From contig JBHLRO010000014.1 in the NCBI GenBank assembly GCA_048882505.1, positions 30,001 to 62,000 of the forward strand: a stretch of DNA of 32,000 nucleotides. The letters run 5' to 3'. Within the stretch, counting starts at the first letter, position 1, and each line of letters starts with the position of its first letter. The notes beneath the pieces are model-generated. The model had not been told where the DNA came from and searched no databases. It worked only from the letters and a program-made list of their open reading frames with translations. A program made the position numbers and the translations under genes. Source of the stretch: Candidatus Thorarchaeota archaeon (GTDB lineage: Archaea; Asgardarchaeota; Heimdallarchaeia; Hodarchaeales; Hodarchaeaceae). Shown here one piece after another: positions 1 to 32,000 of the stretch.

Positions 1-650
1 GGAGGAGCAGTGCGCCAGCTTGATCTCGCTTTGTTTGAATCTGAGTGAACACTAATGGGCGTGCGCGGCTACGATCAAAATGGACTTCGACCCAATCTTG
101 ATACATCCACACCCCGTCAATCCGGTTAGTATGCCCCATGGTGAAGCTAGCCGCATTGAAGGCCCCAGTGGATGCAACAGCAACATACCCAATAGTTTCG
201 ACCCTATTATGCGTAACGTGATTATCTTCCTCAATGAAGACACCTTGCATAGCTGATCGTGATACATCGTTAAATCTTACCCAGGACGGGGAGGTGCTGT
301 TCCTAGTTTGAAGTTGGGCCACAACGACTGGTTGACTGACAAAATTAGTGTTGAAGGCGTGATCATAGGCCCCCGTTCCGTTGTGAGTGTAAGATCCTAC
401 CTCTATATCTAATCCCGCTACAGAGTAATTTCCAGGTTTAAAGGCCACCCATTCGACGAGCTCATCAAATGCGGGGGCTGAGGCATTGATACCTTCGATT
501 TTCATCTCAAAACTTGCGGCTGTCACATTTGTGATGGCGACATATTCTCCTTGACTATCTTTGTCTGCTGCGGACTTCTTCTTAATCGAGGCCAAAATAA
601 CTGGAATGTAGGCCAAGGTATAGGGAAAGATCACCCGCAACCAGGTATCA
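1..650 (-). other. At least 3 tandem H-type-lectin-like repeats (~85 aa) in giant protein
   Basis: WLRVIFPYTLAYIPVILAS...ITNVTAASFEMKI...ELVEWVAFKPGNY; HAFNTNFVSQPVVVAQLQTRN...WVRFNDVS...FIEEDNHVTHNRVETIGYVAV; WVEVHFDRSRARPLVFTQIQT (truncated). Matches the F..F...PVV.A.LQT.N...V....F...EE...H..ETIGY.A repeat from memory. Confidence 0.7.
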
Positions 651-3600
651 TAGGGCACCATATCCACGGCGCCAGCGGCGCCGAAAATTTCGTCTGAACT
701 GGGGGTAAACACTCCGTTTATTGAGAATTCAGGTTTGCCATCGAAATTGGTATCATGCCCGAATCGGATATAGCCAGTAATCTCCTCATAATCGGTTACT
801 CCATCTTTATCGAAGTCGATAATGGACAGGGGATCGAGGAGGACATCAATATCTCCATCAGCATCAATATCGCTGGCGTAATATTCGGGAGTCTGACTTC
901 GATAATCATCTTTCTCACCGTCCATGTCAGTGTCGTAGTAGTCGTAGGTGTGATCGAATTCATCACGCACCGTAAGACCATCGCCATCCCAGTCAGCATA
1001 CTTCCAATAGAGCCAAATATCACTTTCATTTGAGGATTGGGAACCAATGACTTTCACATCATACCTGTCTTTGGGGTCTAATCCGAAGTGGAGTTCATAT
1101 ATGTCCCATATTCCGTCCCTGTCCGTATCGGGGTTGTTGGGATCCGTAGGGTCAAATTCCGTCTGGGGGCCATAGACCACGGCAGCGGCATCAATTGAGG
1201 TTTTGACCATGACATCGGCTTTATCGATAGTGCGGTTGGGGTACTGTTGGTTGAGGAGCGCTTTGGGTAACCCCATCACCTCTTCTACGTCCCAGAGACC
1301 GTCCGAATCGCTGTCTTTCTTGAGCGGGTTCGTGCTTGAATATGAAATAACGTCTAAGACGGTACCCCAGACTGGTCCGTTCTCATCCCAGTCAACAATC
1401 ACATCACGATCCCCGAAAAAGGATCCATAATATTCCTCGATATTGATCAGGGTGTCATTATTCTTATCGACGAACGCAAAATACTCCTCGTAGTCGGTCA
1501 AGCCATCCTCGTCGGAATCAGGGACAAAGGGTGAGGCGGTGCGCCAACAAGTGGGACATGTGCTCTTATTAGCAGGAACCCCAAACGTGGGATGAGTGCC
1601 ATTGTGCCAACCGTACGCAATGCCCGACGTACTATTGGTATCCCATTCATCATAGAAGACTCCGATTTCATATCCGTCAGGTAATTGATCAAAATCCGTA
1701 TCAGGATTGAGAGGATCGGTCAGATACTTGTATTTTTCATCAAAGTCGCCAATAAGATCTCCATCGGTATCGTAAATCCCAGGATGAGTCTCGTACATAA
1801 CCACAATATCGTAGTAGGTGGTGACACCTTCGGTGATCATTCCGATAGTAGAGGGCGCCGTATTTAGACTTAGATTGGCGACAAGATGACCATCCAATGA
1901 CAAAATCACTAGATTCTCGTATCCAGGAATGATATTGTCTTTCATCTTGAACAGGGTCATGTCATACCAGGTGTTGTACGTGAGATTGATCGGAAGGTCG
2001 GTCACTGAAGTGTTGGGTAGACCATCCTTCTCAACGTAGACTGTATTAGTCTCAATGTCTAACATAAAAGCGTGGGTATCAAATGTCAAACCTGCTCGTG
2101 CGTTTGGTCCTGCCATATCGGACGTAGTATTGACCAGATAGATCATCTCAGAGTAAATCCATCGGTCGTCATCCGCGGTAAAAGCAGTGGTTAAGGTTTC
2201 TCGACTGCCGGAATTCTGTGCAACCAAATACTTATTCGACATGTAAATGGCTGGATCAGGATAGGTACGGTCGAACTCAAGTTTGATGCTCTCCACTCGA
2301 ATGATATCCCATTCAGTCCGATCTACTGGCGCTTTAACTGTCACATTCATACCGTATATGTTCTGCCACGAGTTGTATGTGGTTAAGTTAATAATAGAGA
2401 CCTCGTGATACGTCCCGTTAGTGGTGGGAAGTGGATACAACACACCGTCAATATATACGTCTAAGGTGTGGTTAAATTCGTCTAGGTAGCGGGTATCTGT
2501 CGCTTTCAAATTCCACTTCTCAACTGTCCAGGTCACCTGTAATGTTGTGTTCTCTATTATGGACGGGTCGTTAATGTCATCGCATGTGGGCTGAAGTGGG
2601 CCTAAGTCAGGATCGCCACACAGGTTTCCAGGTGTTCCCACTGCATCCCAGGATCGGTTCATAAACTCGGGTAGGAAGACCCAATTCAAGGCAGCATACG
2701 TACCATTATCGATGTATTCTCGCATGGTGATACGGGCTTTCGGATCCCAGATTTGACCTTCTATGCTAAAGGTAGGATCGACCCCATCTTCCGTATCATT
2801 GTCTTCCACTTCTAGACCGTATTCCTCAAAACCCATTGAGTGACCGACGATTTGGGAGAATTTTCCCAGATTGGTTGCCATTGCGTCCCCGTACCATGTT
2901 CCCTGTTTGTCAAACATCACAGTGAAGGACGAGTTTGCTACAGGGGTAGTTGCATTGATATAAGAGGAATCTGACGGTTCCATCGATTTATAGTAATCAG
3001 CCCATGTGGTGTCATTTACATAGGAATAACCGTAGTTGGGGAATAAAGTATGGTGGGAATTCAAGAGTGGCACACCATCTTCGGTTACATTCCAATTTGC
3101 TGGATCACTAATCGTATCCCAAGGCCCGTCAGTCAGAAGGGAGGATGAATTATAATGCCAGAAACTATCCCCGAAAATGACCTCGTCTGTGTCATTTAAA
3201 CCATCGAAATCGCCATCACCGTTTGTTATATCGAAGGAGTAGGATGGAAAATCTAATTCGAATTCTTCCCTGTCCGACATTCCGTCAAAATCGGAATCGG
3301 GAAGAGTCATATCAGAACCATATATTGCCTCTAAGCCGTCCTTCAAGCCGTCACCGTCGAAGTCAGGAACGATCATTGCCAATACGCCCCATAGTTCCAG
3401 CTCGGTATCGAAGAGACCATCATCAGGGAAGTCAAAGGTCGGATGGCAGTCGAAATCATCACCACCAGGCGTGCAGGCCGCACCATAGTTCTGTAGAAAC
3501 CGTTCGTTCTCCATGATGTACTGGAGTTCAATTTCATTCTGAATCCCATCCCCATCCACGTCCTGCATTGAGACGAAATTGACCCCAAACACTGTATCGT

Positions 3601-6600
3601 TCACTCGTACCTCGGGAATTCCATCGGGGGTGCCTCCCACATTCCCTGTGTTGTCTGGGTATAACGATTCAGCATACCAGGGGATGTCAATGAAGTCACT
3701 AGGATGTGTGTGCAGATTGACGTTGACATTGATCACAGTTTGTCCCGCCACAGTACTTTGGGCTTTAATATAGTCAGAACTATTCGCAAAATACAAGGCA
3801 GCTAAGGCGGATCCATTTGGGAACATGGGTTGCCCAGGTTGCATGGGACCGCCAAAGATCGCGTTCTGAAGGTCTGTCAACGCGTCATCAATAGAATACA
3901 TACCTGGGTTCTTGTCATCCTTATCGATGTGATCGGGGATCAAGTCGCCATCCATGTCGCCATCCCAGTATCCTCCAAAGGATGCAAAAATTTTCTCAAA
4001 GCCAATATTGAAGAGAACGCCCGTAAGTCCAGAGAACAGTACTCCACGTATTCCTCCTGATGAAACGAAAAGGAACGACTGAGCTGTGAGGTGTACTACC
4101 GCAACAATCATATTAGTTAGTTCTTCGCGTGTTATGAGTTTTAAGTCATTCACAATGGTATCGAATAGTTGCTGTACTACGTAGACCCCAGACGATATCA
4201 GCCAGGTTCCAGGGTTATTTACCAATATGAAGTTCAGAACACCTGCTAATCCTTGAACCTCCGCGCCAAATTGGTTTGCGTAGGTACCTAGTCCCCGTAA
4301 TAGATCCTCTTGGAATCCCCAAGGTTGAACTTCTTGTCCTTCTTGGGGAATCAAGTAATCCATGATCGTCTCCGCGGTGTACTCTAGGACACTCTCAGGG
4401 TTAACGGTTGGTAAATTGGCCCCTCGGTTTTCCTCCTCTCGGAATATCTTCGGGAGGGGTGCTCCGTAATTCGACGAGATTGTCTTCCCCGTTGCTGCAT
4501 AGAGTGAAGCGTTATACTCTTCTCGAGACATCGTTGTCTGCCAATCAGGCCGCCCATCGAAATCCACATCTAAGAAAAGATCAGGATCCCGGCCTCGATG
4601 ATAAAAGGCTTCTTCGCCGTCATCCATATAATTGTTGTCGAAGAATGTCCTGGAATCTTCCCAGATTCCTAATTCGATGATATTATCGAAGTTGGTATCT
4701 TCAACCAGGAACCATTTCTTGACAGGACCACTCAGCAACCCCTGCTGATAGGCGGCTACATCAGGTAAAACCCCTGAGTTGTTCTGTTCCGTGAACCAAC
4801 CATTTGCTGGATCCCATAGCGTGTGATGTTTCTGGTAATAAACATCGGAACGGTTCTCTTCGGGGATGTCTGATCCCGTGTTAATGTGATAATAGTAATA
4901 GAAGTCCAAGGCTGGATCTATTCTTTTCGTTGTCCTTCTATCTCCGTAATCGACCCCAAATTCGTCTAAGTGGTTGATTTGTCCGTCTGAATTAAAGTCA
5001 AACTGGTAGAAATTCGTATTATTGACTAAAATGTCCTCGGACCGATTATGCCCATTCCCTGGAGTCGTGTCAACATATAACTCGAATTCGAAATTTCGTG
5101 TGGCATAGAACAGGCCATAGGACGCATCCGAGATATTTCCAGTGCTATAAATGTCAGTTGGTTCAAAGCTAGATACATTGGAAAGGGTTTTGACATTTAC
5201 GGGGAGCAGGTACGTTTTCCCAAGTTCATTCAATTCGAATAAATTCCAACTATTCTCGACGATATCGTCCCCGTCGTCTACCCAGGGGATCGTCTGGAAA
5301 TATTGGTAGTCTAATTTGTAACTCTTCACATAGATACCAGTAAAGACCCCTGTGATCATCTCCTCAATTGCTTCACTCAAGGGACCTGTCATTTTCTTTT
5401 GATAGGTTTTTCCCTTAACGGCCGCAGTAGATCCTAGTCGATTGTCGAACACATTCATTAAGAGATTCATACCTGGCATTTTTTCAATATCGGTCAAAAA
5501 GCCAATCATGGCCAAAGCCCATGCCAGACTCCCATTCCACACCTCCTCCCAGAAATCAGAGCCCATCATATCAGACCAGAGATCCGCAATGGACTCAACC
5601 ATATAATACCCAAAGATTGTTCCCAGGATACCACCCAAGGCAGCGAATGTGGACTGGATAAATGCCTCTTTAGTCGAAAGTTGGGCCTGATCTCCAAAGA
5701 AAACCTTACTTACCGACCTGCCAACCCGTGAACCACCCTGAGCCTGGATGGTGTTAATAATCTTTGTACCAACGACCTCATCGAGGATGTTTTGATCCCA
5801 GGGGACGTGCATCTTGAGACCTTGCGATCTTTCACGCCCTAACACTCTATGGGTTTGAGTCCACTCATTCAAGAAATACTTATCTCGACTCAGATAATTG
5901 GCTATCAACTCCTTCTTCGAATCGTCTGTGAAACGCAAGAATTCATCATATGTGATGTCATAGTACGCCATCAGGTTTCCAACAAACCCGTTATTCTCAT
6001 CCAGGAATGCACCCAGGTGCATTTCCGACTTCAATTCTGCTAGGATTGTCTCTTCCATTATCTGATTCCGTTCTGCCTCGGTGGAAAACATCATCTCCCA
6101 GAGATATACCTCATAGTCGTCGATCCCGAGATGATCCATCACCTGTTGTTCCACTTCAAAGTCTGCCCGCTGTTTTTGGAAAAAGGCATCAGTCATTGGA
6201 ACGATTTCATAGTCGCGGGTGAACGGGGCATTCAATCGGCACGACCCTGCACTGGTTTCGCAGGTGGGGCGTTCCAAACTCTTGATTACTAAGGCGCCCA
6301 AATTATCCCCTAAGACTAGGATGGTTCTATACGCGGTGTCGGTTTCTACCAACTGGACATCAAGATCAATCTCGGTGGGAACGTTATTGGTTCTGAGGAT
6401 CCGATTCAAAATGTCGCTGATACTAATACCCTGTTCATAAGAGTCGGCTTCGAGATATCGATCGCCAAAATGCTGTTGCAGGATGTCTGTAGGATCTATC
6501 CCGCTGAAGATATCCCTCTGTTCTAACTGGTTTACGAGGTTAATGACATCACCGAGGATCGCCTGACGTAAGAAGGTGGTGAAATATATGGCGCCCTCGA

Positions 6601-9600
6601 TTGGTATATCTACGAAGATCTGTGACAGATCTAACTGCTGGTGGCCCGAGGGATCATCTTGCCAGACCTGCGAGGGGTATTCAAAGAGTAATTTCGTGAG
6701 CATGGCATCCACTTTATCGTCGAGCACATCACGTGAGACGGATATTGTGCCTACGTGTTGTCGTCGGCTGCTATATTGTTGATAATGGTCAGCTACAGTT
6801 CTCAGCCCCATTCCAGGTAGATAGAAAGTATTTACGAGCGTTCCTGCTATTGTGCTGAGTTCGTCGATATTAGATGCTGAATCGACAGAAAATGCTATAT
6901 TGGCCTTGAGTGTGGAGACGGATACCTTGGGGTAATTATCCCAATAAATGACCGCTAGGTCATCCTGGAAAATCTTGTCGAAAATCGTGTTATCTGGGAT
7001 AAGTATTACCCCCGCTTGATTACGTCTAGTTTCCTCATTTCCCGATCCCCAGGCCTTGTCGATTGTAACTAGTCCCCTTGGTTGACCAAGGATCCTGATT
7101 TCAGTTGATGATATCGGTATTTTTCCTCCCAATCGTCGAATCTGAATTTGGGTTCCAACATAACTAATTAGTCGGCCTGTGCCTAACACTTGCTGTTGGG
7201 CATCTACAAATTCTACAAGGGCTCCAATATCGTTGGGATCGAACGGGGCATATCCCTGGTGGTCCACTGTCCCTACACTAGTTGACGGATTTCCCACTAC
7301 GTAATGTTGGGATATTGGGACTGAGCTATCATAAAACGGACTATTTTCGACTGCTCTATCAATGATTTCGAAGTAGTGTCGAACTAACGCTTCCTGCGCA
7401 TCTGGAAACGATAACCTGGAGATTGTATCTAGTATTTGAGCGCCACCATCGTCGGTTGTACGAATTGTAAGTTCCAGGTTTGGGGAACGAAGTAGTAAGT
7501 CGCTACCTTCGATTTTCGTGGCCAAATCTACCAAAATGTCTAGAACCGAGTTCTGATAATCATTAGCTCTACGTTTACGATTGAGGTACAAGGAAATCAT
7601 ATTCAGATTCAGTTTTTGATAAAGACGACTGGTTAATTTCGCAACTCCGTTATACATTGAGCGAATGGAACTCCATGCGTTAGGTGAATTCACACGTCCA
7701 ATCAGAGACATAATTTTTGATCGAAAACTTTCGGTATTTCTGAGAGTAGCTTGTATATCATCAAGATCTCTGCGAGGAGTATTTGACGATGGTTCAGGTA
7801 GATAGGACGCACCAAGCTCCCTCATCTGGTGTATTGCATTTCGACCTACGACTAGCGATTGTAAATCCCCGACGGTCATTCCTAGAGGTCCTCGTGTCGC
7901 TAAATCATTTGTCGCGAGAAGAGCGCCCATGTTTTGTTCCTGGAAAGATAACTCAAGAGAGATAATTCCCAAGAATCTTTTTGTATCCTGGATACTAGAG
8001 GTTGGAGTAGTTCTCTCAATAAAAAATTTGACGTTAGAGGGGTTTTGGACCTCAAAAATCCCATATTTTCCTACCCAAAGCCTCTTATCCAATTCTTCCC
8101 GTTCAGTATCTGTCAAACCAGCTCGAATTACGTTTAACTTTGTACGGGCGTCACTAGGTTTTATCTTCTCCCCTGCGCGTGCCTTCCATCGTTGATATAT
8201 CACATTCTTGTCTTGATCAGAAGCGGACAAATTATTAGGATCGTTGTTGTCAAGCGGCCCGATAAGGATCTCACCACTATCAATGAGTCTATCGATACTT
8301 GTCCATGAGAAATAACCGACATGGCGAACCCATTCTCCCGCCTGGTTTTTATAATAATACTCGACTAATCGGACAGCATCAACAAGCTGAAGGTTACCCT
8401 GTCCCAATTGCAGATTATATTCTCCTATTGTGTCTGGAACATCGGTGAACCTGCGATCATAGAGATAAACACCATGCGCGTCGTCTTTACCGAGTCCTAA
8501 TAGTGGGTCGGTAATGCCATCGTATCCGATATGGGGATTTGCGACCAAGGTGGTCAATATGAGCAAAGCTTGTTTTAATTCACGCTGATTTTGGTCAGAA
8601 ATCTGGATGCCAGCAAAGTCGATGAGAAGAGCTTTTCGTGCAGCCAGAGCTCGCTGAAATGTATCATAAGAACCCGGGTCAGCAGTAAAAAGGTAGTCTT
8701 TTCCGTCAACAGAAATGATGTGGGGTGGATCTGTTGTAAGAAAGTAGGGAAGTATTGGCACAGATGCGAAGGAAGCTATTACGGCCGTTGAAGGTGTTGA
8801 TATCGTCAAACCGCGATCATGAGCATTCCGTGTCGCGTCTCGAATGGACATCTGCCCTTCGAGAAGGAAATCACTAAGAAACTGATCATAATTATCATCG
8901 GGAGTAGGAATTCCGGATACCAAATTTTGTGGGGGATATCGTACGTTTGGATATATATTACGAAGTGGGGAAAAAGGTGCCCAATTAATGGGTAAAGTAA
9001 CATGTAAAATGTCTGTACCCCCCTGATCTTGGTGTATTTGCTGGACAATTTGTTCCACCGTAGGCAGGCGGGATGTTGGATCATCTGTATCACCTTGTGG
9101 GGGTGTATGAAGATGAGCGACTATTCCTTCGCGATATCCTATTATTCTATTATCCTGATCTCTGATCTGGTTAGTAATGCTGATATCTCGTTCATATTTA
9201 CCATTTTGATCAATTCTGCCTGGAAGGAAACGTTTATTGCCAGTACGATACCAAACATCAAACCTACTAGGCTCAATGCGAATTCCCGTCTTGTCAATTG
9301 GAGTGCCCTCCAGATCCTCACCGTCAACAATGTTCTGTTGCTCCATGGCTCTTCTGCCTATTAACGAGTTCTTGACAAGACTCACTACAGATTGGATGAT
9401 GTTTCGTCCAAAAGATGAAACCTTAGAGGGGCGATTAGGAACATTGGAACCTGCAACAGGCTGTCCACTCATCTCGGATTCGGACTGAATCACTGGTTCG
9501 CCTTCATACACCCCATAATTTTCAGTGATCATTCTAAATGAGTGTCCGACTGCACTGGCATCAGGATGGTTTTCCAGGATACTGAGAAAAGTCAATATCT

Positions 9601-12600
9601 TGCTAACGAAATCTCTAGCCGGACTTCGGAGGGGGAGATCGTTATCAAGGTCATTATCCGCGAATACGAAGAAATTGGCTCCAATATTTGGATATTTAGT
9701 TAACAATTCTTGTAACTCGGGTTCTGTCAACAAATCCTCCTTTTTCCGGCTGATATTATTCTTACGGAGCTGATACACCAGTTTGTTCACCTCACTATAA
9801 TCCCAATCAAGAAAGTGGGAATCCCCCGGTAAGGCGTCCTTATCGTACTCTTTAGTTATTATTAGGATAACGATGTGTTCGTCTCCTCGAGCATCCTTAA
9901 CTCGTACTGGCTCCAACTTAGCAAACTCATGGGTGATATACTCGGAGTCAATGGTTTCCGTTACCATTATTTGATTCGCTGTTTGGACAAGATTTCCATC
10001 AACTCCCGAATAGTCATCACTTGCGAACAACTTACTCATCATTTGTTTGATATTACTAATGACCAGTGTCACTCCTGTCTTGGTACTGAATTCTAGGTCA
10101 GAACCTGAGAGTTGTCCTTCTAATGTGGCCCCCAAGGAGGTTTCAGGATCTTCCCGCAAGATTCTGGTACGAAAAGTACCTTTAGCTAAATCTTCGATAA
10201 GTTCTATGACCAAAGATTGAGTGGTATATCGGCCAGACTCGTCAGGGGTGAATTGTCTTTGCAACTCGGCTTCTATGGTCGCGGTTCGCGTATCATCTAG
10301 ATTCAATAAACTTCTCGCAAATTCTCCATACGGAATGGTTATTGTTTCCCCAGAAGGATCTAATCGTCTAAAATTCAGCATCACCTTTCCGTCTCGAAGG
10401 GTAAAATGTAACCTTTGATTGATCTTCCTCGTAAACTTGTACTTTACGGTTCCTCCAAAATTAGACTGGAGATAGCTGAGAAACTGATTTATGGTCCTTG
10501 TCCTGCGCAGCTGTTTGGAAGCACTGGTTGTGCGTAGTAGGTTCTGTTTCTCGTGGGTTGACCGTTGATAGATGGCCCTCGTTCCATCACGAAACGGACG
10601 TTTTGGAGTTTTCATCAACCAACCTTCCGTTACTAACTTCTTGAATCTCTGTAAGATCGCATTTGTTTTTGTACCCACATATTGGACAATCCTTCCGCCT
10701 GCGCTGGTTTTGATCCCAACAACATGTTTCCATATAGTTTTGCCAGTCTTTTGTAGAACAGGGTATTGCACATTCTGAATGGCCTCATCTATCTGATTTT
10801 CACCACCGAGATATGGGATGGACAGATGCCTGGTCTTTTCTTCAAATGTTTTCTCCCACGTTCTCACGGTTTGTGCTGAATTAAGCGTTAATAACTCATC
10901 GCGCGGTGTGCCTTCCCAAAGATAGCCAAGAATGGGATCATGGATCTGCCGATACACATAATTCGGAGCAACTTCTATGATTTGCTGGGTAAACGGATCA
11001 ATACGCAATACATTCGTATTTTCTCCGTAAGGAGAGGCGCGTCCTGATCGATCGGCGAGAAATTCTGGTGTGAATTCTCGATCCCCATCTGAGTTGACTT
11101 GAGTGAGAGGGCCATTCGCTAGCTTATAAGATTCGAGTTCATTCCCAAATCTGTATAGACCTAGAGTGCTAAGTACCTCTTTTGTCGGGCCCTCGTCCAA
11201 AAGTTTAGTATCAAAAAATGTCTTGAAATAGTCTTGTACGGCCTGAGGTTGGTTAGCAAGAGATTTCGGGTTGAGCTTGGAGCTATCCTCAAACTCAATA
11301 AACGATTGAATTTGAGGGGTGATAATGTTAGCATCGGAATAGAAATATTGGACTGCTAGTCTAAAGAACTCTTCTTGGCTGACCCAATCCATTAATCCCT
11401 TATATAAAAAGAATTTTCGAAGTGAATAAATTTCAGATCCTCCCATCGAACCTAAAGTGGCATCCTGACTAGTCACTCGGCCGTCTTTAACCCATCCAGT
11501 AATCGGGATTTGGATGGTAGTACGTCCTGCTGGATCCTCTCCAGGTTCTAACCAGGCATACGTGCCATCTGAGGTAAGAACTGCTGTCACGATACGATGC
11601 AATCCTGGTATCCAAGCAAAGGGGATACTTCCCCAGGAACTAGTTGGTTGTGTGAATGAAATCTGGCCTGTTCGAATATCCCACCAGGCGGGGCGACGTG
11701 TGTTGCTTCCTTCCTCTTGGTTTCCGTCACGTTGATAATTATAGTTTGCATCCTGAGCTGCAATGGGGGAAGGATTCTGCCATCCGTTTGGCCCAGGAGA
11801 AACATCGAGGTCACGCGCAACGACGCGTGTGCCAGAGATTCCAATATCCGCAGAGATCTCACGGACGAATTGAAAACGCGAAGCTCTCCCTGATGGGTGT
11901 CGAACCACAAAGCCGTTATCGATAGCGCTTTGGAAGGCCAAGTCAAATTGAGGTTCATGGGTGCCGTAGATTTGTTTCATGGTTAAGACGGGGTGATTAT
12001 TGGGATTCTGGGGATCAGGATCCTCTAGAGCGCGAGTAGTCTGGTCATCTTCCCACCATGCCTTCGTGGATCCTGGTCGAAATACTGAAAAGATGACTTT
12101 ATCGTTCCACTTAGACCCCGTCGGATCTGGGAATGTGGGATCCTGTTGATGGAGATTAAGAGCCTCTGCGTAGGTGACACAGAAAACTTTGCCATCATGC
12201 TGGACGTATTTATACATGAAAGTATTTTGCCATTCTTGATCGATGGCTGATCCTGTCTTAGGGTTTTTTATACCTCTCATTCGTTGATGGTAAGATTTAA
12301 GAGAAAGTAATTGCCAGGAGAACTGATTGTCCCTAGTACTGCCTGATCCGGCCATTTGTTTAGGGACACTGACCGCCGCGTATGTTGTATCGGACGAATC
12401 GATAATACCCTCACTCATCTCCGCGATTAACTCCCCAGTCTCAGGATGGGTAAGGACTTCTCGTGCTACTTGGGATTTCGCATTGAAGAATGCCGCCGAT
12501 GTAAGGAAAACAAGCGGAGTACCTGTTAACCAACGATCACGCTGACTCCTGCCATCATACGCAGGATCACTCACCTCAGTAACTTGAGAAATGTGTCGGT

Positions 12601-15600
12601 AATCCCCATTCCCAATGTCTCGCATCTCATACAGGGTGCGACTCAACGTAAGACCTTGGAGGGGACTACCTTGATCGGTTGGATATTCATAAGTAATGTC
12701 GGAAGTGAGTCCACGATATACCTCAAGGAGTTGGAAACTGATCTCGACGAGTCTGGGATTGTCTGAAATTTCTTGAAGAGAGATGGTGTCGTCTGCGGCC
12801 TGCGTGAATAGTTCCAAATAATCAAATTTGGCTTCTGAGAGGTCTGAGAACTGACGTATGGTGAGGGATGCATAATTGGTGTCAAAATCGGACTGTGTAA
12901 TGAATTGCCCATCGAATTCCAATAGGGAAGGATCGTCCGTGTCTTCTCTAAACTTGAACACGCGGTAACCTTGATACAGTAGGTTCCACTTTTCGAAAAC
13001 TTCTAGTAGGAGGGTGTTTTTAGGGATCTTAATCAGTCCGACTGAGATAGGATCATAAAGGTATAGGTCATGGGGTATCTGGAAATCCTCAATCTTCAAC
13101 AAGAGCGTCTTAAAAATGGAGGCGAGCTGGAAAAAACTATATTCTTGGGCGGCGGTGTTCCCCTCGATTTGAAGGTCACCCTTTTGTGCGGCAGATCCAG
13201 TAATTTTGTCATTTAATGATTCCCCTGGGAGGGAATTTTGATGCGTAGTTTCCATCGGGGTCAATATATTATCCAAGTGGTCTGTATTTCGAAAGATCCT
13301 GCCTAACTTTACTAATCGTTCTTTCTTCAGTTGACGTCCTGCATCTGTCTCCATGTCCTCGTTAGGGGAATAGCCATAGTTAGGATCATTCATGACCTTC
13401 TCTAGGACATCCATGGTGTCAGGAGACCGAGCTAAGCCTCGGACTATGAAAAAAGATTCGGGATTAGAGCTTTGTATCCTGACACTCCAAGAAAAGAACT
13501 CGGCGTCAACCTGAAGAAATTCGCTGGCCATCCCAAGTTTCTTTGCCATAGAGTAATCAATAAACAAGTCCAACGGTTTACAGTAGAGCTTAATATCCCG
13601 TCGTGTATCAATCCACGACAGACCTACGTGGTTAGTTCGAGTATATCGTGAGGTGAAAAATGGAATACCTTGGGCTAGACCATCGCGAATACTACCTGAT
13701 TTGTCTTCGACCCATTCGGCGGTGGTTGAATCCCAAAACATTCCATCTGTTGTGGCTAAGGAGAATTTACCTAATAGCAGTGCCCCTTCACTTCCGTAAT
13801 GAGGCGTAAACGACCAGGCCATCCAATTATGCATCAGCCCCTCCGTCTTGATTGGTGAGTAGATAGTCCCCTCATCCCCAATAATTGAATCAACAAGGGC
13901 AAGCATCGGGGAATCTTGCCAATCAGAGTCTTGGGGGCGGGGAACTTGACTTTGCTTATAATCCTCCTCGGTCATCCAGTTATATTGGTCATCACTCCCG
14001 TCACTTTGCAAATCGATAGGGAAGGGTTTTCTGATTTCATAATGTTCGTGAATGTCGGGTAAGACGTCTCGTAAAACCCCCTCTGGTGTTATCCGCTGTA
14101 ATGGGGGGATGTATCTTACACTTCCAGCTGTTGGGGTGAGATCCACTCGTTGGGTCCATAGATCTCTGATTTCCCAGAACCATTGCGAAAACAGTAATAG
14201 GTCCGAGCTGCAGGCCCCACAATCTGATGGTCTGGGCGGGACGGCCTGTTGATGGTACATAAAATCGCGGAACCACTTGATTCGTTGTTGTTCGGTTCCA
14301 ATTAAGTCATTGTGATTAAGATGGAGTAGGAGAAAATGGTAAAAATTTTCATAGGGTTTGGTCTCATCATCAGTAGAGAACAATGGTTCGAAAATGGTGA
14401 CATACTCCCGTTCGGGCCCAGGCTGGCCATTGTCGAGGAGAACCACATACTCATTTTGCGCTGCAAAGTCTCCTGTCAGATCCGAAGAAAAGGCAAAATT
14501 GAATAGGTAATCCTGGATTTGGGCAAGCTCGAATTGCGCAAATTCATCCAAACGGATCAAAGCAGAGTTGTCGTATAACACAAAGGTACGTTGAATCCGT
14601 TCATCTTCACCAAGACTGGTCTGGTCATCCGCTATGGCAAGAACTTTAGATCCGAGTGGGATGTCTTGATCGGGTGTATCGGGAAACGTAATCATGCCAC
14701 TTTGGATACTTTCCTTGAATTCACGTTGGTTCATCCACTGCACTGTTCCGTCCGCAAACACAATTCGCCGCAAACGGTGACTAACGACACCTCTCGTCCC
14801 AGAATTTTGGGAGACCAGTATTTGATCCATTAGGGATTTTATTAAACCTCCTGCAAAATTTTGGTATTCCGTTAGGACGATAGGCACTCCTAGACTTACG
14901 AGATACCCGTAATGTCCAGAGGTGGGTAGAACGAGTGGAAGAGACAGGAATCGCTGTAAAAGTGCCGAATCACTGTTAAGGAATTCGGAACCAATTGTGG
15001 AAGCCCGAATGGATTTGTGGATAACACGCTCTTCTAGATCCCTGTCAAAATCAATGTCAATAATGTTTCCATCTCTATCCGTAAAACCTCCAATGGAGAC
15101 CAAATACGTGAGGAAATCCATTCGATCAATAAACCATGTTTTTATTCCAGCTGCCTGTAATATGGTATCCAGGGGGCTTTTTACCGCAAATATAGTAATT
15201 TCATCCTGGATTGAATTAATGTCGGGATCGACTTCCTGATTGCTCAGGGATTGGTCAAACAGCTGATTCAGAAGCATGCCTTGGAGCCATATACTCTCAT
15301 CCCACACAATTTGCCCATTTACTTCATAAATAACGCGTGTTTCCAAAAAAGCATCTCGCATACGCATAGTAACAACCCCATCGGGATGTTGGGTTCCAAG
15401 CGTATCTGCAAGCCCTCCAGCAATGGCTCCATTTATAACGGATGAAACAGCATCGGCTAAAGGATGGGTCTCACTTTCGGAGACAAATTGGGAACCTTGG
15501 GCGGAAATTATCACCTCCTCATCTTGGATTACGGGTGTTGTTTCTCCAAACAAACCGTAAAGGGATTCATCCATATCTTTGATTGCATCGACTGGGATGA

Positions 15601-18600
15601 TCAGATCCCACGTTAATGGAGATGAGGGGTTATTAGGATCCTTTGGGCGCAATCTGATTTGGGAGGTCTCAATGATTTGTGTAAACATCTGTTTAATCGA
15701 TTCATCCAGATTAGCAATCCGAGCAGCACTGCTTTTTAACCCAAAAGGATTTTCTTTTGTTCTTATAGGGTTCTCTTGGGATGCTCGTGTAATAATATTC
15801 AGGATATTACCGAGTTCTGCCAGATCAGTAGCAGAGATGCCAGAATTACTCCCTTGTTTCCTCATGATGTTTTGGACGATACTCATAAAGGCGTCGTAAT
15901 CAATTGCATTACCCGTATCACTGGGGGTATTGGAATCTTCGAGAAGGTTAACAACATCATTTACGACTTGCTCGAGAAATTCAACCTGTAATTGAGGTAT
16001 ACTCGGAAAATTTTCAAATTTTGCTCCGACAGCGTTATCCAAAGCCAGAAGTAAATTCTTGGCGAGTAACCGGCTTTCTGTGACTGGGGAATTGGCTAAA
16101 CCCGTAATCAATTGTAGAAAGTGCTGATAACTCGAACGATCTCTGGCACTGGATTCACTCGATGTATCGGACATGAAAAACGTATCCCCAAATGTAAGAT
16201 CAGAGACGGAAATATCGTTATAAGATTGGAGTAAGGCATCCGCAAACACGGCCAATCCGCTGGTCTCTTTATTCCACTGATCGACTTCTACTTTGCTGCC
16301 CATTGCATCGAAATTTCGGACAAAACGCGTCAGGATTCCCAACCATCCCATAGCTTGTTGGTCATAGTCGTCGTCTAACCCGTTATCGGGAATCCCCCAT
16401 TGTCGATAATACCTACCTGTTGGGTTGGGGGTGCCACTGTCGTCCACACGTTGTCGTCCGTCGTCCCTGAAGGTACCATCGATCACGTCCTTCTCATCTG
16501 CCCCCACGATGTATTCCTCATTGAGATCATTGGGGGATACCAATAATTCCATGAGGGACGGGAGGGTTTGGACTAATTGCTCCAATCCAATTTGGATTAT
16601 AGAATATAATCCCCCTGACAGGACTTCCTGAATGGTATCAAATAGATCACTCACGATGGGGAGAGCGTCCATGAACCCACCGACAAGTCCCTGCAGGGTG
16701 TCCATAATCCATCCTAATTCAACCCCAGGGCGATCTGCTTGTGATGCGGTAACAACAAAATTTAAGACATTCCCTAATTGGTATTTTGGGGCAATTACTT
16801 GTCCGAGCGGCCCATCACCGTACCCCTCGAAGATACCATCCTGATTTCGATCTTGAAGGACGACGAACAGTTCGGTAGGGTCGGCAAAAATCTGTTTCGT
16901 ACTTAGTCCTAAATTTGTGGGAGATTTTCCGACATCATCCCAGTGGATCGCGATAATAATATCTTTTCCTTGTAAGGGCCCCATAGCACTGGATCCTTTG
17001 ACGAGATGCAGACTGAAGGTATCATAATCGGGGTCAACCAGCGCGGTCGATTCTCTCACCCCTTGGATAATCAATCGGTTACTAGAAATATCAGGATCGG
17101 GAATACTACTGTACCGAGTCCCCGCTAGCATACTGGAGGTCAAGGTGTATTTCGAGGTCTCCCCTGCGTCCAACGCATAGCTATACCATTTCCGACCCCC
17201 GTAACTCACATTGGTAGATTCCTCCGCTCCGTAAAATGACGAAATGGCCTGGTACGCCGCCCCATCCTTGCCCTTTTCCATATAAGAAACGGTTCCTGCA
17301 TACCCAGGGGACCACCACTTAGATTCCTCGCGCCCCCCAAGATTAACAGAATACCCGTGTTCTATAAACCCACTGAATTGGGAACACGGATTACAATAAC
17401 TGTTACTGGACGTATCTTTGGCAAAAGTCGGGTAGTCCGTACTTTGTGACCAAACAGGTGAAACTTTATAGACAGAAATCATGTCTACCATACTAACTAA
17501 GCTTAGTAGAATTTGCCCCCAGCCATCGACGCTCTCAACGTTAATCTGTCCCCCACTTCGGGCATCGAAGATATCTTGAACCGCCTCAGCCCATGCTACC
17601 TCATGATATTCTTCCCCTTGCCACGGGGAACTCGGAGAGTCGGGATATTCAAAATCAGTGGTATTAAAATCATAATCGGTCATGAATAAGGCCAGGAGTA
17701 GGTTTTCAAATTCACTCCACTCGACAATGTTGGAGTATTGGCGGGCTGCCTGAGGGAAATCGGCAAGACTGTTGCCTTGAATTACGTCTCCAGCCCCGAC
17801 ACTATAGGAGACTGATCCACTTCCAGTGTAATTGAATTCCTCCAGTAAATTATCAGCCAGTTGGGATTGTAACGTTTTAAGCCCAGTATAGTAGGGTTGG
17901 CCACCCTCAGTATATTTTACGGAGAGTGGTACCCCCGTCCCGAAATAACCTAAGCTCGGTAATCCAAACTCACCTGAAGTGGCGACCCGATCGTGGTTGA
18001 CGTCATACCAAAAAACGTAATCGTTGGGCCCCTTTCCTAGATTGATGGATTGTCCCATTTTCATTGGAATGGAATCATCTGCCCAAATGCTTGAGCTAGG
18101 CCAAAGGGAATCTCCACTATAGACTGGAATGGAAGGTGATGAGACCCCTATTATGCTCGCATGCGATCCGACATCTACAACCGAGCTCATTAGTGGGATC
18201 GGAATCGGGGCGACTCGATCCGAGATTTGAAAGTTACTGATTTCAGTGGTCTGTTCCCCATAGTTATAAAACCAGACGTTTTCTAAGGTGGGGTAACTTT
18301 GACTATTTAAAATGGGAATATAGATGTTACTTCCAACTAATTCCCCATCTAGGAAGACATTCACTAATTCCGTAGTTTCGTCATAAAAAACATCTACATG
18401 ATGCCATGACCAGGGTTGGACTCTGACAACTCCATAGTCTGGTTGACTCCCATAGTCCAACGGAGAATGGGTATAGGTTAATTCATGAAAGTACCGATCC
18501 ATCCCACCAAGGGCATTCCAGAGTGACCCACCAGGCCAATGCCGTAGTTGGGCCCCGTCACCTGGGATCAATGTGTTATCTGGGTACATGCTGTAGTAGT

Positions 18601-21025
18601 TGGTGAAATCTACGATGAACTGGGGGTCATACAGAGAAAGTGTAATATTACTCGCATGCTCATCTTGGATGTCGTCTAGTTGGATCGGGATCATTAAATC
18701 TATGTTCTTGGAATGCGTGGCGTCTCGCTCCATCAATTCCCGAATTCCGACGTCTGAGGTTAGAAATAGACCGATTCCCCCTTCACCCCAACAATCGAAT
18801 CCGATAGCACCACAAATATCATCGTTGGTGGCTGTGTTGGTCTTAGTCTTCCTGAAGTCAAAACTGACTCGCCATTTCCCGGTGGTGGGGAGATTATCCC
18901 CCAAATCGTACATCACCCACCCGTTGTTATCAAGCCAGTGTCCATTCTGGGGTGTTCCTGGGCCATCCCACCAATTAGCGGGAGACCCCACCATTTGTAG
19001 ATCGGAAATGTCACTCGTCAATGCGGCACCTGTATTGATCTGGACACCATCCGTGGACCAATCATGATCAAAGGGTTCATCATCCAGCATTCCATAATCT
19101 TTGATCCCATTCCCGATATACCAACCTTGCAATGTTTCTCCGACCCCCACGGTGTTCACGATATCAGGGCGGGAGTTATTGAATGTAGCAGCAAAATAAT
19201 CATTACTATCACGATCCTCGTCAACCGAATATAGTAAATCTGACCAACTTTGGACGGGTCGTGCGTCGGGGATCTGCAGGGACGACCAAGGACCAAACAT
19301 TTTGGAAATCCATGTACTTAAACGCGCTGCCTGACTCTCAAGGAGTGATACTTCGACCCCCTTAAATTCGCTCAGGTCTTTGTCGAGATAAAACATCTGG
19401 ACTCGATTCCCTTCCTGATCCACCATCTCAACGGTACCAGTGGCAGGATCGCTTAGGATTTCATAATCATCTAAATAATCAGGGGGCTGGAGATCTTCTA
19501 GCGGCCGTTTCAGATGACCGAAATTCTTGCCCTGGTCTTGTGCAAATTCCATCAGCGCGGTTTCTCGTTTGGCCAGATCCTTCTCATAAGATGTCCCTGA
19601 TTGCCTTGAAGCATAATACTGTTGATTGAATTCATTGAGAAACCCTGCTAGAGAGAGGCCATGTTCGGGTGGGATGGTTGCTAATGGTGAGAGATAGGTC
19701 AAAAAGGATGATTGTGGTTGAGTCAGATCAAGTAACCATCGCTCTGTGACATCACTCTCCCTGACGAGTTCGTAAGTCGTATACGACGTCTCTAAAAGAG
19801 TATATTCGACATCATGCTCAAATCTATTATAATCGACGAGGAAGGTCCTGTTGAGGTGGGTAAGGAGTCGCCGATTAGTTTCAATGATTTCTATCTTCGA
19901 TGTACCAGGATATTCGGAATTCACAAGGAGGAGAGTCTGAATGACAGGTTGGACCGCTGAGTCAAAGACGTTTTGCGCATCACTCACCAGTCTATCCGCG
20001 TACTCTATCAAATTTTCCTTGGGATTTAGAATCTCGGTAGTTCTAGGAACAACATCAAATATGGGATGCCTATAACGGAATAAATCTCCCAGTCCAGGGA
20101 TTACCCCAAGGACGCGATTCATGGATCGAACGAATCGTTTATCCAACCAGGGCAAGTAGCGGTGAATAATGGATTCAAAGTCGCTATACCGATATTGAAG
20201 TGAATCCATCCGTTCTAAGGAAGGGTAATCAAAAATCGCAATAATTTCATCCGATTTCGGGGATAGAGTTCGACTAGATTCATCCGCTTGATACCTAATG
20301 CGATGTAAGCGTAATGCGCCGATAAGACTATCATAATCTACAAGATAGCGATAACCTCGCAATTCCCTATATTTATTCATAATTGTCAGGTAGAGTCCTG
20401 CATTTACGTCTACCAATGTGTTAACGCCACTTAATGTACTATTAAGTGGTGATTCGTGAATAATCGGAACATAGACGAGATCCGCGAGTTCGTCACCAAG
20501 GTTAGCGATTTGTATGCGGAGGAATCCCCCCTCCTCGTCGAATTTCAGTCTGGGCACAGCTATCGATACCTTTACGGGGTCTTCTGTATTACCTCGTGTG
20601 TCAGAATATTGATAACCACTAAGATGCCATTCCTCTACACTCGCGGCACGACTATGAACAGAAATTCCCACTTTTGTACCGAAATAATCATCTCCAGGGA
20701 TAAGATACGTTTCCAATTCCGTAATCGATGTATCGTTCAGAAATATTTCGTAACTGAGTGTTTGGGCAGGAAAGAGGACCTCTAATCCCTTCGCCTCAGT
20801 GGGGTGAGTGATGTACTCCGTTACAAGAACATCGGCCATAGTGCTAGGGGTGACTTTTTGTTCGAAGTAATTATTGAAGTATGCTACAAAATAATCGGGC
20901 TGATATACATCCTCAATATCATACAATTCGGCACGATAGCCGTTCATATACGCGGTTGCGAAAGCTCCCACCACAAAAAAGAGCGCAAGGGAGATGTAAT
21001 ATAGTTTAGACTTTTCCAACGTCAT
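1..21025 (-). CDS. Giant secreted/surface protein, >=7008 aa, 3'-partial (runs off left edge); LamG + TSP3-like repeats + ConA-like + H-type-lectin-like repeats; putative giant adhesin or toxin-like protein
   Basis: ATG at 21025, with an in-frame TAA a few codons upstream. Manual translation of every line from 21025 to 2 shows no stop (MTLEKSKLYYISLALFFVVGAFATAYMNGYRAELYD...RPLVFTQIQTKRDQAGALLL). No minus-strand ORF in the track uses this frame, consistent with a frame that never terminates in the window. The function call is inference. Confidence 0.97.
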   Translation of the reverse strand, partial: MTLEKSKLYYISLALFFVVGAFATAYMNGYRAELYDIEDVYQPDYFVAYFNNYFEQKVTPSTMADVLVTEYITHPTEAKGLEVLFPAQTLSYEIFLNDTSITELETYLIPGDDYFGTKVGISVHSRAASVEEWHLSGYQYSDTRGNTEDPVKVSIAVPRLKFDEEGGFLRIQIANLGDELADLVYVPIIHESPLNSTLSGVNTLVDVNAGLYLTIMNKYRELRGYRYLVDYDSLIGALRLHRIRYQADESSRTLSPKSDEIIAIFDYPSLERMDSLQYRYSDFESIIHRYLPWLDKRFVRSMNRVLGVIPGLGDLFRYRHPIFDVVPRTTEILNPKENLIEYADRLVSDAQNVFDSAVQPVIQTLLLVNSEYPGTSKIEIIETNRRLLTHLNRTFLVDYNRFEHDVEYTLLETSYTTYELVRESDVTERWLLDLTQPQSSFLTYLSPLATIPPEHGLSLAGFLNEFNQQYYASRQSGTSYEKDLAKRETALMEFAQDQGKNFGHLKRPLEDLQPPDYLDDYEILSDPATGTVEMVDQEGNRVQMFYLDKDLSEFKGVEVSLLESQAARLSTWISKMFGPWSSLQIPDARPVQSWSDLLYSVDEDRDSNDYFAATFNNSRPDIVNTVGVGETLQGWYIGNGIKDYGMLDDEPFDHDWSTDGVQINTGAALTSDISDLQMVGSPANWWDGPGTPQNGHWLDNNGWVMYDLGDNLPTTGKWRVSFDFRKTKTNTATNDDICGAIGFDCWGEGGIGLFLTSDVGIRELMERDATHSKNIDLMIPIQLDDIQDEHASNITLSLYDPQFIVDFTNYYSMYPDNTLIPGDGAQLRHWPGGSLWNALGGMDRYFHELTYTHSPLDYGSQPDYGVVRVQPWSWHHVDVFYDETTELVNVFLDGELVGSNIYIPILNSQSYPTLENVWFYNYGEQTTEISNFQISDRVAPIPIPLMSSVVDVGSHASIIGVSSPSIPVYSGDSLWPSSSIWADDSIPMKMGQSINLGKGPNDYVFWYDVNHDRVATSGEFGLPSLGYFGTGVPLSVKYTEGGQPYYTGLKTLQSQLADNLLEEFNYTGSGSVSYSVGAGDVIQGNSLADFPQAARQYSNIVEWSEFENLLLALFMTDYDFNTTDFEYPDSPSSPWQGEEYHEVAWAEAVQDIFDARSGGQINVESVDGWGQILLSLVSMVDMISVYKVSPVWSQSTDYPTFAKDTSSNSYCNPCSQFSGFIEHGYSVNLGGREESKWWSPGYAGTVSYMEKGKDGAAYQAISSFYGAEESTNVSYGGRKWYSYALDAGETSKYTLTSSMLAGTRYSSIPDPDISSNRLIIQGVRESTALVDPDYDTFSLHLVKGSSAMGPLQGKDIIIAIHWDDVGKSPTNLGLSTKQIFADPTELFVVLQDRNQDGIFEGYGDGPLGQVIAPKYQLGNVLNFVVTASQADRPGVELGWIMDTLQGLVGGFMDALPIVSDLFDTIQEVLSGGLYSIIQIGLEQLVQTLPSLMELLVSPNDLNEEYIVGADEKDVIDGTFRDDGRQRVDDSGTPNPTGRYYRQWGIPDNGLDDDYDQQAMGWLGILTRFVRNFDAMGSKVEVDQWNKETSGLAVFADALLQSYNDISVSDLTFGDTFFMSDTSSESSARDRSSYQHFLQLITGLANSPVTESRLLAKNLLLALDNAVGAKFENFPSIPQLQVEFLEQVVNDVVNLLEDSNTPSDTGNAIDYDAFMSIVQNIMRKQGSNSGISATDLAELGNILNIITRASQENPIRTKENPFGLKSSAARIANLDESIKQMFTQIIETSQIRLRPKDPNNPSSPLTWDLIIPVDAIKDMDESLYGLFGETTPVIQDEEVIISAQGSQFVSESETHPLADAVSSVINGAIAGGLADTLGTQHPDGVVTMRMRDAFLETRVIYEVNGQIVWDESIWLQGMLLNQLFDQSLSNQEVDPDINSIQDEITIFAVKSPLDTILQAAGIKTWFIDRMDFLTYLVSIGGFTDRDGNIIDIDFDRDLEERVIHKSIRASTIGSEFLNSDSALLQRFLSLPLVLPTSGHYGYLVSLGVPIVLTEYQNFAGGLIKSLMDQILVSQNSGTRGVVSHRLRRIVFADGTVQWMNQREFKESIQSGMITFPDTPDQDIPLGSKVLAIADDQTSLGEDERIQRTFVLYDNSALIRLDEFAQFELAQIQDYLFNFAFSSDLTGDFAAQNEYVVLLDNGQPGPEREYVTIFEPLFSTDDETKPYENFYHFLLLHLNHNDLIGTEQQRIKWFRDFMYHQQAVPPRPSDCGACSSDLLLFSQWFWEIRDLWTQRVDLTPTAGSVRYIPPLQRITPEGVLRDVLPDIHEHYEIRKPFPIDLQSDGSDDQYNWMTEEDYKQSQVPRPQDSDWQDSPMLALVDSIIGDEGTIYSPIKTEGLMHNWMAWSFTPHYGSEGALLLGKFSLATTDGMFWDSTTAEWVEDKSGSIRDGLAQGIPFFTSRYTRTNHVGLSWIDTRRDIKLYCKPLDLFIDYSMAKKLGMASEFLQVDAEFFSWSVRIQSSNPESFFIVRGLARSPDTMDVLEKVMNDPNYGYSPNEDMETDAGRQLKKERLVKLGRIFRNTDHLDNILTPMETTHQNSLPGESLNDKITGSAAQKGDLQIEGNTAAQEYSFFQLASIFKTLLLKIEDFQIPHDLYLYDPISVGLIKIPKNTLLLEVFEKWNLLYQGYRVFKFREDTDDPSLLEFDGQFITQSDFDTNYASLTIRQFSDLSEAKFDYLELFTQAADDTISLQEISDNPRLVEISFQLLEVYRGLTSDITYEYPTDQGSPLQGLTLSRTLYEMRDIGNGDYRHISQVTEVSDPAYDGRSQRDRWLTGTPLVFLTSAAFFNAKSQVAREVLTHPETGELIAEMSEGIIDSSDTTYAAVSVPKQMAGSGSTRDNQFSWQLLSLKSYHQRMRGIKNPKTGSAIDQEWQNTFMYKYVQHDGKVFCVTYAEALNLHQQDPTFPDPTGSKWNDKVIFSVFRPGSTKAWWEDDQTTRALEDPDPQNPNNHPVLTMKQIYGTHEPQFDLAFQSAIDNGFVVRHPSGRASRFQFVREISADIGISGTRVVARDLDVSPGPNGWQNPSPIAAQDANYNYQRDGNQEEGSNTRRPAWWDIRTGQISFTQPTSSWGSIPFAWIPGLHRIVTAVLTSDGTYAWLEPGEDPAGRTTIQIPITGWVKDGRVTSQDATLGSMGGSEIYSLRKFFLYKGLMDWVSQEEFFRLAVQYFYSDANIITPQIQSFIEFEDSSKLNPKSLANQPQAVQDYFKTFFDTKLLDEGPTKEVLSTLGLYRFGNELESYKLANGPLTQVNSDGDREFTPEFLADRSGRASPYGENTNVLRIDPFTQQIIEVAPNYVYRQIHDPILGYLWEGTPRDELLTLNSAQTVRTWEKTFEEKTRHLSIPYLGGENQIDEAIQNVQYPVLQKTGKTIWKHVVGIKTSAGGRIVQYVGTKTNAILQRFKKLVTEGWLMKTPKRPFRDGTRAIYQRSTHEKQNLLRTTSASKQLRRTRTINQFLSYLQSNFGGTVKYKFTRKINQRLHFTLRDGKVMLNFRRLDPSGETITIPYGEFARSLLNLDDTRTATIEAELQRQFTPDESGRYTTQSLVIELIEDLAKGTFRTRILREDPETSLGATLEGQLSGSDLEFSTKTGVTLVISNIKQMMSKLFASDDYSGVDGNLVQTANQIMVTETIDSEYITHEFAKLEPVRVKDARGDEHIVILIITKEYDKDALPGDSHFLDWDYSEVNKLVYQLRKNNISRKKEDLLTEPELQELLTKYPNIGANFFVFADNDLDNDLPLRSPARDFVSKILTFLSILENHPDASAVGHSFRMITENYGVYEGEPVIQSESEMSGQPVAGSNVPNRPSKVSSFGRNIIQSVVSLVKNSLIGRRAMEQQNIVDGEDLEGTPIDKTGIRIEPSRFDVWYRTGNKRFLPGRIDQNGKYERDISITNQIRDQDNRIIGYREGIVAHLHTPPQGDTDDPTSRLPTVEQIVQQIHQDQGGTDILHVTLPINWAPFSPLRNIYPNVRYPPQNLVSGIPTPDDNYDQFLSDFLLEGQMSIRDATRNAHDRGLTISTPSTAVIASFASVPILPYFLTTDPPHIISVDGKDYLFTADPGSYDTFQRALAARKALLIDFAGIQISDQNQRELKQALLILTTLVANPHIGYDGITDPLLGLGKDDAHGVYLYDRRFTDVPDTIGEYNLQLGQGNLQLVDAVRLVEYYYKNQAGEWVRHVGYFSWTSIDRLIDSGEILIGPLDNNDPNNLSASDQDKNVIYQRWKARAGEKIKPSDARTKLNVIRAGLTDTEREELDKRLWVGKYGIFEVQNPSNVKFFIERTTPTSSIQDTKRFLGIISLELSFQEQNMGALLATNDLATRGPLGMTVGDLQSLVVGRNAIHQMRELGASYLPEPSSNTPRRDLDDIQATLRNTESFRSKIMSLIGRVNSPNAWSSIRSMYNGVAKLTSRLYQKLNLNMISLYLNRKRRANDYQNSVLDILVDLATKIEGSDLLLRSPNLELTIRTTDDGGAQILDTISRLSFPDAQEALVRHYFEIIDRAVENSPFYDSSVPISQHYVVGNPSTSVGTVDHQGYAPFDPNDIGALVEFVDAQQQVLGTGRLISYVGTQIQIRRLGGKIPISSTEIRILGQPRGLVTIDKAWGSGNEETRRNQAGVILIPDNTIFDKIFQDDLAVIYWDNYPKVSVSTLKANIAFSVDSASNIDELSTIAGTLVNTFYLPGMGLRTVADHYQQYSSRRQHVGTISVSRDVLDDKVDAMLTKLLFEYPSQVWQDDPSGHQQLDLSQIFVDIPIEGAIYFTTFLRQAILGDVINLVNQLEQRDIFSGIDPTDILQQHFGDRYLEADSYEQGISISDILNRILRTNNVPTEIDLDVQLVETDTAYRTILVLGDNLGALVIKSLERPTCETSAGSCRLNAPFTRDYEIVPMTDAFFQKQRADFEVEQQVMDHLGIDDYEVYLWEMMFSTEAERNQIMEETILAELKSEMHLGAFLDENNGFVGNLMAYYDITYDEFLRFTDDSKKELIANYLSRDKYFLNEWTQTHRVLGRERSQGLKMHVPWDQNILDEVVGTKIINTIQAQGGSRVGRSVSKVFFGDQAQLSTKEAFIQSTFAALGGILGTIFGYYMVESIADLWSDMMGSDFWEEVWNGSLAWALAMIGFLTDIEKMPGMNLLMNVFDNRLGSTAAVKGKTYQKKMTGPLSEAIEEMITGVFTGIYVKSYKLDYQYFQTIPWVDDGDDIVENSWNLFELNELGKTYLLPVNVKTLSNVSSFEPTDIYSTGNISDASYGLFYATRNFEFELYVDTTPGNGHNRSEDILVNNTNFYQFDFNSDGQINHLDEFGVDYGDRRTTKRIDPALDFYYYYHINTGSDIPEENRSDVYYQKHHTLWDPANGWFTEQNNSGVLPDVAAYQQGLLSGPVKKWFLVEDTNFDNIIELGIWEDSRTFFDNNYMDDGEEAFYHRGRDPDLFLDVDFDGRPDWQTTMSREEYNASLYAATGKTISSNYGAPLPKIFREEENRGANLPTVNPESVLEYTAETIMDYLIPQEGQEVQPWGFQEDLLRGLGTYANQFGAEVQGLAGVLNFILVNNPGTWLISSGVYVVQQLFDTIVNDLKLITREELTNMIVAVVHLTAQSFLFVSSGGIRGVLFSGLTGVLFNIGFEKIFASFGGYWDGDMDGDLIPDHIDKDDKNPGMYSIDDALTDLQNAIFGGPMQPGQPMFPNGSALAALYFANSSDYIKAQSTVAGQTVINVNVNLHTHPSDFIDIPWYAESLYPDNTGNVGGTPDGIPEVRVNDTVFGVNFVSMQDVDGDGIQNEIELQYIMENERFLQNYGAACTPGGDDFDCHPTFDFPDDGLFDTELELWGVLAMIVPDFDGDGLKDGLEAIYGSDMTLPDSDFDGMSDREEFELDFPSYSFDITNGDGDFDGLNDTDEVIFGDSFWHYNSSSLLTDGPWDTISDPANWNVTEDGVPLLNSHHTLFPNYGYSYVNDTTWADYYKSMEPSDSSYINATTPVANSSFTVMFDKQGTWYGDAMATNLGKFSQIVGHSMGFEEYGLEVEDNDTEDGVDPTFSIEGQIWDPKARITMREYIDNGTYAALNWVFLPEFMNRSWDAVGTPGNLCGDPDLGPLQPTCDDINDPSIIENTTLQVTWTVEKWNLKATDTRYLDEFNHTLDVYIDGVLYPLPTTNGTYHEVSIINLTTYNSWQNIYGMNVTVKAPVDRTEWDIIRVESIKLEFDRTYPDPAIYMSNKYLVAQNSGSRETLTTAFTADDDRWIYSEMIYLVNTTSDMAGPNARAGLTFDTHAFMLDIETNTVYVEKDGLPNTSVTDLPINLTYNTWYDMTLFKMKDNIIPGYENLVILSLDGHLVANLSLNTAPSTIGMITEGVTTYYDIVVMYETHPGIYDTDGDLIGDFDEKYKYLTDPLNPDTDFDQLPDGYEIGVFYDEWDTNSTSGIAYGWHNGTHPTFGVPANKSTCPTCWRTASPFVPDSDEDGLTDYEEYFAFVDKNNDTLINIEEYYGSFFGDRDVIVDWDENGPVWGTVLDVISYSSTNPLKKDSDSDGLWDVEEVMGLPKALLNQQYPNRTIDKADVMVKTSIDAAAVVYGPQTEFDPTDPNNPDTDRDGIWDIYELHFGLDPKDRYDVKVIGSQSSNESDIWLYWKYADWDGDGLTVRDEFDHTYDYYDTDMDGEKDDYRSQTPEYYASDIDADGDIDVLLDPLSIIDFDKDGVTDYEEITGYIRFGHDTNFDGKPEFSINGVFTPSSDEIFGAAGAVDMVPYDTWLRVIFPYTLAYIPVILASIKKKSAADKDSQGEYVAITNVTAASFEMKIEGINASAPAFDELVEWVAFKPGNYSVAGLDIEVGSYTHNGTGAYDHAFNTNFVSQPVVVAQLQTRNSTSPSWVRFNDVSRSAMQGVFIEEDNHVTHNRVETIGYVAVASTGAFNAASFTMGHTNRIDGVWMYQDWVEVHFDRSRARPLVFTQIQTKRDQAGALLL
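730..1790 (-). other. TSP3-like (bacterial-type) Ca2+-binding repeat cluster 2
   Basis: DTDGDLIGDFDE, TDPLNPDTDFDQLPDGYE, PDSDEDGLTDYEE, TNPLKKDSDSDGLWDVEE, DPNNPDTDRDGIWDIYE..FGLDP, DWDGDGLT, DTDMDGEKD, DIDADGD, DFDKDGVTDYEE, DTNFDGKPE. Confidence 0.88.
1790..2170 (-). other. ConA-like/LamG-type beta-sandwich (second copy) in giant protein
   Basis: ARAGLTFDTHAFMLDIETNTVYVEKDG...LTYNTWYDMTLFKMKDN...NLVILSLDGHLV...STIGMITEGVTTYYDIVV. Shows the W-x-x-(M/L) ... LDG-x-L-V pattern of ConA-like folds. Confidence 0.6.
3170..3962 (-). other. TSP3-like Ca2+-binding repeat cluster 1
   Basis: DGDMDGDLIPDHID, DVDGDGIQNEIE, PDFDGDGLKDGLEAIYGSDMTLPDSDFDGMSDREE, DGDFDGLNDTDE. Confidence 0.85.
18210..18970 (-). 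other. LamG/concanavalin-A-like domain in giant protein
   Basis: WLDNNGWVMYDL...GKWRVSFDFRK...GAIGF...QPWSWHHVDVFYDETTELVNVFLDGELVG...NVWFYNY...EISNFQISD. Contains the WHHV...vFLDG hallmark. Confidence 0.72.
20951..21025 (-). other. Sec signal peptide / N-terminal membrane anchor of giant protein
   Basis: MTLEKSK (basic n-region), LYYISLALFFVVGAF (h-region), ATA (A-x-A cleavage motif). Confidence 0.8.
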
Positions 21026-21087
21026 GCGACAGTCCAATCCTTAAACGAAATCTACGGTATAGCGAGAAGTATTCCTTTCTCATCGGA

Positions 21088-21095
21088 TATTTATA
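21088..21095 (-). promoter_or_regulatory. Archaeal TATA box of giant gene (TATAAATA)
   Basis: Plus strand tatttata equals TATAAATA on the minus strand, starting 70 nt upstream of ATG 21025. Confidence 0.7.
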
Positions 21096-21099
21096 GCCC

Positions 21100-21122
21100 T
21101 ATGATCTGAAAATTGGATCATA
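21100..21122. promoter_or_regulatory. Palindromic operator copy 1: TATGATC-N9-GATCATA
   Basis: Perfect 7-bp arms, 4 bp from the TATA box; near-identical copy at 22837-22859. Confidence 0.75.
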
Positions 21123-21290
21123 CTCCCTCTTAAGCTATTTTCCCATGAAAATACACCGTTAGAATAAACATAATCCCAGGCAAAATATATCGAGACCAAT
21201 GTGAAAATACTATGAAAGAAAACGGATTTGAATGGAGATCAGATAGCTGAATTCTTTTAAGGGAAGATAAGTGAACTTGGATTGAACTCT

Positions 21291-22808
21291 ATGCTTTTTG
21301 GGACACGGGCGCCTTTTACCCTAATGGTCGTATCCCTTATTTTATTCATTTCAGTCCCTTCAAGCTTGTGCTCTTCCCTAATACAATCTTATTCAAAACC
21401 CGTAAGCGGGGTACCTAATGATTTAATAAGCAGACACTCAACAGTACAGATTAATACTCACGGTTCAACTGACATCAGCTTGTCATCGAAACAGGGTCTA
21501 CATCAATATCAATTAGGGGACACCGAAGTTTTCAGCATAGATACAAAAACTAATTTCTCTGCCACCTGTAGTCTAATCGGACAAGATGTCTATATCTTCC
21601 AAGACCAGCGTATTTCTGTGTCTTTGAGCATAGAGGAGATATCTAACACAATTACGGCTAATATTACCCCCTTATTGAATTCATATTTCGGGCCTATCCC
21701 CGATTTTGATTACAATGGGAGGTTTATCCTGGTTCTAACGGACCTCCCATCGGGGCTTATCGCATTTTTCGACCCCGTGGATCTAACGTGGTCTGGATTC
21801 CAAGGAGAAATCATTTATGTTGATGCGTACGAATTTAGTTATGAGGCCCTAGTCCACGAGCTCCAACATCTCCTGCACTTCGTTGCTGACTCTTTTGAAG
21901 AAATATGGCTCAATGAAGGGTTTTCGGTCTATGCAGAGTATCTCTATCGCAAGGATCTTTCCTCCTCGGAATTGTTAGAAAAGATACAATATCCACAGGG
22001 AACTTCCTTAATCTATTGGGATAATTCACCCAATCGAGTCACCAGTTATGACTGCGTGAGGGGATTCATGTATTATTTGATGGAAAAATTCGGACATACG
22101 ATTCTTAGACAGATCTATTATGCTGAAAAAGCTGGAGTTCCATTGCATGGATTAGAATCAATCTTGTACACTTTACAAGAAAATAGTCTTCATTACTCCG
22201 CAAGCGAGCTATTTCAGGAATGGCAAATTGCGATGCATCTGGGTAATTCATCGAATGCATTGAACCGAACCTGGTTATTCGATAATTTCACCGTAGTTCC
22301 ATCCCTCTATGTCTTTCCCTCTGATAATTTCTGGGGGAACGATTATCCGTATCAAGAGCATCATTCTATTTTGCCAATGGCCTCTATATCGTTTTATTTC
22401 CATGATTTCCCTGATGGGAACCAAATTAATGTTATTCTTACTTCCTCCAAAATCGATGAAAAGCTGAGTCTCAATTTAAGTTCGACCTTGATCAAAGTGT
22501 ACAATAATAATGAATATATTATTGAGGATTATTATCTTGATCAAAAGGGGGTATTAAGTATAAACTTAAATCAGACCCAGGATAAATTCTTGGGATTCTA
22601 CTTAGTGGTCTATCTTTCAGGATTATTGGAGGGAGGTTATCTTAATGACATCCCTGAGATTGCTAAAGGGATTAATTTCGAATTACGGATTGAAGCGGGA
22701 CAACGGGATCGTATATTTTTACCTATCATGCTACTTGCATTATTGGGAGTTGTTGTTATGGGATTTCTGGCGGTTAAAGGTACCAAGAGGCTGATGAGGG
22801 TAGAATAA
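21291..22808 (+). CDS. Membrane-anchored secreted zinc metallopeptidase (gluzincin, M30/hyicolysin-like)
   Basis: Signal peptide, LVHELQHLLH (21855-21869) followed by EEIWLNEGFSVYAEY, and C-terminal TM (IFLPIMLLALLGVVVMGFLAV) plus KGTKR. The track starts at TTG 21282; I prefer the in-frame ATG at 21291. Confidence 0.85.
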   Translation: MLFGTRAPFTLMVVSLILFISVPSSLCSSLIQSYSKPVSGVPNDLISRHSTVQINTHGSTDISLSSKQGLHQYQLGDTEVFSIDTKTNFSATCSLIGQDVYIFQDQRISVSLSIEEISNTITANITPLLNSYFGPIPDFDYNGRFILVLTDLPSGLIAFFDPVDLTWSGFQGEIIYVDAYEFSYEALVHELQHLLHFVADSFEEIWLNEGFSVYAEYLYRKDLSSSELLEKIQYPQGTSLIYWDNSPNRVTSYDCVRGFMYYLMEKFGHTILRQIYYAEKAGVPLHGLESILYTLQENSLHYSASELFQEWQIAMHLGNSSNALNRTWLFDNFTVVPSLYVFPSDNFWGNDYPYQEHHSILPMASISFYFHDFPDGNQINVILTSSKIDEKLSLNLSSTLIKVYNNNEYIIEDYYLDQKGVLSINLNQTQDKFLGFYLVVYLSGLLEGGYLNDIPEIAKGINFELRIEAGQRDRIFLPIMLLALLGVVVMGFLAVKGTKRLMRVE

Positions 22809-22836
22809 AAGATATTTTTGTGAACATCAGTAGCAA

Positions 22837-22859
22837 TATGATCCAATTTTTCGATCATT
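22837..22859. promoter_or_regulatory. Operator copy 2: TATGATC-CAATTTTTC-GATCATT
   Basis: 20/23 identical to the reverse complement of 21100-21122; lies in the intergenic gap upstream of the wHTH gene. Confidence 0.72.
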
Positions 22860-22863
22860 CGGT

Positions 22864-22871
22864 TTTTTATG
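22864..22871 (+). promoter_or_regulatory. TATA-like element (TTTTTATG) of the wHTH operon
   Basis: Exactly 4 nt downstream of operator 2 and 69 nt upstream of ATG 22933, mirroring the giant-gene promoter. The sequence is degenerate. Confidence 0.45.
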
Positions 22872-22932
22872 GTTTTTTTCTTGTGTCTTCGGAAAGAGAC
22901 GAATTCCCAGAGGGACACAATTGAGTGGTTCA

Positions 22933-23613
22933 ATGATTACCGTACCCGCCCCTTTTAACAACTGGCTTTCAGAAAGATCGTGTATTTCTTGTGTTTTATC
23001 GCCTCTGTGTAATAGCTTTACCTACAAAGAAATCGCTATCATCCAATTGTTCCTGCGGAAGGCCAAGGAGGGGCGGCACTTCTTTCCCCTCACGGAATTC
23101 CATGAGGAATTTATTAACTACTATTATTATGATAGAGATGGATATTCCACTTTCTACAATGTCATCAATGATTTAGTAACGAGAAAGGCCATCCTGATAA
23201 AGGTAGACGCAGATAAAATCCAGGATTTCAAGATCTCTAATCCCCATGACGTTAAACTGAATAAAAAAGATATCCTATTCTTGCTGAACCCCGCTTATTC
23301 CTTACGATATGAAGACTTCTTTAGCGTTAATTCTACCTGTCCGATTGGCTTGAATCCTCTTTGTTATCGGATCCTCGATGTCTTAACCGACTCTAATGGT
23401 CTCACGTCCCATCAAATTCACCAAATCCTTAACACAGTCCCCACACATGAATACTCACTATTCGAGGAACAAAAATCCAAAACCATTCATATTCAAACTA
23501 TTCGGAAGCGTTTGAACGAACTTGGGGCTATTAACCTGATCATTATTCATCATACCCAACCTACCTTGTATTATCCAAATTATGCACATTATTTGGTAAA
23601 TAAACGGACATAA
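22933..23613 (+). CDS. Tandem winged helix-turn-helix protein, putative transcription regulator
   Basis: C-terminal TrmB/ArsR-like wHTH (LNPLCYRILDVLTDSNGLTSHQIHQILN...IQTIRKRLNELGAINLIIIHHTQPTLYYP) and an N-terminal wHTH-like unit (YKEIAIIQLFL...FPLTEFHEEF...YSTFYNVINDLVTRKAI). No TM or signal peptide. ATG 22933 is preferred over TTG 22921. Confidence 0.7.
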   Translation: MITVPAPFNNWLSERSCISCVLSPLCNSFTYKEIAIIQLFLRKAKEGRHFFPLTEFHEEFINYYYYDRDGYSTFYNVINDLVTRKAILIKVDADKIQDFKISNPHDVKLNKKDILFLLNPAYSLRYEDFFSVNSTCPIGLNPLCYRILDVLTDSNGLTSHQIHQILNTVPTHEYSLFEEQKSKTIHIQTIRKRLNELGAINLIIIHHTQPTLYYPNYAHYLVNKRT

Positions 23614-23626
23614 AGGTGTCATAATC

Positions 23627-26600
23627 GTGTTTATTGCGAAAAATAAGTACCTACTAACAAATCTTATCATTTTTCTCCTTTTGATGGGCAGAGTTGCGGC
23701 CACAGTCCCATTTCTACAAGAGGACGGAGTCAGATCCCGTCCTCTCTCTCCCGAAGCTACAAATGGACTACAATCACTGGGTCCAAAAATTACATCGAGC
23801 GATAAGATCAACATCTCCCTCATAGACCCCCTCAATAATTCCATTGTTAAGGGGGGCACATCAATCATTATTGAGTTCTTAGACGAAAATGGATCGGTTG
23901 TGTCTCCCGTCACCGAACTGTATCGCTGGGATTACGGAGCCAACTTTGAATCCATCCTACGACCCTTACCCGTGTCTGAAGGCAGTCACACGCTAGAAGT
24001 GGAGGTAGAATCAGAATCGGGAATTTGGTCATCAAAAAAATTCGCCTTTAAGAGCGACAACACTCCTCCTCAAATTATTTTGACATCACCAGAGAATGAG
24101 ACATATGTGAATAATTCTGGAGATATTCGAACCTGGGATACCAATTATGTGGGCAGCCTACTTGCTGCAATAAATGTAGACAATATAGATTTCGATTCTC
24201 TCCCCGATATTCTTGTCGGGGGATCCAATGGGCGACTTTATGCGTTTAATGGACGATATGGGACCCCAATCTATTTGACCCCGCAATATGCGACGGCCCT
24301 CACAGAAATCACGGTCTATAATCAGTCTCAAGCACTTCTCGGTCTCGCCAATGGGGATCTGATCGGAGTAAACACGACAGATGGTAATACTGAATGGACA
24401 AATTCAACTGGTACATCCCCAGTGATCGAGATTAGAAACGATAATGACACAAAATCGTTAGTGGTGCTAAATGAAAAGCAGATACGGGTCTTCAATTACT
24501 CGGGAAATGTTGTCTGGGATGTAAATCAGAGTATCACGACCCAGAATACACGGCTGCATTTTACTGATTACCTGGGGGATAACCGATCCGAAATCATCCT
24601 CGTGAATGAAACGTGCTTTGTGAAAAGTTTCAATATCTCAGATGGGGTTCTCATCTTTAACTTTTCAACCTCACTAGCGAGCTACGAATATTCTTTAGTC
24701 GAAAACGATACGATTTACATATCCAGCTCTAATGGGTATGTGGAAAAGTACAATCTTACTGATGGTTCTCTCATCTGGACAAGAGAAGTGGCTGTGTCTC
24801 AAAATATCTATCAGATCACTAAATCCAACGATGCACTCTTCTGTTCGGCCTCAGGTGGAAGTATCACCAAATTGAATGCTACCGATGGTGCCATCCTATG
24901 GAGCCAACAGATATCCTCAAGCTACATTAAGTATTTCTTGATTGAGGATTTTAACCTGGATAATAATCTGGAACTCCTGTTTTTTGATGGGAATGGGGTC
25001 ATAACCAACATGGATGTTCAGACAGGGGACACTACATGGAATTATGGAACATCACTGCATTGTAATGGTATGATTTCATGGGAAGTCACTAACGACTCAA
25101 TCAATGAAGTGATAATCATTACCACCGAAGGTACTTTACTAGCTATAGACCCACGATCAAAAGTCCCTAACCTAGTTCCATCTTGGACAAATGTTACCAT
25201 TGGATTTCAAGATTCAGTTTCTAATGGTATAATATGGGAAAAATACTCTTGGGACGGGAACCCTAATCAGTCATATCCAGGTGTAATCCCTGCCACGAGT
25301 GGAATCCATACTTTGGATGTCTGGGCTAGTGACAATGCCAGTAATATTGCACATGCCCATTATGAGTTTTATGCGGCCATCAATATCCTGCTCAATGGTC
25401 CGCCAAATAATAGTCGCCAACAATCTGGGACATATATCAATCTTACTTTGTCAGAGGCCCCACTAGAAGCTCTCTATAAATGGGATGCTGGTGTTTACCA
25501 AAGCGCCTTAACTAATCTGCCAGTAAGCGAAGTTGTTCACCACCTCTACATCATCCTGAAGGATCAATCATTTAGTACTGTCAACTTCCATTACGTTTTC
25601 ACTACCGACGACACCCCAATTACCTCTATCACTTTGCTTTCTCCCACCAATGACACGATAGTGGAGGGAGGGGAGGCTTTACAGATATCCTTTAGCGAAA
25701 TCCCATTCATTGAACTATATAACTGGGATGGCGGAAGCAACATCACGACAGTGGATAACATCCCCGTCTCAAGTGATACTCATGTCTTAGATGTGTATGC
25801 AGCAGATGAGGCCCTTAACTGGAAATCCATACGATTCGTTTTTTATACGAAAATACAGATAGATTTAGATTCACATACCAATGATACGGTCATAGATCCT
25901 ACCGATGTTCTTTGCTTCTCGTTCGGTGAACCCCCTGATACCTACGTTATCCAGATTGATAATTCATCTCCCATCATATATACAGATCAGAACCAGACTC
26001 TTAATATGTCCTTACACACCGCAAGTAAGACCTATAGACTAACCATTAGTGTTAACGATTCGGTTAATGGGCGGTGGAATAATGAAACCTATTTATTCGT
26101 GGTTAGAATCTTCGTCAACATTACATCACATGCTGATGGTGGATTTGCGGAAACAGGTGATCCATTAACGATTTACTTCTCGGATCCACCGATCACAAGA
26201 TTGTTTTCGTGGGATGGGAATAAGAACAGTAGCAGGATGCCAGTTGTCCCGGCACCAGACGGAGCTCATTACCTTGACATATATGTAGGAAACATCGAGG
26301 GCCAATTCTGGCACTATCATTATGATTTTAACGTGGATACCGATCTGATAGATATTCTCTTGATTAACCCAGTTAATAATACCAAAATCAATTCTTGGGA
26401 AAATGTAACTTTTGATTTTAGTGAACCGCCATTCATAGTCAGCTACCAGTGGGACAATGCCTCTGCGAGTACAAACTTAACCGACATTCCCTCCATTGAT
26501 GGAATTCATATACTGAATGTCACCGTTGAAGATGAAGCAGGGAATACAAACAGTAGATTGTTCAGTTGGATTGTTGATGATACACCGATTGATGTCCAGG

Positions 26601-27448
26601 TCTTTCTTAAAAACAACGATTCGGTCATCCTCACAGGGGAATATCTGAACCTCACCTTTGATGAAGCCCCTGTCGTTGAATGGTATCGATGGGACAACAA
26701 TGGAGGTTTTTCCCCGACTCTACCACCCAATCCTCATACCAATGGTACCCACTCGCTAAATGTGACCGTATATGATGGTCTGAATTGGAATATAGAAATT
26801 TTCAACTTTACAGTTCAGGATCTTCCCCCTATCATTGAAATTGACGATCCAACTAAACCTTACATGTCGGGGATCATACTTTCTATTGAGGTCAACGAAG
26901 ACCTAAGTTCATCGTGGCATAAATGGGATGATGAGGATTCCAAAGAAGGACTGGTCGTCTTCACTCCTGAAGGAAACGACGGGTATCACACCCTGCAAAT
27001 ATTCGCGGTAGATATGGGAGGCTCAACCACCACAATAACTCTGGACATCCTTCTGGACAATACCCCGATCTCTATTACGGAACTATCGCCTGGGAACAAT
27101 AGTCAAGTGAGGGCTGGTACGAATGTCACGATCGTGTATAGTGAAGAACCTTACAATGTATCTTATTCATGGGATGGTAATCTCGCAGCAGGCAGCCTAT
27201 CTCCCATTCCAACAAATACGGGGGAGCATAAGCTGAATATCCGAGCTTACGATGAAGCGGGCAATGTATTGAATGTAGACGTTTACTATGTAATACCCAC
27301 ACCCATAGAAGATTTGTCTCCATATTTAGGAATAATAGGGATCGTTAGCACAGTAGGAGGGGTGCTAATATATGTCAAACGGGAAACAGTACGTAGTGCT
27401 TTGGGTAAAATAAAAGATGTCTTCAAACCCCCCAGACAAGTCAGTTAG
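23627..27448 (+). CDS. Cell-surface glycoprotein: ~10 Ig-like repeats plus PQQ/FG-GAP-like beta-propeller, C-terminal TM anchor
   Basis: GTG start and signal peptide. ~80-aa repeats I.L.SP.N.T...G..I...FSE.P...Y.WD....P...G.H.L.V.A.D.AGN. Propeller blades (DFDSLPDILVGGSNGRLYAFNG, NATDGAILWSQ, DFNLDNNLELL). TM YLGIIGIVSTVGGVLIYV followed by KR. Many NxS/T sequons. Confidence 0.9.
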   Translation: MFIAKNKYLLTNLIIFLLLMGRVAATVPFLQEDGVRSRPLSPEATNGLQSLGPKITSSDKINISLIDPLNNSIVKGGTSIIIEFLDENGSVVSPVTELYRWDYGANFESILRPLPVSEGSHTLEVEVESESGIWSSKKFAFKSDNTPPQIILTSPENETYVNNSGDIRTWDTNYVGSLLAAINVDNIDFDSLPDILVGGSNGRLYAFNGRYGTPIYLTPQYATALTEITVYNQSQALLGLANGDLIGVNTTDGNTEWTNSTGTSPVIEIRNDNDTKSLVVLNEKQIRVFNYSGNVVWDVNQSITTQNTRLHFTDYLGDNRSEIILVNETCFVKSFNISDGVLIFNFSTSLASYEYSLVENDTIYISSSNGYVEKYNLTDGSLIWTREVAVSQNIYQITKSNDALFCSASGGSITKLNATDGAILWSQQISSSYIKYFLIEDFNLDNNLELLFFDGNGVITNMDVQTGDTTWNYGTSLHCNGMISWEVTNDSINEVIIITTEGTLLAIDPRSKVPNLVPSWTNVTIGFQDSVSNGIIWEKYSWDGNPNQSYPGVIPATSGIHTLDVWASDNASNIAHAHYEFYAAINILLNGPPNNSRQQSGTYINLTLSEAPLEALYKWDAGVYQSALTNLPVSEVVHHLYIILKDQSFSTVNFHYVFTTDDTPITSITLLSPTNDTIVEGGEALQISFSEIPFIELYNWDGGSNITTVDNIPVSSDTHVLDVYAADEALNWKSIRFVFYTKIQIDLDSHTNDTVIDPTDVLCFSFGEPPDTYVIQIDNSSPIIYTDQNQTLNMSLHTASKTYRLTISVNDSVNGRWNNETYLFVVRIFVNITSHADGGFAETGDPLTIYFSDPPITRLFSWDGNKNSSRMPVVPAPDGAHYLDIYVGNIEGQFWHYHYDFNVDTDLIDILLINPVNNTKINSWENVTFDFSEPPFIVSYQWDNASASTNLTDIPSIDGIHILNVTVEDEAGNTNSRLFSWIVDDTPIDVQVFLKNNDSVILTGEYLNLTFDEAPVVEWYRWDNNGGFSPTLPPNPHTNGTHSLNVTVYDGLNWNIEIFNFTVQDLPPIIEIDDPTKPYMSGIILSIEVNEDLSSSWHKWDDEDSKEGLVVFTPEGNDGYHTLQIFAVDMGGSTTTITLDILLDNTPISITELSPGNNSQVRAGTNVTIVYSEEPYNVSYSWDGNLAAGSLSPIPTNTGEHKLNIRAYDEAGNVLNVDVYYVIPTPIEDLSPYLGIIGIVSTVGGVLIYVKRETVRSALGKIKDVFKPPRQVS

Positions 27449-28225
27449 ATGGTAGCAACATTGAAACAGTTCAATTACAAGGATTTAGGAGCTATTCTAA
27501 TTATCCTATTTACCATCTCAATAATTTGGTTGGTCTTTTTCTCCCCCAAAGATCAGGTCACCGATCCAGTGGCCATCCTCGAGTCGGCACCTTTTCTAGT
27601 TGGAGCTTTTTTATCGTCCCCGATGTTCTTCTTCCTGATACTTGGTGTTCTCATATATCTAGTTGGTAGTCCTTTGATGTTAGTTCTCTCGAAACCTATT
27701 TTGAATAAATGTGAGTATTGTACGAGTTTGAGGGGTGATGAGGAACCGTATTTAGTAAATGGGCATTGCGTTAATTGCAATCTTCTCATTTGTTCTGAAT
27801 GTTTTAGTCATACGAAGCGTAAGACAGGTTGTCCTAACTGTGGCGCTCAAAAGTATAAGTTTCGCAAAAGATTAGGTTATTTCCGTCTTCGGAAGAATGA
27901 ATGTGGATTTTGCACTCCGATAAGATCGGTCACATCTCCTCTTATCTCGAATGTTCAATGTAGAGGATGTCGGAGAATAATGTGCCACAAATGCTTCCGT
28001 TATGAAAAGAATGACAAAAAATATGGATGTCCGAAGTGTGGGAGTATCGAATTCACTTCAGGAGTGACGGTGGCGTACACCCGTTTACCCCGTTTAAAGA
28101 GAAGGATACATAAAACGCGAAAACGGGTAACCAAGAAATTAGTCCCCTTACAAAGCCAAATAACTAAAAAAAATAACCCCTCTACGGAAATGGTTGAAAA
28201 AGAGGCATACCCCTTCAAGAAGTGA
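27449..28225 (+). CDS. Membrane protein (2-3 N-terminal TM) with two tandem C8 zinc fingers (FYVE/PHD/RING-like) and basic tail
   Basis: CEYC-x15-CVNC-x4-CSEC-x9-CPNC (27710-27841) and CGFC-x15-CRGC-x4-CHKC-x11-CPKC (27902-28039); K/R-rich linker and tail. Start abuts the upstream stop (TAG ATG). Confidence 0.85.
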   Translation: MVATLKQFNYKDLGAILIILFTISIIWLVFFSPKDQVTDPVAILESAPFLVGAFLSSPMFFFLILGVLIYLVGSPLMLVLSKPILNKCEYCTSLRGDEEPYLVNGHCVNCNLLICSECFSHTKRKTGCPNCGAQKYKFRKRLGYFRLRKNECGFCTPIRSVTSPLISNVQCRGCRRIMCHKCFRYEKNDKKYGCPKCGSIEFTSGVTVAYTRLPRLKRRIHKTRKRVTKKLVPLQSQITKKNNPSTEMVEKEAYPFKK

Positions 28226-30966
28226 GTGATCAGGATTTGGTGACATCTTACATGCGGTCAGCTAAACTCTTCCTCCTTCTGATCTGTCTTTCCGCTGTAT
28301 GTACTCACCTTGCTCTCAGCAAGACCTCTAGGAGTGTTATGGGTTTCCATGTAGGAAAACAGAGTTTTGCTCCAAAACAGAGTTTTCGGGCCTCTATTAA
28401 TGGAAGGACGAAAATAAACCAAAATGGAACTCCCCAACAAGATCCCATTAATCTGAAATCATTTCCGCAATCTATCGACTATGATATCAACATAGCATTC
28501 CTTGGTATTTTCGCTGATGAAGTCAATCTGACCAAACTAAAAGAATTGTCACCTAAAACGTCCCAGATAAGTCGTTACGTCCCATTGTCGTATTTATTTG
28601 AGACCTACATCAATTACTCATTAAATTATAATTATTACTTCTTCGGGAGTAGTGTAGCTGGTGAATTTTCAAATGTCCTCTCTAGATATGGGAATTTCAG
28701 TTTTCCAGTAGATATGGCACTATACTGGTCTGGTAGGACCAGTGTAAGTCAATACTCTCGTTTGTCCATCAATGAACCAAAAAACTATTTGTCAACGCTT
28801 TTTGATCCTCAAACGCCCACTATTTTCATTGCGAATCTCTTCCACAACGACTCTACTTTTTATCAAAACCAGAATGCTGAACCACACACATATTTTCTGG
28901 AAAAAGTAGATATTGATACCCAACAGTTCTCAATGCTAAGACAAGATGGGAAATACGCGCCAGGGTTTGATTGGGCGGATCGAAGATGGATTTTCATCGA
29001 TATATCCAGTGGCCCTTCCCCCTATGAGACTTCAAGCGGTGATTTTACTAACTTCGTTGAATTCCGTGAAGGATCCCTTGATGCCTCTGGTGTGGCTACT
29101 GTTTGTGCTAAGATAATAGAGGCAGTAACGTTTTCGAGATTTGTCCCAACCTATCTATATGAACCCACTTGGGATGCAGAGGTTGAGGTAGCGCTTGGAC
29201 TCTTCCACGAATCGAGCTTTGACATTCAGAGTTACATAGACATTGTAGAAATACAAAATTCATTTACTGGACTGCTACCATACTCTACGATTGAGATAAC
29301 GACAAACGATCAAATTTTTCAAAATAATAGTGAATTAGATACTTGGTTACAGTACATTGATAGTTTCACGGATTATACGACGTGGGCATCGAAACTTGTA
29401 GAATTCATGACAAATAAAGAGGATGACCTGTTTGGTGCTGCTGATAAAAAGCGGGTGATGGTGGGGGTATTCGCATTAGATGTTATAGCTGGCCATGATG
29501 ATGCCTTGGGTTTCACCTATGCCCCATTAGGGAGCTCCCATTCATCGGGTAGTGTTGTCACGATCACTCCTACGACTATAACGACTAATGGTGAAGGATT
29601 AACACAAACCATCATCCACGAGATTGGTCATAGTCTCTCTCTCAGGCATCCACACGACTATAGATATGATGGTACTCTATACAAGTTTTGGACTGGGGAC
29701 GTGAGTGAAACCCCCCTCTCATATCTGCATAGTGTGTATGAGTGGGGAGAATTAGATAAGGATATGCTGCACAGGGGGCAATATCGTTACCTCTTCAACC
29801 AGACATCTTGGTTATTGGATGAAATCAAAGCAGAGTCGTTATCGAGAAATTTTCCTGAAAATAGATTCCCTAGGGATATCTATGGAGAACTGAGGAGTGG
29901 ATCCAGCTCTTTTAATCATTCAATAACCCTATTTACCAGTCACAATTACACGGCTGCTTTGCAGGAAATATATCCCGTCTTTCAAGTTATGCAAGACTCC
30001 CTCGCAAATGTTTCGGCCCTGTCAGATTATTTTGCACCAATCGTGAACGTCTACAATGCAAATAATTCGAAAGTTGAATACGGTGACACACTCACCATTA
30101 CAGGTAAGACGGTAACTTATGACATACCGACAGTTCAAATCCTCACGAGTTACAGGGACTATAATGCCAGTCTAGATGTTACTAATTATACGCTCTTCCT
30201 TTATGAAACTGAGTTTCTAATAAGCATACCAACCCTGATTTTTCCCCAAACAAGCAATTTAGATCTTTGGATATGGGTATATGACGGTATTGAATATTAT
30301 AAGTATAATCTTACATTCATTACTCACCTAGTCAGCATAAATATTATATCTCCGATGAACAACATGCTTTTAGATGCTTCTAATGCAGATTCCCTTAAGA
30401 TCTTTGGGGGGTATCAATCCATCTCAAATCGATCCCAACTCCAAATATTGTATGGTTCTTATTGGTATGTAAAAGACCGGGATTTTGAAAATTCAAGTTA
30501 TTGGGTTCCCGTGAATAAGTCTACTGCTTCCACTTGGGAATATACAGTAAATATTTCATCGTTCGTCAATGGTGACAATACCATTAAAGTTCGTATCTTT
30601 AATAACAGGTCAGTTCATACGGATTCTGTCAATCTAAGGATACAAGGGTTACCCCAAAACGAAACAGTACCTGTCGAACCAGATAAACCCCCTCCCATAA
30701 CCACTGATCCTCTTCAAGCCCAACCTCCGAGGTTAATTGATCAACTCCTAATATTTGGACTCATTGGAACCATAGGAATCGTCATCGTTCAGGGGGTAAG
30801 ACAATATTTTCGACAAAAAGGGGAAGAAAGAATTGTTGGGGAGGATATACCCCTTCCTGGACTCTCACGTGAGCTTGAAGAATTAAAACAGAAAATGGCC
30901 GAAAAGGAGAAAAAACGGGTTAAACCCCCCAAAAAGACCGAATTTGTACCAAAAAGAAGGAGATAA
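28222..30966 (+). CDS. Membrane-anchored secreted metzincin-like zinc protease
   Basis: GTG overlaps the upstream TGA (alternative ATG at 28252, MRSAKLFLLLICLSAVCTHLALS signal peptide). IIHEIGHSLSLRHPHD at 29617-29649, C-terminal Ig-like region, Pro-rich linker, TM LLIFGLIGTIGIVIV, charged cytoplasmic tail. Confidence 0.85.
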   Translation: MSDQDLVTSYMRSAKLFLLLICLSAVCTHLALSKTSRSVMGFHVGKQSFAPKQSFRASINGRTKINQNGTPQQDPINLKSFPQSIDYDINIAFLGIFADEVNLTKLKELSPKTSQISRYVPLSYLFETYINYSLNYNYYFFGSSVAGEFSNVLSRYGNFSFPVDMALYWSGRTSVSQYSRLSINEPKNYLSTLFDPQTPTIFIANLFHNDSTFYQNQNAEPHTYFLEKVDIDTQQFSMLRQDGKYAPGFDWADRRWIFIDISSGPSPYETSSGDFTNFVEFREGSLDASGVATVCAKIIEAVTFSRFVPTYLYEPTWDAEVEVALGLFHESSFDIQSYIDIVEIQNSFTGLLPYSTIEITTNDQIFQNNSELDTWLQYIDSFTDYTTWASKLVEFMTNKEDDLFGAADKKRVMVGVFALDVIAGHDDALGFTYAPLGSSHSSGSVVTITPTTITTNGEGLTQTIIHEIGHSLSLRHPHDYRYDGTLYKFWTGDVSETPLSYLHSVYEWGELDKDMLHRGQYRYLFNQTSWLLDEIKAESLSRNFPENRFPRDIYGELRSGSSSFNHSITLFTSHNYTAALQEIYPVFQVMQDSLANVSALSDYFAPIVNVYNANNSKVEYGDTLTITGKTVTYDIPTVQILTSYRDYNASLDVTNYTLFLYETEFLISIPTLIFPQTSNLDLWIWVYDGIEYYKYNLTFITHLVSINIISPMNNMLLDASNADSLKIFGGYQSISNRSQLQILYGSYWYVKDRDFENSSYWVPVNKSTASTWEYTVNISSFVNGDNTIKVRIFNNRSVHTDSVNLRIQGLPQNETVPVEPDKPPPITTDPLQAQPPRLIDQLLIFGLIGTIGIVIVQGVRQYFRQKGEERIVGEDIPLPGLSRELEELKQKMAEKEKKRVKPPKKTEFVPKRRR

Positions 30967-30971
30967 CCATT

Positions 30972-31523
30972 GTGCGAAGAAAAACTAGCATTCTAGTCTG
31001 TTTATTAAATTTAGTGTTGATAGCGAACGCTACGATTCAAGGTACCGTGTTTACCATCGATTCATACTCAATAAATCAAGTTTGGGAGATAATGCAGACA
31101 ACCGACGAATTTCTGATAATCGATGACAGGCCATATTCGGAATATGTCGAAGGGCATATCCCAACAGCTATCAGCATCGAGCTGAAGGAGACGGTCGATC
31201 CCACAGAAGTAGATACAATCAATGCTTACGGAAAGGAGTATAATATCCTTTATTGTGCCTGTCCAAATGGGGAGAATTCGGAGCATCATGCTGAAGAGCT
31301 CGTCAAGTTAGGCCTTGATTCTATCTCTTACATGCACGAGAGTTTTACTGATTGGGGATATCAAATCGTTACGGGTTCGGAACCAGGCGTATTGGTTTCC
31401 ACGACAATTCCCACCTCTACCCCCGATGGGGGATCGCCTCCACCACCGCTTTCGGATTTAATTTTAGTAAATCTGGTTTTGGTCATGGTCGCTGGACTCA
31501 TCATCTATTGGAAGAAGAAATGA
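30972..31523 (+). CDS. Secreted, C-terminally anchored rhodanese-domain protein
   Basis: Signal peptide; IIDDRPYSEYVEGHIPTAISI; active-site loop YCACPNGENS; YMHESFTDW; Thr/Pro linker; TM LILVNLVLVMVAGLIIYW followed by KKK. Confidence 0.85.
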   Translation: MRRKTSILVCLLNLVLIANATIQGTVFTIDSYSINQVWEIMQTTDEFLIIDDRPYSEYVEGHIPTAISIELKETVDPTEVDTINAYGKEYNILYCACPNGENSEHHAEELVKLGLDSISYMHESFTDWGYQIVTGSEPGVLVSTTIPTSTPDGGSPPPPLSDLILVNLVLVMVAGLIIYWKKK

Positions 31524-31540
31524 ATCAAAACGGATAAAAA

Positions 31541-32000
31541 ATGCGAACTCTGGTAGTTAGACACAAAAACTGGTTTCTGTGGATCATCGGATTCGGAGTA
31601 ATGATTACCTGGATTGGATTTTCGGTTCTCATGGGCTGGATTCGAGTGGATCCTAGGGAATATTTCCAAATTCCCGAAAGATCGTTTTATGGACTGACTC
31701 ATCCCGTACTATTTGCTTTTGGATTCTGCATAATATTTGTGAGTTTATTCATTATATTTCCAGCTTTGGGATCAGAAAGTCTCAAATTCCTGAAAAAATT
31801 AGACGTCGTGTTCGTATTAACTTCCATACTGGGATTGGACATCCTGCTGTATGGGATTGCCAATTTCCACAGTGAATCCATCCCTCTGCTGATGGATCAT
31901 CATACATGGTTTGATTATTCCATTATAGGGATTTTCCTCTTCATCTTCGGATTTACACCCATGGTCTTCATCGTCCAGGATTTTAAAAACCACAAAATTC
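31541..32000 (+). CDS. Multi-pass membrane protein of unknown function, 3'-partial (>=153 aa, ~4 TM seen)
   Basis: Not in the track. ATG 31541, MRTLVVRHKNWFLWIIGFGVMITWIGFSVLMGW...PVLFAFGFCIIFVSLFIIFPAL...VVFVLTSILGLDILLYGIA...YSIIGIFLFIFGFTPMVFIVQDFKNHKI; open to the window end. Confidence 0.85.
   Translation, partial: MRTLVVRHKNWFLWIIGFGVMITWIGFSVLMGWIRVDPREYFQIPERSFYGLTHPVLFAFGFCIIFVSLFIIFPALGSESLKFLKKLDVVFVLTSILGLDILLYGIANFHSESIPLLMDHHTWFDYSIIGIFLFIFGFTPMVFIVQDFKNHKI

Follow-up and report, generated by a model that had tools for sequence, protein, structure and literature searches.

A 44-kb gene of an Asgard archaeon encodes a giant, largely orphan and probably N-glycosylated surface protein

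The genome of a Hodarchaeales-type Asgard archaeon contains a genuine and intact gene for a surface protein that is exceptionally large and mostly orphan. The gene is ~44 kb long (44,184 nt), makes up 1% of the genome, and encodes a protein of ~1.6 MDa before glycans. This giant is probably an exported, N-glycosylated surface protein, and with roughly even confidence we read it as a fast-evolving, lineage-specific, N-terminally anchored protein that mediates cell contact.

The stretch of DNA that we analyzed, here called the window, is 32,000 nt long (G000:C14:30001-62000); its contig, C14, contains no N. When open reading frames were listed with open ends, a minus-strand frame was seen to run from window position 21037 to the left edge over 7,012 codons without a stop. 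An earlier note on this DNA had claimed a hidden giant gene of at least 7008 aa; the gene is there, with a length that the note understated twofold. Extending the contig leftwards, as the note had proposed, we reached the stop codon (C14:6851-6853) 23,150 nt past the left window edge, preceded by a C-terminal domain that by homology belongs with clan-CD peptidases. Counted from a TTG, the whole open reading frame comprises 14,728 codons; counted from its first Met, the ATG at window position 21025 and the likely start codon, it encodes 14,724 aa. Residue numbering begins at the TTG codon, with residue i at contig position 51037-3(i-1).

2..21037, minus strand: window part of the giant open reading frame (codons 1-7012); the whole gene is C14:6851-51037 (open reading frame listing and independent assembly)
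21088..21122, minus strand: promoter region of the giant gene (TATA-like element and palindromic site)
22837..22858, plus strand: second 22-nt palindromic site, 91% identical, upstream of a wHTH-like gene

The giant gene is not an assembly chimera, because an identical contig exists in Logan and identical low-depth fragments occur in two further samples of the same study. The Logan contig (53,240 nt, ~30x, run X1) matches window positions 1100-21099 (20 kb) with 0 differences, indels, joints, or loose ends; the misassembly check called for in the earlier note thus revealed neither a chimeric join nor a frameshift over this span. Run X1 is probably the source sample, and Logan represents an independent assembler, not independent data. 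The gene has gene-like GC1/GC2/GC3 values, and its GC content of 44.7%, compared to 41.1% for the genome, places it at the 87th percentile of genes; it is no outlier, and we rejected a foreign origin by composition. Its 5′ neighbors are divergent and its 3′ neighbors convergent, and the gene therefore forms its own unit. A TATA-like element (CTATAAATAT / TATAAATA, positions 21095-21088) lies ~63 nt upstream of the ATG at 21025, with a 22-nt palindromic site (21101-21122) another 5 nt upstream, and a terminator-like hairpin with a T-run lies 3′ of the stop codon. The second copy of the palindrome precedes the wHTH-like gene and an operon with a PQQ/Big_13 surface protein. No RNA dataset is listed among those that hold the giant gene’s DNA.

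The SSU rRNA of the host genome (4.32 Mb, 83 contigs, 94.6% complete) is archaeal, and its eukaryote-type actin, a full-length match at 440 bits, is 96-100% identical to actins of MAGs named Candidatus Hodarchaeota, Hodarchaeum mangrovi, and Heimdallarchaeota. The archaeal host proposed for the gene is therefore supported, as an Asgard of Hodarchaeales type. An orthologue of the flanking PQQ/Big_13 gene, 48% identical, is present in a genome of the same genus and places contig C14 in the host lineage. The genome also encodes an STT3/AglB oligosaccharyltransferase (STT3, 168 bits).

The N-terminal part of the giant contains three features within the window:

20948..21004, minus strand: hydrophobic signal anchor or signal peptide, aa 12-30, LYYISLALFFVVGAFATAY (KD 1.79, conservation)
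16142..21025, minus strand: N-module, aa 5-1632 (paralogue alignments)
16538..16720, minus strand: conserved amphipathic/hydrophobic segment, aa 1440-1500 (hydropathy and paralogue alignment)

The segment at aa 12-30 is the sole strongly hydrophobic helix of the giant (KD 1.79), in agreement with the N-terminal signal peptide noted earlier. It is almost invariant in the paralogues described below and in P0003, homologues that elsewhere are ~40% identical, and this near-invariance favors a signal anchor that stays in place over a signal peptide that is discarded.

The N-module occurs in the host genome as two complete stand-alone genes (C44:213-5396, 1,728 aa, and C38:15988-21225, 1,746 aa; 38-39% identity) and as a decayed, frameshifted copy on contig C66, and its residues 12-952 recur as a complete 991-aa gene, P0003, from an unrelated sample. 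The module is known from these two sources only, the host genome with two intact paralogues and one decayed copy, and one other metagenome: 82 other genomes of the class yielded no match to it, and a search of a 5.8-billion-protein collection with the N-module and the C-module returned only the giant’s own paralogues and P0003. No Pfam match was found in the N-module. A LamG domain that the earlier note had placed at ~aa 640-945 did not withstand comparison: the region has no Pfam or PDB match, and hhalign against the giant’s own LamG_3 domains gave a probability of 4%, with one strand motif aligning and nothing more. Near the end of the N-module, aa 1441-1500 are amphipathic in the giant (KD <=1.25, muH 1.4-1.9), and the homologous segment in the C44 and C38 paralogues is TM-like (KD 1.8-2.0); a strongly conserved motif, DDGRQ...NGLDDxYDQ, follows directly. 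Both paralogues resemble type-I membrane proteins, with K/R-rich, sequon-free tails after the TM-like segment, and aa 1500-1632 of the giant, the start of its core, are homologous to these tails.

The N-module is followed by a core without relatives, and the distribution of N-x-S/T sequons sets this core apart from the rest of the chain:

5678..16537, minus strand: orphan core, aa 1501-5120 (3,620 aa; no matches, sequon depletion, no repeats)
N-x-S/T in aa 31-1440: 8 observed, 9.5 expected, neutral
N-x-S/T in aa 1501-5120: 2 observed, 23.3 expected, z -4.8
N-x-S/T in aa 5201-12500: 187 observed, 87.5 expected, z +12.5, mainly N-x-T
N-x-S/T in aa 12501-14000: 2 observed, 13.7 expected, z -3.6

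The N-terminal helix, the STT3 of the genome, and the sequon enrichment in aa 5201-12500 together support the assignment of the giant as probably exported and N-glycosylated. The cysteines show a second pattern. Their content in the whole giant is 0.31%, compared to 1.03% in cytoplasm-like open reading frames of the genome, and 40 of the 45 have a partner Cys within 25 aa (random mean 6.3, maximum 22, 20,000 trials), as expected if they form short-range disulfides of an exported protein. Cys14647 is among the just five unpaired ones. At the level of sequence, sequon enrichment, sequon depletion, and Cys pairing are signatures of selection.

Sequon depletion in the core is specific to N-x-S/T, as the control motifs N-[ST], N-x-x-[ST], D/Q-x-[ST], and N-x-[AG] are flat. 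The giant’s longest sequon-free run measures 2,484 aa, compared to at most 1,023 aa in any other open reading frame of the genome, and 1,980 windows of 3,620 aa drawn from the genome’s non-membrane open reading frames contain a minimum of 5 sequons, versus 2 in the core. Cytoplasmic (non-membrane) open reading frames carry sequons at 0.93 of expectation, and a cytoplasmic location therefore does not predict the tenfold depletion of the core. The pattern points to a region that the glycosylation enzyme can reach and that selection keeps bare. Two further observations agree with an exposed but bare core: its Cys content is low (0.17%, versus 1.03% in cytoplasm-like and 0.42% in secreted-like open reading frames), and a composition classifier scores most core windows, and nearly all windows of the whole giant, as secreted-like. 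This classifier was trained on the host genome with heuristic, hydropathy-defined classes, and reached a balanced accuracy of 0.89, also with N/S/T left out. One other exported protein of the genome is likewise sequon-poor.

The sequon desert begins after aa 1276 and ends at aa 5168, and both borders are hydrophobic regions. Given these borders and the type-I-like paralogues, we keep a cytoplasmic core as the main rival, one that we consider rather unlikely. The giant would then be a polytopic protein, with the N-module (aa 31-1440) as a first ectodomain, a membrane segment, a cytoplasmic core, and a re-exit at the first Gly-rich cluster (aa 5125-5187) into a glycosylated 9,000-aa ectodomain; as a scaffold or receptor, it would link contacts at the surface with the inside of the cell. 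Besides the TM-like segment of the paralogues and the homology of their K/R-rich tails to aa 1500-1632, composition lends this reading some weight: K+R in the core is 9.4%, intermediate between cytoplasmic-like (12.2%) and secreted-like (7.0%) open reading frames and well above the giant’s glycosylated part (4.3%), with basic islands at aa ~3455-3580 and ~4433, and three core stretches (~2250-2700, ~3300-3750, and ~4800-5250) score as cytoplasm-like. Hydrophobic borders, intermediate K+R, and these three stretches therefore make a cytoplasmic core possible. However, it would leave the sequon depletion and the low Cys content unexplained, most core windows are secreted-like, and the giant’s own segment at aa 1441-1500 is amphipathic, with conserved acidic residues that would be odd in a plain membrane anchor.

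The earlier note had described the core as ~3,600 aa with no recognizable domain, and our searches agree. The core has no match in Pfam, PHROGs, NCBIfam, PDB sequences, or the ESM Atlas, where a feature search gave best scores of 0.76-0.80, the noise level. No credible match was found in 40 relatives and 399 other Asgard genomes, core peptide patterns gave none in JGI metagenome contigs and IMG/VR, and aa 2001-3500 had no match in the 5.8-billion-protein collection. Scanning the core for motifs such as HExxH, Walker A, and GxSxG revealed nothing telling. An all-against-all comparison of windows of the giant identified 48 repeat pairs, versus 2 in a shuffled control; all lie in aa 5800-13600, and none in aa 1-5700. 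The core thus does not resolve into ordinary stalk repeats, the outcome that the note had named as a refutation. This absence does not make the core a cargo.

The rest of the chain in the window contains hydrophobic clusters and repeats:

5438..5665, minus strand: Gly-rich hydrophobic cluster 1, aa 5125-5200, with a glycine-zipper-like GGILGTIFG (hydropathy)
3968..4270, minus strand: Gly-rich hydrophobic cluster 2, aa 5590-5690, with several helices of marginal hydrophobicity (KD 1.0-1.65)
3182..3391, minus strand: TSP3-like Ca-binding cluster 1, aa 5883-5952, three DxDxDGxxDxxE motifs (TSP3_bac E 0.003, below the cut-off)
743..1813, minus strand: TSP3-like cluster 2, aa 6409-6765 (motif pattern; partial CglD match on the repeats)
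440..637, minus strand: H-type-lectin-like stretch, aa 6801-6866 (sub-threshold, E 0.0063, 17.1 bits versus a cut-off of 24)

The Gly-rich hydrophobic segments that the note had placed at the end of the core are present at aa 5125-5200 and 5590-5690, and are marginally hydrophobic. A single-sequence AF2 model of aa 4601-5720, of low confidence (pLDDT 32), shows helices in cluster 2, and the sequon-rich region begins right after cluster 1. The TSP3 repeats of the note are supported by a pattern search, which found 17 TSP3-like DxDxDGxxDxxE motifs in three clusters, and stay below threshold in Pfam; its lectin-like repeats are reduced to the single, sub-threshold H_lectin match. Between aa ~5700 and 12670, the giant further contains two ~250-aa modules, seven tandem Ig-like repeats of ~110 aa, and much unique beta-rich sequence. 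PHROGs and NCBIfam searches of aa 1-7012 gave nothing beyond the partial CglD match on the TSP3 repeats, and PDB sequence searches of aa 1-5000 and aa 10001-12000 gave no match.

A second sequon-free stretch, aa 12672-14200, contains two LamG_3 domains together with Ig-like units. The two LamG_3 domains (aa 12694-12870, 62 bits, and aa 13147-13293, 69 bits; Pfam cut-off 27.6) are the only ones to pass when all 14,728 residues are searched against Pfam, in large and then in ~1,000-aa pieces, and none passes in aa 1-5300. We found no C-terminal anchor of a known kind and no S-layer-type domain in the giant. The note’s picture of binding modules at both ends is not supported: the LamG on the N-terminal side fails, and the supposed C-terminal end lies mid-protein, as the view was truncated and 7,700 more residues follow.

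aa 14458-14728, beyond the left window edge: tip domain, clan-CD peptidase homologue

By sequence comparison, the tip is a homologue of clan-CD (caspase/legumain-type) peptidases with an intact catalytic dyad. An exhaustive profile search with the tips of the giant and of a copy on contig C56 against 1.84 billion representatives recovered only 11 proteins, and the more distant among these pass the Pfam cut-offs for Peptidase_C14 or Peptidase_C13. Against the PDB, the family profile matched metacaspase-4 (E 4.6e-4), the caspase-like GSU0716, and GPI transamidase, in an alignment in which YxGH coincides with the catalytic His and NTC with the catalytic Cys. When the tip family alone was compared with Pfam-verified C13/C14 proteins alone, hhalign gave a probability of 98.9% (E 1e-17, 193 columns). 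The two dyad residues, in IIVNYGGH(14599) and LFVFNTC(14647), each follow a hydrophobic strand and fall on the catalytic columns. The giant’s own aa 14001-14728 have no Pfam match at E <=0.5, and stay below the gathering thresholds for Peptidase_C13 and Peptidase_C14; a two-sequence AF2 model of the tip (pLDDT 38) shows an alternating helix/strand pattern.

The tip is conserved in the C56 copy (38%) and in G012, a genome of the same genus (30% over ~490 aa). Both retain His14599 and Cys14647; the tip relative P0006 lacks the His, and it and another tip relative, P0005, lie on contigs shorter than 2.1 kb, whose gene context is uninformative. The C56 open reading frame is a truncated copy of the 3′ end that begins inside the second LamG_3 domain (aa 13281) and lacks an N-terminus of its own. 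Up to aa ~13666 it is 73-91% identical to the giant, with unsaturated dS (0.46-0.85) and dN/dS of 0.08-0.31; past that point identity is 20-48% and dS is saturated. This step in synonymous divergence argues for recombination or gene conversion; judged from its sequence, the C56 copy is a mosaic whose first part is recent and whose tip is old and divergent. The duplication also includes the convergent beta-helix gene that follows the giant. The orthologous locus in G012 carries an open reading frame of at least 1,410 aa, cut by the contig end, that has the tip alone in common with the giant; neither N-module nor core was found in that genome. Gene turnover at this locus is therefore very fast, with the exception of the tip family.

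These features bear on a second alternative, improbable in our judgment, in which the giant resembles a polymorphic toxin and acts in contact-dependent delivery. The stalk and LamG head would bind a neighboring cell, the Gly-rich helices would insert into a membrane, and the clan-CD peptidase would free the naked core as cargo or be a toxic tip itself, with C56 as an orphan tip cassette. Clan CD also contains, as MEROPS family C80, the autoprocessing domains of MARTX and large clostridial toxins, and in CDI/Rhs loci orphan cassettes pair a shared handle with a divergent tip. The giant likewise carries a clan-CD peptidase homologue and a large, unique, glycan-free core closed by marginally hydrophobic, glycine-zipper-like helices; C56 joins a recently shared handle to an old, divergent tip; and the gene differs sharply between species of one genus. 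Yet beyond this cassette-like truncated copy with its dS step, we found no recognizable toxin domain and no homology to toxin, translocation, or immunity families in Pfam, NCBIfam, PHROGs, or PDB sequences. The peptidase sits at the extreme C-terminus, not ahead of a cargo, and the hydrophobic helices are putative, modelled at a pLDDT of 32. A downstream immunity-type gene, which the earlier note had suggested looking for, was not found: the next gene is convergent and encodes a membrane-anchored beta-helix protein of 591 aa, from a family with many copies per genome.

In its fullest form, to which we give slightly less credence still, the giant would be an archaeal cell-to-cell effector machine anchored in the Asgard cell. 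It would reach a partner or prey cell through the glycan-shielded stalk and the LamG head, the Gly-rich helices would insert into the membrane of that cell, the peptidase would free the core as payload, and tips would be swapped from a silent cassette. If true, the core would be delivered or would remodel membranes, and contact-dependent delivery with no known homologue would exist in the lineage closest to eukaryotes. In a milder variant, the core would be a giant cytoplasmic domain that ties surface contacts to the Asgard cytoskeleton.

That the gene does not work at all, as an assembly artefact or a decaying relic open by chance, is suggested by the decayed family copies in the same genome (frameshifted on C66, truncated on C56) and by a core without relatives anywhere searched, but is very improbable given a stop-free frame of 44,184 nt, which is impossible by chance, the identical independent assembly, the gene-like GC1/GC2/GC3, the selection signatures in sequons and cysteines, and the promoter- and terminator-like signals.

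Returning to the reading of the giant as an N-terminally anchored cell-contact protein, we infer a mechanism from the open reading frame and its integrity, the motif and sequon statistics, the tip homology, the paralogues, and the mosaic copy. The conserved N-terminal helix would direct the chain to the Sec pathway and probably stay as a membrane anchor, with the rest of the chain outside the cell. The membrane-proximal N-module and core would be kept free of glycans by selection and would probably serve as a functional base. The Gly-rich, marginally hydrophobic helices at its borders may reside within a membrane or at its surface. Beyond this base, aa ~5200-12670 would be an extended spacer with dense N-glycosylation, built of Ig-like and beta-sandwich modules and given stiffness by Ca-binding TSP3-like motifs. 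This spacer would present an unglycosylated distal head with the two LamG_3 domains, Ig-like domains, and the C-terminal clan-CD cysteine-peptidase domain, and the head could diversify by recombination with the truncated, silent C56 copy. The most likely role would be contact with other cells or polymers, with a tip enzyme that would act on a bound substrate or process the giant itself. An adhesive function is suggested by the types of domain, most of which score below Pfam thresholds.

Among known systems, the giant fits best in a loose class of giant archaeal LamG-bearing surface proteins, and belongs to neither the aloposons nor a toxin family. LamG_3 is the commonest domain of archaeal proteins longer than 5,000 aa, with no function assigned (PMC11573180), and proteins longer than 10,000 aa are rare in Archaea and come mostly from Asgards (bioRxiv 10.1101/2023.11.21.568195). 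With 14,724 aa, two LamG_3 domains, a predicted surface location, and no assigned function, the giant shares the features of this class. In contrast to the commonest architecture of these huge proteins, in which LamG_3 is N-terminal, its LamG_3 domains lie near the C-terminus, and it differs further in its ~5,000 N-terminal residues without a family, its sequon-free core, and its clan-CD C-terminus. The aloposons of Ca. Heimdallarchaeum are tandem pairs (Otus/Ephialtes) of 3,000-6,000 aa that adjoin a tRNA integration site and have four upstream genes including a MinD/ParA ATPase; ‘many unrelated giant genes’ were also described there (PMC8813620). Like the giant, aloposon proteins come from the Heimdallarchaeia lineage, are poorly annotated, and vary between genomes. 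We rejected this assignment, as our gene is single, with no tRNA in C14:1-20000 or the window (52 kb scanned), no ParA among the divergent and convergent neighbors, no co-directional upstream genes, and no core match in 399 Asgard genomes.

The exported bacterial adhesins SiiE, LapA, and MpIBP, and haloarchaeal halomucin, are megadalton proteins dominated by tandem repeats, with Ca-binding and Ig-like modules and distal ligand-binding domains. In the giant, by contrast, repeats are a minority confined to aa 5800-13600, tandem Ig-like units number 7-8, and unique orphan sequence accounts for one third of the chain; we therefore rejected a repeat-stalk adhesin. The likeness to MARTX and large clostridial toxins, raised in the earlier note, extends to a very large secreted protein with binding repeats, hydrophobic segments, and a clan-CD cysteine-peptidase domain. 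However, no Pfam, NCBIfam, or PDB match to their modules (repeats, pore/delivery, effectors, C80) was found in the parts searched, the giant’s peptidase groups with C13/C14 and is C-terminal, and the protein is archaeal and probably N-glycosylated. The comparison has gained a superficial parallel in the clan-CD domain and a suggestive one in the cassette-like tip copy, and has lost its both-ends premise. Since a clan-CD tip and a cassette-like copy would fit a variable surface protein equally well, the toxin ‘logic’ stays an analogy. The tip shares a homologous domain, with a His-Cys dyad after hydrophobic strands, with metacaspases and orthocaspases (C14) and with legumain and GPI transamidase (C13). 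Unlike these, it scores below Pfam thresholds, forms a small family of its own, and is fused to the ends of giant surface proteins. We found no description of a 3,620-aa non-repetitive, sequon-purged core, of a C-terminal caspase/legumain-type domain, or of a mosaic silent tip copy in such a protein.

The giant gene is among the largest archaeal genes on record. It belongs to the Hodarchaeales, the archaea ranked nearest to eukaryotes, and models of eukaryote origin depend centrally on how such cells make contact with partners, retain them, and exchange with them. With one third of the protein lacking relatives among billions of sequences and a near-total difference within one genus, the gene offers a testable case of rapid invention at the Asgard cell surface. 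Its caspase-type tip is small enough for expression and assay, and the alternation of sequon-rich and sequon-free regions may serve as a simple sequence marker that distinguishes shielded spacers from working surfaces in archaeal giants.

Beside the giant gene, the window encodes a membrane-anchored protein with PQQ-propeller and Big_13 domains and four further ORFs, none of which has a Pfam match at E <= 0.001:

Window 21282-22808: ORF, 508 aa
Window 22921-23613: ORF, 230 aa
Window 23627-27448, plus strand: PQQ-propeller/Big_13 membrane-anchored protein, 1,273 aa
Window 27449-28225: ORF, 258 aa
Window 28222-30966: ORF, 914 aa

The 508-aa ORF has homologues throughout the genus (30-33% identity). 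The PQQ/Big_13 protein has a full-length orthologue, at 48% identity, in the same-genus genome G012 (L050:21-3827, minus strand), where it lies 3.7 kb away from a large ORF ending in the giant protein's caspase-like tip. The locus is thereby shared by the two genomes, conserved yet rearranged.

On other contigs, the source genome (G000) also carries partial copies of the giant gene, a copy of its convergent neighbor and a related TSP3-repeat protein:

C56:1055-5392, plus strand: truncated copy of the giant gene's 3' end, 1,446 codons
C56:5395-6675, minus strand: copy of the convergent beta-helix gene, beside the truncated copy
C66:2067-3495, minus strand: degenerate N-module copy, corresponding to aa 5-488
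C1, frame offset 67672: signal-peptide-bearing TSP3-repeat protein, 1,001 aa, kin to the giant's TSP3 clusters

The truncated copy retains an intact frame despite saturated dS in its tip part; the N-module copy is broken across three frames and contains TGA, TAA and TAG stops. The C1 protein contains one N-x-S/T sequon against 7.1 expected, and is the only ORF in the genome besides the giant with significant sequon depletion. A second giant ORF of 10,062 aa, on the plus strand of C10, is unrelated to the first by BLAST.

Within the giant protein, two strongly basic islands stand out from an otherwise acidic sequence:

Window ~10300-10670 (aa ~3455-3580): basic island 1, net +13 per 60 aa
Window ~7560-7740 (aa ~4433-4492): basic island 2, net +11 per 60 aa

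Finally, we identified a 22-nt palindromic site with the consensus TATGATCCAATTTT[CT][AC]GATCAT, in two copies that are 91% identical and share the same orientation relative to the downstream gene:

Window 21101-21122: copy 1, upstream of the giant gene
Window 22837-22858: copy 2, upstream of the wHTH-like gene with its operon

Exact matches to ATGATC-N9-GATCAT occur four times in the genome, versus 0.43 expected. Together, this excess and the placement of a copy before each unit suggest that the giant gene and the neighboring surface-protein operon are co-regulated.

Follow-up and report, generated by a model that had tools for sequence, protein, structure and literature searches.

A predicted giant surface glycoprotein of an Asgard (Hodarchaeales-type) archaeon contains a 3,890-residue core that is almost devoid of N-glycosylation sequons (N-x-S/T), and this core would probably be exported past the oligosaccharyltransferase AglB/STT3 while purifying selection keeps it unglycosylated. 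The gene lies on the minus strand of the window, i.e., the whole 32,000-nucleotide stretch of DNA that was analysed (Table 1). The earlier note, confined to the window, took the protein to be about 7,000 residues long; once the open reading frame is followed beyond the window, the full length is 14,728 residues. The coding signal from codon usage is even along the entire gene and matches that of the genome, which together with the open frame rules out a non-coding or intron-like insert, and a single independent Logan contig covers the stretch with 0 differences, ruling out mis-assembly. No RNA run carrying it is listed, and three DNA runs from one study have identical sequence, which leaves no variation to study.

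Table 1. Features of the giant gene in window coordinates (dG sums are approximate Hessa-type values)
Feature	Position	Strand	Remark
Giant ORF, window part (aa 1-7012)	2..21037	-	runs past window start to contig C14:6854
N-terminal signal anchor, aa 12-30 (LYYISLALFFVVGAFATAY)	20948..21004	-	KD 1.79; dG sum 0.75
N-module ectodomain, aa 31-1276	17210..20947	-	8 sequons, N-x-T bias
Sequon desert 1, aa 1277-5167	5537..17209	-	2 N-x-S/T vs 24.5 expected
Desert part still homologous to paralogues, aa 1277-1632	16142..17209	-	
Orphan core, aa ~1633-5125	5663..16141	-	non-repetitive, no family
Residual sequon N3761 (KNNISRKK)	9755..9757	-	N-x-S type
Residual sequon N4269 (PNNLSASD)	8231..8233	-	N-x-S type
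Gly-rich hydrophobic segment aa 5129-5147, C-terminal edge of desert 1	5597..5653	-	KD 1.45; dG sum 3.07
First post-desert sequon N5168 (WNGS)	5534..5536	-	
Start of sequon-rich region, aa 5169-7012	2..5533	-	39 sequons vs ~15.5 expected
Hydrophobic hairpin-like pair, aa 5640-5684	3986..4120	-	sequons either side

The computed counts agree with those made by hand in the earlier note, namely 8 sequons in aa 1–1278, 2 in aa 1279–5166 and 40 in aa 5167–7012, with the two residual core sequons where it had placed them (NIS at window position 9757 and NLS at 8233). Its 177 asparagines and five N-P-S/T in the core are likewise correct; the actual composition (S+T 14.5%, P 4.7%) gives 24.4 expected sequons, against the ~20 derived from an assumed ~13% S+T. 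Shuffled sequences of desert 1 carry a mean of 24.5 sequons (sd 4.5, z −5.0; Poisson 7e-9), and none of 2,000 shuffles has two or fewer. The loss is complete for N-x-T (0 versus 11.4 expected) and nearly so for N-x-S (2 versus 13.1), whereas control motifs stay at chance (observed/expected: [ST]-x-N 21/25.5, N-[ST] 25/25.5, N-x-x-[ST] 30/25.6, D-x-[ST] 46/44, Q-x-[ST] 28/31 and N-x-[AG] 21/20.4). D-x-S/T and K-x-S/T, each one first-codon base away from a sequon, are both at chance, and a nucleotide-level bias is therefore excluded. N-P-S/T is raised in desert 1 (5 versus 1.2 expected), an excess of weak significance given that the whole proteome already stands at 1.5–2.0 times expectation. In a scan statistic, the observed sequon-free run is equivalent to 16.3 expected sequons, whereas the longest run in 200 whole-proteome shuffles reached at most 10.9 (mean 6.8); the two largest runs of the proteome both lie in the giant protein, each above all 200 shuffles. 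Shuffles and scan statistic together exclude chance as the cause of desert 1. A seeming desert in another protein of the genome (C1:203018) is an artefact of the TSP3-type repeat there.

The depletion is specific to the motif and unique in the genome. The 2,071 ORFs without transmembrane segments have an observed-to-expected ratio (O/E) of 0.92, so sparseness of sequons is no habit of this genome, and none of 5,000 random 3,888-residue concatenations of these ORFs came down to 2 sequons (minimum 2.9, first percentile 8.8). The cytoplasmic tails of 43 sequon-rich bitopic surface proteins carry 18 sequons versus 15.9 expected (O/E 1.13), which rules out a general avoidance of sequons by such tails. 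The premise of the earlier note that a cytoplasmic domain should stand at chance thus holds in this genome, and cytoplasmic location alone would predict ~22 sequons where 2 are seen. Exported and cytoplasmic proteins differ, with N-x-T at O/E 1.8 versus 0.93. The genome encodes an oligosaccharyltransferase (PF02516 STT3 match at C24, 167.8 bits, above the cut-off), and glycoproteomics on an Asgard archaeon has found N-x-S/T to be used for glycosylation (PMC11284389).

Both parts flanking the core are exposed to AglB, as judged by their sequon patterns. The segment at aa 12–30 supplies the N-terminal signal or anchor of a Sec-exported protein and is the sole segment of the giant protein that matches the hydrophobicity of genuine membrane anchors in the genome; its dG sum lies within the range of the C-terminal anchors of the genome's surface proteins (−3.5 to +2), the sums being approximate and compared solely with anchors of the same genome. 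The sequon total of the N-module is about that expected by chance, but N-x-T (O/E 1.55) prevails over N-x-S (0.64). Two same-genome paralogues (C38 and C44, ~39% identity) share its sequon positions, N1276 being conserved in all three proteins. There are eight shared sequon columns, compared with 2–4 for each of five similarly abundant control motifs; D-x-S/T reaches seven, though this motif is twice as frequent as the sequon. The N-x-T bias and the shared columns establish, at the level of sequence, that the N-module upstream of the core would meet AglB. Downstream of the core, aa 5168–12671 carry 189 sequons versus 89.7 expected, with N-x-T (117 versus 47.6) again preferred; the part within the window, aa 5169–7012, has DxDxDG/TSP3-like calcium-binding loops.

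Another desert (desert 2) is located beyond the window, at aa 12672–14332, with 0 sequons versus 14.4 expected. Its flanks are rich in sequons, it has no transmembrane segment, and LamG and Ig-like domains surround it; two Laminin_G_3 domains belong to the desert itself (PF13385, E 8.9e-33, two stretches in aa 12600–14728; C14:11159-11605 and 12428-12958). The Ig-like repeats of desert 2 lack the F-x-x-N-V-T-D sequon, which five of the seven copies outside it keep. A rule that LamG domains never carry sequons was rejected: elsewhere in the genome they do (O/E 0.80), and therefore desert 2 cannot be put down to a simple rule about its domains. From its position and surroundings, desert 2 clearly appears to be a bare module of the same protein outside the cell.

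The core itself is an orphan. Only the first ~350 residues of desert 1 match the paralogues within the genome (this part has an amphipathic acidic stretch at aa 1443–1500 and a conserved DDGRQ...NGLDDDYDQ motif). A protein homologue search with aa 1278–5166 gave nothing, HMMER with aa 2400–3599 gave 0 matches among 1.84 billion representatives, and scans of metagenome and viral contigs found no core homologues. Among 82 other genomes of the class, the sole weak match is of aa 1882–2108 to a 382-residue fragment (G061:C127) of the nearest relative. Pfam, NCBIfam, PHROGs and PADLOC searches on aa 1278–5200 returned no match, including toxin, pore-forming, protease and translocation families; a PDB sequence search with the core returned none either, ESM Atlas features gave low recognition and no usable match, self-comparison revealed no internal repeats, and the catalytic motifs looked for were not found. 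AlphaFold2 models are too poor to read (aa 1640–2839, pLDDT 33; aa 1400–1700 with the two paralogues, pLDDT 36). A classifier based on composition (AUC 0.94, with or without N, S and T) assigns 9–10 of 13 windows along the core as exported-like. The paralogues are likewise sequon-free from the start of the desert to their own ends (0 versus 3.8 expected), and the rest of the core has no paralogous match.

Cytoplasmic proteins stand at chance and the core is depleted tenfold in a motif-specific manner with N-P-S/T spared, which argues, as the earlier note proposed, for selection to keep glycans off a segment exposed to AglB. In the mechanism we favour, the N-terminally anchored, heavily N-glycosylated chain would be exported via Sec and pass AglB/STT3, which would modify accessible N-x-S/T sites. 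Selection would have raised sequons about twofold, mostly as N-x-T, in the stalk-like parts, and purged them from two modules, the 3,890-residue core and the 1,660-residue LamG-bearing module near the distal end. An exported segment could be kept bare solely by encoding no sequons. The core would accordingly lie outside the cytoplasm, where glycans would presumably do harm; its bare surface would most likely serve close protein–protein or ligand contacts, domain docking, or access of a processing protease.

It is unlikely, in our judgement, that the core forms a cytoplasmic loop between membrane segments at aa ~1443–1500 and 5129–5147, its sequons being absent for a reason besides routine AglB exposure (avoidance of glycan trapping upon translocon slippage past weak segments, or an unknown cytoplasmic N-x-S/T reader). 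Several observations do count against an exported core. The desert stops at the Gly-rich segment 5129–5147, a marginal transmembrane candidate preceded by basic and followed by acidic residues, the arrangement of an N-in/C-out transmembrane segment, and the first sequon follows 21 residues beyond. K+R content is higher in the core than elsewhere in the protein, aa 2401–2700, 3301–3900 and 4201–4500 are cytoplasm-like in composition, and aa 3001–4500 are nearly neutral where the rest of the protein is acidic. In the paralogues, aa ~1460–1520 form a more hydrophobic stretch, and sequon-free basic tails follow it. Set against these are the chance-level counts of the genome's cytoplasmic proteins and tails, and the topology at the N-terminal side. 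The earlier note had placed both boundaries of the desert close to hydrophobic segments; this stands, marginally, for the C-terminal side, but the N-terminal stretch at aa 1443–1500 lies ~170 residues inside the desert, scores below any anchor (approximate dG >6.5) and is followed by strongly acidic, not basic, sequence. No convincing transmembrane segment was found between N-module and core. Moreover, the cytoplasmic N-glycosyltransferase GT41, considered as a cause of sequon avoidance, was searched for in the genome and not found, and desert 2 is entirely without flanking transmembrane segments.

One giant protein of a relative bears on this loop and on a further alternative. In a same-genus genome (G067:C57), a LamG-bearing giant of at least 11,809 residues has, like the protein described here, a sequon-rich ectodomain (183 versus 115 expected) and a long desert, of 1,472 residues (0 versus 10.5 expected). 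In contrast to the window core, to which it is not homologous, that desert is terminal; it begins near a transmembrane-like segment, has two such segments inside, and may hold a GIY-YIG-like, nuclease-like region (Atlas score 0.87), which we take as a lead only. Three other giants in relatives have no desert. The arrangement in G067 fits a cytoplasmic end, and it would also fit cargo, in which Gly-rich segments insert into another cell's membrane after export and the core, free of glycans, is passed through that membrane, much like the effector region at the centre of MARTX toxins or the delivered ends of polymorphic toxins. So strong a depletion would suit a segment that has to go through a narrow conduit, the core is closed by Gly-rich segments of marginal hydrophobicity, and orphan sequence is common in fast-evolving conflict proteins. 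We nevertheless regard cargo as improbable. The earlier note had offered threading as an example, for which the family searches and the catalytic motifs looked for in the core gave no direct support; soluble ORFs have hydrophobic segments of such strength just as often, desert 2 lacks hydrophobic flanks, and the place just downstream where a same-strand immunity gene might lie is taken by a convergent gene (C14:5009-6784), whose product is a sequon-rich anchored protein. More doubtful still is the generalization that the sequon-free modules of giant Asgard surface glycoproteins are parts that leave the producer to cross another membrane. The core would then be a naked module, either cargo or for insertion, which its closing Gly-rich segments thread into a partner or a competitor, in an archaeal equivalent of the way in which MARTX or contact-dependent toxins are delivered, and the G067 giant would be a second case. 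We give the least credence to a desert without present selection, either a historical leftover of recent arrival from a sequon-poor source or a compositional, chance or nucleotide accident: the lack of homologues in the class genomes and large protein libraries would fit it, but no ordinary proteome class shows a tenfold depletion, the codon usage is genome-like across the whole gene, and the shuffles, the scan statistic and the motifs one base away from a sequon all speak against it.

Export under selection to remain bare, the reading we prefer, would let sequon density be read as an evolutionary record: it would tell which parts of the largest protein of an uncultured archaeon must be coated with glycans and which must stay bare. 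It would mark ~3,500 residues that belong to no known family as being under functional constraint, at the least with respect to glycosylation, and suggests that the dual selection on sequons described for eukaryotic secretory proteins also operates, and very sharply, in one of the close archaeal relatives of eukaryotes. A simple scan statistic applied across a genome may find functional modules and constrain topology in giant surface proteins that are unreadable by homology or structure methods.

MARTX and polymorphic or contact-dependent toxins are very large exported proteins of which a central or terminal module crosses a target membrane, and a bulky modification would hinder that passage. 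The likeness to the giant protein is by analogy alone, as none of their sequence families, repeat types, processing proteases or immunity genes was found (no repeat, processing-protease, toxin or pre-toxin domain in aa 1278–5200, and no same-strand immunity gene immediately downstream). With more than 5,000 residues and the Laminin_G_3 domain, it belongs among the archaeal Laminin_G_3 huge proteins and resembles these and the halomucin-type giants in its archaeal origin, Ig-like arrays and calcium-binding loops (survey in PMC11573180). By comparison it is far beyond the usual size, has LamG close to the C-terminal end instead of the N-terminal one, and contains ~3,500 residues of family-less sequence; region-specific sequon avoidance does not come up in the parts of the survey consulted. 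In eukaryotes, secretory proteins are under both positive and negative sequon selection (the ER chaperone BiP/Kar2 has lost its sequons), cytosol-facing parts stand at random expectation, and parts of one gene may differ in regime (Lopez Medus et al. 2017, PMC5562741). The pattern is alike in that sequons are enriched where exposure to the oligosaccharyltransferase would be useful and nearly eliminated where it would be harmful. However, the eukaryotic study concerns buried sites and whole small proteins, whereas the archaeal giant combines a contiguous purge of 3,890 residues, and another of 1,660, with a chain that is otherwise enriched twofold.

One giant ORF dominates the window, which holds its residues 1–7012. 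Window positions 1200–21100 are covered, with 0 differences, by an independent Logan contig from the probable source run, the codon-usage coding signal is even over the whole gene, core included, and 20 of the 21 same-genus genomes have an orthologue of a housekeeping gene that lies on this contig. The two neighbours with HExxH metalloprotease motifs, both anchored and sequon-rich, may act in the processing of surface proteins. A paralogue of the 914-aa neighbour lies on contig C23, and just 2 of the 21 genus genomes carry a homologue of it. The last ~230 residues of the giant read ...VNYGGHAID...FNTCFGEG..., a His...Cys spacing that, as sequence, is reminiscent of caspase/gingipain-type peptidases; this stretch had no Pfam match at E ≤1.

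Coordinates of the features discussed (contigs belong to the source genome G000, C14 being JBHLRO010000014.1, except for the same-genus relative G067)
Feature	Location	Strand	Remark
Giant ORF	window 21037->2, on to C14:6854	minus	14,728 aa
HExxH-motif protein	window 21282-22808	plus	flanks operon beside giant gene
HExxH-motif protein	window 28222-30966	plus	flanks operon beside giant gene
Giant, last ~230 aa	C14:6854-7540
Hydrophobic peak aa 6800-6818	window 583-639	minus
Desert 2, aa 12672-14332	C14:8042-13024		0 sequons vs 14.4 expected
Intact N-terminal-module paralogue	C38:16039-21228		1,729 aa
Intact N-terminal-module paralogue	C44:213-5399		1,728 aa
Decayed N-terminal-module copy	C66:2076-3495		with stops
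Partial duplicate of giant's last ~1,450 aa	C56:953-5395		50-69% identity
Surface protein, beta-helix-like	C7:68261-71047	minus	928 aa
LamG-bearing giant of G067	G067:C57 (L051:3-4418)	minus	at least 11,809 aa, runs off contig

The core (residues 1277–5167) contains two N-x-S/T sequons, against 24.4–24.5 expected from its true composition (S+T 14.5%); none of 2,000 shuffles held two or fewer, and the Poisson probability is 7e-9. The manual counts of the earlier note for the three parts of the window portion (8, 2 and 40) equal the exact computed counts, its 177 Asn and five N-P-S/T were reproduced together with the two remaining sequons (window positions 9757 and 8233), and the depletion it described survives the shuffle comparison, with the core count far below expectation. 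N-x-T is absent (0 versus 11.4 expected) and N-x-S occurs twice (versus 13.1), whereas none of the control motifs counted in that segment ([ST]-x-N, N-[ST], N-x-x-[ST], D-x-[ST], Q-x-[ST], K-x-[ST] and N-x-[AG]) departs from chance level. Because Asp and Lys codons lie one base from Asn codons, the chance-level counts of D-x-[ST] and K-x-[ST] exclude a nucleotide-level cause. N-P-[ST], which AglB cannot use, occurs five times versus 1.2 expected, an excess of little meaning because this motif runs at 1.5–2.0 times expectation proteome-wide. The depletion is real and statistically robust.

Among the 3,244 ORFs called as the genome control set, those lacking transmembrane (TM) segments have an observed/expected (O/E) sequon ratio of 0.92, versus 1.3–1.5 for those with TM segments or signals, and the cytoplasmic tails of sequon-rich bitopic proteins (n = 43) carry 18 sequons versus 15.9 expected, which is chance. 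Ordinary cytoplasmic sequence of this genome therefore lacks such depletion, as the earlier note had anticipated, and no random 3,888-aa concatenation of TM-less ORFs came down to two sequons. The two largest sequon-free runs of the proteome both lie in the giant, at residues 1277–3760 (14.8 expected) and 12672–14332 (14.4 expected); the third-largest (8.1 expected) is in a paralogue of the second desert. In 200 whole-proteome shuffles the largest run never exceeded 10.9 expected sequons, versus 16.3 observed. The surface protein on contig C7 has a sequon-rich first half (19 sites), and its residues 484–882 hold 0 sequons versus 7.4 expected, which is borderline against the proteome-wide null.

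The module upstream of the core, taken as giant residues 1–1632, is matched by two full paralogues (~39% identity) within its own genome and by nothing in the 82 other genomes of the class. The three copies are enriched in N-x-T (1.55) and depleted in N-x-S (0.64), a pattern that fits the signature of the genome's exported proteins (1.8 and 1.2, respectively) and not that of its cytoplasmic ones (0.93 and 0.91). Eight sequon columns are common to at least two copies; the corresponding figure is 2–4 for five control motifs that are similarly abundant, and 7 for D-x-S/T, a motif roughly twice as common. The N-x-T bias and the shared columns together indicate, at the level of sequence, that the N-terminal module is exposed to AglB. 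Sequons common to both paralogues have been lost in the giant, in two cases by Asn-to-Asp replacement with the threonine kept (DAT and DFT). Asn1276 is conserved, and the desert begins just past it, followed by an amphipathic, acidic stretch (residues 1443–1500) and then a conserved acidic motif, DDGRQ...NGLDDDYDQ.

Hydrophobic segments were scored on an approximate Hessa-type dG scale that was calibrated on the genome's own anchors (–3.5 to +2). Residues 12–30 (0.75) form the only anchor-grade segment of the giant; residues 5129–5147 are marginal (3.07), with a basic flank before and an acidic flank after, and the remaining peaks score at least 4.3 and are as frequent as in soluble ORFs. The strongly hydrophobic peak at residues 6800–6818, followed by KKK, sits between two sequon-rich stretches and therefore cannot span the membrane, which makes such peaks unreliable in this protein. 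It looks like the anchors at the C-termini of surface proteins encoded nearby and may be a relic of gene fusion. A composition classifier trained on the genome (AUC 0.94, unchanged without N, S and T) scored most core windows as exported-like, with exceptions at residues 2401–2700, 3301–3900 and 4201–4500.

Searches of family, structure-sequence, protein, genome, metagenome and viral collections returned one weak match to the core, between residues 1882–2108 and the C-terminal 382 residues of an ORF that, in the nearest relative, is truncated. Self-comparison found no internal repeats, no catalytic or nucleotide-binding motifs were found in the core, and two AlphaFold2 attempts on stretches of this region gave no usable model.

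The second desert lies beyond the window. Its control motifs are at chance level, the sequence on either side is rich in sequons, and it is not bordered by any TM-grade segment. It comprises two Laminin_G_3 domains and Ig-like repeats, and the sequon-rich sequence just upstream contains seven copies of the same Ig-like repeat. An F-x-x-N-[VA]-[TS]-D sequon is retained by five of these seven and is missing from those within the desert (...ITAYN..., ...WYAYD... and ...AEFTD...). Elsewhere in the genome, sequons are present in LamG_3 domains (30 versus 37.6 expected), so the desert is not a simple domain property. The partial duplicate on contig C56 (1073–5395 as the paralogue compared) is sequon-free over the homologous 950 residues (8.1 expected); stops upstream of a 1,440-aa open part cut it off at the 5' end, it has no signal sequence, and it may thus be a decaying copy.

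For a depletion to be tenfold and confined to one motif, some factor must recognise N-x-S/T. The genome encodes AglB/STT3, no GT41 enzyme was found in it, and Asgard archaea use the N-x-S/T sequon (PMC11284389). We consider it probable that the core is an exported segment which purifying selection keeps free of glycans, since cytoplasmic sequence is at chance, the upstream module is exposed with no convincing TM segment between, and a second bare module of this protein stands in an unambiguously extracellular context. The core would pass AglB during export, with sequons removed by purifying selection because a glycan might disturb tight packing or partner binding, membrane interaction, or the access of processing enzymes (two HExxH proteases, both anchored, adjoin). 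The main alternative, a cytoplasmic loop that avoids sequons for some special reason, could draw on the hydrophobic segment at residues 5129–5147 and on the core being more basic in composition; given the same chance-level cytoplasmic controls, we regard it as rather unlikely. Less plausible still is the idea put forward in the earlier note, by which the core would be cargo threaded into a target; this would be an analogy, for which the family searches gave no evidence.

Four giant LamG-bearing ORFs from same-genus genomes were compared, and one of them, in G067, combines a sequon-rich ectodomain (183 versus 115 expected) with a terminal 1,472 residues that hold 0 sequons versus 10.5 expected, a deficit that is only marginally significant once corrected for the number of gaps examined. 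This sequon-free end contains a pair of TM-like segments and, as GYIYKW...VYIGQA, a GIY-YIG-like motif; its nearest ESM Atlas clusters are GIY-YIG nucleases (0.85–0.87, a lead only), and Pfam gave no match to the region. It is not homologous to the core of the giant described here. Of the six giants (5,000 aa or more) scanned so far in the genus, two have a desert. The G067 case suggests that such stretches are a recurrent feature of this lineage's giant proteins. "Dual selection" on sequons has been shown in eukaryotic secretory proteins and BiP (PMC5562741), and the desert of the giant would correspond to its negative arm; it is a new archaeal case, unusually large and sharp, of an already known evolutionary signature.

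Follow-up and report, generated by a model that had tools for sequence, protein, structure and literature searches.

The window analysed here, that is, the whole stretch of 32,000 nucleotides (contig C14:30001-62000), carries on its minus strand the 5' part (2..21025) of a giant gene, the complete open reading frame of which (C14:6851-51025) encodes a protein of 14,724 amino acids that begins with a hydrophobic segment and has no Pfam match in its first 4,000 residues. Paralogues of this gene are present in the same genome on contigs C38, C44 and C66. On the plus strand, a gene that was absent from the preliminary description (21291..22808) encodes a putative metallopeptidase of 505 amino acids, secreted or anchored, with a hydrophobic segment at its N-terminus, an HExxH motif like that of the MA clan, a C-terminal anchor, and weak matches to Peptidase_MA/M1 and MXAN_6640. 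The next gene on this strand is ORF230 (protein P0001; 22921..23613), which, when read from the ATG at 22933, encodes a predicted tandem winged-helix protein of 226 amino acids, the candidate binder of the sites described below. Behind ORF230, the rest of the operon (23627..32000, plus strand) encodes a 1273-amino acid PQQ-propeller/Ig protein, a 258-amino acid Cys-rich membrane protein, a 914-amino acid metallopeptidase-like protein, a 183-amino acid rhodanese, and a membrane protein, the gene of which runs past the end of the window.

Two palindromes unique to the locus

Each of the two transcription units, the giant gene and the ORF230 operon, is preceded by a copy of the same 23-bp element. 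Site 1 (21100..21122, minus strand; TATGATCCAATTTTCAGATCATA) is a perfect palindrome with 7-bp arms and a 9-bp A/T-rich spacer that lies 75 nt from the ATG of the giant gene and 169 nt from that of the peptidase-like gene. Site 2 (22837..22859, plus strand; TATGATCCAATTTTTCGATCATT) starts 28 nt past the stop codon of the peptidase-like gene, upstream of ORF230. Because the 505-amino acid gene lies between the two sites, site 1 belongs to the divergent intergenic region of the giant and peptidase-like genes, and the sites are inverted repeats flanking the latter gene. Direct reading of the sequence yields 20 identical positions out of 23, with mismatches at positions 15, 16 and 23 only; the arms (TATGATC/GATCATA) are complementary at all seven positions in site 1 and at six of the seven in site 2, again around a 9-bp A/T-rich spacer. 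Both sites thus fit the palindromic pattern TATGATC-N9-GATCAT, from which a TATA-like box is separated by 4 nt, and both have the (semi-)palindromic form of a recognition sequence that is expected of a promoter-proximal transcription factor site in archaea. The sequences and coordinates are exactly those given in the preliminary description, and its claims of 20/23 identity, the same orientation relative to transcription, and an equal 4-nt gap to the TATA-like box are likewise borne out.

The pair stands out at every scale at which it was searched for. A scan of the window that allowed up to three mismatches recovered two matches against 0.03 expected, and not one of 100 shuffled sequences gave two. 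Across the 4.32-Mb assembly, the genome-wide scan for TATGATC-N9-GATCAT(A) that had been proposed along with the original observation returned just sites 1 and 2 as full matches, which makes the regulon strictly local; the next-best 23-mer anywhere in the assembly has five mismatches. The looser pattern TGATC-N9-GATCA has 10 further matches in the genome, nine of them within ORFs of at least 90 amino acids and one between ORFs (C3:172967). Given the expected number, the shuffles, and the uniqueness across the genome, a chance origin of the pair is excluded. The two sites also form the inverted repeat of the highest identity in the surrounding 12 kb, and their likeness is limited to the 23-mer, with diverged flanks on either side. 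A 23-mer conserved within diverged flanks is what would be expected from selection on the site, not from a recent duplication of the segment, and its dyad symmetry indicates a dimeric or pseudo-dimeric binder.

Promoter context of the two sites

The genome is archaeal: it encodes a TATA-binding protein, both repeats of which score above the Pfam cut-off, and a search of the genome for sigma-70 region 2 found none, so that reasoning in terms of BRE, TATA box and TFB, as adopted from the outset, applies and is apt. The TBP cluster nearest to this protein in the Atlas occurs most often in Heimdallarchaeota, which gives no more than a lead to the affiliation of the host. Downstream of site 1, after 4 nt (GGGC), lies a TATA-like box (21088..21095, minus strand; TATAAATA), 63-70 nt upstream of the giant-gene ATG; downstream of site 2, also after 4 nt (CGGT), lies another (22864..22871, plus strand; TTTTTATG), within TTTTTTATGGTTTTTTT. 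The gap is the same at both sites, and the role of the two octamers as TATA boxes is a prediction that, for site 2, is weak: TTTTTATG has two mismatches to TTTATATA and is embedded in T-runs. The T-rich stretch TTTTTTATGGTTTTTTT could be an oligo-T terminator of the peptidase-like gene, besides or in place of a TATA box, which makes the call of a TATA box there soft. At the giant-gene paralogues, TATA-like boxes are located between about -50 and -66. Genome-wide, TATA-like octamers show only a broad enrichment between -80 and -35, with which the position of the site 1 box is weakly consistent; this enrichment is so spread out that it validates neither box. With TATAAATA and TTTTTATG taken as TATA boxes, transcription would be predicted to start at about 21065 and 22894, respectively.

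The five bases preceding the boxes, AGGGC at the giant gene and TCGGT at the ORF230 operon, are unlike the A-rich VRAAA consensus of the BRE in Pyrococcus (PMC5937170), a Pyrococcus/euryarchaeal consensus that may not be that of the host lineage. The distance from the end of the operator to the start codon is 75 nt for the giant gene (ATG at 21025) and 74 nt for ORF230 (ATG at 22933). The equality of these distances, part of the shared geometry that was originally proposed, holds for the two ATGs and is lost if translation of ORF230 starts at the in-frame TTG at 22921, which has GAGGG 6 nt upstream and is as plausible a start as the ATG. Within each site, some 15-16 bp, or close to 1.5 turns of the helix, separate the centres of the half-sites. 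Such spacing is awkward for a compact symmetric winged-helix dimer and would seem better suited to a flexible binder, pseudo-dimeric or with two domains, on a bent A-tract.

ORF230, a tandem winged-helix protein by predicted fold

By sequence, ORF230 is an orphan with respect to the curated collections. Among the HTH families of Pfam there is no significant match, the best scores being far below the cut-offs (Trans_reg_C, E 0.074; HTH_20, E 0.19), and neither NCBIfam nor the sequences in the PDB yielded any match. Searches of two protein libraries, of 5.8 billion clusters and 1.84 billion representatives, recovered a strikingly small family of seven sequences in all: ORF230 itself; a paralogue, P0002, encoded on the minus strand of the same contig (C14:62777-63487) and 51-53% identical to ORF230; and five metagenome proteins (32-49% identity), one of which is a 117-amino acid fragment. 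In the alignment of this family, a CxxCx5C motif before the first domain is invariant, and CPIGxNxxC before the second domain is present in six sequences, the last Cys being replaced by Ser in P0007; the fragment, P0006, lacks this region.

The fold, as far as it can be judged from models, is more telling. The full-length AlphaFold model of ORF230 is poor (pLDDT 54) and has no significant match in Foldseek, and for this reason the C-terminal domain was modelled alone. In the N-terminal part of the protein, residues 31-118 form a helix-strand-helix-helix-wing unit (AlphaFold pLDDT 66-87) that VIA-align superimposes on winged-helix domains with Z-scores of 8-10.2 and an rmsd of 2-3 A over 72-97 residues; nearly all top-ranking matches are winged-helix domains, among them those of Orc/Cdc6, RosR, MecI, Fur and MarR. 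The C-terminal 101 residues, modelled alone (pLDDT 75, with a core above 90), adopt the same helix-strand-helix-helix-wing topology, and Foldseek matches this second domain to the DNA-binding domains of Zur/Fur, BlaI/MecI, RosR, MarR and PadR with probabilities of 0.99-1.00 and TM-scores of 0.50-0.60, with E-values of only 0.005-0.04. Thus, ORF230 has the topology of winged-helix domains and structural likeness to solved ones, and lacks sequence membership in any curated family; judging from the models, it is a tandem winged-helix protein by fold that falls outside every named family by sequence. The gene behind site 2 had been described as encoding a winged-helix protein, and the predicted structures agree, with two such domains rather than a match to a family profile.

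Conservation of the gene linkage and of the motif

The ORF230 operon is conserved on four metagenome contigs. At two of the homologous loci (L003 and L006), the ORF230 homologue is followed by homologous operon genes in the same order, and at three others (L004, L005 and L007), the first two genes are present before the contig ends. In L006, the operon is accompanied by a VKOR gene. A second copy of the operon, without the winged-helix gene, is located on contig C23 of the genome analysed here. The 505-amino acid peptidase-like gene is non-syntenic at the homologous loci. At L004, a homologue of the N-terminal part of the giant protein (37% identity over 453 amino acids; cut by the contig end) is encoded divergently from the ORF230 homologue and the PQQ gene, and the two are separated by an intergenic region of 490 bp with no peptidase gene in it. 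This arrangement suggests that the two promoters were once divergent and that, in the genome analysed here, insertion of the peptidase gene separated them. The pairing of the giant family with the winged-helix operon in another organism supports a functional link between them; the connection that had been drawn between the giant gene and the operon thus finds independent support at L004, in gene linkage rather than in the motif.

The motif itself did not recur. A lack of conservation upstream of orthologues had been named beforehand among the observations that would count against the operator interpretation, and the motif is absent upstream of the ORF230 homologues at the five loci L003-L007; these homologues are only 34-52% identical, which makes this a weak test. 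The sequences upstream of the ORF230 homologues in L003-L007 and upstream of the paralogue have no palindrome in common, and the AT-rich 490-bp region of L004 contains only short repeats near the chance level. Upstream of P0002, the motif is likewise missing, and a different dyad, CGATCC-TCA-GGATCG, is found together with a lone TATGATC; nor is the motif present upstream of the giant-gene paralogues on C38, C44 and C66. In 60 related genomes, searches at up to two mismatches returned scattered single matches at about the control level. No ORF230 orthologues were found in these genomes, nor any orthologues of the N-terminal part of the giant protein; for both, only paralogues within the genome itself were recovered, so that no close comparison is possible. 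Scans for the exact motif in public collections of genomes and of metagenome contigs remained at chance level, with one unrelated match each, in a Balneolaceae bacterium and on a contig without homologous genes.

Discussion

The element described here is most likely of a well-known kind, namely, a promoter-proximal operator of a local regulator. A unique dyad 23-mer that occurs at two promoters, between diverged flanks, is more indicative of selection on a protein-binding site than of a recent duplication, and, on this basis, the sites probably bind a transcription factor. We further lean towards the view that the two palindromes are operators, or upstream activating sites, of a single DNA-binding protein that couples the giant gene to the ORF230 operon, and that, among the candidates, ORF230 is the likeliest binder; taken by itself, the identification of ORF230 as the factor that binds the sites is tentative. 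The interpretation is plausible and draws partial support from the archaeal transcription machinery, the predicted winged-helix fold of ORF230, and the recurrence of the gene linkage, whereas the lack of the motif at the homologous loci speaks against it. There are only two sites to reason from, and common descent could by itself explain why the spacer is conserved in the same orientation. Under the preferred interpretation, the bound factor would be located at about -35 to -57, overlapping the position of the BRE, beside TBP and TFB. ORF230, the product of the first gene behind site 2, would autoregulate its own operon, and the same factor would couple the transcription of this operon to that of the gene for the 14,724-amino acid protein. 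Because both promoters are devoid of an A-rich BRE and have the site ahead of the TATA-like box rather than over the start site, activation through help to the recruitment of TFB or TBP is slightly preferred to repression through occlusion of the BRE.

This preference is in line with what is known of other archaeal regulators. Factors that bind upstream of the BRE/TATA at promoters with a weak BRE typically activate through recruitment of TFB or TBP, whereas those that bind over the BRE/TATA or further downstream repress (PMC5512572; PMC5937170). The closest parallel is TFB-RF1 (PF1088) of Pyrococcus furiosus, the palindromic target of which lies upstream of a weak BRE/TATA, always at the same distance, and which controls its own operon and one other (PMC5937170); the locus described here resembles that regulon in the placement of the palindrome just upstream of a TATA-like box, in the combination of the presumed regulator's operon with a single further unit, and in the very small, local scope. 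The two differ in that the TFB-RF1 motif, TCTGAANTTCAGA, is 13 nt long and conserved in 28 organisms (PMC5937170), whereas the present site is 23 nt long, with a 9-bp spacer, and shows no conservation beyond a single genome. Furthermore, unlike in the TFB-RF1 case, ORF230 has no sequence relation to any named family, and binding and activation are here predicted from the sequence. Similarly to EarA at the fla promoter and the factor acting on the Sulfolobus ara-box, the predicted regulator would act through a cis-element directly upstream of the BRE/TATA, next to a possibly non-consensus BRE, at a promoter of a large surface-structure operon (PMC5512572); however, EarA recognizes four 6-bp boxes rather than a dyad and is not encoded at its target promoter (PMC5512572).

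With respect to the architecture of the putative binder, SarS (PDB 1p4x) offers a precedent for two winged-helix domains in a single chain that could together recognize a dyad site in the manner of a pseudo-dimer. SarS is among the weak Foldseek matches to the full-length ORF230 model (rank 23, E 0.13, not significant), and, compared with it, the ORF230 family is set apart by the Cys motifs before each domain. A pair of opposite transcription units under the control of one activator is governed by GvpE, a bZIP-like protein, not a winged-helix one. At the divergent PA/PD gas-vesicle promoters, as is proposed for the present locus, an activator sequence adjacent to the BRE serves two opposite units within one functional locus; however, those promoters are 35 nt apart and their activating sites overlap (PMC2241852), whereas here a distance of 1.7 kb, occupied by a gene, separates the sites.

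A less likely, albeit serious, alternative is that the sites are truly regulatory but have a different binder, such as P0002 or a global regulator, with ORF230 being merely a target. ORF230 is tied to the site by adjacency alone, a paralogue with 51-53% identity is available on the same contig, and the homologous ORF230 loci contain no comparable palindrome. Nevertheless, autoregulated local factors with one or two targets, of which TFB-RF1 is an example, are the commonest archaeal pattern, a strictly local regulon suits a dedicated, locally encoded factor, and P0002 has its own, distinct palindrome before its start.

A more elaborate version of the operator interpretation, which we regard as doubtful, would make ORF230 the representative of a very rare and so far undescribed family of regulators with two winged-helix domains in tandem on one chain, each preceded by a conserved Cys cluster. 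In this scenario, a monomer would bind both arms as a pseudo-dimer, with the A-tract spacer bent, and a thiol, metal or Fe-S switch would couple the giant surface protein to the processing operon. The conserved extracellular processing operon, so read, comprises the propeller/Ig protein, two metalloproteases, the rhodanese and, in L006, VKOR.

It is improbable that the pair descends from a promoter duplication, in which part of an ancestral divergent promoter region was copied as the peptidase gene entered it, and is served by no dedicated factor, or else acts as an RNA hairpin or terminator. Conservation of the spacer in the same orientation is indeed what common descent would leave behind, and T-runs follow site 2 just past a stop codon. 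However, only the palindrome is conserved, between diverged sequences, and a neutral remnant would not be expected to keep strict dyad symmetry; at the RNA level, folding is no better than that of shuffled sequences (z-scores +0.74, -0.46 and -0.57), Rfam gives no match, and upstream of site 1 there is no gene on its strand to terminate.

Least probable of all is a role in recombination, with the sites as inverted repeats that bound an invertible or once-mobile 1.76-kb cassette containing the peptidase-like gene and its promoter, by analogy with hix/inverton repeats or with terminal inverted repeats: the sites are indeed inverted around 21123-22836, exactly bracketing one gene that is missing from the syntenic position at L004, where the giant homologue and the winged-helix gene are directly divergent, and each, like hix-type sites, has imperfect dyad symmetry around an asymmetric centre, but a Pfam scan of the ORFs in the window identified no recombinase or transposase, the flanks (GCCC and CGGT) show no target-site duplication, the repeat has no further copy in the genome and none beyond chance in public collections, this reading gives no account of the identical 4-nt gaps between the sites and the TATA-like boxes beyond the segment, and the contigs, from sediment-metagenome DNA, show a single orientation with no strand-switch joint, although this last argument is weak given that contigs hide minor forms.

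To our knowledge, the regulator-operator pairs elucidated so far in uncultivated archaea are few, and the switching-on of archaeal genes tens of kilobases long has been little studied. Returning to the operator interpretation, the locus amounts to a minimal defined system that consists of a 226-amino acid protein, two 23-bp sites, and a paralogue that can serve as a specificity control. Should this interpretation prove wrong, the palindromes would be a routine promoter motif. The kind of element is well known, but it is attached to an unusual gene and to an undescribed family of putative regulators, that of ORF230. If the interpretation is correct, ORF230 would represent a new family of winged-helix regulators, and a giant orphan surface protein would be functionally tied to a conserved operon encoding secreted proteases, a rhodanese and a propeller protein.

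The giant gene and its surroundings

The giant gene is a single open frame of 14,724 aa that occupies 2-21025 of the window on the minus strand and runs on to position 6851 of contig C14, the contig that carries the window. No Pfam family matched aa 1-4,000 of its product, and no orthologue was found in the 60 related genomes searched. Within the genome itself, the N-terminal 500 aa have three paralogues, namely, open frames of 1,746 aa (C38:16135) and 1,728 aa (C44:213) and, on contig C66, a pseudogene interrupted by stop codons.

About 2 kb past the stop of the giant gene, at C14:4811-4833 on the plus strand, lies the 23-mer TATGATCCAAAATTTCGATTAAA, which is identical to site 2, the site that precedes the ORF230 operon, in 18 of 23 positions; the left 10 nt are the same, and the right arm is degenerate. 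This 23-mer is located approximately 180 nt upstream of the gene for a 591-aa secreted protein of the right-handed beta-helix/NosD-like kind, which is convergent with the 3' end of the giant gene, and it is included in a segment duplicated between C14 and C35, with an exact copy at C35:626 (minus strand). Genome-wide, about three independent matches occur at five mismatches. TATGATCCAAAATTTCGATTAAA may be a third, decayed site or a chance match.

The divergent intergenic region that contains site 1, in front of the giant gene, holds a second, perfect dyad, TATTTTC-CCAT-GAAAATA (21138-21155), 15 nt from site 1 toward the peptidase-like gene, for which it may be a separate regulator site. A 21-mer with 86% identity is shared by the 3' ends of two genes, the peptidase-like one (22798-22818) and that for the 1273-aa protein of the operon (27403-27423), suggesting that their products resemble each other in C-terminal anchor and basic tail.

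The ORF230 operon and its relatives

The operon has a second copy at C23:34164-41649, comprising a PQQ/Ig protein (47% identical), a Cys-rich membrane protein, a 929-aa protease-like protein (41%), and a rhodanese, without an ORF230-like gene; its upstream region is unlike that of the C14 locus and, judged by eye, appears markedly more G+C-rich. At two metagenome loci, a conserved ORF of 75-88 aa (L003:119-385 and L006:6561-6788) precedes the ORF230 homologue; its product is basic and possibly HTH-like, and no counterpart was noticed within the window.

ORF230 and its paralogue P0002 share roughly 80-90% DNA identity over about 150 nt (window 23021-23171 and, on the opposite strand, C14:63228-63378), the stretch that encodes the first winged-helix core (YKEIAIIQLF...FFPLTEFHE), whereas the rest of the two genes is about 50-55% identical. 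From this pattern, gene conversion may be responsible for the similarity. The two copies are inverted and about 10 kb apart, with the entire operon between them, and could serve as an inversion substrate.

What the first reader, a model, noticed from the sequence alone, without database searches (positions are those of the whole stretch)
27449..28225. Membrane-anchored tandem FYVE/RING-like C8 zinc fingers: possible eukaryotic-signature protein
Both 64-aa-spaced units have C-x2-C-x15-C-x2-C-x4-C-x2-C-x9/11-C-P-x-C. The central HCVNCNLLICSEC / QCRGCRRIMCHKC resembles FYVE and rabphilin-type fingers, while the terminal GCPxC resembles C4C4 RING and PHD fingers. They are flanked by polybasic stretches (KYKFRKRLGYFRLRK; RLKRRIHKTRKRVTKK) behind 2-3 TM helices. 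Cross-brace Zn fingers on membrane proteins serve in eukaryotes as lipid sensors or E3 ligases. One co-transcribed with archaeal surface proteins would be notable.
Basis: partly seen in the sequence, partly recalled or inferred. Interest (0 to 1): 0.72.

Follow-up and report, generated by a model that had tools for sequence, protein, structure and literature searches.

The report
Membrane-anchored tandem RING-like zinc fingers
A small membrane protein of a Hodarchaeales-type (Asgard) archaeon carries two predicted RING-like zinc fingers on its cytoplasmic side and is always encoded between a giant surface protein and a membrane-anchored protease; it is a new, very narrowly distributed family, and there is no evidence yet that it senses lipids or ligates ubiquitin.

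Summary
ORF 27449-28225 (+) encodes a 258-aa protein with an N-terminal membrane hairpin and two C8 units with exactly the spacing described.

It is a real gene. Exhaustive HMMER over 1.84 billion proteins finds only 10 related clusters. All have a membrane hairpin plus one C8 finger; one other has two. All eight Cys plus an Arg, a Phe and G-C-P are invariant.

Wherever flanking DNA was read, the gene sits between the Ig/beta-propeller surface-protein gene and a metzincin-like (HExxHx5H) protease gene. Cassette and finger co-occur in only 2 of 83 genomes of the class, both in one genus.

The AlphaFold model of the finger (pLDDT 76) matches almost only RING, U-box and B-box domains, but weakly (best Z 5.0, Foldseek E >= 0.15). 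No Pfam family reaches its cut-off. The FYVE signature motifs are absent.

The genome holds E1, E2s, ubiquitin and canonical RING-H2 domains with the same ligand spacing, none of them near this operon.

Best reading: a cytoplasm-facing C4C4 RING-like adaptor dedicated to a surface-protein/protease module. E3 ligase activity is possible (about 0.25) but unshown.

The scan has noted other membrane RING-like proteins in other Hodarchaeales genomes, but not this family.

The parts
27449..28225 (+). CDS of the 258-aa membrane-anchored tandem C8 finger protein (P0001), stop codon included
   Evidence: homologues
27482..27541 (+). TM helix 1 (about residues 12-31)
   Evidence: hydropathy; AF2 helix 10-31
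27542..27583 (+). Short acidic loop (residues 32-45) with a family-conserved D-P, predicted to lie outside the cell
   Evidence: few or no K/R in this loop in most members
27584..27703 (+). Second hydrophobic region (residues 46-85), read as a single out-to-in membrane pass plus an interfacial helix
   Evidence: AF2 helices 40-56 and 58-84; inferred from the positive-inside rule
27710..27841 (+). C8 finger 1 (C88..C131), C4C4 RING-like
27842..27901 (+). Polybasic linker (residues 132-151). It matches the conserved post-finger G-x3-F...L-[AG]-Y...P tail of the single-finger homologues.
   Evidence: alignment
27902..28039 (+). C8 finger 2 (C152..C197), a fast-diverged duplicate that keeps all ligands
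   Evidence: long branch
28040..28222 (+). Basic C-terminal tail, predicted helical (217-241) at low confidence
23627..27448 (+). Upstream partner gene: 1273-aa Ig-like/PQQ beta-propeller surface protein with a C-terminal anchor and a short basic tail
   Evidence: Pfam PQQ_2 5.6e-21 and Big_13 9.4e-11; synteny
28222..30966 (+). Downstream partner gene: metzincin-like (HExxHx5H) protein with a signal peptide, a C-terminal anchor and a conserved Lys-rich cytoplasmic tail. The likely true start is the ATG at 28252.
22921..23613 (+). First gene of the operon, a 230-aa winged-helix-like protein (only sub-threshold Pfam hits)
   Evidence: a homologue at the same position in L033
30972..31523 (+). 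Membrane-anchored rhodanese, also conserved in the related operon L033

Best explanation
P0001 is a real two-pass (N-in/C-in) membrane protein. Its cytoplasmic part is two tandem all-Cys (C4C4) RING-like binuclear zinc fingers followed by basic tails. It belongs to a small family without a Pfam model, restricted so far to a few Hodarchaeales-type Asgard genomes and sediment metagenomes. In that family the ancestral form has one finger.

The gene is a fixed third component of a cassette made of a giant Ig/beta-propeller surface protein and a membrane-anchored metzincin-like protease.

Most likely mechanism (inferred):
- The membrane hairpin docks onto the C-terminal anchors of the two co-encoded surface proteins.
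- The zinc fingers form a cytoplasmic protein-protein interaction and dimerisation platform for their conserved cytoplasmic tails. The tandem copy may mimic a RING/B-box dimer within one chain.
- This platform would control assembly, clustering or turnover of the module.

Whether the platform also recruits an E2, making it a true E3, is open.

Shown here: gene reality, ligand pattern, conservation, synteny, co-distribution and charge asymmetry. Predicted only: the cross-brace fold. Inferred: binding partners and role.
For: Gene and family:
- Exhaustive HMMER finds 10 related cluster representatives at E <= 1e-10. All are 159-211 aa with a membrane hairpin plus a C8 finger.
- There is a paralogue in the same genome and an orthologue in a genus mate.
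- Invariant across 13 fingers: 7 of the 8 Cys (the eighth is scored 'nearly invariant' only because one row is offset in the alignment; all 8 are found in every finger), plus R, F and G-C-P.

Fold:
- The AF2 single-finger model has pLDDT 75.7.
- Foldseek's top hits are predominantly RING domains such as BIRC7, cIAP2, IDOL, RNF13 and c-Cbl.
- In the Foldseek-independent VIA-align scan of 48,161 chains, nearly all of the 50 rows shown are RING, U-box, B-box or SP-RING. Best is the Bre1 RING, Z 5.0, rmsd 2.6 over 52 residues.
- ESM Atlas neighbours include zf-C3HC4, TRIM and B-box clusters.
- In both AF2 models a helix starts at Cys5/Cys6 in each finger, as in treble-clef and RING site 1.
- The genome's own zf-RING_2-scoring domains have the same ligand spacing, C-x2-C-x12-16-C-x2-C-x4-H-x2-H-x10-C-x2-C.
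- Weak sequence hits go to the CesA C4C4 RING, aligning Cys3 to Cys8 in register.

Context:
- The gene abuts its neighbours with a 0-nt gap and a 4-nt overlap.
- In all 7 contigs with readable DNA it lies between the Ig/PQQ gene end and the HExxH gene. Gene calls on two further contigs agree for the upstream gene.
- The finger profile hits 2 of 83 class genomes. Strong full-length HExxH hits occur in the same two.

Topology:
- The C-terminal part has 39 K/R against 12 D/E, and the TM1-TM2 loop is acidic across the family.
- The cytoplasmic tail of the HExxH protein is conserved among its homologues (consensus).
Against: - All structural matches are below the tools' own significance marks (Foldseek E >= 0.15; Z <= 5, where Z under 8 may be only a common arrangement).
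- Zinc ligation cannot be read from the model, and I had no access to its coordinates.
- No RING, B-box or other Pfam family reaches its cut-off. Sub-threshold hits also include plain zinc ribbons (OapC 6/13, DZR_2 2/13) and FYVE_2 (5/13).
- hhalign against the genome's RING-H2 domains gave only a 35% off-register match.
- No physical interaction with the neighbours has been tested. Translational coupling and co-distribution show a functional link, not binding.
Confidence: 0.55

Rival explanations
1. It is an active membrane-bound RING E3 ubiquitin ligase. The fingers recruit one of the genome's E2~Ub conjugates and ubiquitylate the Lys-rich cytoplasmic tails of the co-encoded surface protein and protease. 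This would be analogous to eukaryotic MARCH or PA-TM-RING ligases, and would feed the targets to the Asgard ESCRT or proteasome systems.
For: - The predicted fold is RING-like.
- The genome holds 4 UQ_con E2 hits, 3 ubiquitin hits, a ThiF-type E1 and JAB proteins.
- One of the E2s is UbcH5-like, with the Phe of the P-F-x-P-P motif and a W-S-P-A loop. That these residues contact RINGs is from my own knowledge of UbcH5.
- Family-invariant residues sit where RINGs contact E2 (position mapping from my knowledge of c-Cbl, not tested): an aromatic between Cys1 and Cys2, and Pro after Cys7.
- Both neighbours end in basic, Lys-containing cytoplasmic tails.
- Asgard E1/E2/RING cascades have been shown to work in vitro (bioRxiv 10.1101/2023.07.25.550441; PMC5654768).
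Against: - No ubiquitin-system gene lies in or next to the operon in any of the contigs read.
- No RING Pfam model reaches its cut-off.
- The genome already has canonical RING-H2 domains carrying the Trp-containing helix, which this family lacks.
- The residue after Cys8 is mostly Gly, not the Arg/Lys 'linchpin' of many active RINGs (the linchpin rule is from my own knowledge).
- The E2 is present in 39 of 41 relatives while this family is in 2 of 83, so there is no co-distribution signal.
Confidence: 0.25
2. The two C8 units are pairs of sequential zinc ribbons (double-zinc-ribbon type). They serve as a generic structural or nucleic-acid/regulator-binding module, for example tethering the operon's winged-helix protein to the membrane in the manner of an anti-sigma factor.
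For: - Sub-threshold Pfam hits go to ribbon families: OapC 6/13 (best 0.0008), DZR_2 2/13 (0.002), NOB1 and TFIIB ribbons.
- The best PDB sequence hit is an archaeal RNA polymerase zinc-ribbon segment.
- The operon begins with a winged-helix-like gene that is also present in L033.
- The tails are strongly basic.
Against: - The AF2 models place a helix at Cys5/Cys6 and match RING-like folds, with ribbon-type proteins only far down the Foldseek list.
- The invariant C-P-x-C and C-x2-C-F motifs are RING-like.
- All ribbon-family hits are far below their cut-offs.
Confidence: 0.12
3. The fingers are FYVE-like lipid-head-group sensors that bind phosphoinositide-like archaeal lipids.
For: - The central C-x2-C-x4-C-x2-C spacing is shared with FYVE (spacing from my own knowledge).
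- There are sub-threshold FYVE_2 hits in 5 of 13 fingers, best 0.0032, and very weak PDB sequence hits to two FYVE proteins at E 0.77 and 5.4.
- Polybasic stretches flank the fingers.
Against: - The defining basic R(R/K)HHCR patch, WxxD and RVC motifs are absent, and the corresponding positions are not conserved.
- Pfam FYVE gives no hit on the ORF or in the genome.
- No FYVE domain appears among the structural matches listed.
Confidence: 0.03

Closest known systems
C4C4 RING-type zinc finger at the N-terminus of plant cellulose synthase CesA (Pfam zf-UDP PF14569; PDB 1WEO, 6WLB)
   Same: - All-Cys eight-ligand finger with the same central spacing, C-x2-C-x4-C-x2-C-[FY] ... C-P/x-x-C. It aligns in register over Cys3-Cys8.
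- It is the most frequent RING-type sub-threshold Pfam hit, 6 of 13 fingers.
- It is a cytosolic finger attached to an integral membrane protein. From my own knowledge, it is generally regarded as an oligomerisation module rather than a proven E3.
   Different: - Scores are far below the cut-off (best 17 bits against 27.1).
- Here the finger follows a two-helix membrane hairpin, with no glycosyltransferase attached.
- It is archaeal, tandemly duplicated, and in a different genomic context.
Archaeal/Asgard small RING finger E3 ligases of the ubiquitin operons (Caldiarchaeum srfp, PMC5654768; Helarchaeial RING E3, bioRxiv 10.1101/2023.07.25.550441), and this genome's own zf-RING_2-type domains (A5)
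   Same: - Same phylum-level setting.
- Same eight-ligand spacing as the genome's own RING-H2 domains.
- Predicted RING-like fold.
   Different: - Those are RING-H2 (His at ligands 5 and 6), mostly soluble and encoded in E1/E2/Ub clusters.
- This family is all-Cys, membrane-anchored and encoded in a surface-protein/protease cassette.
- There is no profile-level similarity.
Eukaryotic transmembrane RING ligases (MARCH RING-CH with two TM helices; PA-TM-RING RNF13/RMR, PDB 5ZC4 and 7BVW among the Foldseek rows)
   Same: A small protein with membrane helices and a cytoplasmic RING-like finger, placed next to membrane proteins that have short Lys-bearing tails. RNF13 and RMR1 RINGs appear among the Foldseek matches.
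   Different: - There is no sequence-level relationship.
- The ligand type differs (C4C4 against C4HC3 or RING-H2).
- The domain order differs from MARCH, where the RING precedes the TM helices.
- Ligase activity is not shown here.
FYVE domain (Pfam PF01363)
   Same: Eight Cys with the same central spacing, and nearby basic residues.
   Different: It lacks the WxxD, R(R/K)HHCR and RVC signature motifs. There is no Pfam hit, and no FYVE domain among the structural matches listed.

Membership tests
FYVE (PF01363) | Basic R(R/K)HHCR motif around Cys3, which forms the PI3P pocket | tested here: not met
   Finger 1 reads V-N-G-H-C-V-N-C and finger 2 reads S-N-V-Q-C-R-G-C. The family consensus is L-V-N-G-x-C with a variable x.
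FYVE (PF01363) | N-terminal WxxD motif and an RVC motif at Cys7 | tested here: not met
   There is no Trp before Cys1. Cys7 is preceded by an invariant Gly and followed by Pro (G-C-P).
FYVE (PF01363) | Profile match over the gathering score | tested here: not met
   No FYVE hit at E <= 1 on the ORF and none at E <= 0.1 in the whole genome. FYVE_2 is only sub-threshold in 5 of 13 fingers.
RING finger (superfamily of RING-like binuclear treble clefs) | Eight Zn ligands as four pairs with RING-compatible spacing | tested here: met
   The spacing is C-x2-C-x15-C-x2-C-x4-C-x2-C-x9-13-C-P-x-C. The zf-RING_2-scoring domains of the same genome have the same spacing.
RING finger (superfamily of RING-like binuclear treble clefs) | Cross-brace (interleaved) ligation with a beta-hairpin, a helix starting at ligands 5/6 and a C-terminal strand (features as listed in PMC4506424) | tested here: inconclusive
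   The AF2 model (pLDDT 76) has these elements. Its neighbours are almost exclusively RING, U-box and B-box.
RING finger (curated Pfam families: zf-RING_2, zf-C3HC4 types, zf-RING_4, zf-UDP, Prok-RING_4) | Profile match over the gathering score | tested here: not met
   Best scores are Prok-RING_4 at 18.5 bits (cut-off 27) and zf-UDP at 17.1 bits (cut-off 27.1). No family is over its cut-off for any of the 13 fingers.
RING E3 ligase (functional class) | Binds an E2~Ub conjugate and stimulates ubiquitin transfer | not testable with these tools
   Only compatible residues (C-x-[YF]-C, C-P-x-C) and the presence of E2s in the genome can be stated. This needs biochemistry.
PHD finger | C4HC3 ligand set (His at ligand 5) | tested here: not met
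   Ligand 5 is Cys in all 13 fingers.
B-box (PF00643, PF22586) | Profile match and a B-box ligand set ending in His | tested here: inconclusive
   Sub-threshold hits occur in 5 of 13 fingers (best 0.034). B-box structures are among the VIA-align rows at Z 3.2-4.0. The ligands here are all Cys.
Double zinc ribbon / sequential ribbons (DZR_2, OapC, etc.) | Two independent rubredoxin-like knuckle pairs, with a profile match | tested here: inconclusive
   Hits are sub-threshold only: OapC 6 of 13 (0.0008) and DZR_2 2 of 13 (0.002). The models predict a helix at Cys5/6, which ribbons lack.

The most novel reading that the evidence does not exclude
A prokaryotic counterpart of the eukaryotic transmembrane RING ligases (MARCH or PA-TM-RING type). 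In this reading the protein is a membrane E3 encoded together with its own substrates. It ubiquitylates the cytoplasmic tails of a giant surface glycoprotein and its sheddase-like metzincin, and hands them to the Asgard ubiquitin-ESCRT or proteasome machinery. That would be ubiquitin-dependent turnover of cell-surface proteins arising before eukaryotes.
Probability: 0.2. Interest if true: 0.8.

Novelty: new variant of a known kind. Interest (0 to 1): 0.45.

Why it matters
Hodarchaeales are among the archaea placed closest to eukaryotes, and they carry a working-type ubiquitin system.

A RING-like finger tethered to the membrane and hard-wired to a surface glycoprotein and a membrane protease offers a compact test case. 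With one small protein and two known neighbours, one can ask whether Asgard archaea already couple zinc-finger or ubiquitin machinery to the fate of surface proteins. In eukaryotes that coupling underlies receptor down-regulation and ESCRT sorting.

If instead the protein is a non-catalytic adaptor, it still defines a new unannotated family and names the third subunit of a lineage-specific surface module.

The very narrow, patchy distribution argues against it being an ancestral eukaryotic-signature protein.

Tried and rejected
- Word-indexed homologue search, near lengths: found only the protein itself.
With P0001 it found nothing. With the neighbour alignment A3 it returned one locus, which supplied the taxon name.
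- PDB sequence searches with the protein and with the profile gave nothing below E 0.005.
- hhalign of the finger profile against the genome's six RING-H2 domains gave 35% probability, off-register, which is uninformative.
- Complex prediction of finger 1 (A2) with the UbcH5-like E2 (A4) returned 'no answer' (score 0.03, mark 0.32). This counts neither for nor against binding.
- ESM Atlas feature search of residues 83-218: best score 0.83, below the 0.9 lead level.
- The full-length AF2 model has low confidence (pLDDT 58, pTM 0.28), so the relative packing of the two fingers was not interpreted.
- The tree of the 13 fingers is unresolved (0 starred branches). I could not decide whether the two-finger forms P0001 and P0005 arose independently.
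- Sequencing-run look-up: no RNA holder is listed, only sediment-metagenome DNA runs of one study, one of them probably the source.
- NCBIfam gave no hit for P0001.
- PHD was rejected on ligand type.
- The ESCRT review PMC10936438 and PMC12962969 contain nothing on membrane RINGs.

Full report
**Observation**

The ORF at 27449-28225 (+) is open and encodes 258 aa. Its ATG directly follows the TAG stop of the upstream 1273-aa gene. Its TGA overlaps a GTG of the downstream gene; the signal-peptide-like start of that gene is an ATG 27 nt further on.

A regex check places the cysteines at 88/91/107/110/115/118/128/131 and at 152/155/171/174/179/182/194/197. This is exactly the described C-x2-C-x15-C-x2-C-x4-C-x2-C-x9/11-C-P-x-C, with the units 64 residues apart. 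Both polybasic stretches are present.

Hydropathy gives TM1 at about 12-31, an acidic loop, and a 40-residue hydrophobic region at 46-85.

**A real, conserved, but very small family**

- The word-indexed search found only the protein itself.
- Exhaustive HMMER over 1.84 billion cluster representatives found 10 relatives at E <= 1e-10. All are 159-211 aa.
- All share the membrane hairpin followed by one C8 finger. P0005 also has two fingers.
- The genome itself has a single-finger paralogue (P0002, contig C23), and one genus mate has an orthologue (P0003).
- Across 13 finger copies that share only 30-50% identity, all eight Cys are present (one row is offset at Cys8 in the alignment). An Arg four residues after Cys2, the Phe after Cys6 and G-C-P at Cys7 are invariant. 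A post-finger F...L-[AG]-Y...P motif is conserved.
- The second finger of P0001 is a long branch, 4.0 against a median of 0.89, but keeps every ligand. The tree is otherwise unresolved.

**Taxon**

The orthologous contig of the genus mate is JAEOTY010000408.1, 'Candidatus Hodarchaeota archaeon YT5_056'. The genome holds eukaryote-type E2 (UQ_con) domains, which hit none of the 14 control genomes. This agrees with earlier scan notes that call the genome Hodarchaeales-type Asgard.

**Context**

- In the window the order is: winged-helix-like gene, 1273-aa Ig/PQQ-propeller surface protein, the finger gene, a 914-aa protein with H-E-x-x-H-x5-H (metzincin spacing; weak Reprolysin, serralysin and astacin hits), an anchored rhodanese, and a membrane protein.
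- tblastn shows that in all seven contigs with readable DNA the finger gene lies between the C-terminal end of an Ig/PQQ homologue and an HExxH homologue.
- Gene calls on two further contigs show the same large upstream gene.
- One complete related operon (L033) repeats winged-helix, Ig/PQQ, finger, HExxH and rhodanese, then VKOR.
- The finger profile hits only 2 of 83 species genomes of the class, both in one genus. Strong full-length hits of the HExxH protein fall in the same two genomes.
- The three genes therefore form a co-inherited accessory cassette that is patchy even within the genus. The closest relative by E2 identity (G016, 93%) shows no hit.

**Topology**

The region after the hydrophobic segments has 39 K/R against 12 D/E. 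The loop between the hydrophobic segments is acidic and nearly free of K/R across the family, with a conserved D-P. By the positive-inside rule the protein is N-in/C-in, which puts the cysteine-rich fingers in the cytoplasm. This is inference.

**Fold**

- No Pfam or NCBIfam family reaches its cut-off for the protein or for any of the 13 fingers.
- Sub-threshold hits scatter over zf-UDP (6/13), OapC (6/13), FYVE_2 (5/13), B-box (5/13), Prok-RING_4 (4/13) and DZR_2 (2/13).
- An AF2 model of finger 1 built on the 13-row alignment has pLDDT 75.7. It shows a beta-hairpin around Cys3/4, a helix beginning at Cys5/6 and a strand after Cys8.
- Those are the elements listed for RING-like binuclear treble clefs in PMC4506424.
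- Foldseek against the PDB lists mainly RING domains (BIRC7, cIAP2, IDOL, RNF13, c-Cbl, XIAP, TRIM), but at E >= 0.15.
- The Foldseek-independent VIA-align scan of 48,161 chains gives 50 rows that are nearly all RING, U-box, B-box or SP-RING. Best is the Bre1 RING, Z 5.0, rmsd 2.6 A over 52 residues.
- ESM Atlas neighbours include zf-C3HC4, TRIM and B-box clusters.
- No FYVE domain appears in these lists. One PHD row is at Foldseek rank 27, and a few ribbon-type proteins lie far down that list.
- The scores are modest, as expected for a domain of about 60 residues, and are below the tools' own marks. I therefore treat 'RING-like cross-brace' as predicted, not shown.
- Two independent points support it. 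The genome's six zf-RING_2-scoring domains have the same ligand spacing, with H-x2-H in place of Cys5-x2-Cys6. The CesA C4C4 RING aligns in register over Cys3-Cys8.
- Profile-profile comparison with the genome's RING-H2 set was uninformative.

**FYVE, PHD and E3 readings**

- FYVE: the basic R(R/K)HHCR, WxxD and RVC signatures are absent, and the corresponding positions are variable. Pfam FYVE hits nothing in the ORF or in the genome.
- PHD: it needs His at ligand 5, which is Cys here.
- E3, in favour: the genome encodes an E1, JAB proteins, four E2-type domains and three ubiquitin-type genes on contigs C9, C11 and C18. One E2 is UbcH5-like with a W-S-P-A loop. The family keeps an aromatic between Cys1 and Cys2 and a Pro after Cys7, positions that contact E2 in canonical RINGs (mapping from my own knowledge).
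- E3, against: none of the ubiquitin genes is near either copy of the cassette. The family lacks the Trp-bearing helix of the genome's canonical RINGs.
- One complex prediction with that E2 gave no verdict. It counts neither way.

**Conclusion**

The finding is a genuine new family of membrane-anchored, cytoplasm-facing C4C4 RING-like zinc-finger proteins. It is here tandemly duplicated, and it serves as the fixed middle gene of a surface-protein/metzincin cassette in a few Hodarchaeales-type archaea.

My estimates are:
- 0.55 for a zinc-stabilised cytoplasmic adaptor or dimerisation platform for the anchors and tails of its two neighbours;
- about 0.25 for a true membrane E3 ligase;
- about 0.12 for a ribbon-type regulator tether;
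- about 0.03 for a FYVE-like lipid sensor.

The 'eukaryotic signature' label is not justified by present evidence. There is no significant similarity to a eukaryotic family, and the distribution is very narrow. The architecture does parallel eukaryotic transmembrane RING proteins.

Earlier scan notes describe other membrane RING-like proteins in other Hodarchaeales genomes. A by-sequence look-up found this family only in this window.

Noticed in passing
window 2-21037 (-): A giant ORF of more than 7012 codons runs off the window. The Logan contig gene call gives 13,315 residues. It is transcribed divergently from the operon that holds the finger gene.
   Followed up: no
L002 (G000 contig C23) and G012 contigs C234, C114, C210, C35: The whole Ig/PQQ - finger - HExxH cassette is duplicated in this genome. 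The HExxH gene is present in several fragments or copies in the genus mate G012. This points to a locally expanding accessory surface module.
   Followed up: partly
window 28222-30966 (+); alignment A3: The 914-aa neighbour has metzincin spacing (H-E-x-x-H-x5-H). It also has a roughly 55-residue Lys-rich cytoplasmic tail with a conserved extreme C-terminus (E-F-x-P-K-R-R-R) shared by its homologues.
   Followed up: partly
window 30972-31523 (+); L033 9517-10708: A rhodanese domain with a signal-like N-terminus and a C-terminal anchor follows the protease gene. In the related operon L033 it is followed by a VKOR-family protein. This suggests extracytoplasmic thiol/disulfide chemistry in the module.
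   Followed up: no
L025 (G000 contig C9) about 1460-2000 (-): The E2 gene of the E1-E2-JAB-ubiquitin cluster has no ATG, GTG or TTG near its expected N-terminus, so it is missed by ORF listing. It keeps the H-P-N motif and the catalytic Cys. It may use an unusual start codon.
   Followed up: no
L076-L081 (six places in G000); alignment A5: Six RING-H2-type domains share the pattern C-x2-C-x12-16-C-P-x-C-x4-H-x2-H-L-x-E-W-L...C-P-x-C (two of them score over the zf-RING_2 cut-off). They sit in proteins of about 113 to 1045 aa. One is about 25 kb downstream of this window on the same contig (C14:83286) and one is near the C11 ubiquitin/E2 genes.
   Followed up: partly
P0007 (L075 1325-1960): This 211-aa homologue has a near-repeat of its own N-terminal membrane-hairpin sequence after the finger. 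It looks like a partial tandem duplication of the gene, with the second finger missing.
   Followed up: no
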